A stretch of DNA of 64,000 nt from Gemmatimonadales bacterium. GTDB lineage: Bacteria; Gemmatimonadota; Gemmatimonadetes; Gemmatimonadales; GWC2-71-9. Under the pieces are notes generated by a model, which searched no databases, was not told where the DNA came from, and worked only from the letters and a program-made list of their open reading frames with translations. The stretch spans positions 7,061-71,060 of the forward strand of contig DATIWD010000025.1 in NCBI GenBank assembly GCA_035519565.1, given 5' to 3'. Numbering within the stretch: position 1 is the stretch's first letter; each line of letters starts with the position of its first letter. Positions 1-64,000 of the stretch are shown here, one piece after another. Position numbers and translations under genes: made by a program.

Positions 1-68
1 GAGCTGCGGTAGAAGGCCCGGACGTCATGGGAGTCGGCGGTCGCTCTGGCGCCCGTCGCGGGGATGAT

Positions 69-536
69 CTACTTGAACCAGACGGTGGTCACCGGGATGC
101 CTTGCGCAGTCACGTTCACCAGAAGCGTGTCCATGCCCACACCGGTGTTGTCCTTGAACGTGTAGGTCCCGACCTGCTGGCCCAGCGCCCCACTCGAAAC
201 CTGGTAGAGCGAGTCGATGCCATTGACGTGCTTCTGCTGGTAGGTGCCGTTATCGACCACGTGTGTCGGAGGGGCGCCTGCGATAGTCAAGTCCACCGCA
301 TAGGTCCCGTGATTCGTCGAAGTCTGTGTCAAGGTAAGTGTCCCAGTCGCATTCGGAGGCGTCACTGGGGCCCCACCTGCCTGCGCGATCGAAACCAGAT
401 CGTAGTTCCCCGAGAGATCGGGCCCGGGAGTTCCCCCTCCACCACCATTGTTGGATGTGGAGCTGCTACAGCCCGCAATGGACAGAGCCATACCGATGGT
501 CCCGAGGCCCAGCCGAACCAGGTCGCGCTGCCGCAT
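69..536 (-). CDS. hypothetical secreted lipoprotein
   Basis: Inside track ORF 69..797. The internal Met at 536 gives MRQRDLVRLGLGTIGMALSIAGCSS, i.e. a signal peptide plus lipobox (SIAG|C). The remainder is Gly/Thr-rich and looks beta-rich. The upstream 87 codons look like antisense noise. No family recognised. Confidence 0.55.
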   Translation of the reverse strand: MRQRDLVRLGLGTIGMALSIAGCSSSTSNNGGGGGTPGPDLSGNYDLVSIAQAGGAPVTPPNATGTLTLTQTSTNHGTYAVDLTIAGAPPTHVVDNGTYQQKHVNGIDSLYQVSSGALGQQVGTYTFKDNTGVGMDTLLVNVTAQGIPVTTVWFK

Positions 537-642
537 GGATGGTTCTCCAGTCGAGAGGGAGAGACGCGAAAAACCGCTCTCTACGGTAACCCGTCCAACG
601 AGAGCGGTCCAGAGCCCGGCAATTAATGAAATCTTGTGGCGA

Positions 643-1707
643 CTAGGGTCTGGAAGTTCGCGAATCGGCGGGCCGCGGGCGCCCAGTCCCGAGCGAGGCA
701 AGCGCGGTGCCGATATCCGGCAGCGGCAGCAGGTAGTCCACCGCCCCCCGCTCCAACGCGGCCCGCGGCATTCCGAACACCGCGCAGGTCTCGGCACTCT
801 CCGCGATCGTGGTCCCGCCGCTGGCCCGGATCAGGCTCAGTCCCTCCGCACCATCATACCCCATCCCGGTGAGCAACACGCCCAGCACCCGGCCGGGACG
901 GGCCTGATTGGCCGATTTCATCAGGACGTCCACGCTGGGCACGTGGCGACTCGAGCTGGCCTCACCACTGAGCAGGGTGACTAGCGAGCGGCTCAGCCGC
1001 AGGTGATACCCCGCCGGTGCGATCACCGCGCGACCCGGCCGCAACCGTTCTCCCTCTCCCGCCTCACCCACATCGATCCGGCAGACCCGATTGAGCCGTT
1101 CCGCGAAGGGCCGCGTGAATCCCGGTGGCATGTGTTGCACGATGACGATCGGGATCGGAAAGAGCAGGGAAAGCCGTTCCAGCACGCTCTGGACGGCGGC
1201 GGGCCCGCCCGTCGAGGCCCCGATCACGCAGACATCGTAACGCGCGGCATCGAGGGCGGCGTCGCTGGCTGCCGCGTGGGCAACCGGCGCGGGGTGAGCG
1301 GCGCCATCCTCGGGGGCCGGGCCCCAGGCCAGGAGTCGCTCTCGCAACTCGCGCCGGACCGCATCGAGATCGAGCAGGTCCAGCCGCGCCTTGTCGATGA
1401 AATCCACCGCCCCCATGGCCAGAGCATCGAGGGTCGCCTCGGCGCCAATCCGGGTGTGGGCAGAGATCATGATGACCCGAAGTGAACGCCGCCAGGCCAG
1501 CAGGGACCGCAGGACTTTGAGGCCATCCATCCCCTGCATCGCGACGTCCAGGGTGACCACGTCGGGCTCCACCTTGGGGATTCGCTCCAGGGCCTCGACC
1601 CCGCTGGCCGCAGTGCCGACCAACTGGATTTCCGGTTCCGACTGAAGCACTCTGGTCAGCGCCTTCCGGACGAAGGGGGAATCGTCAACGACGAAGACCC
1701 GGATCAT
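643..1707 (-). CDS. cheB: chemotaxis response regulator protein-glutamate methylesterase CheB
   Basis: Track ORF 643..2223 trimmed to MIRVFVVDDSPFVRK (ATG at 1707). REC domain followed by a CheB methylesterase domain (VIGASTGGPAAV, IVQHMPPGFT, GMGYDGAEG). The start overlaps the cheR stop as ATGA (1704-1707). Confidence 0.9.
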   Translation of the reverse strand: MIRVFVVDDSPFVRKALTRVLQSEPEIQLVGTAASGVEALERIPKVEPDVVTLDVAMQGMDGLKVLRSLLAWRRSLRVIMISAHTRIGAEATLDALAMGAVDFIDKARLDLLDLDAVRRELRERLLAWGPAPEDGAAHPAPVAHAAASDAALDAARYDVCVIGASTGGPAAVQSVLERLSLLFPIPIVIVQHMPPGFTRPFAERLNRVCRIDVGEAGEGERLRPGRAVIAPAGYHLRLSRSLVTLLSGEASSSRHVPSVDVLMKSANQARPGRVLGVLLTGMGYDGAEGLSLIRASGGTTIAESAETCAVFGMPRAALERGAVDYLLPLPDIGTALASLGTGRPRPADSRTSRP

Positions 1708-2558
1708 CCCGCGCTCCCATTGCCGTTGCTTCCCCAGCGCCGGCGATAGACCATCGCGCCCTCGAGATAGAGCGGCTCGAATGTGGGCGTCCGGTCGATC
1801 AGCGACTCCGCGTGCCCGAGAAAGAGGTACCCACCGGGGACCAGCGCCCGTTCCAGTCGAGCGATCAAGGCGGTAAAGGCATCGTCGGTGAAGTAGATCA
1901 GCATGTTCCGGCAGAAGATGGCGTGATAGACGCCCCAGGCCATGGCGGAGATCGGCGCCGCGAGATTGGCCTGAAAGAACCGCACTCCCTTGCGATACCG
2001 GTCCCGCAACCGGAACCGGCCGTCCACCTCGATGAAACAGTGATTCCGGGTCTCGGTGTCGCAGCTCCGGAGGGAGAGCGGCTCGTAGATCGCCCCGCGA
2101 GCCTGCATGATCCGTTGGGAGTTGAGATCGCAGGCATCGATCTCCCAGGAGAGTCCGTTCAACCCCAAGCCCGCATCGACCAGCTTCACCACCAGCGAGT
2201 AAGGCTCCTCTCCCGAGGAGCATCCCGCCGAAAGGATCCGGAGCGGCGCCCCTCCCAGCGTGGGGGCGACCGAGGGAATGACGTGCTTGAGCAGGATCTC
2301 GAAGTGCTGTTGTTCCCGGAAGAAATAGGTCTCGTTGTTGGTGAGGCGGCGGGCCAGCTCGGCGAATTCCGTCTCGCGCTCAGGGTGCAGGGTGAGGTAG
2401 TGGTAGTACTCGCGGAAGTCCTGGAGGTGCAGCGCGCGGAGGCGGGGCCGGATCCGGGCCTCGAGAATTTCCCGACGCGGACCATCGAACCCCAACCCGA
2501 ACCGCTCGGCCATCAGATCGGTCAGCAGCTTCCAGCCGGCGCCGTCGGGCCCGATCAT
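1704..2558 (-). CDS. cheR: chemotaxis protein methyltransferase CheR
   Basis: 284 aa. Contains NETYFFRE, the SAM-binding LRILSAGCSSGEEPYS and AIFCRNMLIYF, all typical CheR motifs. 4-nt overlaps with both neighbouring genes. Confidence 0.9.
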   Translation of the reverse strand: MIGPDGAGWKLLTDLMAERFGLGFDGPRREILEARIRPRLRALHLQDFREYYHYLTLHPERETEFAELARRLTNNETYFFREQQHFEILLKHVIPSVAPTLGGAPLRILSAGCSSGEEPYSLVVKLVDAGLGLNGLSWEIDACDLNSQRIMQARGAIYEPLSLRSCDTETRNHCFIEVDGRFRLRDRYRKGVRFFQANLAAPISAMAWGVYHAIFCRNMLIYFTDDAFTALIARLERALVPGGYLFLGHAESLIDRTPTFEPLYLEGAMVYRRRWGSNGNGSAG

Positions 2559-4573
2559 GACGCCTGGGCGATCGAACCGCCTTGCAAAGCCGATCGCGCG
2601 GTCTGCGCGACGATGGGTTCCACGTCCCGGGCGAGGTCCAGCAGGGTGCGACGGGCCGCGGGCAGCCCCAGGCGTCCCAGTCCCTGCCCCGCTTCGTTGC
2701 GCACCACCCAGTCGGGATCGTCGGCCAGGCGCTGCAGCAGGCCGAGATCGCTGTCGGTAGCCAGAGCCGCCAGGCCCTGCGCCGCGACCCGCCGGACCTC
2801 GGGATGCGAGACGTCCAGGCTTTCGAGGAGGAAGGGGCGGACCACCGGGCTCCGCAGGCGCACCAGCGCCGCCATCGCTTCCAGCTTCTCGTGAATCGGC
2901 GCGGTCTGGCAGAGCGCTTCGAGCGGGCGGATGGCCCGCGTGTCACCGATGCGGCCCAGCGCGCGGATCACGTGGTAGCGGAGCGAATCGCCGGTCTGGA
3001 GCAGAGCGAGCAAGGTGTCTACCACCTTCCCGCCGGGCCGGCGCAGCAGGAGCTCGAGCGCCTCCATCTGAATCGTGGACTCCCGGTCGGCCAGCGCGCG
3101 CAGCAGCAGCACCTCCGCCTTCGAGCCTTCGAGACCCGTGCACAGCCTGAGTGCGGCCCGGCGAATCGCCGGAGCGCGACTCTGGGCCAGCTGCAGGATC
3201 CGGTTGGCCAGCTTGGGGCACCGCTTTCCATCGAGAGCGCGGAGCGCGGCCAGCATCAGCTCCTCGGGCGAGCCGTCGCGCAGACAGGGGACCAGGGCCG
3301 CCTCCAGAGCAGAGGGGTCCATCCGCGCCAGCGCGGCGGACGCGGCGCTCCGCTCCTCCTCGGGGCCATCGGTCAGCAACCGGACCAGCGCGGGAATCGC
3401 CGCCGCGTCCGCCAGAGAGCCCAGGGCCTGGCAGGCGGCCGTGCGCACTTCGGCCGAGCGATCGCCCAGGCGCTCGGTGAGAGCGGGGAGGTCGGACGAG
3501 GAGAACGAGAGGCTGAGCAAGGCCCCGCGCCGGACGACGGGTTCCGAATGGGCGAGCAAGTGCAGGAGAGACAGCCGCAACACCGAGGGGTAGCGACGAG
3601 CCAGGGCCCCCACCCAGGCGGCGCCTTCCCGCTCGGCGGCCCACCGGACCACGTTGGGATACAGCTCGTCGAGCTCCGCCGCGATCACCAGGGCCGCGGC
3701 TGAGCGTACGGTCCCGTCGCCCCCTCGGGTGCGCTGCCGATCATCCTCGCGGACTGACATATCGGCTTCCGCACAAGGATCCTGCCCTCGGAGGATCCGG
3801 CCCAGAAAGGCGTACAGGCCCGACTCGGAGCCATCGGCCCGGATGCTGGGACCCGCGGGCGCGAGCGAGATGGGAGACGGTGCCCGCTCCAGCCCGGCGG
3901 CGATGGCCCGGAGCAACGAACAGCGAGGGCCGACCGGATCGGTCACCAGCAGGAGGTTGATCAGCGGGGCGACCGCTTCGGGCGCGCCGATCCGCGCCAG
4001 CGCGTCCATCGCCGGCTCGGCCAGCAGATCGTCGGTGGCCAGCTCGAGCAACGGAGGGACGGCGCGCGGGTCCTGCAGCGCACCCAGGGCGTCAATCGCC
4101 GCGAGCTGCAGCCAGGGTTCCCGCTGAAGCAGGTCCACCAGGACGGGGAGCGCCACCTGGGCCCGGATCCGTCCCAGCGCCTCCACCGCGGCCTGGGCTA
4201 CGTTCACATTGGCGTGGCCGACGAGCCGGAGCAGGGCTTCCGCGTTGGTCTCCGTTCCGATGTGGCCCATGATCAGGCAACCGAACATGGCCACGTCGGG
4301 GTCGATGTCCTCCAGCATCCGCTCGACCATGGCGATGGCATACGGGCCCTGCCGCTCCAGGGCGGAGAGCGCCGAGTTGCGGAGCGTGGCCTGGTCCTCA
4401 CGCGCCACCAGCCGGGCCAGGGTCTGTGGCTCGATGTGCCGCGCCGCCCAGGCGATCGCGGTCTCCCGGGTCTCGGGATGATCCGACTCGAGCCCCGAGA
4501 GAATCAGCTCCTCCCGGGTCGTGGAGTCAGAGGGGTTGAGACCGGCGAGTTGGCTCGCCAGTGAAGCGGTCAT
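2555..4573 (-). CDS. HEAT-repeat (PBS-lyase-like) protein in the che operon
   Basis: 672 aa made almost entirely of repeated units such as A..ALG.IGD.RA...L..LL (e.g. AIDALGALQDPRAVPPLLELA, VIRALGRIGDTRAIRPLEAL). Located between mcp and cheR, with an ATGA overlap onto cheR. Confidence 0.8.
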   Translation of the reverse strand: MTASLASQLAGLNPSDSTTREELILSGLESDHPETRETAIAWAARHIEPQTLARLVAREDQATLRNSALSALERQGPYAIAMVERMLEDIDPDVAMFGCLIMGHIGTETNAEALLRLVGHANVNVAQAAVEALGRIRAQVALPVLVDLLQREPWLQLAAIDALGALQDPRAVPPLLELATDDLLAEPAMDALARIGAPEAVAPLINLLLVTDPVGPRCSLLRAIAAGLERAPSPISLAPAGPSIRADGSESGLYAFLGRILRGQDPCAEADMSVREDDRQRTRGGDGTVRSAAALVIAAELDELYPNVVRWAAEREGAAWVGALARRYPSVLRLSLLHLLAHSEPVVRRGALLSLSFSSSDLPALTERLGDRSAEVRTAACQALGSLADAAAIPALVRLLTDGPEEERSAASAALARMDPSALEAALVPCLRDGSPEELMLAALRALDGKRCPKLANRILQLAQSRAPAIRRAALRLCTGLEGSKAEVLLLRALADRESTIQMEALELLLRRPGGKVVDTLLALLQTGDSLRYHVIRALGRIGDTRAIRPLEALCQTAPIHEKLEAMAALVRLRSPVVRPFLLESLDVSHPEVRRVAAQGLAALATDSDLGLLQRLADDPDWVVRNEAGQGLGRLGLPAARRTLLDLARDVEPIVAQTARSALQGGSIAQAS

Positions 4574-4581
4574 GGCGCGGT

Positions 4582-6069
4582 TCAGGTGCGGAAGGTTTCG
4601 ACCTGCTGGCGGAGCGACTCGGACTCGCTCGCGAGGTTTCGCGCGGCGCCGCTCATCTGCTCGATCGCCACCAGGTTCTGGCGGGAGACCATGGCGATGG
4701 ACTCGATCGCCTTGACGATCATGTCGCCGCCCCGCTTCTGCTCGCCTACCGCCTCCGACATCTGGTGGGTGAGCTGGTTCATCTTCTGCGCGGCGCTGGT
4801 GATCTCCCGAGCGCCGGAGGCGTTCTCCTTGACCGCCGTCGCGATCTGCCGGGTGAGGTTGGCCATGGTGCCGGCCATGTCCATCACGTCCCGGGCGCCG
4901 GCCGCCTGCTCTTCGGTGGCGATGGCCGCCTCGGTAATGAGCTGTGAGGTTTGATTGACCGAGCCCACGATCCCCGAGAGCACCCCTTCCATGAGCGAGA
5001 CCGCGGCCTGGGTTTCCTTCTGGACCCCGTCGATCACGCTGCTGATCTCCTGCGTGGCCTGAACCGAGCGCTCGGCCAGACGGCGGACTTCCTCGGCCAC
5101 GACCGCGAAGCCGCGGCCGGCGTCCCCGGCGCGTGCCGCCTCGATCGTGGCGTTCAGGGCCAGGAGGTTGGTCTGGTCGGCGATGTCTTCGATTACCCGC
5201 ACGATCTTCCCGATCTCCTGCGACCGCTCCGCGATCGCGGAGATGGAGCCGTGCAGCTTCTCCCCGCCCTCCTGAGCATCCGCGACGGACTGCTTGGAGA
5301 CTTCATCCACCTGGTGGACCCGGCTGGCGATCCCGCCCACCGTGTCGATCATGCTGGAGAGCGTGCCGGTCACCTGCTCCACCGACTTCAACAGGGTCTC
5401 GCCGTGCGATGCCGTCTGCCCCAGTACCGTACTCATCTGCTGAATCGAGGCAGCCGTCTGGTCCACGTTGGCGGTGAGGGATTCGGCGTTCTTGGTCAGG
5501 GCCTGCATCTGGGCCGCCATCTCCACCATGGTGGAAGAGGTCTCCTCGGTGGAGCTGGACTGCGCCTCGGCGCCCTTGGCCAGCTGGGTGGAGGAGGCAG
5601 AGATCTGTTCCGCGGAGGTCGCCACGGTGCGGGACGAAGTGGTGATCTGGCCCGCGATCGAACGCAGGTTCTTCACCATCTGCCGCATGCTGTGCTCCAG
5701 CCAGCCCACCTCATCACGCGAGCGGCTCCGGACGTCGAGGGTGAGATCTCCCTTGGAGATCTCTTCGGCGGCCATGCCCAGTGTCGTGAGCGGATCCGCG
5801 ATCAGGCGCGCCAGGCCGAAGGCCAGGATCACGCCCAGGACGCCGGCCGCCCCCAGCAGGAAGAGGATCGTGGTCCGGGCGCCGAGGTACAGCTGGTCGG
5901 GAGTCGCCCCCGCCGACTGTCCAAGGGCGACCGCTTCATGCATGCGGTCGAGTTGTCGGATCGCAAAGGCGCCCAGCACGCCGGTGATGATCAGCACGAG
6001 AGTGAAGCAGGTGATGATCTTGCGCCGGATGGTCCAGTCCCGGACCATTTGGAGGACTTGCTCGCTCAT
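4582..6069 (-). CDS. methyl-accepting chemotaxis protein (short periplasmic loop, HAMP + MA domain)
   Basis: 495 aa. Two N-terminal TM segments are separated by only about 35 aa. They are followed by a HAMP domain and a conserved signalling hairpin ([40 protein letters not shown]). Confidence 0.9.
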
Positions 6070-6617
6070 GGGACGTTCGTCGCGTTGGAGTTCGAGTTGC
6101 CGTGGACCACGGCCTGGTCCAGGTCGAGGAGAATGAGCAGGCGCGACCCGAACCGGGCCACGCCCTTGATGTAGTCCGCGTTGGCGGCCAGGATGTCATC
6201 GGGCGGCGGTACCACGGCCTTCTCCGGCACCTTCACGACCTCAGCCACCGAGTCCACCAGGAGCCCCAGCGTTCGGCCCTGCGCGTCCGCCACCAGGACC
6301 CGTGAGGTGCTGGTGAGCTCCAGGACCGGCAGGCCGAGCCGGGTTCGAAGCTCGACCACCGGCAGGATCCGACCGCGGAGGTTCATGACGCCGCGGATAT
6401 GCGGCGGCGCCTGGGGAATCCGGGTGATGTCGCCTACGCGGACGATCTCCCGGATCTTGGCGATCGGTACCGCGAACTCTTCCTGGTCGAGCCGGAAGGC
6501 CACCAGGTGGAGCTCGCGATCCGCCTCGGCCTTCGGGGCCGCACTGGCGCCGAGCTGCAGCGCGTCGGCGAAGGCCAGGATGTCCGGCGGGGTCGGTTCC
6601 GATTTGAGCGTCGTCAT
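6066..6617 (-). CDS. cheW: chemotaxis coupling protein CheW
   Basis: 183 aa with a CheW-like domain ([32 protein letters not shown]). 4-nt overlap with the mcp start. Confidence 0.9.
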
Positions 6618-6637
6618 GGCTGCTCGCTGCTGATCGC

Positions 6638-8323
6638 TTAGTGACGCGAGGCCGAAAGCTCGGCCCCATGCAGGTCTGCCAGCCTCACCGTGTCGAGGAT
6701 GCAGGCCACTTTCCCATCGCCCAGAATGGTCGCGGCGGAGACGCCAGCCGGGCGGCCTAGCACCGGGTCCAGCGCCTTGACCACCACCTCTTCGTGCCCC
6801 AACAGCCGGTCCACCAGCAACCCGCGATGCCGTGCCGCGGAGCGGAGCACCACGCAGTAGCGGCGTCCCCGCGGCTGCCCGCCCAGACCCAGCACCTGGC
6901 CCGCATCGGAGACCGGAATCACCGCTCCGCGCCAGAGCACCATGCCTCGCTGGGCCACCTCGTGGATCATGTCTGGGGCCATGCGCACCGTTTCCGCCAC
7001 GTCCGAGAGCGGGAGGGCGTAGCGCTCCTGTCCCACGGAGACCAGGAGCGAGGGCAGCACCGCCACGGTGAGCGGCAGGCGGAGGACGAAGGTCGTCCCC
7101 CGACCCGGCTCGCTGGTGACCTGGACGGTTCCACCCAGCGCGCGGATCGACCGCGCAACCACATCCAGTCCCACGCCCCTGCCGGACAGGCTGGACACCT
7201 GGTCCTCGGTCGAAAGTCCGGGGAGAAAGGCCAGGGCGTAGATCTCCTCGAGGCTCGGCGATTCGGCAGTCGGGGCGACCCCGAGCGCGCGGGCCTTCAA
7301 GAGGATCCGGTCGGGATCGAGACCCCGACCATCGTCTTCGACGGTGAGGAGCACCCGATCCGACTGTTGCCGCGCCGCCAGGGTGATCCGGGCCTCCTGG
7401 GGCTTACCCGATCGGGCCCGCTCGGCGGTGGGCTCGATCCCGTGGATCACCGCGTTGGTCACCAGGTGAACCAGCGGCTCGCTCAGGCGGTCGATCACGG
7501 TCTTGTCGAGTCGAGTCTCGCCGCCGGCCACTTCGAGGCGGACTTTCTTTTCGCGATCCCGGGCCAGGTCACGGACCAGACGGTTGAACCGGCCGAACAC
7601 CGAGGCGATCGGGACCAGCCGGGTCTGCATCAGGGCGCCTTCCAGGCGCTTCAGGGTCTTTTCCAGAGCGAGAGCGGAGAGCTCGAGATTGGCGATCTCT
7701 CCCACCGACCGTCGCAGGGGCGCGAGCGCACGCATGGCTTCCCGCATCCCGGCCTGGGCGATCATCACTTCACCGAAGCTTTCCAGCAGTGAATCCAGCC
7801 GGGCCGAGTCGACCCGCAGGGTGGTGATGGCCCCGTCGTTCCCGACCTCGCCCACGTCGCGCGTGGTGCGCCGATCGGTGGTCCGCCGGTCGCCGGTGCG
7901 CCGCTCGGTGACCGTCTCCGCGCTCTCCACGAACTGCCGCGCCTCGGCCAGATAGGAGTCGGCCTCGTTACCAGTCGCCGGGGCGGTCTCGGCTTCCTGA
8001 ATGAGATCCATCAGCAGCCCGGCGCCTCGCACCAACAGGCTGCCGGCGGAGCCACGAAGCTGCGGTTGCAGGGTGAGCTTCCCGCAGAGGTCCTCCAGAC
8101 CGTGGGCCAGCCCCTGAATGGCGCCGAGGCCCATCATGGCGGAGTTGCCCTTGAGGGTGTGCAGCTCGCCCTTGAGCGGAAGCAGCAGCTCGTCTCCCGG
8201 TTCGCCGTGCTCCCAGAACCGTTCCAGCCGCAGGCAGCGCTCGAGCACCGCTTCCGCCAAGGGGAGACACTCCGCCACGTACTCGCGGATCAACTCCCCA
8301 AAGGGGTTCTCCGCGGCACTCAT
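6638..8323 (-). CDS. cheA: chemotaxis histidine kinase CheA
   Basis: Track ORF 6638..8431 trimmed to MSAAENPFGEL (ATG at 8323, 1 nt after the upstream RR stop). Hpt domain (ELHTLKGNSAMMG), HATPase N box (HLVTNAVIHGIE), G1 (DDGRGLD), G2 (GRGVGLDVV) and a C-terminal CheW-like domain. Confidence 0.9.
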   Translation of the reverse strand: MSAAENPFGELIREYVAECLPLAEAVLERCLRLERFWEHGEPGDELLLPLKGELHTLKGNSAMMGLGAIQGLAHGLEDLCGKLTLQPQLRGSAGSLLVRGAGLLMDLIQEAETAPATGNEADSYLAEARQFVESAETVTERRTGDRRTTDRRTTRDVGEVGNDGAITTLRVDSARLDSLLESFGEVMIAQAGMREAMRALAPLRRSVGEIANLELSALALEKTLKRLEGALMQTRLVPIASVFGRFNRLVRDLARDREKKVRLEVAGGETRLDKTVIDRLSEPLVHLVTNAVIHGIEPTAERARSGKPQEARITLAARQQSDRVLLTVEDDGRGLDPDRILLKARALGVAPTAESPSLEEIYALAFLPGLSTEDQVSSLSGRGVGLDVVARSIRALGGTVQVTSEPGRGTTFVLRLPLTVAVLPSLLVSVGQERYALPLSDVAETVRMAPDMIHEVAQRGMVLWRGAVIPVSDAGQVLGLGGQPRGRRYCVVLRSAARHRGLLVDRLLGHEEVVVKALDPVLGRPAGVSAATILGDGKVACILDTVRLADLHGAELSASRH

Positions 8324-8324
8324 C

Positions 8325-8729
8325 TCAGTCGTTTCCCCGGGCGCCCGAGCCGGCGCCGGCCTTGGCCACCAGGGCCGCGAGCTGAGCGGGAGTGAATGGC
8401 TTGCGGAGATAGGCCCAGGCGCCGGCGGCAAGCCCGCGGGCTTCGTCGTCGGGGCTGTCCTCGGTGGTCACCAGGACAATCGGCGTCTCGAGGCGGAGGC
8501 CGGCTTCCCGGCGCTTGGCCAGGAATTCGAGTCCGTTCATCTCGGGCATGTTGAGATCGAGAAAGACCATCGCGATCTCGGGATGAGTGCTGTAAAGCGC
8601 GAAGCCTTCGCGCCCGTTGTAGGCGTGGAACACGCGACTGCCGCTCAGCTCGCCCTTGTTGAAGACCAGGCTGTACATCTGGTGATGGAGCTTCGAGTCA
8701 TCCACCACCAGGAAGGTCGGGGGCGTCAT
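8325..8729 (-). CDS. CheY-like single-domain response regulator
   Basis: 134 aa with REC features (LVVDDS, FLDLNMPEMNG, LRKPF). Overlaps the upstream RR by 4 nt. Confidence 0.85.
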   Translation of the reverse strand: MTPPTFLVVDDSKLHHQMYSLVFNKGELSGSRVFHAYNGREGFALYSTHPEIAMVFLDLNMPEMNGLEFLAKRREAGLRLETPIVLVTTEDSPDDEARGLAAGAWAYLRKPFTPAQLAALVAKAGAGSGARGND

Positions 8730-9112
8730 GCGTGGCGCTCCGTCGGCAGCAACCCCTTCAACGCCTCGCGGAGGTCCTGAGGCTTCCAGGGCTTGTGCAC
8801 CACCGTCGTGACCCCGAGGGCGCGAGCCTGGCGGACCAGGATCGAGTCGTCGGGTTCAGCGGTCGTCAGTACGATCGGAATGTTCTTGAAAGAGGGGCCA
8901 CGCTGCTGCAGTGCTTCGATGAACTGCACACCATCCATGTCCGGCATCCGGAGGTCGAGAAGGATCAGGTCGTACACGCTGCCCTTCGCGGCCAGGAGCT
9001 CCAACGCGGCGCGCCCATTCAGGGCACAGTCCAGCGTGTGGTCCCGGGCCATGAAGACCAGGCCATACATCTTCTGCACGAGCGGTGAATCCTCGACGAT
9101 CAGGATCCTCAT
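8726..9112 (-). CDS. CheY-like single-domain response regulator
   Basis: Track ORF 8726..9154 trimmed to MRILIVEDSPL (ATG at 9112). REC features (LLDLRMPDMDG, VHKPW). First gene of the che operon. Confidence 0.85.
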   Translation of the reverse strand: MRILIVEDSPLVQKMYGLVFMARDHTLDCALNGRAALELLAAKGSVYDLILLDLRMPDMDGVQFIEALQQRGPSFKNIPIVLTTAEPDDSILVRQARALGVTTVVHKPWKPQDLREALKGLLPTERHA

Positions 9113-9464
9113 GGCACCATGTCCCCGCGTTGAGCGGTGGATGGAAACCGGCACTCTGACTGCTCGATGGACCCGGGAAGCCTGCGGGGCTAAGGCCCGG
9201 GGTTGGACGGAAATGAGTCAAATGCCGGGCTCAATTCGGGGAGGGCGGCCCAACGGGGGCACGGAGGAGACGCCGGCGGGTGGTGGATGTCAGACAACGG
9301 CCTACAGAACAATGGCTTAGGGCCCTACAAGGGACCCCCTCCCTTGACCTGCCCAGAGGGGTAGAAACTCAGGTACTAGAGGAGGGCTACGGGAGCGTCA
9401 CTGTTCAAAAGGCGAGAGGGGAAGGCAGGATGCAACTGAGACTGCACTCGCGCCGCGCGAGTGC

Positions 9465-10304
9465 TCAAGCCATCGGCCGCAGGCTCAGGATGTGGCGCGC
9501 CTCCGCCGGAGTGGCAGGCCGGCGGCCGTAACGATCGCAGATCTCCACGATCTTGTTGACCAGGTCTGCATTGCTGGCCGCGAGTCGGGTTTGATCGTAG
9601 CGGATGTTGTCTTCGAGACCCGTGCGGCAGTGCCCGCCCGCTTCGAGGCACCACTGGTTTACCTCGAATTGGTGACGACCGAGTCCGGCCGCGACCCAGG
9701 TGGCATCCGGCAGGACTTCCTGCAGCTCCGAGCGCAGGAAATCGAAAATGCTTCTGCGAGCGGGGAGCGCGTTCTGGATCCCGAAGACGAACTGGACGTG
9801 GAGCGGGGCGCGGAGCAGCCCCTTCTTGAGCAGACTCGCGGCGTTGTAGAGCATGGCCAAATCGAACACCTCGATCTCGGGCTTCACCTCGAACTCGAGC
9901 ATGCTCCTGGCCAACCCCTCCACGAAGTCGGGCGGGTTCTCGTAAATGGTCGTGGGGAAATTCACCGAGCCGGTCGCCAGCGAGGCCATGTCGGGGCGGA
10001 GATAGAGCATCGCGCCCCGTTCGCTCTGCTGCCGACCGCGTCCCCCGGTCGAGAACTGGATGATCATCCCCGGGCAGTGCTTCGTGACGCCCGCCTGCAC
10101 CGCGGCGAAGCGCTCGGGATTCGAGCTGGAAGACTCGTCGTCGTTCCGGACGTGGATGTGAACCAGCGAGGCGCCGGCCTCGAAGGCCTGGTGGGTGGAC
10201 TCGATCTGCTCCGCGGGGGTAATGGGGACGGCGGGGTTGTCTTTCTTACGCGGCAGCGAGCCGGTGATGGCGACGGTGATGATCAGGGGCTGGGGCATGT
10301 CCAC
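9465..10304 (-). CDS. 3-keto-5-aminohexanoate cleavage enzyme family (BKACE / DUF849) protein
   Basis: 279 aa. The N-terminus LIITVAITGSLPRKKDNPAVPITPAEQ..A..AGASLVHIHVRN and the C-terminal GHCRTGLEDN are characteristic of the BKACE TIM-barrel family, recognised from memory. Confidence 0.75.
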   Translation of the reverse strand: MDMPQPLIITVAITGSLPRKKDNPAVPITPAEQIESTHQAFEAGASLVHIHVRNDDESSSSNPERFAAVQAGVTKHCPGMIIQFSTGGRGRQQSERGAMLYLRPDMASLATGSVNFPTTIYENPPDFVEGLARSMLEFEVKPEIEVFDLAMLYNAASLLKKGLLRAPLHVQFVFGIQNALPARRSIFDFLRSELQEVLPDATWVAAGLGRHQFEVNQWCLEAGGHCRTGLEDNIRYDQTRLAASNADLVNKIVEICDRYGRRPATPAEARHILSLRPMA

Positions 10305-10341
10305 AGATTACACCGATGGGTCCGCAGATTCCACAGAACCG

Positions 10342-12639
10342 CTAGAAGTCGATGCCCATGCGGAGCAGCACGTTCCTCCCCTGACCGTAGGCGAAGAGTT
10401 TATAGCGACTCAGATAGTCGGTGTAGGTCGCATTGGTGGCGTTGCGGACCCGGATCCCGAAGTTGATGGTCCGCGGCCCCAGGGCACGCTCCAGCCCGGC
10501 GCCCAGATCGAGTAGGGCGTAGCCGTCGGTCGGGGTATCGAATGGGCCGAGCCGAGTCTGCTTGGCCACCAGCTCGACCCCGGCGGTCACGTAGGCTTTG
10601 CCGAGCCGGGCTCCCGGTGTAGTGTGGAGCTCCGCCTCCAGATCCCCGCGGACCGGAGGGATCATGGGGAGCGGCTGGTTGGTCGCCTGGTTGTCGCCCA
10701 GGACCCAATCGAACCGGCCGCGTAGGCTGAGGGCGGCCGTGGCCGCCACTTCACTGGAGAAATCCACCCCCCAGAGGACAGCCCGCGAGGTCTGGACGTA
10801 CTGATACGCGGGCAGCGTGACGGTGTCGCCTTCTTCGGTGATCACCGTGGCGGTGCCGCCGGTCGGCTGGATGTAGAGGTAGTTGTTGATCTGGTTGCGA
10901 TACCCCGCCAGCTGGGCACTCACCCGGCCCCGCTGCCACCGCGCCGTGAGATCGGTGTTGAAGCTCACCTCCGGCTTGGCGGTCGGCAGCCCGATCTCGA
11001 ATCGCTCCTCGCCCAGGTGAGGGCCGTTGGTATAGAGCTCGAATAGTGTCGGAGCCCGGAACGCTCGCCCCAGGTTGAGCGCGAGCGAGAGACCCGGGAT
11101 CGGCTGGTACACGGCGCCCAGGTTGCCGGTCACGGCCGACAGGGTCCGGCTCTCCGCGCCGCGCTGTAAGGCGGTGTTGGAGTCCGCGTTCACCTGCTGC
11201 AGATCACCCCGGATGCCGGCGAGGAAGTTCCAGCGGCCCGTCGTGGCCCGCTCGAAGGCGAAGATGGCGCCGGCGCCGGTGGTCGCCCCGGGCACCAGCG
11301 GGAACTGCCCCTCCGACTCGTTGCTCTGGTACATCCCCGACACTCCGAGGGTGCCGGTGAGCCAGGGCCGGCCGGTGTGGTGGAGGAGCACGTCGGTGCT
11401 AACGGTGTTGAGCTTGAGCTCGAAGGTCGGCTCCTCCGCCCCGACCCGGCTCTGGTCCACCACTTCCTGAAGCGAGTGGCGCTGAAACTGGCTCCGGGTC
11501 TCGAGGCGGAGACCGCCCAGCACGAAGTTGGTCAGCAGCTGTACCCGGTCGTCCCCCAGTTTGCGGAGCGGGCCCAGGGAATCGTCATCCGGCACTGGCG
11601 GGCCGTCCAGCAGGCCGAAGTGCCCGCCGTAATGCTCGTAGCGCAGAGTCCCGTTGGAACTGTTGCCGTTGAGGCCGACGGCGAGCTCGCCGTTCACGGC
11701 GTAGTAGCCGGTGTTGTAGAGGGTGCCGGTCGGGGTCGAGTCGTTTCCGGCGGGCGTGTGGTAGTTGCCCGCGGTCCGGCCGATCAGGATTCCGCGCCAG
11801 CCGAAGCCCCCGGAGGCGCCCTCGACTCTCAGGGGGCCCCCGAATTCTCCGTTGTTGGTCCCGCCGTAGATCTCGGTGCTCCCACGGACAAAGCTCCGGC
11901 CGCCTCGGGCGTCCGGAACCGGATCCGGGATCACGTTGATGACTCCGCCCATCGCGTCCGACCCGTAGAGCACGCTGGCCGGCCCCCGGATCACCTCGAT
12001 CCGCTTGGCCAGGAGCGGATCGATCGAGGGACCGTCCTCATCGCTCCAGGAGTAGTCCTCGAGCCGGAGTCCGTTGTCCAGGGTGAGCACCCGGGGACCG
12101 GTCAAGCCCCGGATGATCGGCTTCCCCACCTGTTCACCGGTACTCAGCGTCCGGACGCCGGCCAACCCGTCGATAGTATGCGCCAGGGAGACCTGTTGGC
12201 TTCGGAGGAGCGCCTCGCCGGTCAGCTCTTCGGAAGGGAGGGAAGACGTCTGAGGGTCAATCCCGCTCCGGGTGACGGTGACGGTGATGGCCTCGAGCTG
12301 GAGTGGTGTGATCGAGAGCGTCACCACCACTTCCCGCGTCAGGGCGAGGTCCACGCCCCTGACATCCGGGGCGTACCCGAGGCGCCCGATCTCGAGGGTG
12401 TACCGGGCGACCGGGAGATCGGGAAAGACCGCCCACCCTTCCGCGTCGACGACGCGCCGCCGGTCCAGCTCGGTCAGGGTGACGGTGGCGTTTTCTACCG
12501 GCCGCCCGGCGCTATCGACCACCCGGACGCGCAGGGTATCGGTGGCGAGGGGGGGTCTAGCCTCGCGGTATGGCGCAGGGGCGATGTCCGCCGGTGCGGT
12601 CGAACAGAGAACCAGCGCGGCGAGCGCAGGGACGATCAC
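10342..12639 (-). CDS. TonB-dependent receptor with N-terminal carboxypeptidase-regulatory-like domain
   Basis: 765 aa. Signal peptide, then a CarboxypepD_reg-like beta-sandwich (LRVRVVDSAGRPVENATVTL), a plug domain (IEVIRGPASVLYGSDAMGGVINVI), a long beta-barrel and a terminal aromatic residue (GIDF). Confidence 0.85.
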   Translation of the reverse strand: MIVPALAALVLCSTAPADIAPAPYREARPPLATDTLRVRVVDSAGRPVENATVTLTELDRRRVVDAEGWAVFPDLPVARYTLEIGRLGYAPDVRGVDLALTREVVVTLSITPLQLEAITVTVTRSGIDPQTSSLPSEELTGEALLRSQQVSLAHTIDGLAGVRTLSTGEQVGKPIIRGLTGPRVLTLDNGLRLEDYSWSDEDGPSIDPLLAKRIEVIRGPASVLYGSDAMGGVINVIPDPVPDARGGRSFVRGSTEIYGGTNNGEFGGPLRVEGASGGFGWRGILIGRTAGNYHTPAGNDSTPTGTLYNTGYYAVNGELAVGLNGNSSNGTLRYEHYGGHFGLLDGPPVPDDDSLGPLRKLGDDRVQLLTNFVLGGLRLETRSQFQRHSLQEVVDQSRVGAEEPTFELKLNTVSTDVLLHHTGRPWLTGTLGVSGMYQSNESEGQFPLVPGATTGAGAIFAFERATTGRWNFLAGIRGDLQQVNADSNTALQRGAESRTLSAVTGNLGAVYQPIPGLSLALNLGRAFRAPTLFELYTNGPHLGEERFEIGLPTAKPEVSFNTDLTARWQRGRVSAQLAGYRNQINNYLYIQPTGGTATVITEEGDTVTLPAYQYVQTSRAVLWGVDFSSEVAATAALSLRGRFDWVLGDNQATNQPLPMIPPVRGDLEAELHTTPGARLGKAYVTAGVELVAKQTRLGPFDTPTDGYALLDLGAGLERALGPRTINFGIRVRNATNATYTDYLSRYKLFAYGQGRNVLLRMGIDF

Positions 12640-12800
12640 GGTGACTCCTGGCGTGCATGACCAATGGCCCGCTCTCCACCTTCAGGCTCAAGTTAGAGGC
12701 TTAATCGGCGTTAACAACATTTCATCCGGCATTCAGCCTCCCGATACCCTCGGGCGGCTAACTAGGTCCCGCTCGGCAACCCATGATACCAGGAGGAGAT

Positions 12801-13442
12801 ATGCAGACTACCGCGCGCAGGCTGATGGTCGCGGCCGCGGTGCTCGCGGTCGCGTGTGGGGGATCGAAGCCGCCGGAACAGCCCGCCCCGGCACCCGGCC
12901 CCACGGCCGAAGAGCAGGCCCGTCAGGACTCCATCGATGCCGCCAACCGGGCCCAGGCTGAAAAGGAACAGATGGCCAAGGAAGCCGCCGACCGAGAAGC
13001 GGCGATCCGGGCGGGCATGGAGCGGGATGCGGCCGCGGTCGCGGCCGCCGAGCGAGAGGCCAACCTTCAGGCGAGCCTGATGCAGGATCTCGGTATCATG
13101 ATCCACTTCGACTTCGACAAATCGAAGATCAAGCCCGCGGATGAGGCGAATCTCAAGCGAAAGGTGGCGATTCTGGCCGCCAACAGCGGCGCGCAGATCA
13201 GGATCGACGGGTACTGTGACGAGCGAGGTTCAGCCGAGTACAATCTCGCGCTGGGCAACCGGCGCGCGGCCGCGGCCAAGCGCTACCTGGTCGATCACGG
13301 GATCAGCGCCGACCAGATCACGACCGCGTCCTATGGAGAGGAGCGGCCGCTCGATCCCGGCCACACTGAGACCGCTTGGACGTTGAACCGGCGCGGCGAG
13401 TTCGAGGTGACCTCCGCCCCGGACCGGTTGGTCGCCCCGTAG
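12801..13442 (+). CDS. pal: peptidoglycan-associated lipoprotein (OmpA-family, Pal-like)
   Basis: Track ORF 12783..13442 trimmed to the ATG at 12801, which is preceded by AGGAGGAG. Lipobox (LAVACGG). OmpA C-terminal-like domain (IHFDFDKSKI, IDGYCDERGSAEYNLALGNRRA, NRRGEF). Confidence 0.85.
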   Translation: MQTTARRLMVAAAVLAVACGGSKPPEQPAPAPGPTAEEQARQDSIDAANRAQAEKEQMAKEAADREAAIRAGMERDAAAVAAAEREANLQASLMQDLGIMIHFDFDKSKIKPADEANLKRKVAILAANSGAQIRIDGYCDERGSAEYNLALGNRRAAAAKRYLVDHGISADQITTASYGEERPLDPGHTETAWTLNRRGEFEVTSAPDRLVAP

Positions 13443-13471
13443 ATGGGATCTCCGGGCCTCTAAGAGGAAAT

Positions 13472-13498
13472 CCCGCCGGCCTCTTGGGGGCCGGCGGG
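13472..13498 (+). terminator. GC-rich hairpin downstream of pal (possible terminator, no U-tract)
   Basis: cccgccggcc (13472-81) and ggccggcggg (13489-98) form a perfect 10-bp stem with a 7-nt loop, 30 nt after the pal stop. It is not followed by a T run. Confidence 0.4.
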
Positions 13499-13949
13499 GT
13501 CCCGGAATTCTCCGAGCTTCAGCGGGCGGCACGAGCGATCCCGCCAAAGTGCTCACGAGGTCACTGGAACAACGCCAGAGTGGCGCGATTCGACGCGCTA
13601 CGGGCTCGCCGCAGCCAGAAGATGAGCCGCCCAATCTGGTCACGGCGCACCGGACAGCAATTGGGTGAATACCACCCGACTCGGCAGCAAGACAAGAGCT
13701 CGTGTCGCTAGCACGAAGCGGGGCAATCAGTTCTGGGGACGAGCAGGCTAACTCCTGGGTTGGATGGACTGGAGCGGGCGCCGGCATCCATCGGGCACGG
13801 GATTGAAGGAAGCGAGGTTCCGCCTGCTTCCCCGAACGCGCCGGGATGCTCAGGGAATGAGCGCCTCTCACCCGGAGTCATTGCAATGCAGGCTCGAGTT
13901 CAGGTCACGGCGCTGCCCAGGAGTTGTCCGGGGCGCTAGATTGGAGCCA

Positions 13950-14870
13950 ATGCTCGTAGCCCTGACGCTCCTGGCCGCGTTCGGCCCGCCGACCAAGTCA
14001 CAGCCCGCCAAGACCACTACCCGCCCCGACTCCGGGGTGGTGCGAACGCTCACGCTGCCCTCGGGCGATGAGATCAATACCTACGAGGTCGGAGCCGGCC
14101 GCACCGTGGTGCTGCTGCCCGGCATGCTGGGAGGCGCGTTCACCTACCGAAAGCTGATTCCCGGACTGCTGGCGGAGGGGTATCGGGTGGTGATCATCGA
14201 TGCGCTGGGCACCGGCAACTCGTCGCGACCGCCCAAGGCCGACTATACCCTGACGGCGCAGACCGAACGCCTGGCCTGGGCGATGAGCGAGCTGCAAGTC
14301 TCCGACGCGATGATCGTGGGTCACGCCCTGGGAGCAGCCCTCGCCCTCCGGCTCGCCTGCCGGCACCCGGGGCTGGTGCGCGGCGTGGTGGCACTCGACG
14401 GGGGCCAGGAGCATTCCGCGGCCAACCACTCGGTGCGCCGCCTGGTGGGCCTGCCGTTCGCATTCCTCTTTACCACCGGGCGGATCAAGAAGAGCGTGCG
14501 GAACGGCCTGGTCAACAACTCGGCCGATTCCTCTTGGGTCACCGATAGCGCCCTGGCCGGCTACACCGATCCGCTGACCCGCGATCCCAAGGTGACGCTG
14601 CGCGCCTTCCAGGCCATGGGCCGCTCGGTCGACACCGACGACATCTGTTTTTCGGGAGAGACCTTGGGCACGCCGGTGCTGATGCTGGTGGGCGCCGTCC
14701 CCAACAACAGCAACATGATCACGGCTTCATCGCTCGACAGCCTGAATCTCGTGGTGCCGCACATGGACATCGAGTGGCTTCCCCAGGCCGGCCACTACAT
14801 CCAGGAAGAGTCGCCCGACGTGGTGGCGGCGGCGGTGGTCCAGATGGATCGAGCGACCGCGACGCGGTAG
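13950..14870 (+). CDS. alpha/beta-fold hydrolase
   Basis: Track ORF 13764..14870 trimmed to MLVALTLLAAFG (ATG at 13950, signal-like). VVLLPGMLGG oxyanion region, nucleophile elbow VGHALGA (G-H-x-x-G, non-Ser position noted) and C-terminal AGHYIQEESP. Confidence 0.7.
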   Translation: MLVALTLLAAFGPPTKSQPAKTTTRPDSGVVRTLTLPSGDEINTYEVGAGRTVVLLPGMLGGAFTYRKLIPGLLAEGYRVVIIDALGTGNSSRPPKADYTLTAQTERLAWAMSELQVSDAMIVGHALGAALALRLACRHPGLVRGVVALDGGQEHSAANHSVRRLVGLPFAFLFTTGRIKKSVRNGLVNNSADSSWVTDSALAGYTDPLTRDPKVTLRAFQAMGRSVDTDDICFSGETLGTPVLMLVGAVPNNSNMITASSLDSLNLVVPHMDIEWLPQAGHYIQEESPDVVAAAVVQMDRATATR

Positions 14871-14888
14871 TTACTGCGGGTCGCGGGT

Positions 14889-14924
14889 CTCAAGTCACAA
14901 ATCTCAAGTCACAAGTCACGACAG
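14889..14924. repeat. short tandem heptamer-type repeat (AAGTCAC units)
   Basis: The sequence ctcaagtcacaaatctcaagtcacaagtcacgaca lies directly after the hydrolase stop. Confidence 0.6.
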
Positions 14925-15020
14925 ACCAGTTGAAGCGCCCGCAAAGTCTGGCAAGAACTCGCGCGTGTCTCTAACCCGCCTGAATTGGCAGGAACAACTG
15001 GCCACTGGTTGAATGCACGG

Positions 15021-15058
15021 CAAAAGAGAAAGCCCGCTCATCGCTGGATGGCGGGCTC
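15021..15058 (-). terminator. rho-independent terminator downstream of tRNA-Ile
   Basis: On the minus strand: stem agcccgc/gcgggct (15031-37 / 15051-57), followed by TTCTCTTTTG (reverse complement of 15021-30). Confidence 0.55.
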
Positions 15059-15085
15059 ACCCTAACACCTGACACCTGCTCTTCA

Positions 15086-15159
<74 letters not shown>

Positions 15160-15167
15160 TGAGGGGC

Positions 15168-15213
15168 AGGACTGAGGGATGAGGACTGAGGCTCAGTCCT
15201 GAGTCCTGAGTTC
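15168..15213. repeat. inverted heptamer arrays forming a palindrome (AGGACTG units / CTGAGTC units)
   Basis: aggactg-agggatg-aggactg-agg | ctcagtc-ctgagtc-ctgagtt. The core aggactgagGctcagtcct is a 19-nt palindrome sitting 9 nt upstream of the tRNA-Ile 5' end. Confidence 0.7.
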
Positions 15214-15272
15214 CGTGTCCGCCCCTACCGCCTTTACCGCCCTGCCCGCCTTGTCCGCCCCCGACCGCCCGA
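15212..15272. repeat. 9-nt periodic array R1 (C-rich on + strand)
   Basis: tccgtgtcc gcccctacc gcctttacc gccctgccc gccttgtcc gcccccgacc. It lies between the acidic ORF and the tRNA. Confidence 0.6.
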
Positions 15273-15306
15273 CACGATACCCACGCCCTCCCCCATCTGG
15301 CAACAG

Positions 15307-15579
15307 CTACCGCCGCTTGCGGCGCGGCTCGTCGCCCTCCAGCTCCTCGATGTCCTCGTCCCAACCCTCCTCGTCCTCCTCCTTGTCCTCCTCGTCCAAG
15401 TCCTCGTCCTCGTTCTCGTCGAGGTCGTCCTCGTCCTCTTCGTCGAACGTGAAGCCCTCATCGTCCTCGTCGAAGTCATCATCATCCCGCCGCCGACGCA
15501 TTTCGATGGCTTCCCGCGACGCTTCCCACGCCGACATGATCTCCTCCGGCTCGAGTAAAGGTGAACGGTGGAAACGCAT
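15307..15579 (-). CDS. small poly-acidic protein (90 aa) with basic C-terminal tail
   Basis: The ATG at 15579 is preceded by AAGGGAGG, about 10 nt upstream and overlapping the typA stop. Sequence: MRFHRSPLLEPEEIMSAWEASREAIEMRRRR + a 53-aa segment with 39 D/E + PRRKRR. GC3-rich codons. No family recognised. Confidence 0.5.
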   Translation of the reverse strand: MRFHRSPLLEPEEIMSAWEASREAIEMRRRRDDDDFDEDDEGFTFDEEDEDDLDENEDEDLDEEDKEEDEEGWDEDIEELEGDEPRRKRR

Positions 15580-15595
15580 GGTCGCGCGACCTCCC

Positions 15596-17458
15596 TTACG
15601 ACGCACCCGCGGCCCGAGCCGCCGCCCGTGCCGCCTTCTTCCGATCAGACGCCGCCAGCGCCCGCTTGCGAAGCCGGATCGTCTTGGGCGTCACCTCGAT
15701 CAGCTCATCCTCTTCGATGTACTCCAGCGCATACTCCAGGGTGATCTCCCGAGGCGGCTCCAGCTGCACGTTCTCGTCCGATCCGCTGGCCCGCATGTTG
15801 GTCAGCTTCTTCTCCTTGGTGACGTTCACGTCCATGTCCCCGGGCCGGGAGTTCTCCCCGGCGATCATCCCCTCGTAGACCAGCTCCCCGGGGGCCACGA
15901 ACATCTGGGCCCGCTCCTGCAGGTTCCCCAGCGCATAGGCCACCACCACACCCTGCCGGTCCGCCACCAGCACCCCCCGCTTCCGACCCGCCAGCGGTCC
16001 CGCCCAGGGACCGTAGTCGAGGAACCGGTGATGCATCACCCCAGTGCCCCGGGTGTCGGTCAGGAACTCGGAACGGTAGCCGAAGAGACCGCGGGCCGGG
16101 ATCCGGAACGACATACGGACCATCCCCTGCCCCGGGTTCTTCATCTCCATCAGCTCGCTCCGCCGAGGACCCAGCTTCTCGATCACGGTGCCCAGGTGCT
16201 CCTCCGGCACGTCGATCATCAGCTCCTCGTAGGGCTCGAGCCGCTCGCCACCGGGACCCACCCGGGTGATCACCCGCGGGCGGGAGACCTGGAACTCGTA
16301 CCCCTCGCGCCGCATGGTCTCCATCAGGATCCCCAGGTGCAGCTCGCCGCGACCCGAGACCGACCAGGTGTCGGGGCTCTCGGTGTCCTCGACTCGAAGG
16401 GCCACATTCCGTTCCAGCTCGTTGTACAACCGGTCCCGCACCTGGCGGCTGGTGACGAACCGGCCTTCCCGTCCCGAGAAGGGGCTGTTGTTGACCATGA
16501 AATCCACCGAGATGGTCGGCTCTTCGACCGCGATCCCGGCCAGCCGCTCGGGCACCGCCGCGGCGGTGATGGTCTTCCCGATCTCGATCCCCTCGAGACC
16601 CGAGAGGACGATGATCTCGCCGGCTTCCGCACGCTCCAGCTCGACCCGGTTGAGCCCCTCGAAGCAGTAGAGCTTGGTGATCTTGCTCCGCTCGATCGCC
16701 TCGTCGGTCACCAGCCCGGGCTCCCCCAGAGGCAGCAGCGCCACCTCGTCTCCCACCTCGACTCGGCCCCGCTCGATCCGCCCGATCGCCATTCGTCCCA
16801 CATAACTCGAGTAGTCGAGCGTTGAGACCAGCATCTGGAACGGACCTTGGGGGTCCCCCTTGGGCGGCGGGACGTGGTCCAGGATGGCCTGGAATAAGGG
16901 CTTGAGGTCGGTCCCCGGGTGTTCCAACTCCGCAGTGGCAGTCCCGGCCCGGCTCGACGTATAAAGGAATGGGGCGTCCAGCTGCTCGTGGGAGGCCTCG
17001 AGATCGATAAAGAGGCCCAGCACTTCATCATGGACCCGGAGGGGCTCGGCGTCGGACCGGTCGATCTTGTTGATCGCCACGATGGGGCGTAGCCCCAAAC
17101 TCAGGGCCTTCCGGGTCACGAACCGGGTCTGCGGCATCGGCCCTTCCGCCGCGTCCACCAGGATCAGGACCCCATCCACCATGCGCAGGATCCGCTCGAC
17201 CTCACCGCCGAAGTCGGCGTGGCCCGGCGTGTCCACGATGTTGATCTTGACCCCGCCCCAGCGAACCGAGGTGTTCTTGGCCAGGATAGTGATCCCCCGC
17301 TCCCGCTCGAGCGGATTGGAATCCATCACCCGTTCCTCGACCTGCTGGTTGGCCCGGAACGCGCCCGCCTGACGCAGCATCTGATCCACCAGGGTGGTCT
17401 TCCCGTGGTCGACGTGCGCGATGATCGCGATGTTCCGGATGGCTTCCTGGCTCTTCAT
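15596..17458 (-). CDS. typA: translational GTPase TypA/BipA
   Basis: Track ORF 15596..17521 trimmed to [25 protein letters not shown] (ATG at 17458). G motifs ([20 protein letters not shown]) and a BipA-type C-terminal region. Confidence 0.92.
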
Positions 17459-17474
17459 CTGCGTCCCCAAACCT

Positions 17475-18092
17475 TCACTCTCTGGGGGCGAACACGCTCT
17501 CACCCCCCTCTCGCGCGGCATATATAGGCGAGTGGGTGGGAACCGGCAAGTGGGACAAGACGGACAAGACGGACAGGGTGGACAGGTGAACGAAGGACAG
17601 GAGGGACAGGACGGGCAAGACGGACAGGTGGCCTAGCCCACGTCCCCAGAACAACACCAGCCTGAGCGTCTTGACGGATCCCCTCCGGTCCTGCGTGAGC
17701 ACCTTGTTTGACCTTCCGTCTTGTCGGTCTTTGCCGCCCTGCCCGTCTCTCAATGACCGATACAGCAGCCACGTTAGCCTCCCGGCATTGGCGCGCAGGG
17801 ACTCCAGCCGCCCGTATTCCAGCGAATCCACCATCCTGAGATCGCGGGCGAGTTCGAGGGCGGAAGACAATTCGGACGACCCATTGCTGATGTCCAGATA
17901 CCGCCTGAATTCCGCCCGCCCCGGCTTCGCGGGGCCTTCCGCGATACGAGCCGAGGCAGAGTACGCAGCCTTCCGTACCTGCGCTGCCAACCCGTAACGC
18001 TCGGTCCGGGGCCAGTAGTTGGTGGCCTTGTACACCTCGACCGCCAACTCGTGGCAGGCTTTCCAGGCGAGCAGCTTCTGATACGGCATCAT
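17475..18092 (-). CDS. four-helix-bundle protein (23S rRNA intervening-sequence protein / Avd family) with repeat-encoded C-terminal extension
   Basis: The first 118 or so aa (MMPYQKLLAWKACHELAVEVYKATNYWPRTERYGLAAQVRKAAYSASARIAEG..EFRRYLDISNGSSELSSALELARDL) match the family pattern as I remember it. The last 85 or so aa (GKDRQDGRS...LSVLPVLSLLSFVHLSTLSVLSVLS) are read straight through the 9-nt repeat arrays. The stop lies 17 nt before the typA ATG. Confidence 0.7.
   Translation of the reverse strand: MMPYQKLLAWKACHELAVEVYKATNYWPRTERYGLAAQVRKAAYSASARIAEGPAKPGRAEFRRYLDISNGSSELSSALELARDLRMVDSLEYGRLESLRANAGRLTWLLYRSLRDGQGGKDRQDGRSNKVLTQDRRGSVKTLRLVLFWGRGLGHLSVLPVLSLLSFVHLSTLSVLSVLSHLPVPTHSPIYAAREGGESVFAPRE
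17553..17630. repeat. 9-nt periodic array R2 (G-rich on + strand)
   Basis: ggacaagac ggacaagac ggacagggt ggacaggtg [aacgaa] ggacaggag ggacaggac gggcaagac ggacaggtg. That is 4 + 4 units separated by 6 nt. Confidence 0.8.
17711..17750. repeat. 9-nt periodic array R3 (C-rich on + strand, inverted relative to R2)
   Basis: accttcc gtcttgtcg gtctttgcc gccctgccc gtctct. It lies about 80 nt from R2 in the opposite orientation. Confidence 0.65.
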
Positions 18093-18185
18093 GCAGGGAA
18101 GATCAACCGGATGCCCACTGAACCATCATCGGCCTAATGCAGATTGGTACGGAATTGCGCCAAGGGAATAACCGCTAGGAGGGCT

Positions 18186-18257
18186 CTCTTGTCCAACCTG
18201 TCCGTCTTGTCCGCCCTCTCCGTCCTGTCCGTCTTGCCCGCCCTGTCCGTCTTGACC
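18186..18257. repeat. 9-nt periodic array R4 (C-rich on + strand), 8 units
   Basis: ctcttgtcc aacctgtcc gtcttgtcc gccctctcc gtcctgtcc gtcttgccc gccctgtcc gtcttgacc. It lies between the four-helix-bundle gene start and the CDF gene stop. Confidence 0.85.
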
Positions 18258-18262
18258 AACTC

Positions 18263-19294
18263 CTAATGGTGGTGTCCTAACCCAAGGTGAACATGGTCAT
18301 GCCTGTCCGTCTTGTCCGTCTTGCCCTCCCCGACCGCCGCGTCCTCCTCGCACGGCCCCCCGGTCTCCAACTGTATGGTCACATGCCCGATCCCCAGTCG
18401 AGCCAGCGCGGCACGGATCTCCTGTAGGACGCCCGGGTGGGCGTCGAGGTTGGGAACCACGGCATGCCCGCTCATCGCGACAATACCGCTGGTCACGGTC
18501 CAGACGTGGAGATCGTGGACCGCGGAGACGCCCGGGACTTCCATCATCAGTCGCTGGACTTCGGACATGGACACGTGCGCCGGGGCGGCCTCGAGCAGGA
18601 TATCGGTGCTCTCCCGCAGCAACCGCCAGGCGCCGACCAGAATCAGGAGGGCGATGCCAATCGAGATGATCGGGTCTGCCGGCGTCCATCCAGTGAACAG
18701 GATCACCAACGCCGCCACGATTGCCCCGGCCGAGCCCAGGACATCGCCCAGGATGTGGAGGTAGGCGGCGCGCGTGTTGAGGCTCCTCTTGTGATGGTCT
18801 CGGAGCAGGAAAAGGCTGCCCAGGTTCACCAGCAGGCCCGCAGTGGCCACCGCGAGAAAGAGTCCGGTCTTGATCGTGGGCGGCTGTCCCAAGCGCTCAA
18901 CCGCTTCAAAGACCACCCACCCCGCGATGCCGAACAGGCTGGCCCCGTTCACCAAGGCTGCGAGGATCTCCCACCGCAGGTACCCGTAGGTCTTCGAGGG
19001 ATCGGCCGGCCGTTGCGCGATCCAGGCAGTAAGCAGCGTGAGCCCCAGCGCCCCCACGTCGGTGAGCATGTGGCCGGCATCGGCTAGCAGGGCCAGCGAC
19101 CCGCTCACCAGTCCACCCACCACCTCGATGACCATGAACCCGGCGGTGAGCAGCAGCACGAAGCGCAGCCGTTTCAGCGCTCCCGACCGACTGAAGGACG
19201 CCTCCGAGGTCGAGGGTCCCGCGTGCGCCGCGACTGCGCGGCAGGGGTCCAGCTCGGCTGCCTCACCGGCGCGACCCGGGTTGCCGGCCGTCAT
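18263..19294 (-). CDS. cation diffusion facilitator family transporter (CzcD/ZitB-like)
   Basis: 343 aa with six TM helices. Motifs SLALLADAGHMLTD and AYLHILGD, a cytoplasmic C-terminal domain (HDLHVWTV) and a His-rich tail. The residues GEGKTDKTDRH near the C-terminus are encoded by repeat array R5. Confidence 0.85.
   Translation of the reverse strand: MTAGNPGRAGEAAELDPCRAVAAHAGPSTSEASFSRSGALKRLRFVLLLTAGFMVIEVVGGLVSGSLALLADAGHMLTDVGALGLTLLTAWIAQRPADPSKTYGYLRWEILAALVNGASLFGIAGWVVFEAVERLGQPPTIKTGLFLAVATAGLLVNLGSLFLLRDHHKRSLNTRAAYLHILGDVLGSAGAIVAALVILFTGWTPADPIISIGIALLILVGAWRLLRESTDILLEAAPAHVSMSEVQRLMMEVPGVSAVHDLHVWTVTSGIVAMSGHAVVPNLDAHPGVLQEIRAALARLGIGHVTIQLETGGPCEEDAAVGEGKTDKTDRHDHVHLGLGHHH
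18300..18335. repeat. 9-nt periodic array R5 (C-rich on + strand) inside the CDF gene 3' end
   Basis: tgcctgtcc gtcttgtcc gtcttgccc tccccgacc. Confidence 0.7.
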
Positions 19295-19310
19295 GAGTCC
19301 CTCATCCTGC

Positions 19311-20591
19311 TCACTTCTCCTTCATTCGCACTCGAATCGCCTCGGCGTGCCCCATCAGCCCTTCCGCCTCCGCCAGGACGATCACGTGGTCGGCATCGTT
19401 CAACAAGCGCGAGCGGTTATATCCAATGATGCTGGTCCGCTTCACGAAGTCGTACACCCCGAGCGGGCTGGCGTAGCGCGCGGTGCCCCGGGTTGGGAGA
19501 ACGTGGCTGGGGCCGGCCAGGTAGTCACCCACCGGCTCCGGGGAACTGTCTCCCAGAAAGATCGCGCCGGCGTGCCGGATTTCCTCGGAGATCCCCTCGG
19601 GATCCCGGACCAGCAGCTCCAGGTGCTCCGGGGCCCTGCGATTGATCACCGCCACTCCATCCTGAAGACTCGGCACCCAGACCAGGAGGCCGGAACGCTG
19701 GAGCGCCGCGCGAGCCACGGCCGCGCGAGGGGCCTTGGCCAGGGCGTCCTCGAGTGCCGCGGGCAAGGCATCGGCGATCCGGGTATCGGTGGTGATGCAC
19801 CAGGCCACCGCGTCTTCGTCATGCTCCGCCTGGGCCACCAGGTCGGCGGCGATCTTCTGGGGATCGGCGGTCGCGTCGGCCAGGATGACCAGCTCGGTGG
19901 GGCCCGCGATCATATCAATGCCCACGTCTCCCGCCACCTGCCGCTTGGCCTCCGCGACCCAGCGGTTTCCCGGTCCCACGATCTTGTCCACGCGAGGCAC
20001 GGTGGCGGTGCCGTACGCCAGGGCACCGATCGCCTGCGCGCCCCCAACCCGGAACAACCGAGTGACCCCGCCCAGGGCGCAGGCGGCAAGCACCGCATCC
20101 ATGGCGCCGGTGGGCGGAGTGACCGCGATGATCTCGGAGACTCCGGCTACCACCGCGGGGACCACGTTCATGATCACGGTGGACGGATAGCAGGCCTTGC
20201 CACCCGGCACGTACAGGCCCACGCGCTCCAGGGGGGTAACCCGCATTCCCAGGATGCTCCCGTCTTCCTGAAGCAGTCGGAAGCCCTGGTCACGCTGCCG
20301 GACGTGATAATCGGTGACCCGGGTGATGGCGGTCTCGAGCGCGTTGCGGAGGGTCAGGTTGATCCGGTCCAACGCCTCATGCCACACCGACTTGGGGACT
20401 TCCCATTCCTCGGGCGCCAGCTCGATGCCGTCAAACCGGCGGGTGGCATCCCGCACCGCGGCGTCGCCGCGACTGCGCACGTCGGCCAGCAGCGCGGCCA
20501 CCACGGTGCGGGTCTCCGCATCGGTCTCGACCAGTCGCGGGAGAAAGGGGTTGAGCCGCTCCATCGGCGGCACGGTGATCTGACGGATCAT
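19311..20591 (-). CDS. hisD: histidinol dehydrogenase
   Basis: Track ORF 19311..20849 trimmed to MIRQITVPP (ATG at 20591), giving 426 aa. HisD motifs present (YVPGGKACYPSTV, QAEHDEDA, NRSRLLNDADH region). Confidence 0.9.
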   Translation of the reverse strand: MIRQITVPPMERLNPFLPRLVETDAETRTVVAALLADVRSRGDAAVRDATRRFDGIELAPEEWEVPKSVWHEALDRINLTLRNALETAITRVTDYHVRQRDQGFRLLQEDGSILGMRVTPLERVGLYVPGGKACYPSTVIMNVVPAVVAGVSEIIAVTPPTGAMDAVLAACALGGVTRLFRVGGAQAIGALAYGTATVPRVDKIVGPGNRWVAEAKRQVAGDVGIDMIAGPTELVILADATADPQKIAADLVAQAEHDEDAVAWCITTDTRIADALPAALEDALAKAPRAAVARAALQRSGLLVWVPSLQDGVAVINRRAPEHLELLVRDPEGISEEIRHAGAIFLGDSSPEPVGDYLAGPSHVLPTRGTARYASPLGVYDFVKRTSIIGYNRSRLLNDADHVIVLAEAEGLMGHAEAIRVRMKEK

Positions 20592-20643
20592 CGACTTGGC
20601 CCGCCCTCCCGGGACCCCGCCTGGGCGGCTAGTCTTACCGGGT

Positions 20644-21948
20644 ATGTCCACATCGGTGGGCCTCCTGTCGGTGGCGGGCCTGGTCCTGGCCAACGCCTTC
20701 TTCGTCGCCGCGGAATTCTCCCTGGTCGCCACCCGCAAGACGCGGCTGGAGGCGATGATCCAGCAGGGGGATCGCAAAGCTATCCTCGCCCGTCGGGCAG
20801 TACAATCGCTGACCCGCTTCATCTCCGTGACCCAGTTGGGGATCACCATGACCTCCCTGGGTCTGGGCTGGATCGGCGAGCCGGCCCTGGCCGACCTGAT
20901 CGGCGGCGCCTTTGCCTTTCTGCCTTCTCCGTTTCATCTGGTTGCCACCCACGCCGTAGCCGGAGTCATCGCGTTCACCGCGATCACTTTCCTTCACATC
21001 ATCCTGGGCGAGCTGGTGCCCAAGGCCATCGCCCTGGCGTACCCGGAGACGATCCTGGGTTGGACCGCCGGACCCCTGATGGGATTCCGTTGGCTCATGG
21101 CCGGCCCAACCGCGTTGCTGTTCGGGGTCGCCAGGCAGCTCCTCACCTGGATGGGCGTCAAGCCGCCCGAGCATCATGAGCGACTCCATTCGCCCGAAGA
21201 GATCCGTCTGTTGGTGGAGCAGAGCGAAGAGGGCGGGAGCCTGGAGCAAGCCGACGCCCGATTGCTGGCCGGCGTCTTCGAGTTCAGCGAGAAGAATGCC
21301 ATGGAGGTGATGACGCCCCGCACCCAGGTCGAGGCGCTGGCCGCCGATCTCACGGTCGAGCAGGCGGCAGACGAAGTGGTGCGTGCGCGTCGCTCCCGCT
21401 ACCCGGTCTTCCGCGAGAGCCTGGATGACATCGTAGGCGTCGTGCACGCGAAGGAAATTCTGGCCGCCTTGCGCTCCAAGCCCGGTACCACGGTGGCCAC
21501 CTTGATGCGGCCCCCGCTCTTCGTCCCCGGCACTCGGGAAGTGGAAGACGTGCTGGCCGACATGAAGCGACTCAAGGTCCACATGGCCGTGGTGCTCGAC
21601 GAGTACGGCGGGACCGCGGGGCTGGTCACCATGGAGGACCTGCTGGAAGAGATCGTAGGCGAAATCCTCGACGAGTACGATCAGGCCGCGCCGGCGGCCC
21701 CTCCTCTGGAAGGGGCGCCACTCCTGGACGGCAGCATGCCGATTTCGGACCTCAACGCCGAGTATGACTTGTCGCTCGATGACCGGGAGTACACCACGCT
21801 GGGTGGCTACATCTTCGGCCAGCTGGGACGCTTGCCCCGGGCTGGCGATCGGGTCACCGTAGCGGGAGACACCTTTGAAGTCGTGGAGATGGAAGGCAAG
21901 CGGGTGAAATCGGTTCGCTTCCTCCAGGGCGCGGCTGGAAAGACCTGA
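20644..21948 (+). CDS. hemolysin-family / CNNM (DUF21)-CBS-CorC_HlyC domain protein
   Basis: Trimmed to MSTSVGLLSVAGLVLANAFFVAAEFSLV (ATG at 20644). DUF21 TM domain, a CBS pair (VMTPRTQV, RYPVF) and a CorC/HlyC C-terminal domain. Confidence 0.85.
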   Translation: MSTSVGLLSVAGLVLANAFFVAAEFSLVATRKTRLEAMIQQGDRKAILARRAVQSLTRFISVTQLGITMTSLGLGWIGEPALADLIGGAFAFLPSPFHLVATHAVAGVIAFTAITFLHIILGELVPKAIALAYPETILGWTAGPLMGFRWLMAGPTALLFGVARQLLTWMGVKPPEHHERLHSPEEIRLLVEQSEEGGSLEQADARLLAGVFEFSEKNAMEVMTPRTQVEALAADLTVEQAADEVVRARRSRYPVFRESLDDIVGVVHAKEILAALRSKPGTTVATLMRPPLFVPGTREVEDVLADMKRLKVHMAVVLDEYGGTAGLVTMEDLLEEIVGEILDEYDQAAPAAPPLEGAPLLDGSMPISDLNAEYDLSLDDREYTTLGGYIFGQLGRLPRAGDRVTVAGDTFEVVEMEGKRVKSVRFLQGAAGKT

Positions 21949-22041
21949 GCCGGAGCCTTCCGGCACGCTCTTCGTTCGACCCTTCCCCGTTCGTGGCGCG
22001 CCGCTTACCGCTCACCGCCGGCGCCGTTAGTTTGCTCGCCC

Positions 22042-23001
22042 ATGCCCTCGCGTCGCCCCCTCTCGCTTCCTCCCGGTGCGCTCGATCTCACCGGCCCCGC
22101 GGTACGCCACCGTCGCAGCCTCCAGCGCGCGACCATGGAAGTGCTGGCCGGCGCCGGGTACGAAGAAGTCATGCCCCCGGGCTTCGAGTACGAGGAGGTC
22201 TTCATGCGGGCCGGGGGCCCCGGCGTGGCGGAGCGCCTGGTACGGTTCATGGATTTGGACGGTCGCGTGCTGGCGCTCCGGTTCGACTACACGGCGAGCC
22301 TGGCGCGGGTAGCGGCCACCACCTTCGCGGCGGCCAACCGGCCGTTGCGCCTCTGCTATTCCGGAAGCGTCTTTCGCCAGGATCCCGAGCGGGGGAGCCG
22401 CCCGCGGGAGACCCTGCAGGTGGGCGCGGAGCTGCTGGGTGAGCGTGGCCTCGAGGCCGACGTCGAGATCGTCCGGCTGACGCTGGCGCTGGCGCGCGCC
22501 GCGGGGCTCCGTGAATTCCAGATCAATCTGGGCCACGTGGGAGTCCTGGCCCCCGGCCTCGCCGCACTGGATGAAGACCTCCGCGCCGACGTCCACCGCT
22601 GGATTGACCGGAAAGACCGGGCCAGCCTCAATCGCGCGTTGGCGGGCGAATCATCACTGGCCCAGACCCTCCTCACCCTGCCATTCGTGATGGGGCGCCG
22701 GGCCGCGCTCGATGAAGCGGAGCGGAGCGCTCCGGAAGCCTCGCGTCCGGGGCTCGCCCACCTGCGCGCCTTGAACGACGCGCTGCGATCCGACGAGCAG
22801 GCGCACCTGGTCTATGACCTGGGCGAGGTCCGTGGCCTCGATTACTACACCGGGATCCACTTCGAGGTGTTCACGGCGGGAGCGGGCCGGGCGGTGGGCG
22901 CCGGAGGCCGTTACGACGGACTCATGGCCAAGTTCGGCCCGGCTCGTCCCGCGGTGGGCGTCGCCCTCGATCTCGATACCATCTGCGAGGCGGCCCCGTG
23001 A
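22042..23001 (+). CDS. hisZ: ATP phosphoribosyltransferase regulatory subunit HisZ
   Basis: 319 aa, a class-II aaRS-like HisRS paralogue (GYEEVMPPGFEY, LRFDYTASLARV, YYTGIHFEVF). 4-nt overlap with hisG. Confidence 0.8.
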   Translation: MPSRRPLSLPPGALDLTGPAVRHRRSLQRATMEVLAGAGYEEVMPPGFEYEEVFMRAGGPGVAERLVRFMDLDGRVLALRFDYTASLARVAATTFAAANRPLRLCYSGSVFRQDPERGSRPRETLQVGAELLGERGLEADVEIVRLTLALARAAGLREFQINLGHVGVLAPGLAALDEDLRADVHRWIDRKDRASLNRALAGESSLAQTLLTLPFVMGRRAALDEAERSAPEASRPGLAHLRALNDALRSDEQAHLVYDLGEVRGLDYYTGIHFEVFTAGAGRAVGAGGRYDGLMAKFGPARPAVGVALDLDTICEAAP

Positions 23002-23630
23002 CCACCCAGCTCCGCATCGCGCTCCCGAAGGGGCGGCTCTACGATCCGACCCTCGAACGATTCAAGCGGGCGGGGATCGCGCTGACTGGCGACCCGGGGC
23101 GGCGCCTGCTGGTGCCCGCCTCCGAGCCCGGCATCGAATTTCTCGCGGTCAAGCCGATGGACGTTCCCGTCTATGTCGAATCGGGCGCCGCTGACCTGGG
23201 CGTGACCGGCACCGATGTCCTCCGCGAGACCAATGCCGACGTGCTGGAGCCGCTCGATCTCGGGTTCGGCCACTGCCGCCTGGTGGTCGCGTCGCCGACC
23301 GGATCGCCGTATCCGGATCTGCCCGGGGGAATCACGCCCAGAGTCGCCACCAAGTATCCCCGACTGGCCTGGCAACACTTCGCCGCGGCCGGCCGGCCGG
23401 TCGAGGTCGTGACCGTGGCGGGATCGGTGGAAGTCGCCCCGCTCCTGGGGCTCTCGCACTGGATCGTGGATCTGGTGGATACGGGGAATACGCTCAGGGC
23501 CAACGATCTGGCCGAGCGGGAGGTGATTCTCGCCTGCAGTGCGATCCTGGTGGCCAACCGGGCCAGTCAGAAGCTCAAGCTCGAGCGGTTCCAACAGGTG
23601 ACCGGCCGCCTCGAGGCAGCCGGCGGGTAA
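22998..23630 (+). CDS. hisG: ATP phosphoribosyltransferase (short form)
   Basis: 210 aa (LRIALPKGRL, DVPVYVESGAADLGVTGTDVL, VDLVDTGNTLRAN). A short HisG is consistent with the presence of hisZ. Confidence 0.9.
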   Translation: MTTQLRIALPKGRLYDPTLERFKRAGIALTGDPGRRLLVPASEPGIEFLAVKPMDVPVYVESGAADLGVTGTDVLRETNADVLEPLDLGFGHCRLVVASPTGSPYPDLPGGITPRVATKYPRLAWQHFAAAGRPVEVVTVAGSVEVAPLLGLSHWIVDLVDTGNTLRANDLAEREVILACSAILVANRASQKLKLERFQQVTGRLEAAGG

Positions 23631-23639
23631 CGCCCTGGC

Positions 23640-24575
23640 CTACCTTGGCGCCGGGGCTTCGACGTTCCGGCGCGCCAGCTCGACCGCCAATTCCAGCGCC
23701 TTCCGCATGCTCGACGGGTCCGCCTGCCCGGTGCCGGCGATATCGAACGCGGTGCCATGGTCGGGTGAGGTTCTCGGAAACGGGAGTCCGAGCGTGACGT
23801 TCACCGCCGAGCCGAAGGCCGCCACCTTGATCGCGGTCATCCCCACGTCGTGATAGGGCGCCAGCACCGCGTCGAATTCCCCCCGCAGCGCCCGCACGAA
23901 GACCGTATCCGCCGGCAGCGGGCCGGCCGCCTTGAGCTTGGTCGCGGCCGGTTCCAGGATCCGGCTCTCCTCATCGCCGAAGATCCCACCCTCCCCGGCG
24001 TGGGGATTCAGGGCGCAGAGGACCAGCCGCGGGTGCTGGAGTCCCCACCAGTCGTGCAGGGCCCGCCGGGTCACCTGACCGACCTTGACGATCCGATCCA
24101 CGGTCAGAAGCTCGGGCACCGAGCGCAACGGGACGTGGGTGGTGACCAGCACGACCCGCAGTCGCTCTGCGGCCAGCATCATCGCGACGTCCACATCGCC
24201 CGCCAGGTGGGCCAGCCACTCGGTGTGTCCCGGATAGGTGAACCCGGCGAGATGCAGCGCCTGCTTCTGGAGCGGCGCGGTGACGATCCCGTCTACGGCA
24301 CCCTCGAGCGCGAGGCGGGCGGCGGTCTCCACGCTGTGTCCGGCAATCTGCCCGGCGCGGACCGGGCGCGACGACGCCGGACCACCCTTGCCCCAGCGGC
24401 CCACGCCGACCAGCCGGGCGGCGGGCAGTCCTTCGATCTGGTCGTCGGCACCGACGACGGTGAGTTCGGCTTCGAGGGGAATTTCCAGCGCGCGCGCTAC
24501 GATCTCGGGTCCGATCCCCCGGGGATCGCCCAGGGTGACCGCGAGTCGTGGCCGTCGGGAGGTGATAAGGCGCAG
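23640..24575 (-). CDS. pdxA: 4-hydroxythreonine-4-phosphate dehydrogenase PdxA (start codon unresolved)
   Basis: Track ORF 23640..24404 begins at a GTG. The same frame stays open up to 24707 and encodes the conserved PdxA N-terminus (RLAVTLGDPRGIGPEIVARAL). No ATG/GTG/TTG occurs in that stretch. The 5' end is set provisionally at CTG 24575; ATC 24566 is an alternative. Located downstream of surA, as in the classical surA-pdxA arrangement. Confidence 0.75.
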   Translation of the reverse strand: MRLITSRRPRLAVTLGDPRGIGPEIVARALEIPLEAELTVVGADDQIEGLPAARLVGVGRWGKGGPASSRPVRAGQIAGHSVETAARLALEGAVDGIVTAPLQKQALHLAGFTYPGHTEWLAHLAGDVDVAMMLAAERLRVVLVTTHVPLRSVPELLTVDRIVKVGQVTRRALHDWWGLQHPRLVLCALNPHAGEGGIFGDEESRILEPAATKLKAAGPLPADTVFVRALRGEFDAVLAPYHDVGMTAIKVAAFGSAVNVTLGLPFPRTSPDHGTAFDIAGTGQADPSSMRKALELAVELARRNVEAPAPR

Positions 24576-24589
24576 GCGACGAGGCGTGT

Positions 24590-25924
24590 CTAGAACCCCC
24601 GGATCTCCACGTAGGAGTTCTTGCGGAGCCTGGCGACGTAATGCTGGACCGCCAGGTCCTTGCCCAACCCGGTGCGGATCTGGTCCCGCACATCCTCGTA
24701 CTTGACCTCACCCGCCGACCGGCGATTCATCAGCTTGAGGATGATGTACTTGTCGCGATAGGACACCGGACCCGGCAGTTTGAAGAGCGGGACGACCGCG
24801 CCGGAATCCAGCTGGCCGATCGCCGCCTGATACTCCGGCGGCAGCCGGTTGAGGGAGACATCGCTGGCGTCCTTGTCCAGCGTGGGGTCATTGTAGAGTC
24901 GTTGCAGCGAGTCGATCGAGGCCCCGTTCAAGACCGCGGTCCGGATGCGCTCCCCCATCGCCTGGGCGCTGTCCGCTTCGGCCTGCGTGATCTCGGGCAT
25001 GATGAGGATGTGCCGGGCCTGGATCTCGCCCGGCTGGACTCGTTGCACCTGGATCACGTGGAATCCGAAGATGGTCTCGACCGGATTGGAGACGACGCCC
25101 GGCTTGAGGTTGAAGGCGACCTGCTCGAACTGGGTCACCATCATGCCGCGCCGGAACCAGCCCAGGTCCCCGCCCTGTTCCTTGGTGGTGGGATCCTGCG
25201 AGAACCGTTTCGCCGCCGAGGCGAAATCGCCACCCTTCCGCAGCCCGCGCGCGATCGAATCGGCCAGCAGATAGGCGCGGAGCAGGGCGGCGGAGTCGGC
25301 CTTGGGCGTTACCACGATCTGCTTGATCGAGACGGTCGCCGGCCGATCGCCCAGCTCCGCCTTCCGTTCCTCGAAGGCCGCTCGCATCTCCTTATCCGTG
25401 GGAATCACCGGCTCCAGCTTGTGTTCGCCCTGAAGCTTCTCCAGGAGCCGGTTCTTGAGCGCCTCCCGCCGCTGCTGATCGCTGAGCCACCGGCGATACT
25501 CATCGGGACTGTCGAATCCGGCCTTTCGCAGCTCGCCGCGATATTCGATTTCCGAAACGAACTTGCCCCGCACGTTCTTCACCTGCTGCTCCACCCCTTC
25601 GGCCACTTCCTGGTCAGTCACCTTGATCGCGGTGTCCTGCTGAGCCTCCTGGACCAGGAGCTCGACGTCGATGATCTCGTTGAGCACCCGCCGGCAATAT
25701 GCCCGCAATGCCCCGGCGCTGTCGGGCAGCTTGATCCCCTGCTGCGCGATGCTCTGGTAGGCGGTCTCGTCGACGTACGAGGCCAGGATCGGTGCATTCC
25801 CCACCACGGCGACGACTCGGTCGATCGACTGGGCGGTATCGCAGCGCTGCTGCTGGGCCAGTCCCGGTCGGGCCACCGCGACGAGCAACGTCAGAAAGAC
25901 GAAAAGTACGAGTCGTGCCTTCAT
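24590..25924 (-). CDS. surA: periplasmic chaperone / peptidyl-prolyl isomerase SurA-like
   Basis: 444 aa. Signal peptide, SurA N-terminal-like domain (DRVVAVVGNAPILASYVD), and a parvulin domain (ARHILIMPE...FGFHVIQV). Confidence 0.8.
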   Translation of the reverse strand: MKARLVLFVFLTLLVAVARPGLAQQQRCDTAQSIDRVVAVVGNAPILASYVDETAYQSIAQQGIKLPDSAGALRAYCRRVLNEIIDVELLVQEAQQDTAIKVTDQEVAEGVEQQVKNVRGKFVSEIEYRGELRKAGFDSPDEYRRWLSDQQRREALKNRLLEKLQGEHKLEPVIPTDKEMRAAFEERKAELGDRPATVSIKQIVVTPKADSAALLRAYLLADSIARGLRKGGDFASAAKRFSQDPTTKEQGGDLGWFRRGMMVTQFEQVAFNLKPGVVSNPVETIFGFHVIQVQRVQPGEIQARHILIMPEITQAEADSAQAMGERIRTAVLNGASIDSLQRLYNDPTLDKDASDVSLNRLPPEYQAAIGQLDSGAVVPLFKLPGPVSYRDKYIILKLMNRRSAGEVKYEDVRDQIRTGLGKDLAVQHYVARLRKNSYVEIRGF

Positions 25925-27414
25925 GTCACCTTTGCTCTGGGCGCAGCGGTACTGGTGCTGTCATGTCCGGGAATCGGGGCCGGACCCGGAGCCGGTCGCA
26001 GGCCCGGTCCCGTCGGCTTCTTCGCCGCGGCGGAATCGCGCTGCTGCTTCGCCACGATGGCCGCCTTGGTAAGGGCCAGCGCGACGCCGTCCGGAAACTG
26101 ATGGTAGGGGTACCGGTCTCGCAGCACACTGATGAGCCCGCCGCCCGGAGGACGGCTCCTGGTTCCCGCGGCAATCCGATCGAGCAGGCCGTTCACCCTG
26201 CCTTCGACCCAGACCGGTTGGCGGGCCGAATCCGCATCGGCCGAACCCCCGATTCTGAGCGCCTGTTTCAAGCTATCCAGGTCGCCGCGGTATTGCTGAT
26301 AGATCGAGCGCCATTCCGGCTCGGTGATGCCCACCTTGGCCGAATCCGCCTGTTGAAGAACCAGTTTGGTCTGCGCCAGCCCCTTGACGAATCGCATGAT
26401 CTCGAAGTCGCGCATCCGATCGAAGCGGGTCACCACCAGGGGGCCCACGGCCTGGATGAAGTTGATCAGCTCACGCTCGGTGTAGGCCCCACCCTGGTAG
26501 ATCGCCAGGGGCCGATTCGACTTGAGCGCGTGCTCCCGATCGTCCATGGCGTTGCGGACCAGTTGCGGCGTGTTGTAAGGAAACCTGAGCCCGTACCGGT
26601 CGCACAGATCGATGACGTAGATGGAATCCAGCCGGGGGCGCTCGCGTTCGGTCAAGTAGGCCATCCACTTGGCGCGGACCTCGGTGAGCGGAGGCCGCCG
26701 GATGATGTGGAATCCGGCCCGGCTCTCGACCACCCCACTGTGCTGGCCCGGTGCCAGAGTCCAGGCGACACTGTCGAACTTGGCCGTAAAGGTGCCACGC
26801 ACCGCTGGAGGCATCACCCCCTTGGCGGCCCGACCCACGGTGTCGTCCGAGTACCTCATGGCCAGCTCGCCGAAGTCAGCGCCGGCATCCAGGCGGGCCA
26901 GGAGGCGCGATGCCCTGTTCTTGGCCTCCGCGCGTTGAGGCGCGGGAGCATTGGGCGGCGCGATCACCAGAAGCTGCTGGAACACCCGTTCCCGCCCGGC
27001 GGCGTCCGCGCTATCAGCGAGCGAATCGGGGAGCACCGGCCGATGGGCGGCCAGGGTGTCGCGCCAATGGGTCAGCCGCGCCCGAACCACCTGCGGCCAC
27101 ATCGCCTGCGCGGCAGTGGCCGAGTCATCGAGCGCGGCGCCGGTCGTCACCGCCTGGGTGAACAGGCTGTAGTTGATCCAGGCATCGGCCAGCAGCTCGG
27201 CGCCCGCCTTGTTGAGGCTCACCTGTTTCCCCAGGCCCGTGAGCAGCTCGGCCAGCCGGTCAGCCGGCAGACCGGTGGGGCCGGCCGTCGCCGCCAGCGG
27301 CGGATGCGCGGTGAACATGTCGCCCGGCGCGCCACACCCGGCAAGCGTTCCCGTCGCGCACAGCGCCCAGATCGTGAGACCGCGACCTACCCGCATGCCC
27401 AGACTCCCATTCAT
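25921..27414 (-). CDS. parvulin-type peptidyl-prolyl isomerase lipoprotein (SurA/PpiD-like)
   Basis: 497 aa. Lipobox (TLAGCG) and a parvulin core (GQHSGVVESRAGFHIIRR). 4-nt overlaps with both mfd and surA. Confidence 0.7.
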   Translation of the reverse strand: MNGSLGMRVGRGLTIWALCATGTLAGCGAPGDMFTAHPPLAATAGPTGLPADRLAELLTGLGKQVSLNKAGAELLADAWINYSLFTQAVTTGAALDDSATAAQAMWPQVVRARLTHWRDTLAAHRPVLPDSLADSADAAGRERVFQQLLVIAPPNAPAPQRAEAKNRASRLLARLDAGADFGELAMRYSDDTVGRAAKGVMPPAVRGTFTAKFDSVAWTLAPGQHSGVVESRAGFHIIRRPPLTEVRAKWMAYLTERERPRLDSIYVIDLCDRYGLRFPYNTPQLVRNAMDDREHALKSNRPLAIYQGGAYTERELINFIQAVGPLVVTRFDRMRDFEIMRFVKGLAQTKLVLQQADSAKVGITEPEWRSIYQQYRGDLDSLKQALRIGGSADADSARQPVWVEGRVNGLLDRIAAGTRSRPPGGGLISVLRDRYPYHQFPDGVALALTKAAIVAKQQRDSAAAKKPTGPGLRPAPGPAPIPGHDSTSTAAPRAKVT

Positions 27415-30400
27415 TGTGAGGCCGGCGCCAGGACCGGCTCCGGGCCAACGGCCGCTCGGAGGGCACGGACCAGCGCCGGCGTCATCGGTTCCCCGCCCAG
27501 ACGGGTGAGGCGCAGGGCGAGCGGAACCGTTCGCCGAACCTCGGCCGCCAACTGCACCTCGTCCAGCGCGACCTTGAGCCCGGCCAACCGCGGCACCGCG
27601 CCGGCCCGGAAACTCAATCGCGCTTCTTCCCCGTGCACCAGCAGGTGTTGCACGCCGATCCGCGCACCCAGAATCCTGAGCCGGGAGAGATGCAGCAGGT
27701 TTTCCGCCTCGGCCGGCAAGGGGCCGAACCGTTCGCGCATCTCGTCGCGAAGCTGCTCAATGTCGCCAGGGGTGGTGGTCCGCGCCAGTCGCCGATAGAG
27801 ATCCAGCTTGACGTCGTCCTCGGAAACGTAATCGTCCGGGAGATGGGCCGGCTGGTCGAGTACCACCTCCGGCGGCGCCGGCTGTTCGCCCTCCCCCTGC
27901 CCCTTGAGCGCCCGCACGGTTTCGTCCAGCCAGCGGAGGTAGAGATCGAAGCCGACCGCCTGGGCGTGGCCCGACTGTTCCGCGCCGAGCAGATCGCCGG
28001 CGCCCCGAAGCTCCAGGTCCTTGAGCGCGATCCGGTACCCGGCGCCGAGATCGGTGTGATGCTCCAGGACCTTGAGCCGCTCCTCCGCCTCGCGATCGAT
28101 CAGATCGGGCACGAGAAGATAGCAATAGGCGCGGCGGTGGCTGCGGCCGACCCGGCCCCGCAGCTGGTACAGCTGCGCCAGGCCGAACCGGTGGGCGTCG
28201 TGCACCACCATGGTGTTGGCGTTGGCCACGTCGAGACCGGACTCGACGATCATGGTCGAGACCAGAACGTCCACCTCTCCCGCCACGAATTGCCGCATCA
28301 CCTCTTCCAGCGGCTCCGCCGGCATCTGGCCGTGCACCACGCCCACTCGGGCCCGGGGCGCCAGAGCCCGGACCCGTTCGGCGATGGTGTTGATGGTCTC
28401 GATCCGGTTGTGGACGAAAAAGGTCTGCCCTCCCCGATCCAGCTCCCGCGCCAGCGCTTCCTCGAGCAGCCCATCGTCCCACGGTTCCACAAAGGTGAGA
28501 ATCGGCGAGCGGTCCCGCGGCGGTGTCTCGATGATGGTCAGGTCCCGGAGCCCGGCCAGACTCATGTGCAGCGTCCGGGGAATGGGAGTCGCGGTCAGCG
28601 TCAGCACGTGGACCGAGAGGCGCAATGCCCTGAGCCGCTCCTTGTGTTTGACGCCGAAGCGGTGCTCCTCGTCCACCACCAGGAGACCCAGATCCTTGAA
28701 CCGGGCGTCGGGAGAGAGCAGCCGGTGGGTCCCAATCACGATATCGACCTCGCCAGCGGCCAGTCGAGCCAGCAGCGCCTTCTGCTCCCTGGGCGTCCGG
28801 AATCGCGAGAGGACTTCGATCCGGACCGGGAAATCCACCAGCCGCTCGGAGAATGTGCGCCCGTGCTGGTCGGCGAGAATGGTGGTGGGAACCAGGACTG
28901 CCACCTGCTTGCCCGCCTGGACCGCCTTGAACGCCGCCCGCACCGCGATCTCCGTCTTGCCGTAGCCCACATCTCCCACCAGCAGGCGATCCATCGGACG
29001 AGGAGCTTCGAGATCCCGCTTCACTTCTTCGGTCGCACGCCGCTGATCCGGCGTGTCCTCATAGAGGAAAGAGGACTCCAGCTCGCGCTGCCACTTGGTA
29101 TCAGGCGGAAAGGCGAACCCCGAGGCTACCTTCCGCCGCGCATAGAGGTCGAGCAGCTCGGCCGCCATGTCCTTGATCGCGCCCCGGGTCCGATCTCGAA
29201 CCCGCTGCCAGCTGGTCCCGCCCAGGCGATGGAGTCGGGGCGGCGGCCGATCGGAGCCATCCTCCGCCGCGCGATACCGCTCCAACTGGTCGAGCCGGTA
29301 CAGGGGAACGTTGAGCAGGTCGCCGCCCTCGTACTCCAGGACCGCGACCTCCAGCTTGGCCTCGCCGACCGTGATGGTCTGAATGCCCCGATAGATCCCG
29401 ATGCCATGCTCGAGGTGGACGACGAAGTCCCCCAGTGCCAGGACCCCTGTGGCCGCGGAGGGCGCCGCCTGCCGGTAGCGCCGGGGGCGCCGCAGCCGCC
29501 GAGCCCGGCGGAAGATCTCGTGGTCGGTGAGCACCCGAAGCGAGGGCAGGACGAACCCGCCGTCGAGCGAGCCCACCACCAGTTGAGCGCCGGTGGGACC
29601 CCGCGGCCCTTCATTCAGCAGCTCATCCAGCCGCTCCAGCTGCCCTTCGTTGTCGCAGAGGATGACGGTCGGCTGTCCCCCGGCGAGCAGGGTGCGCAGG
29701 CGGGGAAGATCCCGATCGACCCGCTCGGGGGGGGAGAGTCCGGCGTGCAGGTCGGCCGGCTCCTCGCCCAGCACGAGGCTCGCAAAGCCGGCGATGCGCT
29801 GCAGCCAGCCCTCGGGCTCCTCGAACAGCTCCTCGCGGGTCGGGGTGATTTCTCCGAGGCGGCGCGCGACCTCGAGGTGGTGGGCCGCCTCCTGCCAGGC
29901 CCGCGCCACCTCTTCCCGGCCCGGCCCGGGTGATTCCTGGATCAGTAGCGTTTCCGGCGGAAGCACCTCGAGCAGCGTGCGCCGCTCCGCCTGCATCTCC
30001 TCCGGCTCCTGGGGCTGACTCCGGATCGGGAGCACAGTGACTTCGTCGAGTGGCGTGAGCGACCGCTGGCTGGTGAGATCGAAGGCGCGTACCGAGGTCA
30101 GCTGGTCTCCCCACCATTCGCAGCGGGCCGGGAACGCCATGCCGAACCCATAGATATCCACGATCCCACCCCGCACACTGAACTCGGCGACTTCCGTCAC
30201 GGTCGGGACCCGTTGATAGCCCATCGCCCCCAGCTGGGCGACCGCTTCGCTCAGGGTCGGGCCGGCTCCCCGCTGCCCGGACGCCACCGCCGCCAGCCGC
30301 AGCCGCGCTCGCGAGAGCACCGCCGGAAGCTGAGTCCGCTCCATGGTCGCGCGGACAGTGGTCACCAGAAGGCGAATCCGCCCGTGGAGCAGCGCGTCCA

Positions 30401-30719
30401 GCGTCTCGACCCGCTCCCCCGCGATCTCGAGGTGGGGCTCCTCTTCCCCGAGCGATTCCCGCTGCGGATAGAGCGCCACCGCCAAGTCCGTCAACTGAGC
30501 CAGATCGCCCAGCCACCGCTCGGCGTCGGCTGGCGTCGGCGCCACCACGGTGAAGACCCGCTGCGGGAAATGTTTCGCGAGACCGCTCAGCAGGACGGCG
30601 GGGCTGGAGCCGGGGAGACCGGCGACTCGAAGCACGGTGCCGCGCGGAGGAAGGCGCTCGGCGATCGCGCGCGCAGCCGGCGTCCGCTCGAACGCGTCGA
30701 CGATGAAGGAGACGCTCAT
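27411..30719 (-). CDS. mfd: transcription-repair coupling factor Mfd
   Basis: 1102 aa. CarD-like RNAP-interacting domain (GDFVVHLEHGIGIY), DEAD/DEAH helicase motifs (GDVGYGKTE, VVDEEHRFG, TATPIPRT) and a TRCF C-terminal domain. Confidence 0.93.
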   Translation of the reverse strand: MSVSFIVDAFERTPAARAIAERLPPRGTVLRVAGLPGSSPAVLLSGLAKHFPQRVFTVVAPTPADAERWLGDLAQLTDLAVALYPQRESLGEEEPHLEIAGERVETLDALLHGRIRLLVTTVRATMERTQLPAVLSRARLRLAAVASGQRGAGPTLSEAVAQLGAMGYQRVPTVTEVAEFSVRGGIVDIYGFGMAFPARCEWWGDQLTSVRAFDLTSQRSLTPLDEVTVLPIRSQPQEPEEMQAERRTLLEVLPPETLLIQESPGPGREEVARAWQEAAHHLEVARRLGEITPTREELFEEPEGWLQRIAGFASLVLGEEPADLHAGLSPPERVDRDLPRLRTLLAGGQPTVILCDNEGQLERLDELLNEGPRGPTGAQLVVGSLDGGFVLPSLRVLTDHEIFRRARRLRRPRRYRQAAPSAATGVLALGDFVVHLEHGIGIYRGIQTITVGEAKLEVAVLEYEGGDLLNVPLYRLDQLERYRAAEDGSDRPPPRLHRLGGTSWQRVRDRTRGAIKDMAAELLDLYARRKVASGFAFPPDTKWQRELESSFLYEDTPDQRRATEEVKRDLEAPRPMDRLLVGDVGYGKTEIAVRAAFKAVQAGKQVAVLVPTTILADQHGRTFSERLVDFPVRIEVLSRFRTPREQKALLARLAAGEVDIVIGTHRLLSPDARFKDLGLLVVDEEHRFGVKHKERLRALRLSVHVLTLTATPIPRTLHMSLAGLRDLTIIETPPRDRSPILTFVEPWDDGLLEEALARELDRGGQTFFVHNRIETINTIAERVRALAPRARVGVVHGQMPAEPLEEVMRQFVAGEVDVLVSTMIVESGLDVANANTMVVHDAHRFGLAQLYQLRGRVGRSHRRAYCYLLVPDLIDREAEERLKVLEHHTDLGAGYRIALKDLELRGAGDLLGAEQSGHAQAVGFDLYLRWLDETVRALKGQGEGEQPAPPEVVLDQPAHLPDDYVSEDDVKLDLYRRLARTTTPGDIEQLRDEMRERFGPLPAEAENLLHLSRLRILGARIGVQHLLVHGEEARLSFRAGAVPRLAGLKVALDEVQLAAEVRRTVPLALRLTRLGGEPMTPALVRALRAAVGPEPVLAPASQ

Positions 30720-32497
30720 GCCCGCGAGCCTCGCCCGCTCGCGACCAGCAGCTCGACCAGCCCCAGGGTCAGGGCCAGCCAGAGCAGCGGCCCAGTCAGA
30801 TCCGCCCGGGCGCTCCCAAAGAACCCGGCAGTGGCTGCTTCGGTGGTGGAGACGATCCGGGTTCCCGGCCAGAGCCCGCGGATCTGGGAATCGGTGGCAC
30901 GCGTCAGCTCGGATTCACGGGGATCCGGATTCACCGAGAGGGCGCCCAGCGTGTCCCGGCCGGCGAGAAAGTAGTAGATCCCCGGTTCAGGAGGCCGGAA
31001 GCGGGCACCGCCTTCGACCGGCCACGTGCGATTGCCGGCGCGCACTTCCGTGGCCAGGTCCGGAACCGGCGCCGGATCGCCGGGCGCGGTTTCGACCGTA
31101 GCGACCTCGCCACGAGCCATTCGATTGACCAGCGCGTCGAGTAGTGGAATGAAGGCGGCCGAGACCGGGAGCGAGGTCCACTCCGGATCCAGCCGGCTGC
31201 CGATCAAGACCACGCGTCCGCTCCGTACGATCCAGGGCGCGCCACCCGCTGTCGCCAGCACCCCCGTACGGGCGTTCCCCACCGGTTCCAGTCCATAGCG
31301 ACGGAGCACCCGTTCGCGGCCCACCAGTTCCCCGCTGTCACTGGCCACCGCCTCCAGACTGAGGCGGCCGTAGCGCCAGGCGACTCCCCGTTCTCCCAGA
31401 CGGCGGTTGAGCACCTCGATGCCGGCGGGATCCTTGGGCGGCTCCACCACCGAGGCGTTGGGCCCCAGGAATCCGAGGGCGACCTCGCTCCCTCGACGGA
31501 AGCGACCGCCCGCCTGCAACACCTCGGCCGCTGCCAGCAGGTAGGGCTCGTCGGATGGCCACGCCACTCCGGCTACCGGCAGCACCCGAACCGCCGTCAC
31601 CCGCCGATCATCGGCCCGAACCTCGTCGGGATCCAGCTCAGCGGCGACCGGCCACCAGCCAGCTGGAACCGTCGGAGAGGAGATGCCGAGTGGAACTCCG
31701 GCACTCGCCAGCCCGCGGCGAGCCGGGCGATCGCCCACCCGAAGAGTCAGAGGAGCCGTTGCCTGGGCTGGGCCGGATACCAGGATTCGCACGGCTCCGC
31801 CATCAGTGGTCCACGGTTGATGACCCGGATCGATGCTGGTCACGCCCCAATTGGCAGGCGGGGAGCCGGAGGGGCGAACGGCCAGGACGGACAGGGCGGA
31901 CAAGGCGGGCAGGGCGGACAAGGCGGTCAACTGAAAATCCGAAACTACTACGATCTGGCCGGAGCCTCTGAGTACATCCTCTGCAGTCCGGAGGGCCTCG
32001 CCGAGGTCCATGCGGAGACTGAGAGGGGAGAGGCCCGCGACCGATTGACGCAGCGCCTCCGGCGAGCCGCGCCGAGGAATTCCATCCGCGGTGAGCAACC
32101 AGAGCGTGTCGGCCGGCGTCGCCTCGCTCAGGACTCGGCCAGCGGCCTCACGCAGCTGAGTCAGCACCGGGACGCCATCCACCACGGCTCCGCTGCTCAG
32201 GCTGTTGTCCACCACCAGGACCAGCGCGCCGGGAACATGCCCCGCCCCGAGCCGGGTATCCACATGCGGGCCTGAAGCCCCCAGCACCAGGGCCAGCACC
32301 AGCAGGGTGCGAAGAATCAGCAGGAGATAGTTCTGGACCTTGAGCCGGCGTTCGTGACGGCGGGCCGTCTCCATCAGGTACCGCACCGCTGGAAACTCGA
32401 GGGCGGGAGGCTCACGGCGGGCCAGCAGGTGGAGCAGCAGGGGAAGCCCGGCAGCCGCCAATCCGAGCAGCACCCAGGGATGCAGAAACCCGATCAC
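30716..32497 (-). CDS. BatA-like membrane protein (aerotolerance-regulator N-terminal domain)
   Basis: 593 aa. The N-terminus MIGFLHPWVLLGLAAAGLPLLLHLLARR matches the BatA_N signature. A C-terminal TM is present. It contains the in-frame 9-nt array R6, encoding LTALSALPALSALSVLAV. Confidence 0.7.
   Translation of the reverse strand: MIGFLHPWVLLGLAAAGLPLLLHLLARREPPALEFPAVRYLMETARRHERRLKVQNYLLLILRTLLVLALVLGASGPHVDTRLGAGHVPGALVLVVDNSLSSGAVVDGVPVLTQLREAAGRVLSEATPADTLWLLTADGIPRRGSPEALRQSVAGLSPLSLRMDLGEALRTAEDVLRGSGQIVVVSDFQLTALSALPALSALSVLAVRPSGSPPANWGVTSIDPGHQPWTTDGGAVRILVSGPAQATAPLTLRVGDRPARRGLASAGVPLGISSPTVPAGWWPVAAELDPDEVRADDRRVTAVRVLPVAGVAWPSDEPYLLAAAEVLQAGGRFRRGSEVALGFLGPNASVVEPPKDPAGIEVLNRRLGERGVAWRYGRLSLEAVASDSGELVGRERVLRRYGLEPVGNARTGVLATAGGAPWIVRSGRVVLIGSRLDPEWTSLPVSAAFIPLLDALVNRMARGEVATVETAPGDPAPVPDLATEVRAGNRTWPVEGGARFRPPEPGIYYFLAGRDTLGALSVNPDPRESELTRATDSQIRGLWPGTRIVSTTEAATAGFFGSARADLTGPLLWLALTLGLVELLVASGRGSRA
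31880..31933. repeat. 9-nt periodic array R6 (G-rich on + strand) inside the BatA-like CDS
   Basis: ggccaggac ggacagggc ggacaaggc gggcagggc ggacaaggc ggtcaactg. Confidence 0.8.
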
Positions 32498-33420
32498 ACG
32501 GCGGCGGGCGCTTGAGTCAACGCCGCCCGGAGCGCGAGTCCGAACGGCGTATCGGTGGTGATCCGGAAGTAGTGAATGTCTTCACGCCGGCAGGCCAGGA
32601 GCCACGCGCGGACGGCGGCTTCCACCGTCGCCTCGTAAGCGGCGGCCCAGTCCTTGGGGCGGAGCGTGACGGCGCGCCCTGTTTCCGGATCGACGAATCG
32701 CGCCTCTGCCGGCCCGCTCAACCGAACCTCCGCGGGATCCATGAGATGCAGCACCATGACCTGGTGGCCCCGGTGGCGCAGAAAGCGCAGCGCCTGGAGC
32801 GCCAGCTCCTGGTCCAGGAGAAGGTCGGAGATCAGGACCACGAGGCCCCGGCGCCGCAACAGATCCACGACCCGGCGGAGGGCCGGTTCCGCGGCGGTGC
32901 CCTTCCCCGCCGTCGTGGCGGACAGCACCCGCAGCAGCTGGTGCCAATGGGTGGTGCGGGCCCGGGCCGGGGTCACCGAGCGGACCGCCTCATCGAAGGT
33001 GATCAGACCCACCGCGTCGCGCTGCCGGAGCAGGACCAGCGCCAGTGCGGCGGCCAGTCGCTGAGCATAGGCCAGCTTGGTCAGGACCGAGCCGGGAGCG
33101 CCGGTCCATCCCATCGACTGGCTGACGTCGAGGACCAGGATGGCCCTGAGATTGGTCTCCTCTTCGAACTGCTTGACGTAGAGCCGGTCGGCGCGGCCCA
33201 GGATCTTCCAGTCCACGTAACGGGGCTCGTCGCCCGGCTGGTACATCCGGTGCTCGGCGAATTCGACCGAAAAGCCGCGCCGGGGGGAGCGATGGAGACC
33301 CGCCAGGAAGCCCTCGACCACCCCCTGGGTCACCAATTCCAGCCCACCCAGCCGGGCGACTTCATGGGGGTCCAGCAGGTCGAGGCGGGGGCGCTCACTC
33401 GGGGGGGAAACCGGAGCCAT
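32494..33420 (-). CDS. DUF58 domain protein (vWA-like, MoxR-system associated family)
   Basis: Track ORF 32494..33561 trimmed to MAPVSPPSERP (ATG at 33420). Typical DUF58 core (GFSVEFAEHRMYQPGDEPRYVDWK, LVLDVSQSMGW). First gene of the operon. No MoxR ATPase lies adjacent. Confidence 0.8.
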   Translation of the reverse strand: MAPVSPPSERPRLDLLDPHEVARLGGLELVTQGVVEGFLAGLHRSPRRGFSVEFAEHRMYQPGDEPRYVDWKILGRADRLYVKQFEEETNLRAILVLDVSQSMGWTGAPGSVLTKLAYAQRLAAALALVLLRQRDAVGLITFDEAVRSVTPARARTTHWHQLLRVLSATTAGKGTAAEPALRRVVDLLRRRGLVVLISDLLLDQELALQALRFLRHRGHQVMVLHLMDPAEVRLSGPAEARFVDPETGRAVTLRPKDWAAAYEATVEAAVRAWLLACRREDIHYFRITTDTPFGLALRAALTQAPAAV

Positions 33421-33614
33421 GGCGGGCGCAACGTATCCCCCTGAGCCAGATGAAGTCAACGCGCGCCGGCCTTGTCCCCGCGACCGGACGGCGGGGTCAT
33501 GTTCCGGCCAGGGACACGGGGGCGAATCCATTACCGCACAATCTGTTAGACTACAGGCCATCGTGGCACAGCCCCTGCGCTTGGGGCCGCCGTTTTCCCG
33601 ATCGGAGTTCTTCC

Positions 33615-34676
33615 GTGGTCCACTTGCTCCTCGCCCTTGCGGGCTTCGCAGTCGCCCCGGCTCCAGCCGACGACGACCGCCCGCATCTGCGCCTGTGGAC
33701 CAACCACGAAGATCCCTACCGCCAGGGCGAGTCGGCCCGGGTGTACCTCCAAGTCGACCGCGACGCCTTTGTCACCGTAGTCCGGGTCGATACTGACGGC
33801 CGGATGCGGATTCTGTTTCCGGCCGAGCCCTGGGGAGAGAATCGGGCTCGGGGCGGACGCAGCTTCGAGGTCGTGGGGCCCGATGGAGAACCGACCTTCG
33901 AGGTCGATGACGACCCGGGGCTGGGATACGTGTTCGCGGTAGCCAGTGTCGAGCCCTTCAACTATGACGCGTTCACGGCCCGGAACCGCTGGGACTACCG
34001 GGTGGTCGAGGATGGCTGGGTTCGCGGCGACCCATATGTGGCGCTGGGCGACTTCGCGGCCCAGATCGCGGGCGGCGCCCATTACGACTACGACGTCACT
34101 TCCTATTCCGTCGATCGCGTTTACACCTACCCCAGGTTTCTCTGTTACGACTGTCACTCCCACCTGAGCTACTCGGCCTGGGATCCCTACCAGGCCTTCT
34201 GCACCCGATTTCGATTGGTGGTCTACGACGACCCCTACTACTACCCGTACTCCCACTACGGACGGAACGTGGTGATGGTGCGGCCGCTGCGCCCGGGGCC
34301 CCGGTTCGTTTTCAAGGACCCCGGGACTTACGGCGCGGTGGTGACGACGGTGCCGAACCGGCCGCGTCCCGGACTCGAGGCGAGTGAACAAGGCCCCGAT
34401 CGAAGCAGCCTTGACTTCGGCGGCCATGGAGCGGTGCCTGCCCCAGTCGAGCCCAGGATTCGCCCGCCGGTCAGCGCTCCCGCTCCGTCCGGTGCCATGG
34501 CACCACGCGGCGCACCGCCCCCGGAGCCTCCCCGATCGCTGGGCCCCACCACCTCACAACCGCGCATCCAGCCGGAGGCGCCGAAGGGGAAGCAACCGGC
34601 ACCAGTCAAAGGCGAGAAGCCCAAGACCCACCCCAGCGGGAAGCCCAAGACCGAACGCCGCCCGGAGAAGCACTAA
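33615..34676 (+). CDS. hypothetical secreted protein, DUF4384-like N-terminal domain, Pro/Lys-rich tail
   Basis: In-frame GTG at 33615 gives (M)VHLLLALAGFAVAPAPA, a signal peptide. The segment VYLQVDRDAFVTVVRVDTDGRMRILFP resembles DUF4384. A Tyr/Cys-rich middle section (FLCYDCHSHLSY) is followed by a Pro/Lys-rich C-terminus. Confidence 0.5.
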   Translation: MVHLLLALAGFAVAPAPADDDRPHLRLWTNHEDPYRQGESARVYLQVDRDAFVTVVRVDTDGRMRILFPAEPWGENRARGGRSFEVVGPDGEPTFEVDDDPGLGYVFAVASVEPFNYDAFTARNRWDYRVVEDGWVRGDPYVALGDFAAQIAGGAHYDYDVTSYSVDRVYTYPRFLCYDCHSHLSYSAWDPYQAFCTRFRLVVYDDPYYYPYSHYGRNVVMVRPLRPGPRFVFKDPGTYGAVVTTVPNRPRPGLEASEQGPDRSSLDFGGHGAVPAPVEPRIRPPVSAPAPSGAMAPRGAPPPEPPRSLGPTTSQPRIQPEAPKGKQPAPVKGEKPKTHPSGKPKTERRPEKH

Positions 34677-34748
34677 GCGGCCGCGGTTCCCTCGCCCTAC
34701 CGACTACAATACAATTCTGCCCGTCGCCACCCCTCGCTGAGGACCGGC

Positions 34749-36275
34749 ATGGCTTTTCTTCCGAATGGTGCGGTTCGCAGGCTCGCCCTGACCGCGGGCC
34801 TGTTGCCGCTCCCCACGCTCCTCGCGGGCCAGAGCGCGCATGGCGCGGCCACCATCAGGGCGGAGGATATCGCCCAACGGATCCGGATCATTTCCGACGA
34901 CTCCATGATGGGGCGGGACACGCCGAGTCGGGGACTGGATCTCACCGCGCAGTTCGTCGCTCAGGAGTTCAAGAAGGCGGGACTCAAGCCGGCAGGCGAG
35001 GGAGGAACCTGGTTCCAGCGGTACCGGATTCAGCGGCGCCAGTTGGACCTCTCGGCCTCGAAGCTGGTCCTGCAGGTCGGCGGCAACCGGACCGAGGCCT
35101 CCTTCACCTCATCCGTGCGCCATGTGACGGGCCAGCTGCCGGAGCAGCCGGTGACCGCTCGAGTGGTGCTCCTGGGAGGACGAGCCACGGAGGACCAGGT
35201 GTTGGGTCTTCCGTGCCGGGATCGGGTGGTCGTCGTCGTCCTGGAGCACGCCACTGCGCTCTCCCCAACCGCCAACCTGGTGCTCCGCCGCCTCTACGAG
35301 CAGTCGCCCATGGCATTGCTATGGGGCTCCATGGACGGCCCGGCCGAGTTTGCCGCCCGGCTCCCGAAGAAGGCGCCCGAACGATTGGTGATCGGAATTC
35401 CCAACGAGCGGCCCGCCGTGCTCGAGCTCCCCGAGGCCGCCCTGGCCGGTCTGCTCGCCGCCGCCGGGCGCACGGCAGCCCAGCTCCGCAGCAGCCAGGA
35501 GCAGGTGTTCCAGGAGATCCCGGACGCCACGGTCAAATTCGACCTGACTGACGTGGTCGTCTCGGCCGATTCCGCGCCCAATACCATCGGCATGCTGGTC
35601 GGAAGCGACCCCGTGCTCAGGAACCAGTACGTGATGTTCAGCGCGCACATGGATCACCTGGGGATCCTGCGGGGTCAGCCGGACAGCATTGCCAACGGCG
35701 CCGACGACAACGCCTCGGGAACCACGGGCGTAATCACTCTGGCCCGCGCCTTCGCCTCCGCCCCCAAGCGGCCGCGCCGGTCCCTGGTGTTCATGACGGT
35801 GAGCGGCGAGGAGAAGGGCCTCTGGGGCAGCCGCTACTTCCTCGACCATCCCACCGTTCCCGTGGACAGCATCGTGGCCGACCTCAATACGGACATGATC
35901 GGCCGCAACTGGCGGGACACCATCGCGGTCATCGGGAAGGAGCACTCCGACCTGGGGACCACACTGGCCCGGGTCGCCGCCGCGCATCCCGAGCTCAACA
36001 TGACGCCGGTCGCCGATCAGTGGCCCAGCGAGCTGCTGTTCTATCGCTCCGATCACTACAACTTCGCCCGGGAAGGAGTACCGATCCTCTTCTTCTTCAA
36101 CGGGCTTCACGACGATTACCACAAGGTCACCGACAGCGCCGACAAGATCGACGCCGAAAAGGAGTCGCGGATCGTCAAACTGGTCTACTACGTGGGGGAA
36201 ACGGTCGCCAACACGACGGCGCGGCCCCAGTGGAACCCGGAGAGCTATCGGCACATCGTGCAGGGCGAGCGTTAG
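34749..36275 (+). CDS. M28-family aminopeptidase with PA domain
   Basis: 508 aa. Signal peptide and zinc ligand motifs (FSAHMDHLG, DDNASGT, SGEEKGLWGS, RSDHYNF, HKVTD). Confidence 0.8.
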   Translation: MAFLPNGAVRRLALTAGLLPLPTLLAGQSAHGAATIRAEDIAQRIRIISDDSMMGRDTPSRGLDLTAQFVAQEFKKAGLKPAGEGGTWFQRYRIQRRQLDLSASKLVLQVGGNRTEASFTSSVRHVTGQLPEQPVTARVVLLGGRATEDQVLGLPCRDRVVVVVLEHATALSPTANLVLRRLYEQSPMALLWGSMDGPAEFAARLPKKAPERLVIGIPNERPAVLELPEAALAGLLAAAGRTAAQLRSSQEQVFQEIPDATVKFDLTDVVVSADSAPNTIGMLVGSDPVLRNQYVMFSAHMDHLGILRGQPDSIANGADDNASGTTGVITLARAFASAPKRPRRSLVFMTVSGEEKGLWGSRYFLDHPTVPVDSIVADLNTDMIGRNWRDTIAVIGKEHSDLGTTLARVAAAHPELNMTPVADQWPSELLFYRSDHYNFAREGVPILFFFNGLHDDYHKVTDSADKIDAEKESRIVKLVYYVGETVANTTARPQWNPESYRHIVQGER

Positions 36276-36311
36276 GCGGTTCGGCCGGACCTCCTACCCT
36301 TATATTGGGGC

Positions 36312-38111
36312 ATGTCTCAACAGCAAATCCGCAACTTCTGCATCGTCGCCCACATCGATCACGGGAAATCCACGCTGGCCGACCGGCTCATCGAGGCCAC
36401 CGGCGCGGTCGAGAAGCGGCTGATGCGGGAGCAGCTGCTGGACACCATGGACCTGGAGCGTGAGCGCGGCATCACCATCAAGCTCAACGCCGTGCGGATG
36501 CAGTACGCCGCCAAAGACGGGTTCACCTACGAGCTCAATCTGATCGACACCCCCGGCCACGTCGATTTCACCTACGAGGTCTCCCGGTCACTCGCGGCCT
36601 GCGAGGGAGCCATCCTGGTGGTGGACGCGTCGCAGGGGGTCCAAGCGCAGACGCTGTCGAATCTCTTCCTCGCCCTCGACGCGGGCCTGGAAATCATTCC
36701 GGTGCTCAACAAGATCGATCTCCCCGGCGCCGAGCCCGAGCGGCGGGCGCGGGAGATCGTGGACCTGATCGGGGTCAGGCGCGAAGAGATTCTCGCCGTG
36801 TCCGCCAAGGAAGGAACCGGGATCCCCGAGTTGCTCGAGGCCATCGTGGAGCGGGTCCCGCCACCCGGCGGCGTGGAAGATGCACCGCTCCGGGCCCTGA
36901 TCTTCGATTCCTATTTCGATCGCTACCGGGGCGCCATTCCCAGTATCCGCGTGGTCGACGGCGTCGTGAGACAGGGCATGGACATCGCCTTCGGGTCCCA
37001 TCCAGACGACGTCTACACCGTTGACGAGGTCGGGTACCTCCAGCTGGGCCAGCGCCCCGCCGACCAGCTCGAAGCCGGCGAGGTCGGCTACCTGGTGGCC
37101 AACCTGCGCAGCGTGAGCGACACCCGCGTGGGCGACACGGTGCTCGACGCCAACGAGCGCGCGGCGGAGCTGCTCCCCGGCTATCGGGAAGTCAAATCGA
37201 TGGTGTTCGCCGGTCTCTATCCCACCGACTCCGACCAGTACGAGGGACTGCGCGACGCGCTGGAGAAGCTCAAGCTCAACGACGCCAGCCTCCACTACGA
37301 GCCTGAATCCTCGGTCGCCCTCGGGTTCGGCTTCCGCTGCGGCTTCCTCGGCCTCCTCCACATGGAGATCGTGCAAGAACGCCTGGAGCGGGAATTCGAC
37401 CTGGACCTGATCACCACCGTGCCCACCGTGGAATACCACGTCTACATGACCGGCGGAGACATGATGGTCCTGGAGTCCCCGGTCAAATTGCCCGACGCGT
37501 CGTCGATCGATCGCATCGAGGAGCCGTTCGTCAAGGCGCGAATCCTGGCGCCCGCCGAATACATCGGCGCCATCATGCGGCTGGGGCAGGATCGGCGCGG
37601 CGTGTACCTCGGGATGAAATACCTGGACGCGACCCGGGTGGAGTTCGACTGGGAGTTCCCGCTGGGAGAGATCGTCCTCGACTTCTACGACAAGCTCAAG
37701 GGACTGAGCCGGGGCTACGCCTCACTCGACTATGAGCTGGCCGGGTACCGCGAGGCCGACCTGGTCCGACTGGATCTGCTGATCAACGGAGACCCGGTCG
37801 ATGCCTTCAGTGTCATCATCCATCGGGACAAGGCCTACGATTGGGGCCGCAAGGTGGCGGAGAAACTGAAGGAATTGATCCCCCGGCAACTCTACCAGGT
37901 GATCATCCAGGCGGCTCTCGGTCAGAAGATCATCGCCCGGGAGACCATCTCCGCCCTCCGGAAGGACGTCCTGGCCAAGTGCTACGGCGGGGACGTGACC
38001 CGCAAGCGCAAGCTGCTGGAGAAACAGAAAGAAGGAAAGAAGCGGATGAAGCAGCTGGGCTCCGTGGAGATTCCACAGGAGGCCTTCCTCGCCGTGCTCC
38101 AGGTGGACTGA
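36312..38111 (+). CDS. lepA: elongation factor 4 (LepA)
   Basis: 599 aa ([34 protein letters not shown]) with the LepA C-terminal domain ending ...[13 protein letters not shown]. Confidence 0.95.
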
Positions 38112-38123
38112 GGCAAAGCGGCG

Positions 38124-39176
38124 GTGAACCGGGAGCCGGACGCGTCGAGCACCGAGAGAGGCAGGACCCTGGTCATCCAGACCGCCTTCATCGGCGACGT
38201 GGTGCTGACCATTCCCCTGCTCCAGATGCTGGCGGCGCGCCACGGGCCGGTGGACGTCGTCACCACTCCCGCGTCGGCATCCCTGGTCGAGGCGCACCCG
38301 GCGGTGCGGCGGGTCATTCCGTACGACAAGCGGGGTGCCGACCGCGGCTGGCCCGGGTTCCGGCGGATGGTCCGAACCCTGCGCGACAACCAGTACCGTC
38401 GAGTCTACCTGGCCCACCGCTCCTGGCGCTCGGCGGCCCTTGCCTGGCTGGCCCGGATCCCGGAACGGATCGGGTTTGCGGATGCGCCGGGAGCGCCCAG
38501 CTATACCAGGAGAATCCCAACTCCTCAGGGCGTCCACGCCATCGAGCGCTACGAGGCGCTGGCCGAGCCGGGAGAGCGTCGGGTACCTGAGCCCTGGCTC
38601 GCACTCCCCGAACGCGACCGCCAGGCCGCGAATGCCTGGCTCCTGGCCCAGGGCATCGAAGGACCGTTCATCGCGATTGCCCCGGGATCGATCTGGGGAA
38701 CCAAGCGGTGGCCTTATTTTCCGGAGCTGGCGGCCAGGCTCACCCTGCCGGTCGTGGCGATCGGCGGAGCCCAGGACGAGGAGTTGGCGGCAGCCGTCGA
38801 GCGAGCCGCCGCGCGGGGAGCCAACGCGGCGGGCGCCCTGGGCCTGCGTGAATCGGCGGCGGTGGTGGAGCGGGCCGCAGTCCTGGTGACCAATGACTCG
38901 GCACCGCTCCATCTCGCGAGCGCGGTGGGGACGCCGATCGTGGCCATCTTTGGCCCTACGATACCGGCGTTCGGATTTGGCCCCATCCGCCCCGGCGACC
39001 GGGTGGTGGAGCATCCCGACATGCCGTGTCGGCCCTGCTCCCAGCACGGCCCCAAGGTCTGTCCCCTGGGACACCATCGCTGCATGAAGGAAGTGACGGT
39101 AGACCAGGTGTTGAACGCGTTGACTGAGGTCCAGAACGCGGGAGAGGCGCGCCGTGCGGTGCATCGTCGGAATTGA
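38124..39176 (+). CDS. glycosyltransferase family 9 (ADP-heptose:LPS heptosyltransferase)
   Basis: 350 aa (AFIGDVVLTIPLL, APGSIWGTKRWP, VTNDSAPLHLASAVGTPIVAIFGPT). Confidence 0.8.
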   Translation: MNREPDASSTERGRTLVIQTAFIGDVVLTIPLLQMLAARHGPVDVVTTPASASLVEAHPAVRRVIPYDKRGADRGWPGFRRMVRTLRDNQYRRVYLAHRSWRSAALAWLARIPERIGFADAPGAPSYTRRIPTPQGVHAIERYEALAEPGERRVPEPWLALPERDRQAANAWLLAQGIEGPFIAIAPGSIWGTKRWPYFPELAARLTLPVVAIGGAQDEELAAAVERAAARGANAAGALGLRESAAVVERAAVLVTNDSAPLHLASAVGTPIVAIFGPTIPAFGFGPIRPGDRVVEHPDMPCRPCSQHGPKVCPLGHHRCMKEVTVDQVLNALTEVQNAGEARRAVHRRN

Positions 39177-40146
39177 TCTAGGGGGCACCAACATCGTGGC
39201 CGGTTGTGTCCGGGCCGATGGCAACGGACACTTCGGACTCCTGACCGAGCCGACCAGGGCCGAGGAAGGAGCGGACGCGGTGGTCACGCGAATCGTGGCC
39301 CTCGCCCGGCAGAGCATCGCCGCGGCGCGCCAGGAAGTCGCCGGGCTCGAAATCGATGGCGTCGGGATCGGGGCCCCGGGCCCGCTCGACATCCACCGCG
39401 GCATCGTGCATCTGACTCCCAACCTGGGCTGGGTGAACATGCCGCTCCGGGAGCGGATGGTCGCCGGACTCGCCCTGCCGGTGGCACTCGACAATGACGC
39501 CAACTGCGCGGTGCTGGGCGAATGGTGGCGAGGCGCGGCCCGCGGAACCAAGGACGCCATCGGGCTCACCATCGGAACCGGGATCGGCGGCGGGATCATC
39601 ATCGACGGGCGTCTCTATCATGGCGCCACCGACCTGGCGGGCGAGATCGGGCACACCACCATCGACGCCAACGGTCGCCGCTGCAAGTGCGGCAACTACG
39701 GTTGCATCGAGGCCTACGCCTCGGGACCCAACATCGCGCTTCGGGCCATCGAGGCGATCGAGAGCGGCGCCGAGACCGACTTGCCGCGGCGAGTCGGCGG
39801 CGATCTCTCGAAGATCACCGCCCAGACGGTCTACGAAGCGGCCAATGACGACGACCCGGCGGCCCTCGAAGTGGTAACCGATACCGCCAAGTTCCTCGGC
39901 GCCGCGGTCGCCAATCTGGTCAACATCTTCAATCCCGAGGTCGTGGTCGTGTGCGGCGGCGTCACGCTGGCCGGGGATACACTTTTCGTCCCGTTGCGGC
40001 GTGAGGTGTCGCGCCGCGCCTTCAAGCCCGCGGTGCAGGCCTGCCGGATCGTCCCCGGCGAGCTGCCGGGCTGCGCCGGCGTCTACGGAGCGGTGCGCGC
40101 CTTTCAGGAACAGATCGAGGCCGGCATCATCGGCCCGCACGCGTGA
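39154..40146 (+). CDS. ROK-family sugar kinase (glucokinase-like)
   Basis: 330 aa with a GTG start (GIDLGGTNI, GIGGGIIIDGRLYHG, CKCGNYGCIEAYASG zinc motif). Confidence 0.85.
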   Translation: MRCIVGIDLGGTNIVAGCVRADGNGHFGLLTEPTRAEEGADAVVTRIVALARQSIAAARQEVAGLEIDGVGIGAPGPLDIHRGIVHLTPNLGWVNMPLRERMVAGLALPVALDNDANCAVLGEWWRGAARGTKDAIGLTIGTGIGGGIIIDGRLYHGATDLAGEIGHTTIDANGRRCKCGNYGCIEAYASGPNIALRAIEAIESGAETDLPRRVGGDLSKITAQTVYEAANDDDPAALEVVTDTAKFLGAAVANLVNIFNPEVVVVCGGVTLAGDTLFVPLRREVSRRAFKPAVQACRIVPGELPGCAGVYGAVRAFQEQIEAGIIGPHA

Positions 40147-40155
40147 GGCGGATGG

Positions 40156-41115
40156 ATGCGTAAGGTGGGCGTGCTGGGCACCCTGGTCTGGGACGAGATC
40201 TACGGCCGGGACCCGGCCAGCGCGCCGGTGGAGGAGTGGGGTGGGATCGCCTACGCGCTCGCCGGGTTCGACGCGAGTCTGCCGGATGGCTGGGAGCTGG
40301 TTCCCCTGATCAAGGTGGGACGGGACCTCAGTCCCAGGGCCGCCGAGCTGATGCGCACCTTCTCCCGTCTGGCCCCGGGAGCCCGGTGCGTGGAGGTTCC
40401 GGTCCCCAACAACCGGGTGACCCTCCGCTATCAGTCCGACGAGCGGCGCTGCGAGCGAATGTCGGGCGGGGTGCCCGCCTGGGTCTGGAGCGAGCTGGGG
40501 CCCCTGGTCGCCGACCTCGACGCGGTCTACGTGAATTTCATCTCGGGGTTCGAGCTGGGGCTGGGAACCGCCCAGGCACTCCGGCACGGGGTCCGGGGTC
40601 CGATCTATGCCGACCTCCACAGCCTGCTGCTCGGGATGCCGCAGGATGGCGTCAGGGTTCCTTCCACTCTCCCCGATGCTGCGGCCTGGCTCGGCTGCTT
40701 CGACGTCATCCAGGTGAACGAAGACGAGATGCGGCAGCTTTCTCCCGATCCGCTGGCACTCGCCGCCGACACTATCGCGGCTGGGGTTTCACTCCTGGCC
40801 GTGACCCTGGGCCCGCGCGGCGCCATCTACGTGGCGGCGCCCGGATTCGAGAAGCTGACCCTCGACCGCCGCGCGCAGGGGATCCCTCCAGTCCATCCGA
40901 TCCGCACCGCCCGCGTCGAGGGCGAACGGATCGAGGTCCTGGATCCCACCGGCTGCGGCGATGTCTTTGGCGCCACCCTGTTCAGCCGGCTGTTGGCGGG
41001 AGATCCGGTCGTCACCGCCATGACCACCGCCAATCGAATGGCGGGGCGGGCCGCTGTCTACCGGGGCGCCAGCAGCCTGGCCCGCCACCTCCGCGGGGAG
41101 CTCCTGGCGGTATGA
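40156..41115 (+). CDS. PfkB-family carbohydrate kinase
   Basis: 319 aa. The C-terminal DPTGCGDVFGATLFSRLLAG is the PfkB signature-2 type. Confidence 0.75.
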   Translation: MRKVGVLGTLVWDEIYGRDPASAPVEEWGGIAYALAGFDASLPDGWELVPLIKVGRDLSPRAAELMRTFSRLAPGARCVEVPVPNNRVTLRYQSDERRCERMSGGVPAWVWSELGPLVADLDAVYVNFISGFELGLGTAQALRHGVRGPIYADLHSLLLGMPQDGVRVPSTLPDAAAWLGCFDVIQVNEDEMRQLSPDPLALAADTIAAGVSLLAVTLGPRGAIYVAAPGFEKLTLDRRAQGIPPVHPIRTARVEGERIEVLDPTGCGDVFGATLFSRLLAGDPVVTAMTTANRMAGRAAVYRGASSLARHLRGELLAV

Positions 41116-42014
41116 CCCGGGTCGTGGAGGTGCCGGCTTCGTTCGACGACAAGAGCTTCGACCAGTTCGCCCAGTCGTTCGCCTCAGGCGATCCGGCCCA
41201 GCGGGCCCTGTTCGACGCGCGGGGCGCTCAATGGGCCTCCCCCTATGGCCTGGTGGGAATGCTTACCGCCGGTCAGGTGCTCAAGGAACAGCGACGTGAG
41301 CGGCCCCTCTTTACGGTCCCATCCAGCGACGACGTCCGCCGCTACTGGGCCCGGACGGGTTTCTTCCGTTACGCGGCTGAATTCTTCGAAATTCACGGCA
41401 AGGTGCCCCGCACCAAGGTGGAGGACGACGCCGATTACCTTCTTCCGGTGACGCCGGTTCGCGCTTCGGAAGACGTTCACGCGGTGGTCGGCGCGATTCA
41501 GGAGCGGGCGGCCCGCATGTTAACCGGCGAACTGGGTCTCGAGGCCAAGGCCACCATCGGTTTTGCTATGGCGCTTTCGGAGGCATGTCAGAATATTGTG
41601 GAGCACGCAGGCACCGGCGGATGGGTAGCGGTCCACGCGTATACTTTTCGCAAGCGGCTCGGCCGGCGGGTCGTCGTGATCGCGGTCAGCGATGGCGGCG
41701 TGGGATTCAGCCACTCGCTGGAAAGCACCCAGGCCCGCCGCTTCGGGGACCGCTGGGGTGACGCCGCCGCGCTGGAAGCCGCCGTCATCCAGGGGGTCAG
41801 CCGGTTCAGGGACCCCGGACGCGGCCAGGGCCTGGCCGGCATCAAGCGCTACCTCACCCGGTGGAATGGCAAGCTCTCGATCCGGAGCGGGACGGCACGG
41901 ATCGCCATCGTGCCGCCATGGGATGACGACGTGCCGATGAGCGAGGACCTGCCGTTCTTTCCCGGGTCGCAACTTCAGGTCGTGATTCCCGCCCAAACCG
42001 AGATCGACGGATGA
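41112..42014 (+). CDS. GHKL/HATPase-type ATP-binding protein (anti-sigma-factor-kinase-like) with unknown N-terminal domain
   Basis: This is the real part of track ORF 40236..42014. The ATG at 41112 overlaps the pfkB stop (ATGA). N box (LSEACQNIVEHAG), G1 (SDGGVGF), G2 (GRGQGLAGI). The N-terminal 130 or so aa are unassigned. Confidence 0.7.
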   Translation: MTRVVEVPASFDDKSFDQFAQSFASGDPAQRALFDARGAQWASPYGLVGMLTAGQVLKEQRRERPLFTVPSSDDVRRYWARTGFFRYAAEFFEIHGKVPRTKVEDDADYLLPVTPVRASEDVHAVVGAIQERAARMLTGELGLEAKATIGFAMALSEACQNIVEHAGTGGWVAVHAYTFRKRLGRRVVVIAVSDGGVGFSHSLESTQARRFGDRWGDAAALEAAVIQGVSRFRDPGRGQGLAGIKRYLTRWNGKLSIRSGTARIAIVPPWDDDVPMSEDLPFFPGSQLQVVIPAQTEIDG

Positions 42015-42553
42015 TCCTCACCATTATGGTAGAGCGGGTGCTCCGGGAGACGGTCCAGGTACCTTACCGGGATCTGGTCACCCGCAGCACCGGCGCCGCC
42101 GTCCGCACCGGCATCGAGCGGGCCATCGCCGAAGGCGGCTGCGCCACCACCCTGCTCGACTTCTCGGAGGTTGGGCTCCTCGACTTCAGCTGCGCCGACG
42201 AAGTCGTCGCCAAGTTGCTGCTCCGCACCCAGACCGAGGACGACCGATATGTCGTCCTCTCCGGTCTCCGGGAAGAGCATTTCGAGGCCATCGATCACGT
42301 CTTGAACCACCATCAGATCGCGGTCCTGGCGAAGGTCGAGGCCGAAGCTGCCCCACGGGCCCTGGGCCGGCTCGCGCCGGAATTGCAGGACGCCCTGGCC
42401 GCGGCGCAGCAACTCGAGACCGGCGATGCGGAGAGTCTGGCCGACGCGATCGGCTGGACCGTGGAACACGCCGCCGACGCCCTGCAATCGCTCGCTCTGC
42501 TCCGCTTGCTCTGCGCCGATCAGGGTCACTTCCGTCGAATCCCTCTGACATGA
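42011..42553 (+). CDS. STAS-like (DUF4325-type) protein with probable C-terminal winged-helix
   Basis: 180 aa. The N-terminal half (TTLLDFSEVGLLDFSCADEVVAKLL, VVLSGLREEHFEAI) resembles the STAS-like DUF4325 pattern. The C-terminal ESLADAIGWTVEHAADALQSLALLRLLCADQGHFR looks like a wHTH. ATGA overlaps on both sides. Confidence 0.55.
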   Translation: MILTIMVERVLRETVQVPYRDLVTRSTGAAVRTGIERAIAEGGCATTLLDFSEVGLLDFSCADEVVAKLLLRTQTEDDRYVVLSGLREEHFEAIDHVLNHHQIAVLAKVEAEAAPRALGRLAPELQDALAAAQQLETGDAESLADAIGWTVEHAADALQSLALLRLLCADQGHFRRIPLT

Positions 42554-43706
42554 CCAAACGCAAGCTCGGACTCTCCACGCTCGCCATCCACGGGCAGCCG
42601 CACCGGCGGGCCGACTGGACGCCCGTGGTCTCCCCGATCTTCCAGAGCAGCACTTTCACCAATCCGATCGGGTCCGATGAAGAGGTCATGTATTCGCGGT
42701 ACGGCAACAACCCCAACCAGATCAGCGTGGCCCAGAAGTACGCCGCGCTGGAAGGGGCGGAAGCCGCGATCTTCCTGGCCAGCGGAATGGCGGCCACCGC
42801 GTTGGCCCACTTCGCCGTGCTCCGTCCCGGCGACCACCTGCTCTCCAGCTCCTGGATCTACGGCGGGACTCGGCGGCTGTTTGACGAAGAGTTCGCCCGG
42901 CTGGGCATCGAGGTCAGCTACGTGCAGCCCGATCAGCCCCGGCTCTGGCGCCGGTCGGTCCGCAAAGCCACCCGCGCCATCTTCGTCGAGACCCCGACCA
43001 ATCCCCTGCTCCGCCTGCTCGACCTGATCCCGGTGGCCCAAATCGCCAAGGAAGCGGGACTGGCACTCCTGGTAGATGCCACCTTCGCGAGTCCCATCAA
43101 CTTCCGCCCGCTGGAGCACGGCGCCGACGTGGTGATCACCAGCGCCACCAAGTACCTCAACGGCCACAGCGATGTGGTGGCGGGCGCGGTCGCGGGCACC
43201 GCCTCGCTGGTCGAGGAGGTCACGCGCCTGATGATGCTCTGGGGACAGGCGATCGATCCCCACGCCGCCTGGCTGGTCGAGCGCGGGATGTCCACCCTGG
43301 CCGTCCGCATCGCTCGACACAACGCCAACGGACTCGCCGTCGCCAAGTGGGCGGCGCAGCACTCCGGCATCAGCAAGGTCTACTATCCCGGTCTCCCGTC
43401 GCATCCCGAGTACGAGTTGGCCTGCCAGGTGCTGGACGGGTTCGGCGGCATGGTCGGCCTCGAGCTCAAGGGCAGCGTCAAGACCACCGAGCGATTCCTC
43501 AAGCGGCTCAAGCTGGTCGCCCACGCCCCCAGCCTGGCCGGCGTGGAGAGCCTGATCTCCGAGCCCCGACTCACCTCCCATCGCCATCTCACTGAAGAGC
43601 AGCGTGCCAAACTCGGCATCGCCGACGGGTTCGTCCGCCTCAGTTGCGGGCTGGAGGACGCCGACGATCTGATCGCCGACCTGGAACAGGCACTGGGACA
43701 CGCCTA

Positions 43707-43707
<1 letters not shown>
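42550..43707 (+). CDS. PLP-dependent trans-sulfuration enzyme (cystathionine gamma-synthase/beta-lyase family)
   Basis: 385 aa with Cys/Met-metabolism PLP family motifs (YSRYGNNPN, SATKYLNGHSD carrying the PLP lysine, RLSCGLED). Confidence 0.85.
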
Positions 43708-44395
<688 letters not shown>

Positions 44396-44399
<4 letters not shown>

Positions 44400-45265
44400 G
44401 GCTCCTCTTCCGGGAAGCGATCCTCACCTTCCGCCGGGCGCCCCTGCTCTCGGCGCTTTCCATCATTACCATTGCCTTTGCGCTCTACGTGGTCGGCCTG
44501 TTCGGCCTGGTCGCGCTGAACCTGCAGCGGGCCCTGAAGCAGGTCGAAGAGCGGGTCGAAATTGTAGCCTACCTCCTGCGCAACACCCCTCCCGAATCGG
44601 TCGCCCTCGCCTCCCAGGAGATCTCGGCGTTTCCCGAGGTGCTGAGCGTGAACTACGTCAGCGACGAGGAAGCGTTGCGACGGGCCCGAAGCGGGTTGGT
44701 CGAGTTCCGCGACGCGTACCGGGACCTCCAGGTCAACCCGCTTCCCGCCTCGATCGAAATCCGGCTCAAGGCCGGATTCCGCGACGCGGCCGCGGTTCGG
44801 AACGTGGCGGACCGACTGCGCGGCTACAGCTTCATCGAAGAAGTGCGCTACGGCCGGGAGTGGGTGGAGAAGCTCGACCACCTGCGCAATCTCTCCGGCG
44901 TTGTGGTCCTCATGATCGGCCTGGCCTTCGCGGTGGTGGCCGTCGTGATCATCGGGGTCACCATCCGGATCACCGTGCTCCAGCGCGCCAAGGAAATCAT
45001 GATCATGCGCCTGGTCGGAGCCACCAACTGGTTCATCCGGGGACCCTTCCTGCTGGAAGGCGCGCTCAAGGGGCTGCTGGGCGGACTGCTCAGCGCCGCC
45101 ATGTGCTACGGGAGCTACCTGCTCTTCCGCGGCAATACCGAGGTGGCCCGGGAAGGTCTGGTCTTCTTTCAGACTCCCCAGCTCGTCATGGGAGTGCTCT
45201 TCGGGATCGTGATCGGACTGGGCGGGAGCCTGGTCAGCGTGGGGCGGCACCTGCGGAATGTGTGA
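44396..45265 (+). CDS. ftsX: cell-division permease-like protein FtsX
   Basis: 289 aa with FtsX topology: TM1, a periplasmic alpha/beta domain and three C-terminal TMs. 4-nt overlap with ftsE. Confidence 0.85.
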
Positions 45266-46457
45266 CCGTTGGCTCCGCGCCGCCGCCCTCCTGGTCGCAC
45301 TCGGATTGCTGGGCGCCGTCACCTCACTCTCGGCGCAAACTCCCCAAAGCATCGATGAGAGCCGCAAACGGCTCGAGGAAATCCGGCGCGAGCGCGAAGA
45401 GCTCCAGGCCGACCACGAACGGCTCCAGGGCCAGGTCCACGACCTGACCGAGGAGCTCGACAACCTCGAACGCCAGCGCCAGGCCACCAACCGGATCGTC
45501 AACGAGCTGGACACCCAGATCGGCGGACTCAACCGCCAGGGCGATCGGCTCAACAGCGAGCTGGCCCTGGCCCAGGACAATCTCGCCGAGCGTCGGGCCG
45601 TGCTCGATCGCCGGCTGATCGACATCTACAAGCGCGGGCCGCTCTACTCGTTCGAGGTAATGGTAGGAGCCGAATCGTTCGGAGACCTGGTCAGCCGCTA
45701 CAAGTATCTGTTTCTCACCAGCCGGCAGGACCGGGACCTGGTCTCCGACGTGGAGCGACTCCGGGACCAGGTCGCCAGCCGGCGGGCGCAGCTGGTCACG
45801 GTGAGAGCCGAGCTGGGACGGAACCGCGAGGAGCGGGAAAGCGAGCTCAAGAACTACAGCGACCTGGCCTTCGAGCGATCCAAGCGCCTGCGGGACGCCA
45901 AGCGCTCCAGCCGCACCGCCGAGCAGCGCCTCACGGCACTCGAGCGGGACGAACAGCGGATCAACGACCTGATCGCGACCCTGGAACGGGAGCGGCTGGG
46001 TCGCGAGCGGACCAGCGTGGCCGGGGCCGCGCGCACTCCCGGTTCCATCAGCACCAGCGACATCGGCAAGCTCGACTGGCCGGTCGAAGGCCGGATTCTC
46101 TACCGGTTCGGCCGGGACACGCTGGCCAGCGGTGGGGTGATCCGGCACAACGGCATCGGGATCGGGGCCCCGGTCGGGACCCCGGTGAAGGCGGTCGAAG
46201 CCGGTCGCATCATTCTCGCCCAGTTGATGCAGACCTACGGCCTCTCCATCCTGCTCGACCACGGCAACGGCTACTACTCCTTCTACTCACACCTGGGCAC
46301 GCTGAGTGCCAGATCGGGAGACCAGGTGGCGCGGGGCCAGGCAATCGGAACGGTGGGTGGGGAGAACAGCGACCAGGGGCCGCATCTGTACTTCGAAATC
46401 CGCGGCGAGAGCGGGATTGCGTTAGATCCCGCGGAGTGGCTGAAGAAGCGGCGCTGA
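45258..46457 (+). CDS. envC: murein hydrolase activator EnvC-like (coiled coil + M23 peptidase domain)
   Basis: 399 aa. Signal peptide, a long coiled coil, and a C-terminal M23/LytM domain (GIGIGAPVGTPVKAV, LLDHGNGYYSFYSHL, GPHLYFEIR). Confidence 0.8.
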   Translation: MCDRWLRAAALLVALGLLGAVTSLSAQTPQSIDESRKRLEEIRREREELQADHERLQGQVHDLTEELDNLERQRQATNRIVNELDTQIGGLNRQGDRLNSELALAQDNLAERRAVLDRRLIDIYKRGPLYSFEVMVGAESFGDLVSRYKYLFLTSRQDRDLVSDVERLRDQVASRRAQLVTVRAELGRNREERESELKNYSDLAFERSKRLRDAKRSSRTAEQRLTALERDEQRINDLIATLERERLGRERTSVAGAARTPGSISTSDIGKLDWPVEGRILYRFGRDTLASGGVIRHNGIGIGAPVGTPVKAVEAGRIILAQLMQTYGLSILLDHGNGYYSFYSHLGTLSARSGDQVARGQAIGTVGGENSDQGPHLYFEIRGESGIALDPAEWLKKRR

Positions 46458-46462
46458 GACAC

Positions 46463-46924
46463 ATGGCCGAGCCGGTCGTCTACGACAAAGCGAAGTATCA
46501 CTACGATGGCAAGTTCCCACCCGAGCTCCCCACAGAGCAGGCCTTCGTCCATCCGGGGCTCTACCTTGGCTGGCTCATCGACCTGAATCTCTACTCCGCA
46601 GACTTTGCCGAGTAGGCCGCCGACCAGATCGCCGCCTTCCGCACGCGCGAACGCACTGGCCCGCAGGTCTAGGAGTGGTGCGACGGCGTCCTCCTGGATG
46701 ACATGCTGAACGGCGAGGGGAAGGCCTTCTCGCAGGCCCACTTCGATTTCGAGCGTGGCCCGTTCCTCGTTGACTACGAGCAACTGCTAGGGAAGAGCTT
46801 ACCGACGCTCTACCACGTCGCTGACACCTGGGAGAACTACGATTTGCTGAAGGCGCGTATCGATGAGCGGTTCGCGACCTGGAAGGCTGGCGGCGCCAGG
46901 AAGGCGTGGCAGTTGGAAGCGGCG
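46463..46924 (+). pseudogene. decayed small conserved gene: one reading frame interrupted by two in-frame TAG codons; native stop missing
   Basis: Frame opened by the ATG at 46463: MAEPVVYDKAKYHYDGKFPPELPTEQAFVHPGLYLGWLIDLNLYSADFAE-TAG(46613)-AADQIAAFRTRERTGPQV-TAG(46670)-EWCDGVLLDDMLNGEGKAFSQAHFDFERGPFLVDYEQLL...ARIDERFATWKAGG. The frame then runs antisense into the GGDEF gene as far as 47203. The 3' limit given here is nominal. Confidence 0.5.
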
Positions 46925-48418
46925 TTAGGCCGCGACGTTCTCCGCCGTGCCGATCCGCCCGTCCGTCTGCGCCTTCCCCCTGAGCAACGCCGCCTCCACC
47001 AACGCAAAGAGATCCTTGATCTCCGCCGCCGAGGGATGGGGGAAGGTGACAATCCCCGCGCTGAGTTGCGGGCGGTCGGTAGGCTGAAGATCCGGGAAGG
47101 GATGACTCGAGACCAGGTGCCGCACCCGCCGCACCGAAGAAGTGGCCCCTTCGAGATCGGTCTCCGGCAGGACCAGCGCGAACTCGTCCCCCCCGTAGCG
47201 TGACACGAAATCGGGAGCCCGAAGCTCCCGCTGCAGCAATCCTCCCAGCTCCGACATCACCTTGTCGCCGACCGGCGTGCCGAACCGCTCGTTGAACCGG
47301 CGCAGCTGGTCCACGTCGAGTAGTACCACGCTGAAGCTCAGGGCATAGCGGCGGGCCCGCTCGAACTCCTCCCGGATCCGGCGGTCCAGCGCGTCCAGGC
47401 TCCCGCAGCCGGTGAGCAGGTCGGTGGAGATGGCGCCGGCCTGGCGGCGACCGATCGACGCACGGCGCTCTTCGTTCTCCAGCAACCGCGACGCGGCGTG
47501 GGCCAGCGTGGCGGCGAACTCGATCTGCTCCGGATTGAGCGGAGGGTCCTGCCGGGCGGTGCGAAGCAGGAAGACTCCGCCGGTCCGACCCTGCAGCGCC
47601 ACCGGTATCACCGCCTCGCTTCGAATGTCGACCGTGACCCCCTGCTCCGCCCACAGCGGGCGGATGTCCTGGAACAGCGGATCGGTCGCCATCTCGGTGA
47701 CCAGGACCGGGCGGCCGGTGCGGAGCCCCTCCTGGATCTCCGGGTAGCGGTTAAGATCCACGCGGAGATCGCGGGTGGCCGGGCTCTCGCACACCGCCAC
47801 CACGCGACCGTAGCGCTCCCCCGGCGCGGCCACGATGAACGAGCAGTGCGCCAGCTCCAGCGCCAGCCCGACCCGTCGCACCAGCGTCTCCACGATCTCA
47901 TCGGACCGGAGCGCCGACGCGAGGTCCTGCAGGATCTCGAACATGAGCTCGCGGGAGAGCATCGCCTCCTGGGCCGACTGCGCATCATCCCGGGTACGAA
48001 GCCGGGCCCGGAGTCGCGCATTCAGCTCGGCCAGGTTGATCGGCGGGGCGACGGCGTCGTCGGCGCCCAGCTCGAGCGCCCGGGTCGGTCCGTCGCGGTC
48101 GGCGGCGGCCAGCACCACCACACGGGGCACGGCGCGCCAGGGCGGAGTCTCCAGTTGTTCCAGATCGGCGGCGAGCACTTCATCGGCACGCTGGGCGGTG
48201 AGCACCACGACTTCGGCGAGACTGGCTGGCGGCTGGTCCGCGCCTACCCGTTCCGCCTCGGTCACCTGGAAACCGCCGCGCACCAGCGCGCGCTCGAGGC
48301 CCTCGGGGCGGGCCGCGGGGTCGCCCAGGAGCAGGATGCGGGGACGGCTGGCGTCGGTCACGGGATCAACAGCGGGGATAGGCCGGGAGGAACGTACGCC
48401 ACGGCCCAACGGTGTCAA
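46925..48418 (-). CDS. diguanylate cyclase: pseudo-receiver + GAF + GGDEF
   Basis: 497 aa. The REC-like N-terminus lacks the phospho-Asp (VVVLTAQ) and the conserved Lys. It is followed by a GAF domain and a GGDEF domain with an intact GGDEF and an RxxD I-site five residues upstream (RAPDFVSRYGGDEF). The exact start is uncertain. Confidence 0.85.
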   Translation of the reverse strand: MTPLGRGVRSSRPIPAVDPVTDASRPRILLLGDPAARPEGLERALVRGGFQVTEAERVGADQPPASLAEVVVLTAQRADEVLAADLEQLETPPWRAVPRVVVLAAADRDGPTRALELGADDAVAPPINLAELNARLRARLRTRDDAQSAQEAMLSRELMFEILQDLASALRSDEIVETLVRRVGLALELAHCSFIVAAPGERYGRVVAVCESPATRDLRVDLNRYPEIQEGLRTGRPVLVTEMATDPLFQDIRPLWAEQGVTVDIRSEAVIPVALQGRTGGVFLLRTARQDPPLNPEQIEFAATLAHAASRLLENEERRASIGRRQAGAISTDLLTGCGSLDALDRRIREEFERARRYALSFSVVLLDVDQLRRFNERFGTPVGDKVMSELGGLLQRELRAPDFVSRYGGDEFALVLPETDLEGATSSVRRVRHLVSSHPFPDLQPTDRPQLSAGIVTFPHPSAAEIKDLFALVEAALLRGKAQTDGRIGTAENVAA

Positions 48419-48444
48419 GCAAACTCGAAACCGGTGGACGAGTC

Positions 48445-49314
48445 ATGCTCGGTGATCTCCTGGGGGCCCACGTCTCGACGGCGGGGGGCGTGGACCTCGC
48501 TCCGGCCCGGGCCCGGGCCATCGGCGCCACCGCGATGCAGGTCTTCACCAAGACGCCGAACCAGTGGCGGGAGCCCGCCATCGATCCGGCTGTCGCCCGT
48601 CGGTTTCGCGCGGAGGTTCGTCAGAGCGGCGTACACGCTGTGCTGGCGCACGATTCGTACCTGATCAACCTCGCCTCCCCCGATCCCCAGCTAAGCGCTC
48701 GCTCGATCGCCTCTTTCACCGCCGAACTCCGGCGCTGCCACACGTTTGGTATCCGGTGGGTGGTGTCGCACCCCGGCAACTACATGGATGACCGGGACGC
48801 CGGGCTCCGCAGAAACGCCGAGGGCTATGCGGTCTGTCTTCGGGCCTCGCCCGGAGCCACCATGATCCTGCTCGAGACCACCGCCGGTACCGGCACCGCG
48901 CTGGGCAGCCGCTTCGAGGAGCTGGCTCTCCTCCGTTCCCTGATCCCCACCCCCTTGCGACGTCGCATCGGATTCTGCGCCGACACCTGCCACCTCTACG
49001 CGGCCGGCTACGACCTGGTCGGCGATTTCGATGGCGTCTGGCGGGAGTGGGATCGGGTGCTCGGCTTGCGATACCTGCGCGCGCTGCACCTCAATGATTC
49101 CAAGACCCCGTTCGGCTCCCACCGAGACCGCCACGAGTGCATCGGCGAGGGCTCCCTGGGTGCCGAGCCGTTCCGCCGCCTCATGACCGACCGGCGATTT
49201 CGCCTGATCCCCAAGATCATCGAGACCCCCAAGGGCGACGACCCGCCTGCCCAGGACCGACGGACCCTCCGGCGGCTCCGCGCCTACGCGCGGACCCGGC
49301 GCAGACGCCGCTGA
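48445..49314 (+). CDS. nfo: deoxyribonuclease IV (endonuclease IV)
   Basis: Trimmed to [15 protein letters not shown] (ATG at 48445). Metal-ligand motifs present ([37 protein letters not shown]). Confidence 0.9.
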
Positions 49315-49418
49315 CCGCTGCGGCGGTTGCGAGGCGGCCGAGCAACGCCGACATTTACGCCCTGCCGCTCGCCGGCGCCATCGGGGCCCGGCGGAACACC
49401 ATGGGACGGAGTCCTGGC

Positions 49419-51302
49419 ATGCCCGCTACTGAAACGCGCACTACCACCGCCAGCTTCCTGAACGCACCGGTCTGGGCCTCCAATGAGCGGGTCAAGGCCT
49501 GGGTGGCGGAGATCGCCGAGCTGACTCGTCCCGACCGCATTCACTGGTGCGATGGCTCCGCGGCCGAGTACGACAAGCTGTGCGCCGAGTTGGTGGCGTC
49601 GGGCACCCTGAAGAAGCTCAATCCCGAGAAGCGGCCCAACAGCTATCTCGCTCTCTCCGACCCCGGCGACGTAGCCCGCGTCGAGGACCGGACCTTCATC
49701 TGCAGCCAGCGGCGCGAGCAGGCCGGACCTACCAACAACTGGATCGATCCGGCCGAGATGCGCGGGACCCTCAAGCGCCTGTTCACCGGGTGCATGCGGG
49801 GACGCACCATGTACGTCGTCCCCTTCAGCATGGGACCGATCGGATCTCCGCTCGCCCAGATCGGGATTGAGGTGACCGACTCGCCCTACGTCGCCATCAA
49901 CATGCGGATCATGACCCGCATGGGGCGCGGCGCCCTCGAGGCCTTGAAGGACCAGAGCTTCGTGCCCTGCGTGCACTCGGTCGGCAAGCCGCTCGCCCCC
50001 GGCGAAAAGGACGTCCCCTGGCCCTGCAACAAGGAAGAGAAGTGGATCGTCCACTTCCCGGAGGAACGGGCCATCTGGTCGTTCGGAAGCGGCTATGGTG
50101 GCAACGCCCTCCTCGGGAAGAAGTGCTTCGCGCTCCGGATCGCCTCGGTGATGGCGCGGGACGAAGGGTGGATGGCGGAGCACATGCTGATCCTGGGCAT
50201 CAAGAGTCCCGAGGGAGAGAAGCGCTACATCGCGGCCGGCTTCCCCAGCGCCTGCGGCAAGACCAACCTGGCCATGCTGCTGCCGCCCAAGGGCTGCGAG
50301 GGATGGACCGTCACCACCGTGGGCGACGACATCGCCTGGATTCGCCCCGGCCCCGACGGCCGCCTGCGCGCCATCAACCCCGAGGCCGGCTTCTTCGGCG
50401 TGGCGCCCGGGACCTCGCTCAAGTCCAATCCGATGGCGATGGCCACCATCGCCTCCAACACCCTGTTCACCAACGTCGCCCAAACCCCTGACGGAGACGT
50501 CTGGTGGGAAGGGATGACCGACGAGCCCCCGGCCGAGCTGATCGACTGGCAGGGACAGCCCTGGACCCCGGGCACCGGGCGGCTCGCTGCGCATCCCAAC
50601 GCGCGCTTCACCACTCCTGCCGCCCAATGTCCCTCGATCGATCCCGAATGGGAGAACCCCGAGGGCGTACCGATCTCGGCGATGTTGTTCGGCGGCCGTC
50701 GCGCCGCTCTGGTGCCGCTGGTCTATCAGGCGCCCAACTGGGCCCTCGGCGTCTACCTCGGGGCGACCATCGGCTCGGAGACCACCGCGGCGGCGGCGGG
50801 AGCGGTGGGACAGGTGCGGCGTGACCCCATGTCCATGCTCCCGTTCTGCGGGTATCACATGGGCGACTATTTCAGTCACTGGCTCAAGATGGGGCGAGCG
50901 ATCTCCGATCCACCGGCGATCTTCGGCGTCAACTGGTTCCGGAAGGACGCGCAGGGCAAGTTCATCTGGCCGGGGTACAGTCAGAACCTCCGCGTCCTGC
51001 AGTGGATCTTCAACCGCGCCGCCGGCCGCGCCGGTGGGGCGGAGAGCCCGCTCGGGTGGATGCCCCGCTACCACGATCTCAACTGGAAAGGCCTCGAGAG
51101 CTTCGGCCCCGAGAGCTATCGGGACCTGATGGCCGTTCCCCGGGACGCCTGGAAGGCGGAGCTGCGGTCGCACCAGGAGCTGTTCGAGACCCTCTACGAC
51201 CATCTCCCGCGCGAGCTCGGCCTGATTCGAGATCTCATGCTGGTCGGCCTCTGGCGGTTGTCCGAGCAGTGGAAGCTCGCCGCCGAACCGGGCTCCAGCT
51301 GA
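49419..51302 (+). CDS. pckG: phosphoenolpyruvate carboxykinase (GTP)
   Basis: Track ORF 49137..51302 trimmed to MPATETR (ATG at 49419; the ATG at 49401 is also possible). Motifs [21 protein letters not shown], the kinase-1a P-loop [13 protein letters not shown] and WEGMTDEPP. Confidence 0.9.
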
Positions 51303-51348
51303 GCCGGCCCGGCCGACCGGTCGTCGGCCCTTCGGCCGGAGCCACCTG

Positions 51349-52626
51349 ATGGGCGACTTCGAAGTCGTACGGGATCCGATCTGGGATAACATCCGGGTCG
51401 ATCCCGGGGCGCTCACCGTTCTCGACACCGAGGCGATGCAGCGCCTCCGCTATGTCCGTCAGCTCGGTCACGCCTTCCTGGTCTATCCCGGCGCCACCCA
51501 CACCCGCTTCGAGCACGCCCTCGGCGCCTACCACCTGACTCGATCGGCCCTCACCGTGTTGGCCGAGCGCGGCGAGCTCAGCGCCGTGCCGGAGGAAGTG
51601 CAGTTGGCGGCCCGGCTGGCCGCGCTGCTCCACGACGTGGGCCACTACCCCTTCTCCCACACCCTGGAGGAGGCCGGGTACCCGCATCACGAGAAGTTGG
51701 GCGTCGCCAAGTTGACCCGGGGAGACCTGGGCGATCGGCTGGCATCCCTGGGAGGACCGGAGCTGGTCGCGAAGATCGGGCGCTTGATCACCGGCGACAG
51801 CGAGAGTCCGCTGCGCGGGCTCATCTCGGGCTCGCTCGACCTCGACAAGATCGATTACCTCAGTCGCGACGCCCGAATGTGTGGCGTCCCCTATGGCGCG
51901 GTGGACGTGGATCGCCTGCTCGCGACCCTGACGCTGGTCGAGACCTCACCGGGGCGCATCGAGGTGGGCGTGTTGGAGAAGGGGATCAGTGCGCTGGAGT
52001 CCCTGCTGTTCGCCAAGTATCAGATGTTCCGGAACGTGTACTGGCACCACGCGGTGCGATCGGCCACCTGCATGTTCAAGCGGGCCGTGCGGAGCGCGGT
52101 GGCGGCCGGTTCCCTCGGCTTCGAGCGGATCGCCGAGAGCACCGACGACGGCCTGACCGAGCGACTCCTGGCGGTGGACGCCACCGGCCTGACTCGCGCG
52201 GTGCAGGCGCGACGCCTCTACAAACGGGCGCTCGACCTGTCCGCCAGCGAGGCCCCCGCGGAGACCCAGGACTGGGTCAGCCAGGACAGCGAGCTGCTGA
52301 GTCGGGTGGAAGACGCGCTGGCCCGGGAGCTGGGCCTCCAGGCGGGACAGCTCCTGCTGGATTTTCCGTCCAACCCCTCGATGCTGTCGGTGGATCTCCC
52401 GCTGCTGACCCGGGGCGGGCGGATCGAGCGCCTGACCGGCGAAGGCCGTCTGGGGCAGTTCGGCCTCCCCCGCGTGGCGGGGGAGCTCTATCAGAGCGCG
52501 CGCCGGCTGCGGATTTTCACCGCCGATCGCGCGCGATCCCCCGAGCGGGCTCTCGAGGTGATGACCTTACCGAAGGAAGTGGTCGAACGACGGCTGAAAG
52601 CGGGAGAGAAGGTGCTCGGGTCCTGA
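51349..52626 (+). CDS. HD-domain metal-dependent phosphohydrolase (dNTPase/SAMHD1-like architecture)
   Basis: 425 aa (THTRFEHALGAYHL, LLHDVGHYPFSH, LDKIDYLSRDARMCGVPYG). Confidence 0.8.
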   Translation: MGDFEVVRDPIWDNIRVDPGALTVLDTEAMQRLRYVRQLGHAFLVYPGATHTRFEHALGAYHLTRSALTVLAERGELSAVPEEVQLAARLAALLHDVGHYPFSHTLEEAGYPHHEKLGVAKLTRGDLGDRLASLGGPELVAKIGRLITGDSESPLRGLISGSLDLDKIDYLSRDARMCGVPYGAVDVDRLLATLTLVETSPGRIEVGVLEKGISALESLLFAKYQMFRNVYWHHAVRSATCMFKRAVRSAVAAGSLGFERIAESTDDGLTERLLAVDATGLTRAVQARRLYKRALDLSASEAPAETQDWVSQDSELLSRVEDALARELGLQAGQLLLDFPSNPSMLSVDLPLLTRGGRIERLTGEGRLGQFGLPRVAGELYQSARRLRIFTADRARSPERALEVMTLPKEVVERRLKAGEKVLGS

Positions 52627-52630
52627 GGGA

Positions 52631-53410
52631 CTAGTTCTTCTGCTGTCCGGCCGCCGCGGGCGTACCGTGAGGGGTGGCCTCCTCGGGTTCGATCCGGATC
52701 ACGATCACGGTGATGTTGTCGAGCCCGCCGCGCTGATTCGCTTCCGAGACCATCTCATCTACCCACTGCTGTGGCCCTGCCCCGGTCTTGAGGATCTGCA
52801 CCAGCTGATCGTCCTCCAGCATGCCAGTGAGCCCATCGGAAGCCAGCATGACGACATCTCCGGGCCTGAGCGAGCCGAAGTAGAGGTCGGGGACCACCTC
52901 GGCGTTGGCGCCGATGCACCGGGTAATCACGTTGCTGTAGGGATGGATCCGCGCCTGCTCGGGGGTGAGCAGGCCCAGGTCCACCTGTTCCTGCACGTAG
53001 GAGTGGTCCTTGGTGACCTGAATGAAGTGGCCGTTCCGGAGCAGGTAGGCCCGGCTGTCCCCCACTTGGCCGATCAGGAAACGATGCGGGAGGAGAATCA
53101 TCGCGGTGGTGGTCGTGCCCATCCCCCGCTTGTCGTGCTCCGTGAGCGTTCGTTCGAAGATGGCGTGATTGGCCTGGATGATCGCTTTCCGCATCCGGTC
53201 GCCGGCCTCCTCGTCATTCAGGCCGCGGAGGGACCCCAACTCCTTGGAGATGAGCCGCACCGCCATCTCGCTCGCTACCTCACCGGCGGCGTGCCCACCC
53301 ATGCCGTCGGCCACGATGAAGACGCCGCGGTCGGACAACATGAGGTAGTTGTCTTCGTTTCCCGACCGGACGATGCCGGTATCCGTCCGTGCGGCGCAGG
53401 TGAATCTCAC
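52631..53410 (-). CDS. PP2C-family Ser/Thr protein phosphatase
   Basis: Track ORF trimmed to the GTG at 53410 (VRFTCAARTDTGIVRSGNEDN), 8 nt after the FHA gene stop. PPM motifs present (ADGMGGH, LASDGLT, DNITVIV). Confidence 0.85.
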   Translation of the reverse strand: MRFTCAARTDTGIVRSGNEDNYLMLSDRGVFIVADGMGGHAAGEVASEMAVRLISKELGSLRGLNDEEAGDRMRKAIIQANHAIFERTLTEHDKRGMGTTTTAMILLPHRFLIGQVGDSRAYLLRNGHFIQVTKDHSYVQEQVDLGLLTPEQARIHPYSNVITRCIGANAEVVPDLYFGSLRPGDVVMLASDGLTGMLEDDQLVQILKTGAGPQQWVDEMVSEANQRGGLDNITVIVIRIEPEEATPHGTPAAAGQQKN

Positions 53411-53418
53411 GGGACCGA

Positions 53419-54954
53419 TTACCTGAAGAAAAAGACGGCCGCCGCGACTGCGACCAGGGCCAGAACCACGGCCGGAATGACCCACCACGGTCGCTCCTTC
53501 TTCCCGGCGACCACGATCACCGGCGCCCTCCGAGGCGCCGCGGCCCGTGGTGCCGACTCCGCTCCTGCCTGGGCCGGCGGAGCGGGGGGAGGAGGAGCGG
53601 GTATGGGCGGAGGAGGCGCCGGAGGAGGCGCGGCCTGACGTGGAGCGGCAGGCGGTGGCGGTGGTGTCGGCACCGCCCCCATCACCTTCGTCCCCGACGG
53701 CCGGCTCACGGCCGCGTTGTCATCCGATGGGTCGAACAGGACCGAGACCTCTCCGAACCGCACCACGGTCCCCGGGCTCAGCGGCGTGTCGCTGGTGATC
53801 TTCTCTCCGTCGACGAAAGTGCCATTGGTCGAGGCGAGGTCGCTCAGCATCCAGACCTCCTCGCGCCGTTGCAGCTTGGCGTGCTGGGTGCTCACGCTCT
53901 CGTCGGGAATGACCAGGTCGTTGTAGTCCGCCCGTCCGATATTCACCACCGGGACCCGCACCTGGAGACGGTTCCCCTTGAGCATCCCGCTTCGCACCAG
54001 CATGCTGGCCAGCGGCGGCGTCCCCGACGGACGGGGAGCCGCAGTGGGCTGAGGCGTCGATGGGGGGGCCGGCATCGCGGCCCCGTACATGGTGTCGTGC
54101 AGCCGCTGCTGCGCGCCTGGGGGCGTCGGTCCGGTCACACGCGGTGGAGCCGGCGGCGGCGCACTGGGGGCGGGCGGCATCGGCGGCACCGGGATCGATC
54201 CCGGGAACGGCGTGGTCGCGACCATGCCCGCCGGCGGCGGAATGGATCCGGGCAACGGCGTGGTCGCCGGAGCTCCCGACACCGGAGGCGGCGCCGGGGG
54301 AGCGCTGTCGGCGTAGAACCGAAACTCGTGGTCACCGACGCGGATCACATCCGCCCGCGAGAGTAGCCGCTGCGCAGCGACCCGCTCGCCGTTGACGAAG
54401 GTGCCGTTCACGCTGCTGTCCACCAGGACGTAGCCCTGGGGCGCAGCCATGATCTCGGCATGTCGGCGGGAGACTTCCTTGGATGGGACCACGATGTCAC
54501 AGCCGGCTTCACGACCGAACACCAGTGGCTGGTCACCTACCGTGTATTCGCGCCCATCGGTCAGACACACCAGCCGACCACCGGTCGAAGCGGTCGGCGC
54601 TTTGGGCCCGACCCCCTTCGCTGCCGCCATCTTCGCCAGCTCGGCCCCGCTGATGAACTGCGTGCTGCCGCTCCGCCGAGGATCGACGCAGACCAGCTCC
54701 TGGTCGCCGACCTGCAGCTTGTCCCCATGGAGGATCGGCGCCGGGTCGGCGCCCAAGCGGACCCCGTTCAGCTCGACGACCGCCTCGGAATCCGCCGGCC
54801 GGACCGCGGCTGAGCCATCCGGAGTACCCTGAACCCGGACGTGTACCGGCCGTACGCCCACCCCCGCCACCCGGATGGCACAAGAGGGGTCCGAGCCAAT
54901 GGCCGCTTCGCCCACGGGAATGGTGAAGCGTTGCCCGGCCAGTTCGAGTTCCAT
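53419..54954 (-). CDS. triple-FHA-domain protein with Pro-rich linkers and C-terminal TM anchor
   Basis: 511 aa. A degenerate N-terminal FHA-like region is followed by two clear FHA domains (FGREAGCDIVVPSKEVSRRHAEI...NGTFVNG and IGRADYNDLVIPDESVSTQHAKL...NGTFVDG), poly-Pro segments, and a terminal WWVIPAVVLALVAVAAAVFFF. Confidence 0.8.
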   Translation of the reverse strand: MELELAGQRFTIPVGEAAIGSDPSCAIRVAGVGVRPVHVRVQGTPDGSAAVRPADSEAVVELNGVRLGADPAPILHGDKLQVGDQELVCVDPRRSGSTQFISGAELAKMAAAKGVGPKAPTASTGGRLVCLTDGREYTVGDQPLVFGREAGCDIVVPSKEVSRRHAEIMAAPQGYVLVDSSVNGTFVNGERVAAQRLLSRADVIRVGDHEFRFYADSAPPAPPPVSGAPATTPLPGSIPPPAGMVATTPFPGSIPVPPMPPAPSAPPPAPPRVTGPTPPGAQQRLHDTMYGAAMPAPPSTPQPTAAPRPSGTPPLASMLVRSGMLKGNRLQVRVPVVNIGRADYNDLVIPDESVSTQHAKLQRREEVWMLSDLASTNGTFVDGEKITSDTPLSPGTVVRFGEVSVLFDPSDDNAAVSRPSGTKVMGAVPTPPPPPAAPRQAAPPPAPPPPIPAPPPPAPPAQAGAESAPRAAAPRRAPVIVVAGKKERPWWVIPAVVLALVAVAAAVFFFR

Positions 54955-55096
54955 AAGGAAGAGAGGTCCTGTTCGGCGAACTTGGGGTCAAACGTATCTG
55001 CGGGCTAATGGCCGCGCAAGCGAAATCGGACCCCGGATATCGCCCCTTGACAGTGCCCTCGCGCACCGTGGAAGTGTCGTCCCCTGATGCGCTTGG

Positions 55097-56953
55097 CTAG
55101 GCCACGCGATCTCGTCCATTGGCCTCCGTTCTCGCCGTGGCACCGGGGCCGAATTGCAACCGGTAGAGGCGTTCATAGAGGCCACCCTGGGCCAGCAGAG
55201 AGCGGTGGGAGCCGCGCTCACGGATCTCCCCGTGATGGAGCACCAGGATTTCGTCCGCGTGGAGGATGGTGCTCAGCCGGTGAGCCACGACCAGGCTGGT
55301 CCGGCCCGCCATCAGCTCCGCCAGGGCCCGCTGAATCTGCGCCTCCGCTTCTGCATCGACCGAGCTGGTGGCCTCGTCGAGCACCAGGATCCGGGGATCC
55401 AGGGCCAGCGCTCGCGCGAAGCTCAGCAGTTGCCGCTCCCCGACGCTCAAGCTTCTCCCCCGCTCGCCGAGCACGTGTCCGTACCCGGCCGGCAATCGCT
55501 CGATGAACCGGTCCGCACCCACCCGGTGAGCCGCAGCCTTTGCCTGGTCCGCCGTGACCGGCATATCGAGGGTCAGGTTGCGGAGCAGGTCCCCGGTGAA
55601 GAGAAACAGGTCCTGCTGCACGAATCCGATCAGTCCCCGCAGCTCGGCGGTCGAGAGCTCGCGAAGGTCGGTCCCGTCGATCGTGATGCGCCCCCGCACC
55701 GGATCGTAAAAGCGAAGCAGGAGACTCAGGATCGTGGTCTTCCCCGCTCCGGTGGCGCCCACCAGCGCCACGGTCTGCCCGGGCCGCGCGGTAAACGAAA
55801 CGTCCTGCAGCACCCACCGCTCCCTCTGGCCCTCACGCCCGACCGGGCTCTCCGGGTCCGCAACCCCGTCGTAGCGGAACCAGACCCCTTCAAAGGCAAC
55901 CGATCCGCGAACCGGCGGGCGGAGCCGCGCCGGACGAGCCGGCTCGACCACCGCCAGCGGCGTGTCCAGCAACCGGAAGACCCGCTCGCCCGAGGCCATG
56001 GCACTCTGGACCAGGTTGTATTTCTCCGACAGATCCTGGAGTGGTTGGAAGAACCGGCGGGTGAGTTGAATGAACGCGGCCAGGACGCCCACCGTAACCG
56101 AGCCCGCTAACGCCCGTACCCCGCCGTAATAGAGCAGTACCGCCAGGGCGACGGAGGTCAGCACTTCGATCACCGGGAAGAACACCGCGTAGACCACAAT
56201 CGACTTGAGGTGCGCCTCCAGGTGCTCATCGTTGATCCTCCCGAACTGGCGTGCCGCCTCCGGCTCGCGGTTGAACAACTGGACCACCCGCATCCCCGAG
56301 AGATGCTCCTGGAGAAAGCTGTTGAGCCGCGCCAGACGAACCCGGATCTCCCGGAACGCGTCCCGTACGCTGGTCCGGAAGACCGAGACCGTCAGGAAGA
56401 CCAGTGGCATCACGGCAAAGGCGGCGAGCGCCAGGCGCCAGTCGATGACGATCATCATCACCATGATCGCCACCAGGGTAACCAGGTCGCCGAGCACTGC
56501 GACCACGCCGCTCGAGAACAGCTCGTTCAGGGTCTCGACGTCGGACGTCACCCTGGTCATCAGGCGACCGACCGGATTGCGGTCGAAGAATCCGATGTTG
56601 AGCCGCTGGAGCTGGCTGAAGACCTCGAGGCGGAGGTCGCACATGACGCGCTGGCCGATCCACGAGGTCAGGACCGCCTGCCCGTAGTCGAGCAGGAATT
56701 CCAGCACGAGAACCACCAGGAACGTGGCGGCGAGCGTAGCCAGGAGCCCCAGGTCCTGCCGCGGGATCGCGATGTCGAGCGCGCGCTGGGTGAGGTAGGG
56801 ACCGACCAGCGCGAGGCCGGAGAGGGAGAGCAGGACCAGGACCGCCAGCGCCGTCGGCCAGCGGTAGGGACGGAGGTAGGCGACCAGACGTCGTGCCAGC
56901 GCCGCGTCGTAGCCGCGGGCTGGCAGGTCTTCTTCTGGAAGAAAGCCGGTCAC
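55097..56953 (-). CDS. ABC transporter, fused permease/ATPase (MsbA/multidrug exporter type)
   Basis: 618 aa. Six-TM ABC_membrane domain plus NBD (GATGAGKTT, LSVGERQLLSFARAL, LVLDEATSSVD). Confidence 0.9.
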   Translation of the reverse strand: MTGFLPEEDLPARGYDAALARRLVAYLRPYRWPTALAVLVLLSLSGLALVGPYLTQRALDIAIPRQDLGLLATLAATFLVVLVLEFLLDYGQAVLTSWIGQRVMCDLRLEVFSQLQRLNIGFFDRNPVGRLMTRVTSDVETLNELFSSGVVAVLGDLVTLVAIMVMMIVIDWRLALAAFAVMPLVFLTVSVFRTSVRDAFREIRVRLARLNSFLQEHLSGMRVVQLFNREPEAARQFGRINDEHLEAHLKSIVVYAVFFPVIEVLTSVALAVLLYYGGVRALAGSVTVGVLAAFIQLTRRFFQPLQDLSEKYNLVQSAMASGERVFRLLDTPLAVVEPARPARLRPPVRGSVAFEGVWFRYDGVADPESPVGREGQRERWVLQDVSFTARPGQTVALVGATGAGKTTILSLLLRFYDPVRGRITIDGTDLRELSTAELRGLIGFVQQDLFLFTGDLLRNLTLDMPVTADQAKAAAHRVGADRFIERLPAGYGHVLGERGRSLSVGERQLLSFARALALDPRILVLDEATSSVDAEAEAQIQRALAELMAGRTSLVVAHRLSTILHADEILVLHHGEIRERGSHRSLLAQGGLYERLYRLQFGPGATARTEANGRDRVA

Positions 56954-56957
56954 CCGA

Positions 56958-58073
56958 TCACCCTGCGCCGACCGCGGGCATCTCGTCCGAGCCGGCCGTA
57001 ATACCCCGCAGGCCCTGCCGGACCCAGCGGGAGAACACCACGAAGCCGAAGGCGAGGGTGAAGTAGCTGAGGATGCAGCGCCAGACCAGCGTGTAGAGCG
57101 GAGTGAGCGCCGGCGGCAGATAGACCGAGGACATCACCGCGGCCGAGAGCATTTCCGCGAGACCCGACGCTCCTGGAGTCGGCGCGAAATAGAGAAGAAA
57201 CGTGATCAGGGTCTGGAGCAGCAGGACGTCGACGAAGTTGGCGTGCAGCCCCCCCACCGCCCGCAGCGCCACGTAGCCCGCCAGCAGCTTGTTGGCGTGC
57301 GAGGGCCCCGAGAGCAGCGTGGCCCAAGCCAGGGAAAGCCAGCCCTGTGGGCTACTGAAGGAAACGAAGCTCTGATGCGCCCGGTCGATCCCCGCGCGCA
57401 GGGCCTCCAGACGCTCCCCCACTCGCTGGCTCCGGCGGCCTACCCGCTCGGCCAATCCGTGCAGCGACTCGCGAATCAGATGGGGGAAAATGATCACCAG
57501 GACCATGACGAGTCCCAGGCCGGCAAAGATCCCGAGGCTCCCCAGGAACAACTGGTAGAGCGAGAGTCCGAGGAAATTGCCGTAGCGCTCCAGGGATCGG
57601 CCGCCGCCCAGGATGATCGCCAGCGGCCCGGCCAGCGCGAAGAAGATCACCGTGGCGATGAACGACATCAGGGTCGTGGTGACCGCGTCGGGGAGCGGGA
57701 CCCCGTAGCGCCGCATCGTGTAGATCATCATCGGACCCGAGCCCGACGAGAGTGGCGTCAGGTATCCTGCCCAGGCGCCCATGCCGCCCGCCAGAATCAT
57801 CCCCTTCATCGAGACCGGTGAGTGCACGTGACGCACCAGCACCCAGAGTCGCAGGCCACCGCCGATCCAGTCGAGCGCCGCCAGCCCCACGCCCACCAGC
57901 ATCCAGCGCCATTGCAGCTGGCTTGCGGCCGCCACGAACGCCGGCAGGTCGTTGCCGTAGACGAAAACCGCCCCGAAGCCGAGCAGCGAGACGAGGACGA
58001 AGACCAGGAACCACTTGCGGACGAGACTGGGGGAGAGGACGATCGCCATGACGGGGGAAACGTAACGTTCCAT
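56958..58073 (-). CDS. flippase-like / lysylphosphatidylglycerol-synthase TM-region family membrane protein
   Basis: Only the 3' third of track ORF 56958..59753 is credible, starting at MERYVSPVMAIV (ATG at 58073; the ATG at 58049 is an alternative). It is polytopic (about 8 TM) and resembles the UPF0104 family. It ends 4 nt upstream of the ABC exporter. Confidence 0.65.
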   Translation of the reverse strand: MERYVSPVMAIVLSPSLVRKWFLVFVLVSLLGFGAVFVYGNDLPAFVAAASQLQWRWMLVGVGLAALDWIGGGLRLWVLVRHVHSPVSMKGMILAGGMGAWAGYLTPLSSGSGPMMIYTMRRYGVPLPDAVTTTLMSFIATVIFFALAGPLAIILGGGRSLERYGNFLGLSLYQLFLGSLGIFAGLGLVMVLVIIFPHLIRESLHGLAERVGRRSQRVGERLEALRAGIDRAHQSFVSFSSPQGWLSLAWATLLSGPSHANKLLAGYVALRAVGGLHANFVDVLLLQTLITFLLYFAPTPGASGLAEMLSAAVMSSVYLPPALTPLYTLVWRCILSYFTLAFGFVVFSRWVRQGLRGITAGSDEMPAVGAG

Positions 58074-58154
58074 AACGCCGAGGGGCAGATGGGCTGAGCC
58101 ATCCGAGTTGACCATCTGCCCATTCGGGTGGGAGTCTCGGTATCCTTCGTCACC

Positions 58155-60980
58155 ATGTCCGCGGACGTCCTTCGCATCGTCAACGCCCGTCAGCACAACC
58201 TTCGCGGGATCACCGTCGATCTTCCTCGTCGCGCCCTGGTGGTCGTCACCGGCCCCTCCGGCTCCGGCAAGAGTTCCCTCGCGTTCGATACCCTCTACGC
58301 CGAAGGGCAGCGCCGCTACATCGAGTCGCTCTCGACGTACGCCCAGCAATTCCTGGAGCGGATGCCCAAGCCGAGGGTGGACCGCCTCGAAGGCCTGGCC
58401 CCGGCGGTCGCCATCGAGCAGCGAAACCCGACCGTGTCCAGCCGCTCCACGGTGGGAACGGCGACCGAGGTCTACGACTATCTCCGCCTGCTCTGGGCCC
58501 GGGTCGGCCGGCCGTTCTGTCGGGTCTGCGGATCGCCGGTCCGCCGCGAGACACCGCAGTCCGCCGCGGATGAGATCCTCGCTCACGCGCGGGGCCGGAT
58601 CCAGGTCGCGTTCCCGCTGCCACCCACGGCCCGCCAGAGCCACGACAGCGTAGTCGAGAACCTCCGAGCCATGGGGTTCGTCCGCCTTCTCGCGGATGAT
58701 GTGCCCGCCGAGCTGGATGCATTGCCGCCGGGGCTCGATCTCGCTCGGTCTGGAGAAGTGCTGGTGATCGTTGATCGCCTGGTCGCCGAGCCCGCCCAGG
58801 CCGGCCGCCTGGCGGAAGCCCTCGGCACCGCGTTCCAGGAAGGGGAAGGCGTGGGATTGGCGTTGCACGACGGCGGCCGGCTTCGCTTCACGGAGTTCCC
58901 CAGCTGCAGCCTGTGCGACACGCCCGCGGTGGCCGCGACACCGGCCCTGTTCTCGTTCAACAACCCGCGTGGAGCCTGCACCGGCTGCAACGGGTTCGGC
59001 GCGGTCCTCGAGTACGACGAATCGCTGATCGTCCCCGATCCTTCCCGGAGCCTCGCCGACGGGGCCATCGATCCCTGGACCAAGCCGCGGTACGACGGGC
59101 GGCGACGCCTCCTCGCCACCACCGCGAAGAACCTCGGCATCGACGTGGACGCGCCCTGGTCCAGCCTGAAGCCCGCCCAGCAGAGGGAGCTCCTGCATGG
59201 GCGGCGGGGGCGCTATGTCGGCGTATTCCCGTTTCTCAAGGCGCTCGAAGAGAAGCGCTACAAGCAGTACATCAGGGTGTTCCTCCGCCAGTACCAGCTG
59301 GCCAAGACCTGTCCGGTCTGCGGAGGAGCCCGGCTGAACGAGCACGCCCTCTCGGTCCGGATCGGCGGCCAGACCATCGCCGCGGTGGCCGCGCAGACGG
59401 TAGACGCGCTGGCCCAATGGCTGCGAGAACTCCCGCTCGACCCCTTCGAGCGCCAGGTGGCACACCTGATTCTCGAGCAGCTGGATCAGCGCATCGGCTT
59501 TCTGCGCGACGTGGGGCTCGGCTACCTGACGCTGGAGCGCCTCACGCGAACCCTGAGCGGTGGAGAGGCGCAGCGGATCTCCCTTTCCAATGCCCTGGGC
59601 GCCAAGCTGGTGGATGCGCTTTACGTCCTGGACGAACCGTCGATCGGGCTCCATCCCCGCGATATCGACCGCCTCCTGGCCCTGCTGCACCGGTTGAGTC
59701 GGAGTGGCAATACCGTGATCGTGGTCGAGCACGATCCGGCGGCGATTCGGCAATCCGATTTCATGCTCGAGCTTGGCCCCGGGGCCGGCGAGCGCGGTGG
59801 CCAGGTCGTCTACGCCGGTCCCGTCGCCGGCGCGACCGAGTCATTGACCGGGCAGTACCTCACCGGGGCCAAACGGATCGGGGTTCCCAGCGCCCGGCGC
59901 GCGCCTGCCTCGTGGCTTCGCGTCCGAGGAGCAACGCTGCACAACCTCCGGGAGGTGGATGTCGACATTCCACTCGGAGCGCTCACCGCCGTGACCGGCG
60001 TCTCCGGCTCCGGCAAGAGCACCCTCCTGCATGAGGTGCTGTACCGCCACCTCGAGGCCCGCCTCACCGGCTCCCACTCCGCGAAGGCCCACCTCGGCGA
60101 GGAAGTCGGGGTCGTCCGTCGGTTGACCGGATGGGAATCGCTCGAGGATGTCCTGCTGATCGACCAATCGCCGATCGGCCGCTCACCCCGGTCGAACCCG
60201 GTCACGTACATCAAGGGCTTCGATGACATCCGGGAGCTGTTCGCGCAGCAGCCGTTGGCACGGCAGCGACGGTATACCCCATCGACCTTCTCGTTCAACC
60301 TGGCGGGCGGGCGTTGCGAGGCCTGCGAAGGCGCCGGACACGTCCAGATCGAGATGGTCTTCCTCGCGGACGTCTTCGTGCCGTGTGAAGTCTGCCAGGC
60401 CACGCGGTTCAAGCGGGAAGTGCTGGACGTGAAGATCCGGGGCCAGTCGATCCACGATGTGCTCCAGTTCACGGTGGACGAGGCCATCAACCGATTCCGC
60501 CATCAGCCCCGTTTGGGTCAGGCCCTCTGGCATCTCCAACAGGTCGGACTCGGTTACCTGCGGCTGGGACAACCGGCGACCACGCTCTCCGGGGGAGAAG
60601 CTCAGCGGCTCAAGATCGCGCGCGAGCTGGCGCGCAGCGGGCGGAAGGGTGGGCGGCGCCTGTATATCCTCGATGAGCCGACCACCGGGCTCCATCTCGA
60701 CGACGTGCGCGTCCTGATCCAGGTGCTCGACCGGCTGGTCGACGCCGGGCACACCGTGGTCCTGATCGAACACCATCTCGACGTGATCAAGCGGGCCGAT
60801 TGGGTCGTGGATCTGGGCCCCGAGGCGGGGGATGCTGGGGGCCAGGTGGTGACTCAGGGGACCCCCGAGGACGTTGCGCGCGTGGAACGCTCGCACACCG
60901 GCCGGTACCTCCGGGAGGCCCTCGAGATGACCGAGGCCTTTTCGGCCACGGAAGCTGCAGTCCCCTCCATCGACCGCTGA
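58155..60980 (+). CDS. uvrA: excinuclease ABC subunit A
   Basis: Trimmed to MSADVLRIVNARQHNL (ATG at 58155). Two ABC modules (GPSGSGKSSLAFDT, GVSGSGKSTL), zinc-finger Cys pairs and LSGGEAQR signatures. Confidence 0.95.
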   Translation: MSADVLRIVNARQHNLRGITVDLPRRALVVVTGPSGSGKSSLAFDTLYAEGQRRYIESLSTYAQQFLERMPKPRVDRLEGLAPAVAIEQRNPTVSSRSTVGTATEVYDYLRLLWARVGRPFCRVCGSPVRRETPQSAADEILAHARGRIQVAFPLPPTARQSHDSVVENLRAMGFVRLLADDVPAELDALPPGLDLARSGEVLVIVDRLVAEPAQAGRLAEALGTAFQEGEGVGLALHDGGRLRFTEFPSCSLCDTPAVAATPALFSFNNPRGACTGCNGFGAVLEYDESLIVPDPSRSLADGAIDPWTKPRYDGRRRLLATTAKNLGIDVDAPWSSLKPAQQRELLHGRRGRYVGVFPFLKALEEKRYKQYIRVFLRQYQLAKTCPVCGGARLNEHALSVRIGGQTIAAVAAQTVDALAQWLRELPLDPFERQVAHLILEQLDQRIGFLRDVGLGYLTLERLTRTLSGGEAQRISLSNALGAKLVDALYVLDEPSIGLHPRDIDRLLALLHRLSRSGNTVIVVEHDPAAIRQSDFMLELGPGAGERGGQVVYAGPVAGATESLTGQYLTGAKRIGVPSARRAPASWLRVRGATLHNLREVDVDIPLGALTAVTGVSGSGKSTLLHEVLYRHLEARLTGSHSAKAHLGEEVGVVRRLTGWESLEDVLLIDQSPIGRSPRSNPVTYIKGFDDIRELFAQQPLARQRRYTPSTFSFNLAGGRCEACEGAGHVQIEMVFLADVFVPCEVCQATRFKREVLDVKIRGQSIHDVLQFTVDEAINRFRHQPRLGQALWHLQQVGLGYLRLGQPATTLSGGEAQRLKIARELARSGRKGGRRLYILDEPTTGLHLDDVRVLIQVLDRLVDAGHTVVLIEHHLDVIKRADWVVDLGPEAGDAGGQVVTQGTPEDVARVERSHTGRYLREALEMTEAFSATEAAVPSIDR

Positions 60981-61040
60981 CCGCTTGTCAGCGGGGCCTG
61001 GGTTCGTTAATTTATTCCGCGCAAGTTCGGCAGACACCTT

Positions 61041-61073
61041 ACAGGGCTGGCCACGCGCCAGCCCTGTTTTGTT
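61041..61073 (+). terminator. rho-independent terminator after uvrA
   Basis: acagggctggc-cacgc-gccagccctgt, followed by TTTTGTT. Confidence 0.7.
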
Positions 61074-61218
61074 AGCCGAACGCGCAGGCAGCCACGGCGA
61101 GCGCCGCTGACTGCCGGCAGGAAGCCTCTCGTGAGGGCTCGACTTCACGAACCAACCTGTAGTCGGTGCACGCGGCTCTGACCGGACTCCGATTACACAA
61201 TGCAAGGAGTAGGTCAGT

Positions 61219-61428
61219 ATGCGTACGACCGGCACCGTCAAGTGGTTTAACGACGCCAAGGGCTTCGGCTTCATCACGCCGGAGGGTGGCCAGAAGGACT
61301 GTTTCGTCCATCATTCGGCGATCCAGGCCGATGGCTACCGGAGCCTCGCCGAAGGCGATCGCGTCGAGTTCGACGTGATCCAGGGCCAGAAGGGCCCCGC
61401 CGCGGCGAACGTCACCAAGGTCAGCTGA
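61219..61428 (+). CDS. cspA: cold-shock protein (CspA family)
   Basis: 69 aa with RNP1/RNP2 motifs ([24 protein letters not shown]). AAGGAG lies 8 nt upstream. About 145 nt of untranslated leader lies between the uvrA terminator and the start. Confidence 0.95.
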
Positions 61429-61459
61429 CGCGCCAGCGGTAGGCCGTCCTCGAGACGGC

Positions 61460-61495
61460 AAGAGGCCGGTTCGCCCCAGGGCGAGCCGGCCTCTT
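61460..61495. terminator. bidirectional hairpin between convergent cspA and DAHP synthase genes
   Basis: aagaggccggttcgcc-ccag-ggcgagccggcctctt, a 16-bp stem with one G-U pair. A smaller gccgtc/gacggc hairpin lies just upstream. Confidence 0.6.
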
Positions 61496-61518
61496 CTGCT
61501 TCGTGGATGCCCCTGTAC

Positions 61519-62622
61519 TCAGGCTCGCTGAGGCGCAGGCACCCGGGCGGCAATGGCACGACGCATCGTCGCGGCCGCCTCGCGAATCAGCTCCGCGGTC
61601 GTCTCCCAATCCATGCAGGCGTCGGTTATCGAGACCCCATAGCGCAGCTTCGACGGGTCACCCTCCAGCCGCTGGTTGCCGGCGTGCAAGTGGCTCTCGA
61701 CCATCACACCCATGATCGCCCGCTCTCCGGCGGCGATCTGGGCCAGCACCTCGCGCATCGCGACCGCCTGCTTGCGATGGTCCTTCTGTGAATTCCCGTG
61801 ACTGCAGTCCACCATGAGCCGCGGACACTGGCCGTGGAGGCGCAGGAGGTCGACGGCACGGTGAATCGATGCCGCGTCGTAGTTGGTGTTCCCGGCGCCG
61901 CCGCGGAGCACCAGGTGACGATCCGGATTCCCCGAGGTGTGAACGATGGCCACCCGGCCCTCGTCGTCCAGTCCCACGAAGCTGTGCGGGGTCGCGGCCG
62001 AAACCAGACCGTCCAGCGCGATCTGCAGGTTCCCGTCGGTCGTGTTCTTGAATCCGACCGGCATCGAGAGTCCGCTCGCCATCTCCCGGTGGGTCTGGGA
62101 TTCCGCGGTCCGTGCACCGATCCCCGTCCAGGAGACCAGGTCGGCGATGTACTGAGGAATCACCACGCCCAGCATCTCGGTCGCCGCCGGCAGCCCCAGG
62201 CCGTTCACCTCGAGGAGGATCCGCCGCGCCAGGCGCAGCCCAGTCTCGAGGTCCCGGCTCCCATCCAGGTGCGGATCGTTGATGAGGCCCTTCCATCCGA
62301 CCGTCGTGCGCGGCTTCTCGAAGTAGACCCGCATCATCAGGCACAGGGCGTCGTCGACTTCGCTCCGCAATGCGGCCAGGCGTCCGGCGTATTCCAGCGC
62401 GGCGGTCGGATCATGGATCGAGCACGGGCCTACCACGACCAGGAGGCGCTGGTCCTCCCCGGCCAGAACACGCCGCACCGCCCGGCGCCCATCCACGACC
62501 GTCACGGCGGTCGCCCGGGGCACCGGCAGCTCATCCCGCATCTGGCGGGGTGTCGCCAGCGGCGACATCCTGAGCACGTGCAGGTTCGAGGTCTCGGGCA
62601 CCAGGGAACGGGAATCGGTCAC
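61519..62622 (-). CDS. 3-deoxy-7-phosphoheptulonate (DAHP) synthase, class I
   Basis: 367 aa (LLVVVGPCSIHD, EKPRTTVGWKGLINDP, VDCSHGNS). Confidence 0.9.
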   Translation of the reverse strand: MTDSRSLVPETSNLHVLRMSPLATPRQMRDELPVPRATAVTVVDGRRAVRRVLAGEDQRLLVVVGPCSIHDPTAALEYAGRLAALRSEVDDALCLMMRVYFEKPRTTVGWKGLINDPHLDGSRDLETGLRLARRILLEVNGLGLPAATEMLGVVIPQYIADLVSWTGIGARTAESQTHREMASGLSMPVGFKNTTDGNLQIALDGLVSAATPHSFVGLDDEGRVAIVHTSGNPDRHLVLRGGAGNTNYDAASIHRAVDLLRLHGQCPRLMVDCSHGNSQKDHRKQAVAMREVLAQIAAGERAIMGVMVESHLHAGNQRLEGDPSKLRYGVSITDACMDWETTAELIREAAATMRRAIAARVPAPQRA

Positions 62623-62720
62623 GCCTTCTTCTCCAGAGGGAAGTCGCTCACACTAGATTGAACTTGCCCGTCCCCGGGTGGGGGCGCCAGAGGCAGGCCA
62701 TCGAACTCCGACACCATTAC

Positions 62721-63605
62721 ATGCAGAGCGTCCGAGTCCTCCAACCCGGCGAGGAAGCCGAACTCGACCAGTTTCTCGCCCAGCGGCCGGAGAGCAGCAT
62801 GATCATGCGCTCCAATTTGCGCGCCGCCGGCCTCGAGGACCGGGGATTGTCCAACCAGGCCACGTACGCCGCAGCCTTCGAGGATGGCATCATCATCGGC
62901 GCCGCGGCCCACTGCTGGAACGGGATGGTCCTGGTGGAAGCCCCCCAGGCCCTGCCGACCGTGGTTCAGAGCGCCGTCGAGGAGAGCGGGCGACTGATCG
63001 CCGGCTTCATGGGGCCCTGGCAACAGATCACGGAAGCGCGCCGAGCCCTCGGCCTCGCCGAAGTCGACGCGGCGGTGGATGCCCCCGATATTCTCTACCG
63101 CCTGTACCTGGACCAGCTCCAGGTGCCGGCGGTGTTGTCGGGGAAGGAGGTCGTTTGTCGCCTCGGCACCCGGGCCGATCGTGAGTTGCTCGTCAAGTGG
63201 CGAGCGGAGTTTTCCGAAGAAGCCCTTGGGTTCGAGGATTCGGCCGAGCTCCGATCTTCCTGCCGCGAGCACGTCGACCAGTTCCTGGCGACGCGGAACA
63301 TCTGGGTTCTCGAGGTGGGAGGGGCTGCCGTCGCCAGTGCGACCATCAACGCGAGGCTCCCCCTCGAAGTCACGGTTGGCGGCGTGTGGACGCCTCCCCA
63401 ATTTCGCGGACGCGGGTACGCGAGAGCGGTGGTGGCCGGGATGCTGCTCGCCGAGCGCGAGGGAGGCGTGGAGCAGGCCGTCCTCTTCGCCGATCGGACC
63501 AATCCCGTATCCCAGCGGACCTACGAGGCCCTGGGGTTCGTCGCCATCGGGGACTATGGGATCATCCTGTTCCACGAGCCCCAGGCCATCCCCCGCGCCG
63601 GATGA
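62721..63605 (+). CDS. GNAT-family N-acetyltransferase (two-lobed, about 294 aa)
   Basis: Trimmed to MQSVRVLQPGEE (ATG at 62721). C-terminal acetyl-CoA motif (VWTPPQFRGRGYARAVVAGML) and ...EALGFV. Confidence 0.7.
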   Translation: MQSVRVLQPGEEAELDQFLAQRPESSMIMRSNLRAAGLEDRGLSNQATYAAAFEDGIIIGAAAHCWNGMVLVEAPQALPTVVQSAVEESGRLIAGFMGPWQQITEARRALGLAEVDAAVDAPDILYRLYLDQLQVPAVLSGKEVVCRLGTRADRELLVKWRAEFSEEALGFEDSAELRSSCREHVDQFLATRNIWVLEVGGAAVASATINARLPLEVTVGGVWTPPQFRGRGYARAVVAGMLLAEREGGVEQAVLFADRTNPVSQRTYEALGFVAIGDYGIILFHEPQAIPRAG

Positions 63606-63629
63606 AAGCCGGGCTCACCACGTCTCCCT

Positions 63630-64000
63630 GTGCCTGAACTGCCCGACGTTCAGATCTACCTCGAGGCACTGCAGTCTCGGCTGCTTCACCAGCGACTCGA
63701 ACGGGTCAGAATCCGCGGACCCTTTCTGCTCCGAAGCGTCTCCCCTCCCATTTCCGAAGCAGAAGGCAAGACGGTGACCTCGCTGGGCCGCCGGGGGAAG
63801 CGAATCGTCATCGGCCTGGAGGGAGACCTGTACCTCGTACTCCACCTCATGATCGCCGGACGGCTCCACTGGAAGGCCAGGTCGAAGCCGGGAGAGCCAC
63901 CTCCCAAGTTGCCGGGGAAGGTCGGCTTGGCTGCGCTCGATTTTCCGTCAGGGAGTCTGGTCCTCACCGAGGCAGGATCCAAACGCCGTGCCTCGCTTCA
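63630..64000 (+). CDS. Fpg/Nei-family DNA glycosylase (5' partial, runs off the window)
   Basis: Not in the ORF track because it is open-ended. The GTG at 63630 gives (M)PELPDVQIYLEALQSRLL...GRRGKRIVIGL...LVLHLMIAGRL. The PELPDV/E catalytic N-terminus is diagnostic of the family. Confidence 0.75.
   Translation, partial: MPELPDVQIYLEALQSRLLHQRLERVRIRGPFLLRSVSPPISEAEGKTVTSLGRRGKRIVIGLEGDLYLVLHLMIAGRLHWKARSKPGEPPPKLPGKVGLAALDFPSGSLVLTEAGSKRRASL

Follow-up and report, generated by a model that had tools for sequence, protein, structure and literature searches.

Slippage-prone G-rich nonamer arrays of Gemmatimonadales and a hairpin cassette carrying a PF05635 gene

The arrays described here belong to a family of short tandem repeats whose unit, a G-rich nonamer (GGRCARGRC), is found widely among soil Gemmatimonadales. 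Two of them, R4 and R2, are the arms of a stem in the spacer between a cation-diffusion-facilitator (CDF) transporter gene and typA, and because the loop of this stem holds a gene of the 23S rRNA intervening-sequence (IVS) family, the locus is an IVS-like cassette outside rRNA. We regard the arrays as slippery, lineage-wide tandem repeats and propose that the R4:R2 stem with its PF05635 gene serves RNA processing or insulation, a reading to which we assign a probability of roughly 0.6.

Results

The window analysed is a stretch of 64,000 nt from a Gemmatimonadales bacterium (contig DATIWD010000025.1 of assembly GCA_035519565.1, positions 7,061–71,060). The original prediction had listed six arrays as members of one related family. 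All six were recovered in place (R1–R6; Table 1), and their kinship is borne out by a common consensus, (GGRCARGRC)n, present in both orientations. A two-unit pattern with up to three mismatches allowed matched 25 times in the window against 1.53 matches expected, a count reached by none of 100 shuffles. TRF picked up R1, R2, R4, R5 and R6, and did not report R3 because it is too degenerate. On the minus strand, R1 consists of the units GGTCGGGGC, GGACAAGGC, GGGCAGGGC, GGTAAAGGC, GGTAGGGGC and GGACACGG. The two modules of R2 are separated by AACGAA and each ends in GGACAGGTG, and a gap of 42 nt separates the outer end of R4 from R5. Arrays are present in only about four spacers and two genes of the window. 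That the arrays might be assembly artefacts is contradicted by six contigs assembled independently from other samples, which reproduce the R1–R5 region at 99.9–100% identity with no indels and a single SNP, at position 15263 in R1 (L003).

Table 1. Nonamer arrays and associated features in the window.
Feature	Positions	Strand	Remarks
tRNA-Ile (GAT)	15086-15159	-	
Heptamer hairpin	15161-15211		(AGGACTG)n facing (CAGTCCT)n; between R1 and tRNA-Ile
R1	15212-15272	- (G-rich strand)	degenerate, 3-6 units; 5' leader of tRNA-Ile
Promoter-like site	15274-15303	-	TTGCCA-18-TATCGT; upstream of R1 and tRNA-Ile; consensus match only
typA/bipA translational GTPase gene	15596-17461	-	relatives 82-96% identical
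PF05635/TIGR02436 ORF	17475-18092	-	23S rRNA intervening-sequence protein family, four-helix bundle; family match 2.5e-22
typA promoter	17520-17549	-	TTGCCG-17 nt-TATATAT; conserved; directly abuts outer end of R2
R2	17553-17630	+ (G-rich strand)	two 4-unit modules, 6 nt between
R3	17711-17750	- (G-rich strand)	about 4 degenerate units; directly after four-helix-bundle domain
R4	18186-18257	- (G-rich strand)	8 units; begins 6 nt past CDF stop codon
CDF transporter gene	18263-19294	-	hisD-CDF-typA order kept in relatives
R5	18300-18335	- (G-rich strand)	3-4 units; in frame within CDF gene
BatA/VWA gene	30716-32497	-	contains R6
R6	31880-31933	+ (G-rich strand)	5-6 units; in frame within BatA/VWA gene

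The family is not specific to this genome, as had been supposed, since nonamer arrays of the same kind occur in many Gemmatimonadales MAGs (about 28 loci). Across the window and 28 loci (242 kb), TRF reported 57 arrays of period 7, 36 of period 8 and 44 of period 9, densities that are inflated because the census loci were chosen for containing arrays. The same selection leads to an overestimate for tRNAs, 12 of 15 of which have an array within 100 nt. Among nonamer arrays of Gemmatimonadales, 17 of 38 have an inverted partner in an arrangement with the G-rich arm first and only two in one with the C-rich arm first, as against 7 and 6, respectively, of 93 in other phyla. The pairs detected by TRF comprise 28 G-first and 4 C-first cases, and in the clear C-first ones (L207, L211) the two arms belong to adjacent hairpins. 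By spacer type, the share with arrays was 48% for convergent, 30% for co-directional and 26% for divergent spacers (crude gene calls, small sample); because arrays occur in every type, there is no clean terminator-like signature. The loop-side end is formed by one and the same variant unit, GGRCARGTG/T/A, in about 20 of the 43 arrays compared between MAGs, and no preference for four units was seen in the arrays examined.

The suggestion that the arrays are prone to slippage was supported by whole-unit differences between strains and sister species. R2 is one unit longer (+9 nt) in strain L204 at 99.6% identity, whereas in the sister species L205 R4 has four units instead of eight and R5 two instead of three. 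The C-rich arm beside one identical PF05635 protein comprises 3, 9, 11 or 21 units in different samples. Unit sequences differ as well: orthologous CDF-typA spacers contain inverted arrays of GGACGGTG (L125), GGGAGTCG (L126) or GACGGGAAG (L127, L128), and the orthologous arrays have a GACGG core in common, while L124, which is free of arrays, has one lone CCGTCTTGC at the -35 box. Between flanks that are 97% identical, one site has a hairpin of GACGGGAAG units in place of one of CAGGGCGAG units. Arms can be very unequal (e.g., 4 versus 21 units) and many arrays are solitary; therefore, a large part of the repeat sequence has no partner to pair with and may have expanded neutrally.

A link between the arrays and a four-helix-bundle cassette had been suspected and is supported by the R4:R2 stem, whose loop carries the PF05635 gene. 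R4 forms the 5' arm, G-rich in the transcript, and R2 the C-rich 3' arm, with 34–55 nt matching at 75–88% complementarity. The predicted fold of the whole 736-nt cassette is closed by this stem (-351 versus -311 kcal/mol, z = -5.9), and inside it R3 and the inner R2 module make up a further hairpin (-110.6 versus -90.9 kcal/mol for shuffles, z = -4.25), such that R2 pairs with both R4 and R3. The gene is an insertion at this site, CDF being directly followed by typA in most relatives, and no rRNA match was found around the cassette in positions 14500–18600. R2 is located upstream of the typA -35 box and outside the -35/-10 spacer; L124–L130 share the typA promoter TTGCGG-N17-TATATAT.

The PF05635 ORF also matches PDB entry 2GSC (9e-15). 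Its real domain extends from about 18092 to 17754, and codons 1–113 show a Ka/Ks of 0.11 in comparison with L205. A 2-nt deletion in the gene of L204 represents either decay or an assembly error. The tail, previously taken for part of the protein, is not conserved: homologues are typically 116–135 aa long, that of the sister species stops at 154 aa, and the last ~90 codons are read-through over R3 and R2.

PF05635 genes lie between complementary tandem-repeat arms at seven independent Gemmatimonadota loci (arms of 27–91 nt, 72–100% complementary), and an eighth, L127, shows one arm only because the contig ends. Plasmids of Cyanobacteria and Azospirillum provided 14 further loci, of which nine likewise have complementary arms on both sides; several of these nine are homologous, so that the count of independent loci is about 6 of 9. 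The other five are without a complete arm pair (none at four, an upstream array only at L234). Among about 300 called genes, just one other, a Uma2 gene, is enclosed by such arms.

Both GGACAAGAC and GGACAGGGC, as well as their complements, contain zero stop codons in all six frames, and an ORF abutting a nonamer array therefore reads through it. The frame neutrality for which the arrays had been singled out follows from the 9-nt period, equal to three codons, and is largely trivial; in these genomes, sister arrays with a period of 7 or 8 are just as common. The letters of the predicted translations proved correct. Of the three arrays said to be translated, those in the CDF tail and the BatA-like linker are truly in frame inside real genes, whereas the one in the four-helix-bundle tail belongs to the unconserved read-through. 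In the CDF protein, R5 encodes GEGKTDKTDRH, placed after the dimerisation domain and ahead of the conserved His-rich C-terminus. CDF proteins of relatives end 14–20 aa after CEE and have His-rich tails with no array; in L205 the two units (PDRADRH) keep the frame and lead into the shared HDHVHLGLGHHH ending. R6 encodes LTALSALPALSALSVLAV in a linker following the VWA domain, and at DNA level three sister species have a (GCCYTGTCC)n array with indels at this spot. Orthologues of the BatA-like protein (55–64% identity) are 594 aa long, compared with 593 aa here, and already have an A-L-S motif at the array site. We therefore consider that R6 grew in place and is not a discrete inserted palindrome, which argues against the proposed resemblance to Rickettsia palindromic elements. 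DM13 and EamA are other genes with array-encoded termini.

The leader of tRNA-Ile contains a second repeat next to R1, a heptamer hairpin with arms of 20 nt that are 80% complementary and 1 nt apart; with its period of 7, it is a sister to the arrays of nonamers. In the relative L125, promoter and tRNA-Ile are linked by a leader of ~13 nt without an array, and no target-site duplication was seen between filled and empty tRNA-Ile leaders. A canonical terminator follows tRNA-Ile, and a U-tract is absent after the array stems. R1 in the tRNA leader and R6 in a protein linker are solitary copies of the nonamer family. Assignment to MITEs, which requires terminal inverted repeats, a target-site duplication and a defined length, was rejected, as no duplication was seen and lengths vary by unit.

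Discussion

In the reading that we prefer, whole units are gained and lost by replication slippage, the arms of a hairpin stay complementary while their unit sequence drifts, and one unit family tends to spread among neighbouring arrays. Non-coding spacers of these genomes (gene ends, tRNA spacers) are full of arrays of periods 7, 8 and 9, which typically come in inverted pairs, the purine-rich arm preceding the other, and so form long imperfect hairpins. Copies that arise in genes or creep into them persist as harmless low-complexity peptide because the unit is three codons long and stop-free in every frame. Such peptides are A/V-L-S strings in signal peptides and linkers and D-K/R-T/A strings in C-terminal tails. 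The R4:R2 stem, when transcribed, may act as a double-stranded RNA processing and insulating element: an RNase III-type enzyme would cut it, leaving the CDF and typA messages separate from the RNA of the cassette. The role in RNA structure or processing that had been suggested initially is the best supported; the stem is predicted to fold, and its processing is inferred.

It is conceivable, but in our view unlikely, that the arrays are neutral mini-microsatellites which arose by slippage in GC-rich spacer hairpins, have no function and no real tie to the PF05635 gene, which by chance landed in a spacer where a hairpin was already present. The free variation of unit numbers, the great inequality of some arms, the ORF-less hairpin at the same site in relatives and the occurrence of arrays in every spacer type would all be expected in that case, and the lone CCGTCTTGC at the -35 box of L124 could be a local seed. 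Chance, however, does not account for arms abutting the PF05635 ORF at all seven fully visible Gemmatimonadota loci and at nine of 14 loci in other phyla when only one of ~300 other genes is so placed. Moreover, complementarity of the arms survives complete unit turnover, and polarity is strongly one-sided.

A more far-reaching proposal is that PF05635 (S23p/Avd-like) proteins are a component of tandem-repeat-armed hairpin cassettes across phyla, of which IVSs are a special case and the unexplained repeats are ORF-less derivatives or products. This is a speculation to which we give little weight. If it were true, cyanobacterial STRR, the GGGAATC arrays of Xanthomonas and the nonamers of Gemmatimonadales would relate to PF05635 as REPINs do to RAYTs.

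Improbable, too, is active spreading of the arms in the manner of REP/RAYT systems, in which the four-helix-bundle protein or a partner enzyme would recognise them and solitary arrays and ORF-less hairpins would be non-autonomous offspring. The gene is indeed flanked by inverted copies of a repeat family with further members scattered in the vicinity (R1, R5, R6), ~20 of 43 arrays share the variant unit at their loop-side end, and the CAGGGCGAG hairpin is replaced by a GACGGGAAG hairpin between 97% identical flanks. Lineages rich in heptamers (Nostoc, Xanthomonas) also possess PF05635, and one Xanthomonas array abuts XCC0516. Yet the PF05635 protein, a small bundle of helices, lacks a catalytic motif, the scan of nearby genes revealed neither a transposase nor a reverse transcriptase, and filled and empty sites differ by no target-site duplication. 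The GACGG core of orthologous arrays fits evolution in place, and many unit families occur at loci with no PF05635 gene within the stretch examined.

We consider it very improbable that the arrays are G-quadruplex regulatory elements, a role that has been put forward for GGGNATC heptamers in Xanthomonas and Nostoc. Arrays of (GGGCAGGGC)n in relatives do constitute a canonical G3 quadruplex motif, and the asymmetry of the G-rich strand, the position near gene ends and the four-unit modules of R2 recall the arrays of PMC4692102. The commonest units of the window (GGACAAGAC, GGACAGGAC), by contrast, have GG runs only and 7-nt loops, four units are not preferred in the arrays examined, inverted pairing would compete with quadruplex folding, and copies are translated in the C-rich sense. 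The idea of contingency tracts that switch neighbouring genes on and off, part of the original prediction, deserves next to no credence despite unit-number polymorphism between strains, given that changes in steps of 9 nt leave the reading frame intact, R2 is placed upstream of the -35 box and thus outside the stretch that separates the promoter hexamers, the genes concerned (typA, tRNA, CDF) have housekeeping functions, and the arrays are identical in six populations.

Several known repeat systems invite comparison. REP/REPIN sequences are dispersed extragenic inverted doublets that form hairpins, and with RAYTs, as here, one protein gene is flanked by inverted copies; they are, however, fixed palindromes of 20–40 nt with a GTAG/CGTC tag, whereas the arms described here are tandem arrays of variable length and the flanked gene encodes a four-helix bundle instead of a Y1 transposase. 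For these reasons, and with no transposase domain in the genes scanned, membership of the REP/REPIN-RAYT class was rejected. Rickettsia palindromic elements resemble the nonamers in being tolerated in frame inside protein genes, but they are discrete palindromic inserts of ~100–150 bp that add a new peptide segment; the coding arrays here are three-codon tandem expansions, and orthologues have similar residues and nearly equal length. The tandem repeats of Borgs (PMC9879509) evolve fast and occur both between and within genes; the intragenic ones preserve the frame and are translated into low-complexity peptide, creating disordered protein regions. They have locus-specific units in place of one dispersed family and are not known to form inverted hairpin arms.

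The closest relatives of the arrays themselves are the G-rich heptamer simple-sequence repeats (SSRs) GGGAATC of Xanthomonas and GGGGAYT of Nostoc (Rehm et al. 2015, PMC4692102); cyanobacterial STRR heptamers belong to the same kind. Both those heptamers and our nonamers are short G-rich units arranged head to tail, dispersed, mostly non-coding and near gene ends. Both frequently form convergent inverted pairs capable of stem-loops with the plus-strand array first (70–75 such pairs, with the polarity found in Gemmatimonadales, for GGGAATC in Xanthomonas; PMC4692102). In both, unit number differs strongly between close relatives, and no function is known. A link to PF05635 is unreported in PMC4692102, although one of the arrays tabulated there coincides with the start of XCC0516. 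The nonamers share with this SSR class the tandem G-rich units, lineage-wide dispersal, G-first convergent pairs and unit-number variation, but in place of a heptamer period with at least four G3 tracts they have period 9 and mostly GG runs, and judged from sequence the units of the window are poor quadruplex formers. Here the phylum is Gemmatimonadota, and a period of 9 makes for a repeat without stops or frame effects, able to survive within coding sequence.

The cassette in turn resembles the IVSs with an S23p ORF that are inserted in helix 9, 25 or 45 of 23S rRNA in Coxiella, Leptospira and Brucella. In Coxiella, a 28-bp terminal stem, at which RNase III cuts, encloses the S23p ORF in its loop, and the 5' part is made up of two or three tandem GACAGAT heptamers depending on the strain (Warrier et al. 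2016, PMC4990558). Common to IVSs and our cassette are a PF05635 ORF looped out between complementary termini that pair into a stem, a size of ~0.45–0.6 kb, a 5' arm of short purine-rich tandem repeats whose number is strain-dependent, and the existence of ORF-less versions. The cassette differs in its location outside 23S rRNA, with a transporter gene on one side and the typA promoter on the other, in arms of ~70 nt of nonamers as opposed to a 28-bp stem, and in an ORF that is under purifying selection (Ka/Ks 0.11), while that of Coxiella is decaying. RNase III cleavage has been shown for Coxiella and is assumed for the cassette by analogy. Nonamer arrays and cassette thus fall within known kinds, the former among G-rich SSRs of 7–9 nt and the latter among IVS elements.

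Tandem arrays in the window and in related genomes

The six arrays R1–R6, built of (GGRCARGRC)n nonamers, lie at the places given by the original prediction, whose overall interpretation is supported in part. A two-unit pattern allowing at most three mismatches had 25 matches in the window against 1.5 expected, a number equalled by none of 100 shuffles, and TRF recovered R1, R2, R4, R5 and R6, missing the degenerate R3. An assembly artefact is ruled out: six contigs from independent assemblies of other soil samples are 99.9–100% identical to the window over R1–R5, with zero indels and a single SNP, located in R1. The DNA comes from a soil bacterium that is uncultured, and the named relatives of its BatA-like and four-helix-bundle proteins are in Gemmatimonadales MAGs.

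The family is not specific to this genome, as had been claimed. A three-unit pattern scan, with one genome per species, returned at least 117 loci, about 28 of which (among the matches listed) belong to Gemmatimonadales/Gemmatimonadota MAGs; in the Gemmatimonadales loci the arrays close against gene ends, often as inverted pairs. Among the same matches, most arrays from Streptomyces, Kitasatospora, Myxococcales and other taxa stand alone and show no polarity; they are treated here as a separate, unrelated phenomenon. Period 9 is not special among the Gemmatimonadales arrays: in the window and 28 loci (242 kb) TRF reported 57 arrays of period 7, 36 of period 8 and 44 of period 9, with many different units, including the window's (AGGACTG)n hairpin (period 7) adjoining tRNA-Ile. 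Within the array-bearing Gemmatimonadales loci, 12 of 15 tRNA genes have an array at a distance of at most 100 nt, mostly at most about 10 nt. No literature on Gemmatimonas tandem repeats was found, and a search of limited scope found none on such repeats in Gemmatimonadota.

Array pairs in Gemmatimonadales favour one polarity, in which the arm that comes first is the purine- or G-rich one. Inverted partners occurred with the G-rich arm first in 17 and with the C-rich arm first in 2 of 38 nonamer arrays from this order, compared with 7 and 6, respectively, of 93 arrays from other phyla. Pairs found by TRF were G-first in 28 cases and C-first in 4, the clear C-first cases (loci L207 and L211) being arms of neighbouring hairpins. 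The G-first order might arise because a C-rich arm, if it emerged first, would expose a Rho loading site. In a check for a terminator-like distribution, based on a small sample and crude gene calls, 48% of the convergent spacers contained arrays, as did 26% of the divergent ones.

Layout and predicted structure of the locus

The arrangement of the locus is listed in the table below. An Rfam search of 14500–18600 (E ≤ 1) yielded only the tRNA, and a scan for consensus terminators gave no match at the arrays. Given the canonical terminator that follows tRNA-Ile, ordinary terminators coexist with repeat hairpins.

Features of the window, with their order along the minus strand
Feature	Coordinates	Order	Remark
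CDF transporter gene		1	
R5	18300-18335	1	within 3' end of CDF gene
R4	18186-18257	2	
PF05635/TIGR02436 gene	17475-18092	3	23S rRNA intervening-sequence (IVS) protein family
R3	17711-17750	4	followed by 80-nt spacer
R2	17553-17630	4	
typA promoter		5	TTGCCG-17-TATATAT
typA	15596-17461	5	translational GTPase
Small acidic ORF	15307-15606	6	3' of typA; 99 aa, extremely D/E-rich; no Pfam/NCBIfam match; position conserved in relatives L124, L125 and L130
Promoter-like site		7	
R1	15212-15272	7	
Heptamer hairpin		7	
tRNA-Ile		7	
Intrinsic terminator	15035-15075		minus strand, 3' of tRNA-Ile; AGCCCGC...GCGGGCT, then T-run
Short tandem repeat	14887-14919		TCTCAAGTCACAAA x2, or GTCACAA x4.7; just past alpha/beta-hydrolase gene; without inverted partner
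R6	31880-31933		within BatA/VWA gene, 13.5 kb from other arrays
Inverted repeat	61460-61495		near-perfect, 17 nt, AAGAGGCCGGTTCGCCC / GGGCGAGCCGGCCTCTT, 2-nt loop; resembles ordinary hairpin terminator

R2 is complementary both to R4 (34–55 nt, 75–88%) and to R3. The R3–spacer–R2 segment folds at −110.6 kcal/mol, compared with −90.9 kcal/mol for shuffles (z = −4.25), and in the predicted fold of the whole 736-nt segment R4 pairs with R2 in a long closing stem that encloses the PF05635 ORF (−351 versus −311 kcal/mol; z = −5.9; 20 shuffles). According to these predictions, four arrays are parts of one structure which would carry the PF05635 gene in its loop and be closed by a stable stem. By analogy with Coxiella, the transcribed stem would be cut by an RNase III-type enzyme and would insulate the cassette from CDF and typA.

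In most relatives typA directly follows CDF, which marks the PF05635 gene as an insertion in the lineage of the window. The relative L127 also has a PF05635 gene in its CDF-typA spacer, in opposite orientation and again adjoining a G-rich arm. The PF05635 proteins P0228 and P0212 always occurred in unchanged genomic context, with no sign of recent transposition. A near-identical strain (L204:3290-3310, about window 17790; from SRR12953104) has a 2-nt deletion in the PF05635 gene; this is a frameshift allele or else an error of assembly. Two independent Gemmatimonadales loci have the cassette directly 5' of a translational GTPase gene (typA in the window; an EF-G paralogue in L216:2086-3459), and in a Pseudanabaena locus (L234) cas6 and cas4 flank it; either may be coincidence.

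PF05635 genes between complementary repeat arms

Every independent readable PF05635 locus of Gemmatimonadota lies between complementary tandem-repeat arms, which differ in unit and length; at L127 the end of the contig leaves only one arm visible. When all fetched loci were searched with an HMM, no PF05635 genes came up beyond those known.

Repeat arms around PF05635 genes in Gemmatimonadota (L, fetched comparison loci; L205, sister species)
Locus	Unit	Arm match
Window / L205	GGACAAGAC	37 nt, 92% (L205)
L056	GGGCAGGGC	69 nt, 84%
L119	AGGCGTTG	53 nt, 89%
L206	GGGCRRGAT	82-91 nt, 82-89%
L207	GGCGGGAGA	27 nt, 100%
L211 group	CAGGGCGAG	28 nt, 93%
L216 group	GGGTCAGTG-like	35 nt, 83%

Of about 300 further genes called, a single one shares this layout: a Uma2-family gene (PF05685, putative restriction endonuclease; 849-1406) that is enclosed by inverted tandem 8-mer arrays, (GAAGACGG)n and (TCCCGTCT)n, in L206:789-1662.

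Searches of plasmids with tblastn detected the PF05635 family in Nostoc, Calothrix, Aulosira, Geminocystis, Stanieria, Pseudanabaena and Azospirillum. Complementary arms of tandem heptamers (units including TCAGGAG, AAAGGGA, AGGGTGT, GGGAGTA, CAGAGGG and GGACGGA/GGACAGA) abut and bracket the PF05635 ORF in 9 of 14 fetched plasmid loci, or in about 6 of 9 when homologous loci are counted once; the arms are 26–46 nt long and 80–94% complementary. The repeat-armed layout is general for the PF05635 gene family and recurs across phyla. A literature search of limited scope found no general link of these genes to tandem-repeat arms. PF05635 contigs are often very short (0.5–2 kb), including L217–L221, and several begin within the upstream arm, about 160 nt 5' of the gene, as though short-read assemblies tend to break at the repeat arms.

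Turnover of the arrays

The comparison of array length between strains, which the original prediction had proposed, revealed whole-unit differences at R2, R4, R5 and other loci. R2 has one additional unit in a strain that shares 99.6% identity with the window. The sister species, 83% identical at the DNA level in hisD-CDF, has arrays at matching places, with four units instead of eight in R4 and about seven in R2. At one other locus, the array adjoining a 100% identical PF05635 protein comprises 3, 9, 11 or 21 units, depending on the sample. Slippage would be the mutational process behind such whole-unit changes, and arm-to-arm correction together with spread between neighbouring arrays may lead to co-evolution of the arms.

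The units also differ between relatives. The CDF-typA spacer contains inverted pairs of the 8-mers GGACGGTG in L125 and GGGAGTCG in L126, and of the 9-mer GACGGGAAG in L127 and L128, all of which stop a few bases 5' of the conserved typA promoter; a GACGG core is common to the window unit and several of these units. In the array-free relative L124 a single CCGTCTTGC overlaps the −35 box and is a plausible local seed. At one orthologous spacer the whole hairpin is of the CAGGGCGAG type in L211:2209-2319 and of the GACGGGAAG type in L215:2177-2279 between flanks that are 97% identical, a sign that it was replaced like a cassette or turns over very fast. Neither target-site duplications nor fixed outer array ends were seen. 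About 20 of 43 nonamer arrays across MAGs have the terminal unit GGRCARGT(G/T/A) on the loop side (for example at window 17580-17588 and 17622-17630, and in L056, L070 and L104). Local slippage alone does not readily account for this variant, which may reflect common descent or mark a functional end.

Reading frame and coding arrays

The frame neutrality regarded as a special trait of the arrays is mostly automatic. GGACAAGAC, GGACAGGGC and their complements contain zero stop codons across six frames, and with a unit of 9 nt every ORF touching an array is therefore carried through. Since stop-free arrays over-extend ORFs, a GC3-based gene caller was unreliable and was dropped for coding/non-coding calls in favour of comparisons with homologues, which established the coding status of each array. 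Of the three arrays described as translated, those in the CDF (R5) and BatA-like (R6) genes are truly coding, whereas the "tail" of the four-helix-bundle protein is read-through. The Pfam domain covers residues 6–100 of the 205 encoded by this ORF, homologues typically have 116–135 aa, and the ORF of the sister species ends at 154 aa with an unrelated tail; codons 1–113 are under purifying selection (Ka/Ks 0.11).

R5 lies between the dimerisation domain and the His-rich C-terminus of the CDF protein, and His-rich tails also end the CDF proteins of relatives. In the sister species R5 comprises two units rather than three; an identical HDHVHLGLGHHH ending follows, and the frame is kept. Orthologues of the BatA-like protein (55–64% identity) have 594 aa compared with 593 aa and ...SDLQASALSAA...PLLV.RP at the R6 site; with near-equal lengths and A-L-S residues at this site, R6 is therefore not an inserted element. 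GCC-CTG-TCC (A-L-S) is exactly one C-rich unit, and three sister species (84–91% identity) have a (GCCYTGTCC)n array at the R6 site, with indels exactly there. Nonamers likewise encode hydrophobic cores of signal peptides (MTIGVALSALSVLSVPSVLSAQAAASAVA; MSFPRRSK(VLS/VLP)13 in a DM13-domain protein) and the C-terminal tail of an EamA transporter. All real coding cases read as A/V-L-S where the sense strand is C-rich, or as D-K/R-T/A where it is G-rich. For annotation this means that a stop-free 9-nt repeat silently lengthens ORFs, as in the 205-aa "four-helix-bundle protein", and that signal peptides or protein tails can in reality be repeat DNA.

Comparison with known systems

The window locus lacks the defining properties of REP/RAYT, RPE, MITE and contingency loci. 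Its arms are of a known kind, the G-rich simple-sequence repeats of 7–9 nt. Xanthomonas campestris has 186 GGGAATC heptamer arrays, mostly intergenic and near the upstream gene, with 70–75 convergent inverted pairs, and close species differ in unit number; Nostoc has similar arrays. The heptamer arrays adopt quadruplex structures in vitro, and no function is known for them (Rehm et al. 2015, PMC4692102). The plus-then-minus geometry in the table of that study is the same as in the Gemmatimonadales pairs, and according to the table array #15 coincides with the start codon of XCC0516 (PMC4692102). XCC0516 is an S23p homologue whose structure, 2GSC, is the best PDB match for the four-helix-bundle protein of the window.

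In the IVS of Coxiella (428 nt) a 28-bp terminal stem closes the loop that contains the S23p ORF, and RNase III excises the element. The 5' region of this IVS consists of GACAGAT heptamers in tandem, of which strains have two or three; the cleavage site is at the first repeat, and IVSs without an ORF occur in other genera (Warrier et al. 2016, PMC4990558). The window locus would work like an IVS outside rRNA. Two puzzles are concerned, the purpose of the abundant 7–9-nt tandem repeats in cyanobacteria, xanthomonads and now Gemmatimonadota, and the role of the widespread IVS protein. PF05635 genes lie in repeat-armed stem-loops in at least three phyla, and the Coxiella IVS, from a fourth phylum, is alike; the two puzzles are therefore tied together, linking two unexplained features of bacterial genomes.

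Follow-up and report, generated by a model that had tools for sequence, protein, structure and literature searches.

Intervening sequences (IVSs) in 23S rRNA and their ‘S23p’ open reading frame (ORF) have been known since the early 1990s. To our knowledge, the origin and mobility of IVSs and the function of the S23p protein are unexplained. Catalogues of short tandem repeats with units of 7-9 nt (STRR, G-rich heptamers) exist for several phyla, and we know of no function for these repeats. In the Coxiella IVS, a 28-bp stem with mapped RNase III cuts has been described, and tandem GACAGAT heptamers of variable copy number lie at the RNase III-cut 5ʹ arm (PMC4990558). The repeats reported by Rehm et al. 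2015 (PMC4692102) were not connected with PF05635 genes, and we found no paper in the literature that joins PF05635/IVS genes with short tandem repeats. The comparisons described here suggest that the IVS puzzle and the short-tandem-repeat puzzle are linked.

A gene enclosed by tandem arrays

The window, which is the whole stretch of 64,000 nucleotides analysed from a Gemmatimonadales contig, carries between czcD and typA a small gene bracketed by arrays of a 9-nt repeat. The parts and boundaries of this cassette, all on the minus strand, are as follows.

18263..19294, minus strand: czcD (cation efflux), the upstream boundary gene (PF01545 and PF16916 matches)
18300..18326, minus strand: two to three further 9-nt units within the 3ʹ end of czcD, read in frame as GKTDKTDR
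18186..18257, minus strand: 5ʹ arm, an array of eight 9-nt units that is G-rich when read on the gene strand (GGACARGRC), pairing with 17553-17630
18093..18185, minus strand: leader of ~93 nt from the 5ʹ arm to the ATG, inside the loop
17739..18092, minus strand: four-helix-bundle coding region of 118 codons (PF05635/TIGR02436, S23p/Avd-like), supported by HMMs, PDB 2GSC, an AF2 model and dN/dS
17711..17750, minus strand: degenerate G-rich mini-array of ~4 units, joined in frame to the domain's end and kept in the orthologues L001, L087 and L088
17631..17710, minus strand: spacer of ~80 nt from the mini-array to the 3ʹ arm
17553..17630, minus strand: 3ʹ arm of 8.6 units that are C-rich when read on the gene strand (GYCYTGTCC) and complement the 5ʹ arm; the inverted repeats I1-I8 are 75-88% complementary
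17475..17738, minus strand: read-through extension of the ORF, 85 codons plus stop, not conserved
17521..17549, minus strand: putative typA promoter (TTGCCG-N17-TATATA) directly outside the 3ʹ arm, supported by conservation; the downstream boundary of the insert
15596..17458, minus strand: typA/bipA, the downstream boundary gene (GTP_EFTU and BipA_C matches)

An earlier sequence-only reading had drawn this order of gene and arrays between czcD and typA, and its features were recovered where it had placed them; the array in the 3ʹ end of czcD was missing from its list. Five units occupy the position of that array in L001. The 5ʹ arm begins 5 nt past the czcD stop codon, the mini-array occupies the position at which other family members have their stop codon, and the 3ʹ arm is strain-variable in unit number, with one more unit in L087. 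The gene order hisD-czcD-cassette-typA was found in L001, L087 and L088. The putative typA promoter is kept in the window and in these three loci, as well as in the cassette-less L089, L090, L091, L093 and L116, and was not called by a consensus promoter scan (8/12 matches). An Rfam gathering scan of the whole window returned tRNA-Ile as its sole match, agreeing with the earlier statement that the window holds no rRNA and assigning the cassette to no known RNA family. No intrinsic (Rho-independent) terminator, that is, a GC-rich hairpin followed by a U tract, was found in 17300-18500.

The cassette protein genuinely belongs to the 23S-IVS/Avd fold family, an assignment that had been inferred from the letters alone and that profile searches now bear out. 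The ORF at 18092..17475 (minus strand) matches PF05635 over residues 6-100 (E 2.5e-22, 79.6 bits, cut-off 33.8) and TIGR02436 with 70.6 bits (cut-off 24). XCC0516 (2GSC) is reached by phmmer with E 9e-15 and by profile search with E 3e-37, and BT_0352 (2RLD) by profile search with E 5e-12; sequence searches with the cassette protein do not reach Avd. The AF2 model (pLDDT 85) has four helices (3-24, 35-52, 59-84 and 90-117), and Foldseek relates it both to XCC0516 (TM 0.84-0.88) and to Avd structures 4DWL/8UB7 (TM 0.77-0.81, 11-14% identity). Database proteins, not locus-derived sequences, served as input for structure prediction. The protein is predicted to form a pentameric Avd-like ring. The core motif G..Q.RRA..S...NIAEG ... 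GS.SE is mostly present in the window copy, except that the nearly invariant N49 is replaced by R, R41 is replaced by K, and the L of GSLSE is missing.

Purifying selection acts on the coding region, with dN/dS of 0.11-0.13 for the window against L001 and L088. Because of this ratio, a pseudogene reading of the window copy, resting on its lost stop codon, its deleted Leu and a frameshift in the sister strain L087, was not adopted. The LSV-rich tail described earlier does exist as an open frame, since the ORF continues 85 codons beyond the domain to give a 205-aa call, but it is not conserved. For most of the 80 homologues the distance from start to end is 116-126 aa, and L001 and L088 have a TAG stop ahead of the C array at a place where the window differs by a 1-nt indel and is frame-shifted. 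Judged from these alignments, the tail is a non-conserved read-through artefact, probably without function. Annotation may be misled by such arrays, which can lengthen ORFs artificially, the window's call being an example, and can be mistaken for CRISPR-like repeats. With its additional G array and lost stop codon, the window copy is atypical in layout.

A role as an accessory of a diversity-generating retroelement (DGR), as for Avd, was also considered and rejected: the neighbours are czcD, typA and hisD, none of which encodes a reverse transcriptase, and no TR/VR-like direct repeat of at least 45 nt was found in the window. The absence of a reverse transcriptase covers the neighbouring genes only, as the rest of the window was not scanned systematically for RT domains.

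The unit GGACARGRC occurs 13 times, against 3.7 ± 1.9 in shuffles, and a two-unit pattern 25 times, against 1.5 ± 1.2. The sequence-only reading would have been undermined by arrays equally dense everywhere. The two-unit pattern is instead concentrated, with 17 of its 25 occurrences within 17553-18326, but the arrays are not exclusive to the four-helix-bundle gene: others lie at 15219-15269, adjoining tRNA-Ile, and at 31879-31926, inside a 593-aa ORF. In the fold predicted for the transcript, pairing between the two complementary arms is the dominant feature. The minimum free energy (MFE) of 17460-18270 (minus strand) is -380.4 kcal/mol, compared with -343.5 ± 10.7 for shuffled sequences (z = -3.5), and the outer arrays are paired in both the MFE and the centroid structures. 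Arm-arm interaction energy is -87 kcal/mol, compared with -36.5 ± 6.4 when the 3ʹ arm is shuffled. The long imperfect stem that had been proposed around the whole gene thus stands up to comparison with shuffled controls, whereas the local R3/R2 hairpin offered as its alternative is thermodynamically negligible. The ensemble contains ~56 expected pairs between the outer arms and ~0 for a local G2/C hairpin, and no ensemble pairing of the mini-array at 17711-17750 with the 3ʹ arm is predicted.

Arrays and arms in the wider family

Homologous loci in Gemmatimonadales repeat this architecture. Of the 80 homologue loci, 58 have a G-rich array upstream of the gene and a C-rich one downstream, both built of 8-9-nt units; an array typically holds 3-15 units, and units of 8, 9, 10 and 14 nt occur in relatives of the window. 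The units are locus-specific (43 distinct in 53 loci), even between paralogous cassettes of one genome (L006, L023, L036), and the two arms covary. Reverse-complementing the upstream unit gives the downstream unit, with at most one mismatch, in 42/53 cognate pairs (79%) but in only 13.8% of non-cognate pairs; the median flank alignment score is 52 for cognate flanks versus 20; and cognate flanks fold 28 kcal/mol better than chimeras (63/72, p = 1.6e-9). The gene-in-stem architecture read from the window alone therefore holds in most of its homologues. A subclade without short-period arrays detected by TRF has inverted arms of 54-111 nt with longer composite repeats.

Complementarity of the arms was judged by alignment, unit-level tests and chimera folding instead of RNAduplex energies. 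RNAduplex comparison of upstream with downstream flanks gives p = 1e-11, yet discriminates poorly because all arms are G-rich versus C-rich, and counts of long-range MFE pairs without a control are uninformative, as the two ends of an isolated GC-rich segment pair in any case. Pairing between non-cognate arms is also fairly good, since every arm set is G-rich versus C-rich and the cores are related. Arm mismatches on the sense strand are G:U in 83 cases versus A:C in 47, an excess for which a transcription-linked C-to-T bias is possible instead of selection. The G-rich arm comes first in 46/50 cassettes and in 13/15 solo hairpins. This G-first polarity is identical on both strands and therefore cannot indicate function in the sense of the gene; duplex energies likewise did not differ between sense and antisense (34/71).

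A -10-like sequence, [TA]ANNNT, lies 5-8 nt ahead of the ATG in 34 of 72 loci (5.9 expected), and about half of the family copies seem to have a promoter inside the loop. A strict -35/-10 pattern was found in the leaders of only 1/72 loci. Family leaders are ~65 nt long. The leader of the window has only a weak -10-like match (GATCTT), and no canonical sigma-70 promoter was found in it by consensus scan.

The same design extends beyond the relatives of the window. Gemmatirosa L081, a cultured species, shows the same layout of gene and arms, as do 9 of 14 cyanobacterial plasmid loci, which use 7-nt units and one of which lies between cmr2 and cmr3; in one Pseudanabaena copy, the arrays are direct, not inverted. 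A genuine helix-45 IVS of the 23S rRNA of Azospirillum lipoferum (L084) has short purine-rich tandem units upstream and their complement downstream. Phyla other than that of Gemmatimonadales were reached by tblastn of plasmids, and a word-indexed protein search gave Gemmatimonadales only.

The arrays are a genome-wide repeat class that includes gene-less hairpins: they were counted at 218 places in 485 kb of related sequence, flank a pseudopilin gene and are also found inside coding regions. The 9-nt arrays might accordingly be a generic simple-sequence repeat, possibly quadruplex-forming or a terminator substitute, that lies on either side of an unrelated small gene by coincidence. This abundance, the two further arrays in the window, and the G-rich heptamer repeats of Xanthomonas and Nostoc, which often form convergent pairs without a link to a PF05635 gene (PMC4692102), would fit such a reading. 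However, most homologues that lack the two arrays have non-tandem inverted arms, only ~5 other array pairs enclose a gene in ~430 kb of flanking sequence, two of these genes being PF05635 copies themselves, and the association recurs in cyanobacteria and in a real IVS. Coincidence is already disfavoured, and we hold it to be very improbable indeed.

The arrays could also be binding sites for the encoded protein, such that a pentameric Avd-like ring would sit on 4-10 tandem units of its own RNA or ssDNA and serve in autoregulation, in protection or in packaging, and the locus-specific units would reflect co-evolution of protein and repeat. Structural kinship to the pentamers of XCC0516 and to Avd, whose ribonucleoprotein structure 8UB7 shows it holding the DGR RNA, speaks for this possibility, together with the typical number of units, the different units of paralogous cassettes and the association of gene and array across phyla. 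Nevertheless, direct evidence of nucleic-acid binding is absent for PF05635 proteins outside DGRs, solo hairpins persist without the gene, and similar arrays surround the pseudopilin gene and lie inside coding regions. In the present data, covariation between protein and unit cannot be separated from shared descent. We regard this reading as rather improbable.

States of the site and a proposed explanation

The czcD-typA site occurs in several states. The window, L001, L087 and L088 have the full cassette, L089 and L090 a solo array hairpin without the gene, L091 and L117 an empty site, and L116 and L094 unrelated inserts. The suggestion that the cassette is possibly mobile gains support from these full, solo-hairpin and empty states in relatives. 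No homology of the loops of the two solo hairpins to the leader or spacer of the cassette was seen by eye, and therefore gain and loss of the gene cannot be distinguished. At a different site, 3/12 genomes (L030, L073 and L078) carry the loop in the orientation opposite to that of nine orthologous loci; arm recombination can flip the loop.

These states would also fit arms that act at the level of DNA, either as hairpins of existing arrays into which the module inserts or as something akin to the terminal inverted repeats of a mobile or recombinogenic element. Complementarity would then be kept by template switching or gene conversion, and RNA pairing would be incidental. Consistent with this are the unrelated inserts at the site, the inversions, the variation of unit number among strains, the G array on both sides of the gene in the clade of the window, as if the gene had been inserted within an array, and the cyanobacterial plasmid copies that adjoin integrases, transposases and cas genes (PMC3936711). 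On the other hand, no recombinase or transposase accompanies the gene, and there is no shared recognition sequence because the arms differ between copies. With ~500 nt in the loop, a cruciform is unlikely to be extruded from duplex DNA, any long inverted repeat can be expected to bring inversions and indels with it, and orthologues remain at czcD-typA over a dS of ~0.6. We consider a DNA-level role unlikely, though not negligible. A MITE/IS-like element with shared terminal repeats was rejected: 43 arm units occur in 53 cassettes, copies of the same genome differ, and no transposase is linked in Gemmatimonadales loci.

The explanation we favour, to which we give an even chance of being right, is that the cassette is a free-standing IVS-type element. 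Its leader and four-helix-bundle gene would form one part, a module, and the other part would be a long hairpin with mirror-image tandem arrays as arms, in whose loop this module lies. The polarity of the arm pair is identical on the two strands, so that transcription across the element would, from either side, yield an RNA with the G-rich arm first and the C-rich arm last, which would therefore fold into an imperfect double-stranded RNA stem of 60-100 bp. This stem may be cut by RNase III, or the RNA ended in another way, as shown for rRNA-borne relatives; RNase III processing here is inferred from those relatives only. The stem would insulate the host genes from the insert, giving czcD a defined 3ʹ end and leaving typA with its own promoter outside the 3ʹ arm, and the hairpin loop would thus be a safe residence for a gene, as are helices 25 and 45 of 23S rRNA. 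The protein would be expressed from inside the loop, apparently from a leaderless mRNA in about half of the family.

Several observations count against this RNA-stem model. Transcript and cleavage data are absent for all free-standing copies. Where a -10-like box lies 5-8 nt before the ATG (34/72 copies), the gene's own mRNA would lack the 5ʹ arm, and the stem could then form only from read-through RNA. By crude gene calls, only 8/48 cassettes are co-directional with both neighbours, as in the window, whereas 25/48 lie between convergent genes and 10/48 are antisense to both. The direct arrays of the Pseudanabaena copy, the extra G array and lost stop of the window copy, the possible C-to-T origin of the G:U excess and the pairing of non-cognate arms are counted on the same side.

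The comparisons suggest that in Gemmatimonadales and cyanobacteria the free-standing majority of PF05635 genes shares the stem-plus-loop design of the IVS. The system is testable, as there is a cultured carrier, Gemmatirosa kalamazoonensis KBS708, with a cassette on plasmid 1 at about 1,007,560-1,008,000, and as nature offers full, solo-hairpin and empty alleles of one site and inversions at another. A more far-reaching proposal, quite unlikely on present evidence, is that PF05635 genes and their repeat arms form a self-contained ribonucleoprotein element, in which a pentameric Avd-like ring recognises its own arm units and the module colonises hairpin loops, with rRNA helices yielding classical IVSs and intergenic repeat hairpins yielding cassettes. 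The short-tandem-repeat hairpins of Gemmatimonadales, cyanobacteria (STRR) and perhaps Xanthomonas would then be its footprints or landing pads. If true, the proposal would establish mobile elements without a transposase as a widespread class and give the IVS protein and STRR repeats a shared function.

Comparison with described systems

REP/BIME palindromes and MITEs resemble the cassettes in being intergenic, dispersed, hairpin-forming and polymorphic for presence or absence. However, cassette copies have no shared terminal sequence, their arms are tandem arrays, a conserved gene occupies the loop, and no RAYT or transposase was seen with them. Avd of DGRs (4DWL, 8UB7) has the same four-helix-bundle fold, but the gene in the window adjoins neither a reverse transcriptase nor a TR/VR pair.

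STRR heptamers and the GGGAATC and GGGGAYT repeats of Xanthomonas and Nostoc (Rehm et al. 2015, PMC4692102) likewise consist of tandem G-rich units of 7-9 nt. Both they and the cassette arrays are mostly intergenic and variable in copy number, and frequently form convergent pairs capable of a stem-loop. Whereas those repeats follow one genome-wide consensus, the cassette units are 8-9 nt long (9 nt in the window) and locus-specific, and here the array pair encloses a gene. Cyanobacterial cassettes do use 7-nt units, and the repeats are of the same kind, though not necessarily of one family.

The ORF-bearing IVSs of 23S rRNA (Leptospira, Coxiella, Brucella and Azospirillum) encode the same protein family, and their terminal inverted repeats likewise form a stem with the ORF in its loop. 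RNase III excision, without religation, has been shown for these rRNA-borne relatives only (PMC4990558). The window cassette lies between czcD and typA rather than in an rRNA helix (9, 25 or 45), has a leader of ~90 nt from arm to ATG, and has longer arms (~70-80 nt of 9-nt units) than the 28-bp stem of Coxiella. Its protein is under purifying selection, in contrast to the decaying Coxiella ORF. The arm design is nevertheless common to both: in Azospirillum L084 and Coxiella, too, short tandem units rich in purines lie upstream and are complemented by the downstream arm. The unit cores, GGACAG and GACAGA, are similar.

Layout and folding of the cassette

The czcD-typA interval lies on the minus strand of a Gemmatimonadales window whose G+C content is 67.6%, and its features confirm the cassette described by the sequence-only reading, in which a four-helix-bundle gene sits between a G-rich upstream and a C-rich downstream array.

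Features of the czcD-typA interval, in minus-strand order
19294-18263, minus: czcD
18257-18186, minus: eight 9-nt units, G-rich (upstream arm)
Between G-rich array and ORF start, minus: 93-nt leader
Start at 18092, minus: ORF, with the PF05635 domain in its first 118 codons
17750-17711, minus: degenerate G-rich mini-array
Between mini-array and C-rich array, minus: 80-nt spacer
17630-17553, minus: C-rich array of 8.6 units (downstream arm)
17549-17521, minus: putative typA promoter, TTGCCG-N17-TATATA
From 17458, minus: typA

The unit GGACARGRC occurs 13 times in the window (3.7 +/- 1.9 expected), and a two-unit pattern occurs 25 times (1.5 +/- 1.2 expected). Because similar arrays reside at 15219-15269 (adjoining tRNA-Ile), 18300-18326 (the czcD 3' end) and 31879-31926 (in a 593-aa ORF), the repeat is a feature of the genome, yet it is strongly concentrated at the cassette. 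Arrays equally dense everywhere would have refuted the proposal, but 17 of the 25 two-unit matches fall within 17553-18326, and a chance coincidence of the gene with a generic repeat seems to us very improbable.

For the 811-nt sense RNA the folding energy is -380 kcal/mol, compared with -343 +/- 11 in shuffles, and both outer arrays are paired in the MFE and centroid structures alike. The predicted arm-to-arm interaction energy is -87 kcal/mol versus -36.5 +/- 6.4 when the partner is shuffled. Two foldings had been proposed, a stem between the outer arms that encloses the whole gene or a local hairpin; the Boltzmann ensemble favours the former, with about 56 pairs between the outer arms and almost none for the latter.

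Several other repeats in the window were recorded. The array at 31879-31926 comprises five in-frame 9-nt units (GGACARGGC; reading LSALPALSALSVL) within the 593-aa ORF (30716-32497, minus), and since a 9-nt period preserves the reading frame, arrays can expand inside genes. In-frame units also precede the His-rich end of the czcD C-terminal tail, with 2-3 (GKTDKTDR) at 18300-18326 in the window and five in the orthologous locus L001 (2778-2824); they are absent from cassette-less relatives such as L091. The tRNA-Ile(GAT) gene (15086-15159, minus) is surrounded by several repeats (14887-15269), including a hairpin of 7-nt units (AGGACTG/CAGTCCT, 15159-15211), the GGCGGNNNN array at 15219-15269 and GTCACAA x 4.7 (14887-14919). 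Downstream of typA, a 99-aa, extremely acidic (D/E-rich) ORF without a Pfam match (15307-15606) is packed with short tandem repeats (TCCTCG and similar).

Covarying arms in related loci

Tandem Repeats Finder (TRF) detected arrays on both sides of the gene in 58 of the 80 best homologue loci (L001-L080), which, like the syntenic contigs, derive from Gemmatimonadales or Gemmatimonadota MAGs, except one labelled Acidimicrobiia. The upstream array (period 8 nt in 37 loci, 9 nt in 17) ends 40-120 nt before the ATG, and the downstream array begins 0-70 nt after the stop. Units vary widely (GGCGGTAA, GGTCGGAA, GACGGGAAG, GGAACGTGA and others): the 53 pairs of equal period have 43 different consensus units, and several copies in a single MAG carry different units (e.g. 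L006, L023, L036). A role for the repeats as binding sites of the encoded protein, taken as a pentamer, is a reading that we consider quite unlikely.

Upstream and downstream units are reverse complements of each other, with no more than a single mismatch, in 42 of 53 cognate pairs (both arms from one cassette) but in only 13.8% of non-cognate pairs. Median flank alignment scores are 52 and 20, respectively, and folding energy favours cognate constructs over chimeras by 28 kcal/mol (63/72, p = 1.6e-9). Even a subclade that is array-less by TRF has inverted arms of 54-111 nt, whose longer composite repeat combines GGCGGTC with an A-rich spacer. We conclude that a constrained gene is enclosed by a conserved, covarying stem. 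Sense-strand arm mismatches are more often G:U than A:C (83 versus 47), an excess compatible with an RNA stem but also with a transcription-linked mutation bias.

In ~430 kb of flanking DNA, a gene is enclosed by only about five further inverted array pairs, and the enclosed genes include two more PF05635 copies (L022, L019) and one pseudopilin-like gene (L009). Bracketing is thus not strictly limited to PF05635 genes; the pseudopilin-like gene lies in a type II secretion cluster between inverted 8-nt arrays CGGTCGGA / GTCCGACC (L009, 747-1236). About 15 array pairs form gene-less (solo) hairpins with loops <100 nt. In five orthologous loci a solo hairpin covers the start/signal-peptide region of a conserved gene, with a different unit in each genome (L051 825-905, L064 828-920, L066 19-103, L073 5438-5528, L078 5404-5485).

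More distant family members were recovered by tblastn against plasmids. In the cultured species Gemmatirosa kalamazoonensis, GGAGGGCA arrays flank the gene on both sides. Inverted 7-nt arrays abut the gene in nine of 14 cyanobacterial loci, one of them between cmr2 and cmr3 (units AGGAGTC/GACTCCT, GGGTGTA/TACACCC, AAGGGAA/TTCCCTT and AGGAGAT/ATCTCCT); three have a 3' array alone, adjoining an IS transposase, one has direct arrays and one has none. On Pseudanabaena galeata plasmid pPg_01 (L175), the gene lies between cas6 and cas4 with direct arrays, (TAAAAGC)9 on its upstream side and (CAAAAGC)9 on its downstream side; PF05635 genes inside cas operons have already been recorded (PMC3936711). 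For Xanthomonas and Nostoc, convergent pairs of G-rich heptamer repeats have been reported, but not linked to the PF05635 gene (PMC4692102), and our literature search found no paper tying this gene family to flanking repeat arrays.

Encoded protein and polymorphism of the insert

Over its first 118 codons the ORF matches PF05635 (E 2.5e-22) and TIGR02436, both above cut-off as the sequence-only reading anticipated, and also XCC0516 (2GSC), a solved pentameric four-helix-bundle protein (E 9e-15 with a single sequence, 3e-37 with a profile). The AlphaFold model (pLDDT 85) has four helices and superposes on 2GSC (TM 0.84-0.88), BT_0352 (~0.8) and the diversity-generating retroelement protein Avd (4DWL, 8UB7; TM 0.77-0.81). 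Judged by substitution rates (dN/dS 0.11-0.13, dS ~0.6), the domain is under constraint, although two residues that hardly vary in the family, N49 and R41, are altered in the window clade and the Leu of GSLSE is missing there.

Of the 80 homologues, most stop 116-126 residues past the start. The usual stop codon has been lost from the window copy (205 aa) and from the orthologues L001 and L088 (154 aa), all three of which read on into the mini-array. A TAG directly before the C-rich arm ends the L001 and L088 ORFs, and a 1-nt indel ahead of it lets the window ORF continue through the arm. In L087, a near-identical strain of the same species as the window, a 2-nt deletion frameshifts helix 4. 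The read-through noted earlier is therefore present, but its tail lacks conservation and should be regarded as an artefact.

A -10-like box ([TA]ANNNT) lies 5-8 nt before the ATG (positions -12 to -7) in 34 of 72 cassettes from L001-L080, versus 5.9 in shuffles, with TTGA motifs near -34 and -45. This enrichment suggests that many copies may be expressed as leaderless mRNA from inside the loop, in which case the stem would affect read-through transcripts instead of the mRNA of the gene itself. In the window copy the -10-like box is weak, and expression there may rely on read-through from czcD.

The order hisD-czcD-cassette-typA is kept in L001, L087 and L088, and array lengths differ by one 9-nt unit between strains and by several units between species. 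L087 has one unit more than the window in its 3' arm; this and its frameshift could be true polymorphism or assembly error. Metagenome loci anchored on typA revealed other states of the site, which is delimited by the stop codon of czcD and the conserved promoter of typA. The predicted empty site exists in L091 and L117, with 15 nt separating the czcD stop from the -35 box in L091. Two loci have arms without the gene, namely L089 (GGACGGTG x 8.8, 50-nt loop, CCTTCCGT x 4.6) and L090 (GACGGGAAA x 3.9, 87-nt loop, TTCCCATCC x 3.6), and two carry unrelated inserts (L116, ~400 nt, 414-900; L094, two other genes, 1811-2580). The gap looks like an insertion hot spot.

A second orthologous site lies between the convergent genes Y and X. 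Here three of 12 genomes have the entire cassette in the opposite orientation (L030, L073 and L078, versus L005, L016, L025, L051, L052, L064, L066, L070 and L074), which is the product expected from recombination between the arms. The opposite orientations in L070 and L078, which are close protein relatives, suggest repeated flipping. The insert is thus polymorphic by both indel and inversion, and a mobile or recombination element acting at the DNA level remains possible, although we hold it to be unlikely.

Comparison with rRNA intervening sequences

The reading we prefer places the function of the arms in RNA. On both strands the G-rich arm comes first, in 46 of 50 cassettes and in 13 of the 15 solo hairpins, and transcripts arriving from either side would thus form one and the same long, imperfect dsRNA stem. 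By analogy with intervening sequences (IVSs) of 23S rRNA, RNase III might cut this stem, and such inferred cleavage would define the ends of host transcripts and leave the loop as a harmless residence for the gene. Consistent with this model, cassettes lie preferentially between the ends of converging genes (25 of 48), and typA has a promoter of its own just outside the arm.

The stem-loop design is the same as that of an rRNA IVS, which, together with the conserved, covarying arms, supports the IVS-like interpretation made from the window alone. A genuine IVS in helix 45 of the Azospirillum lipoferum 23S rRNA gene (L084) has arms TCAGAGGACGGATGACAGAGGACGGAGGACAGA and TCCGTCCTCTGTCTTCTGTCATCCGTCTTCTGA that, like those of the cassette, consist of tandem purine-rich and pyrimidine-rich units. 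The Coxiella IVS has a 28-bp terminal stem within which RNase III cuts have been mapped, and two or three strain-variable tandem GACAGAT heptamers just upstream of its ORF (PMC4990558). The cassette is not an IVS, because it does not reside in rRNA, the defining criterion; it is like an IVS in build and, by this analogy, plausibly in working. It connects the still unexplained protein family of IVSs with Avd-like proteins and with short tandem repeats that are dispersed in several phyla.
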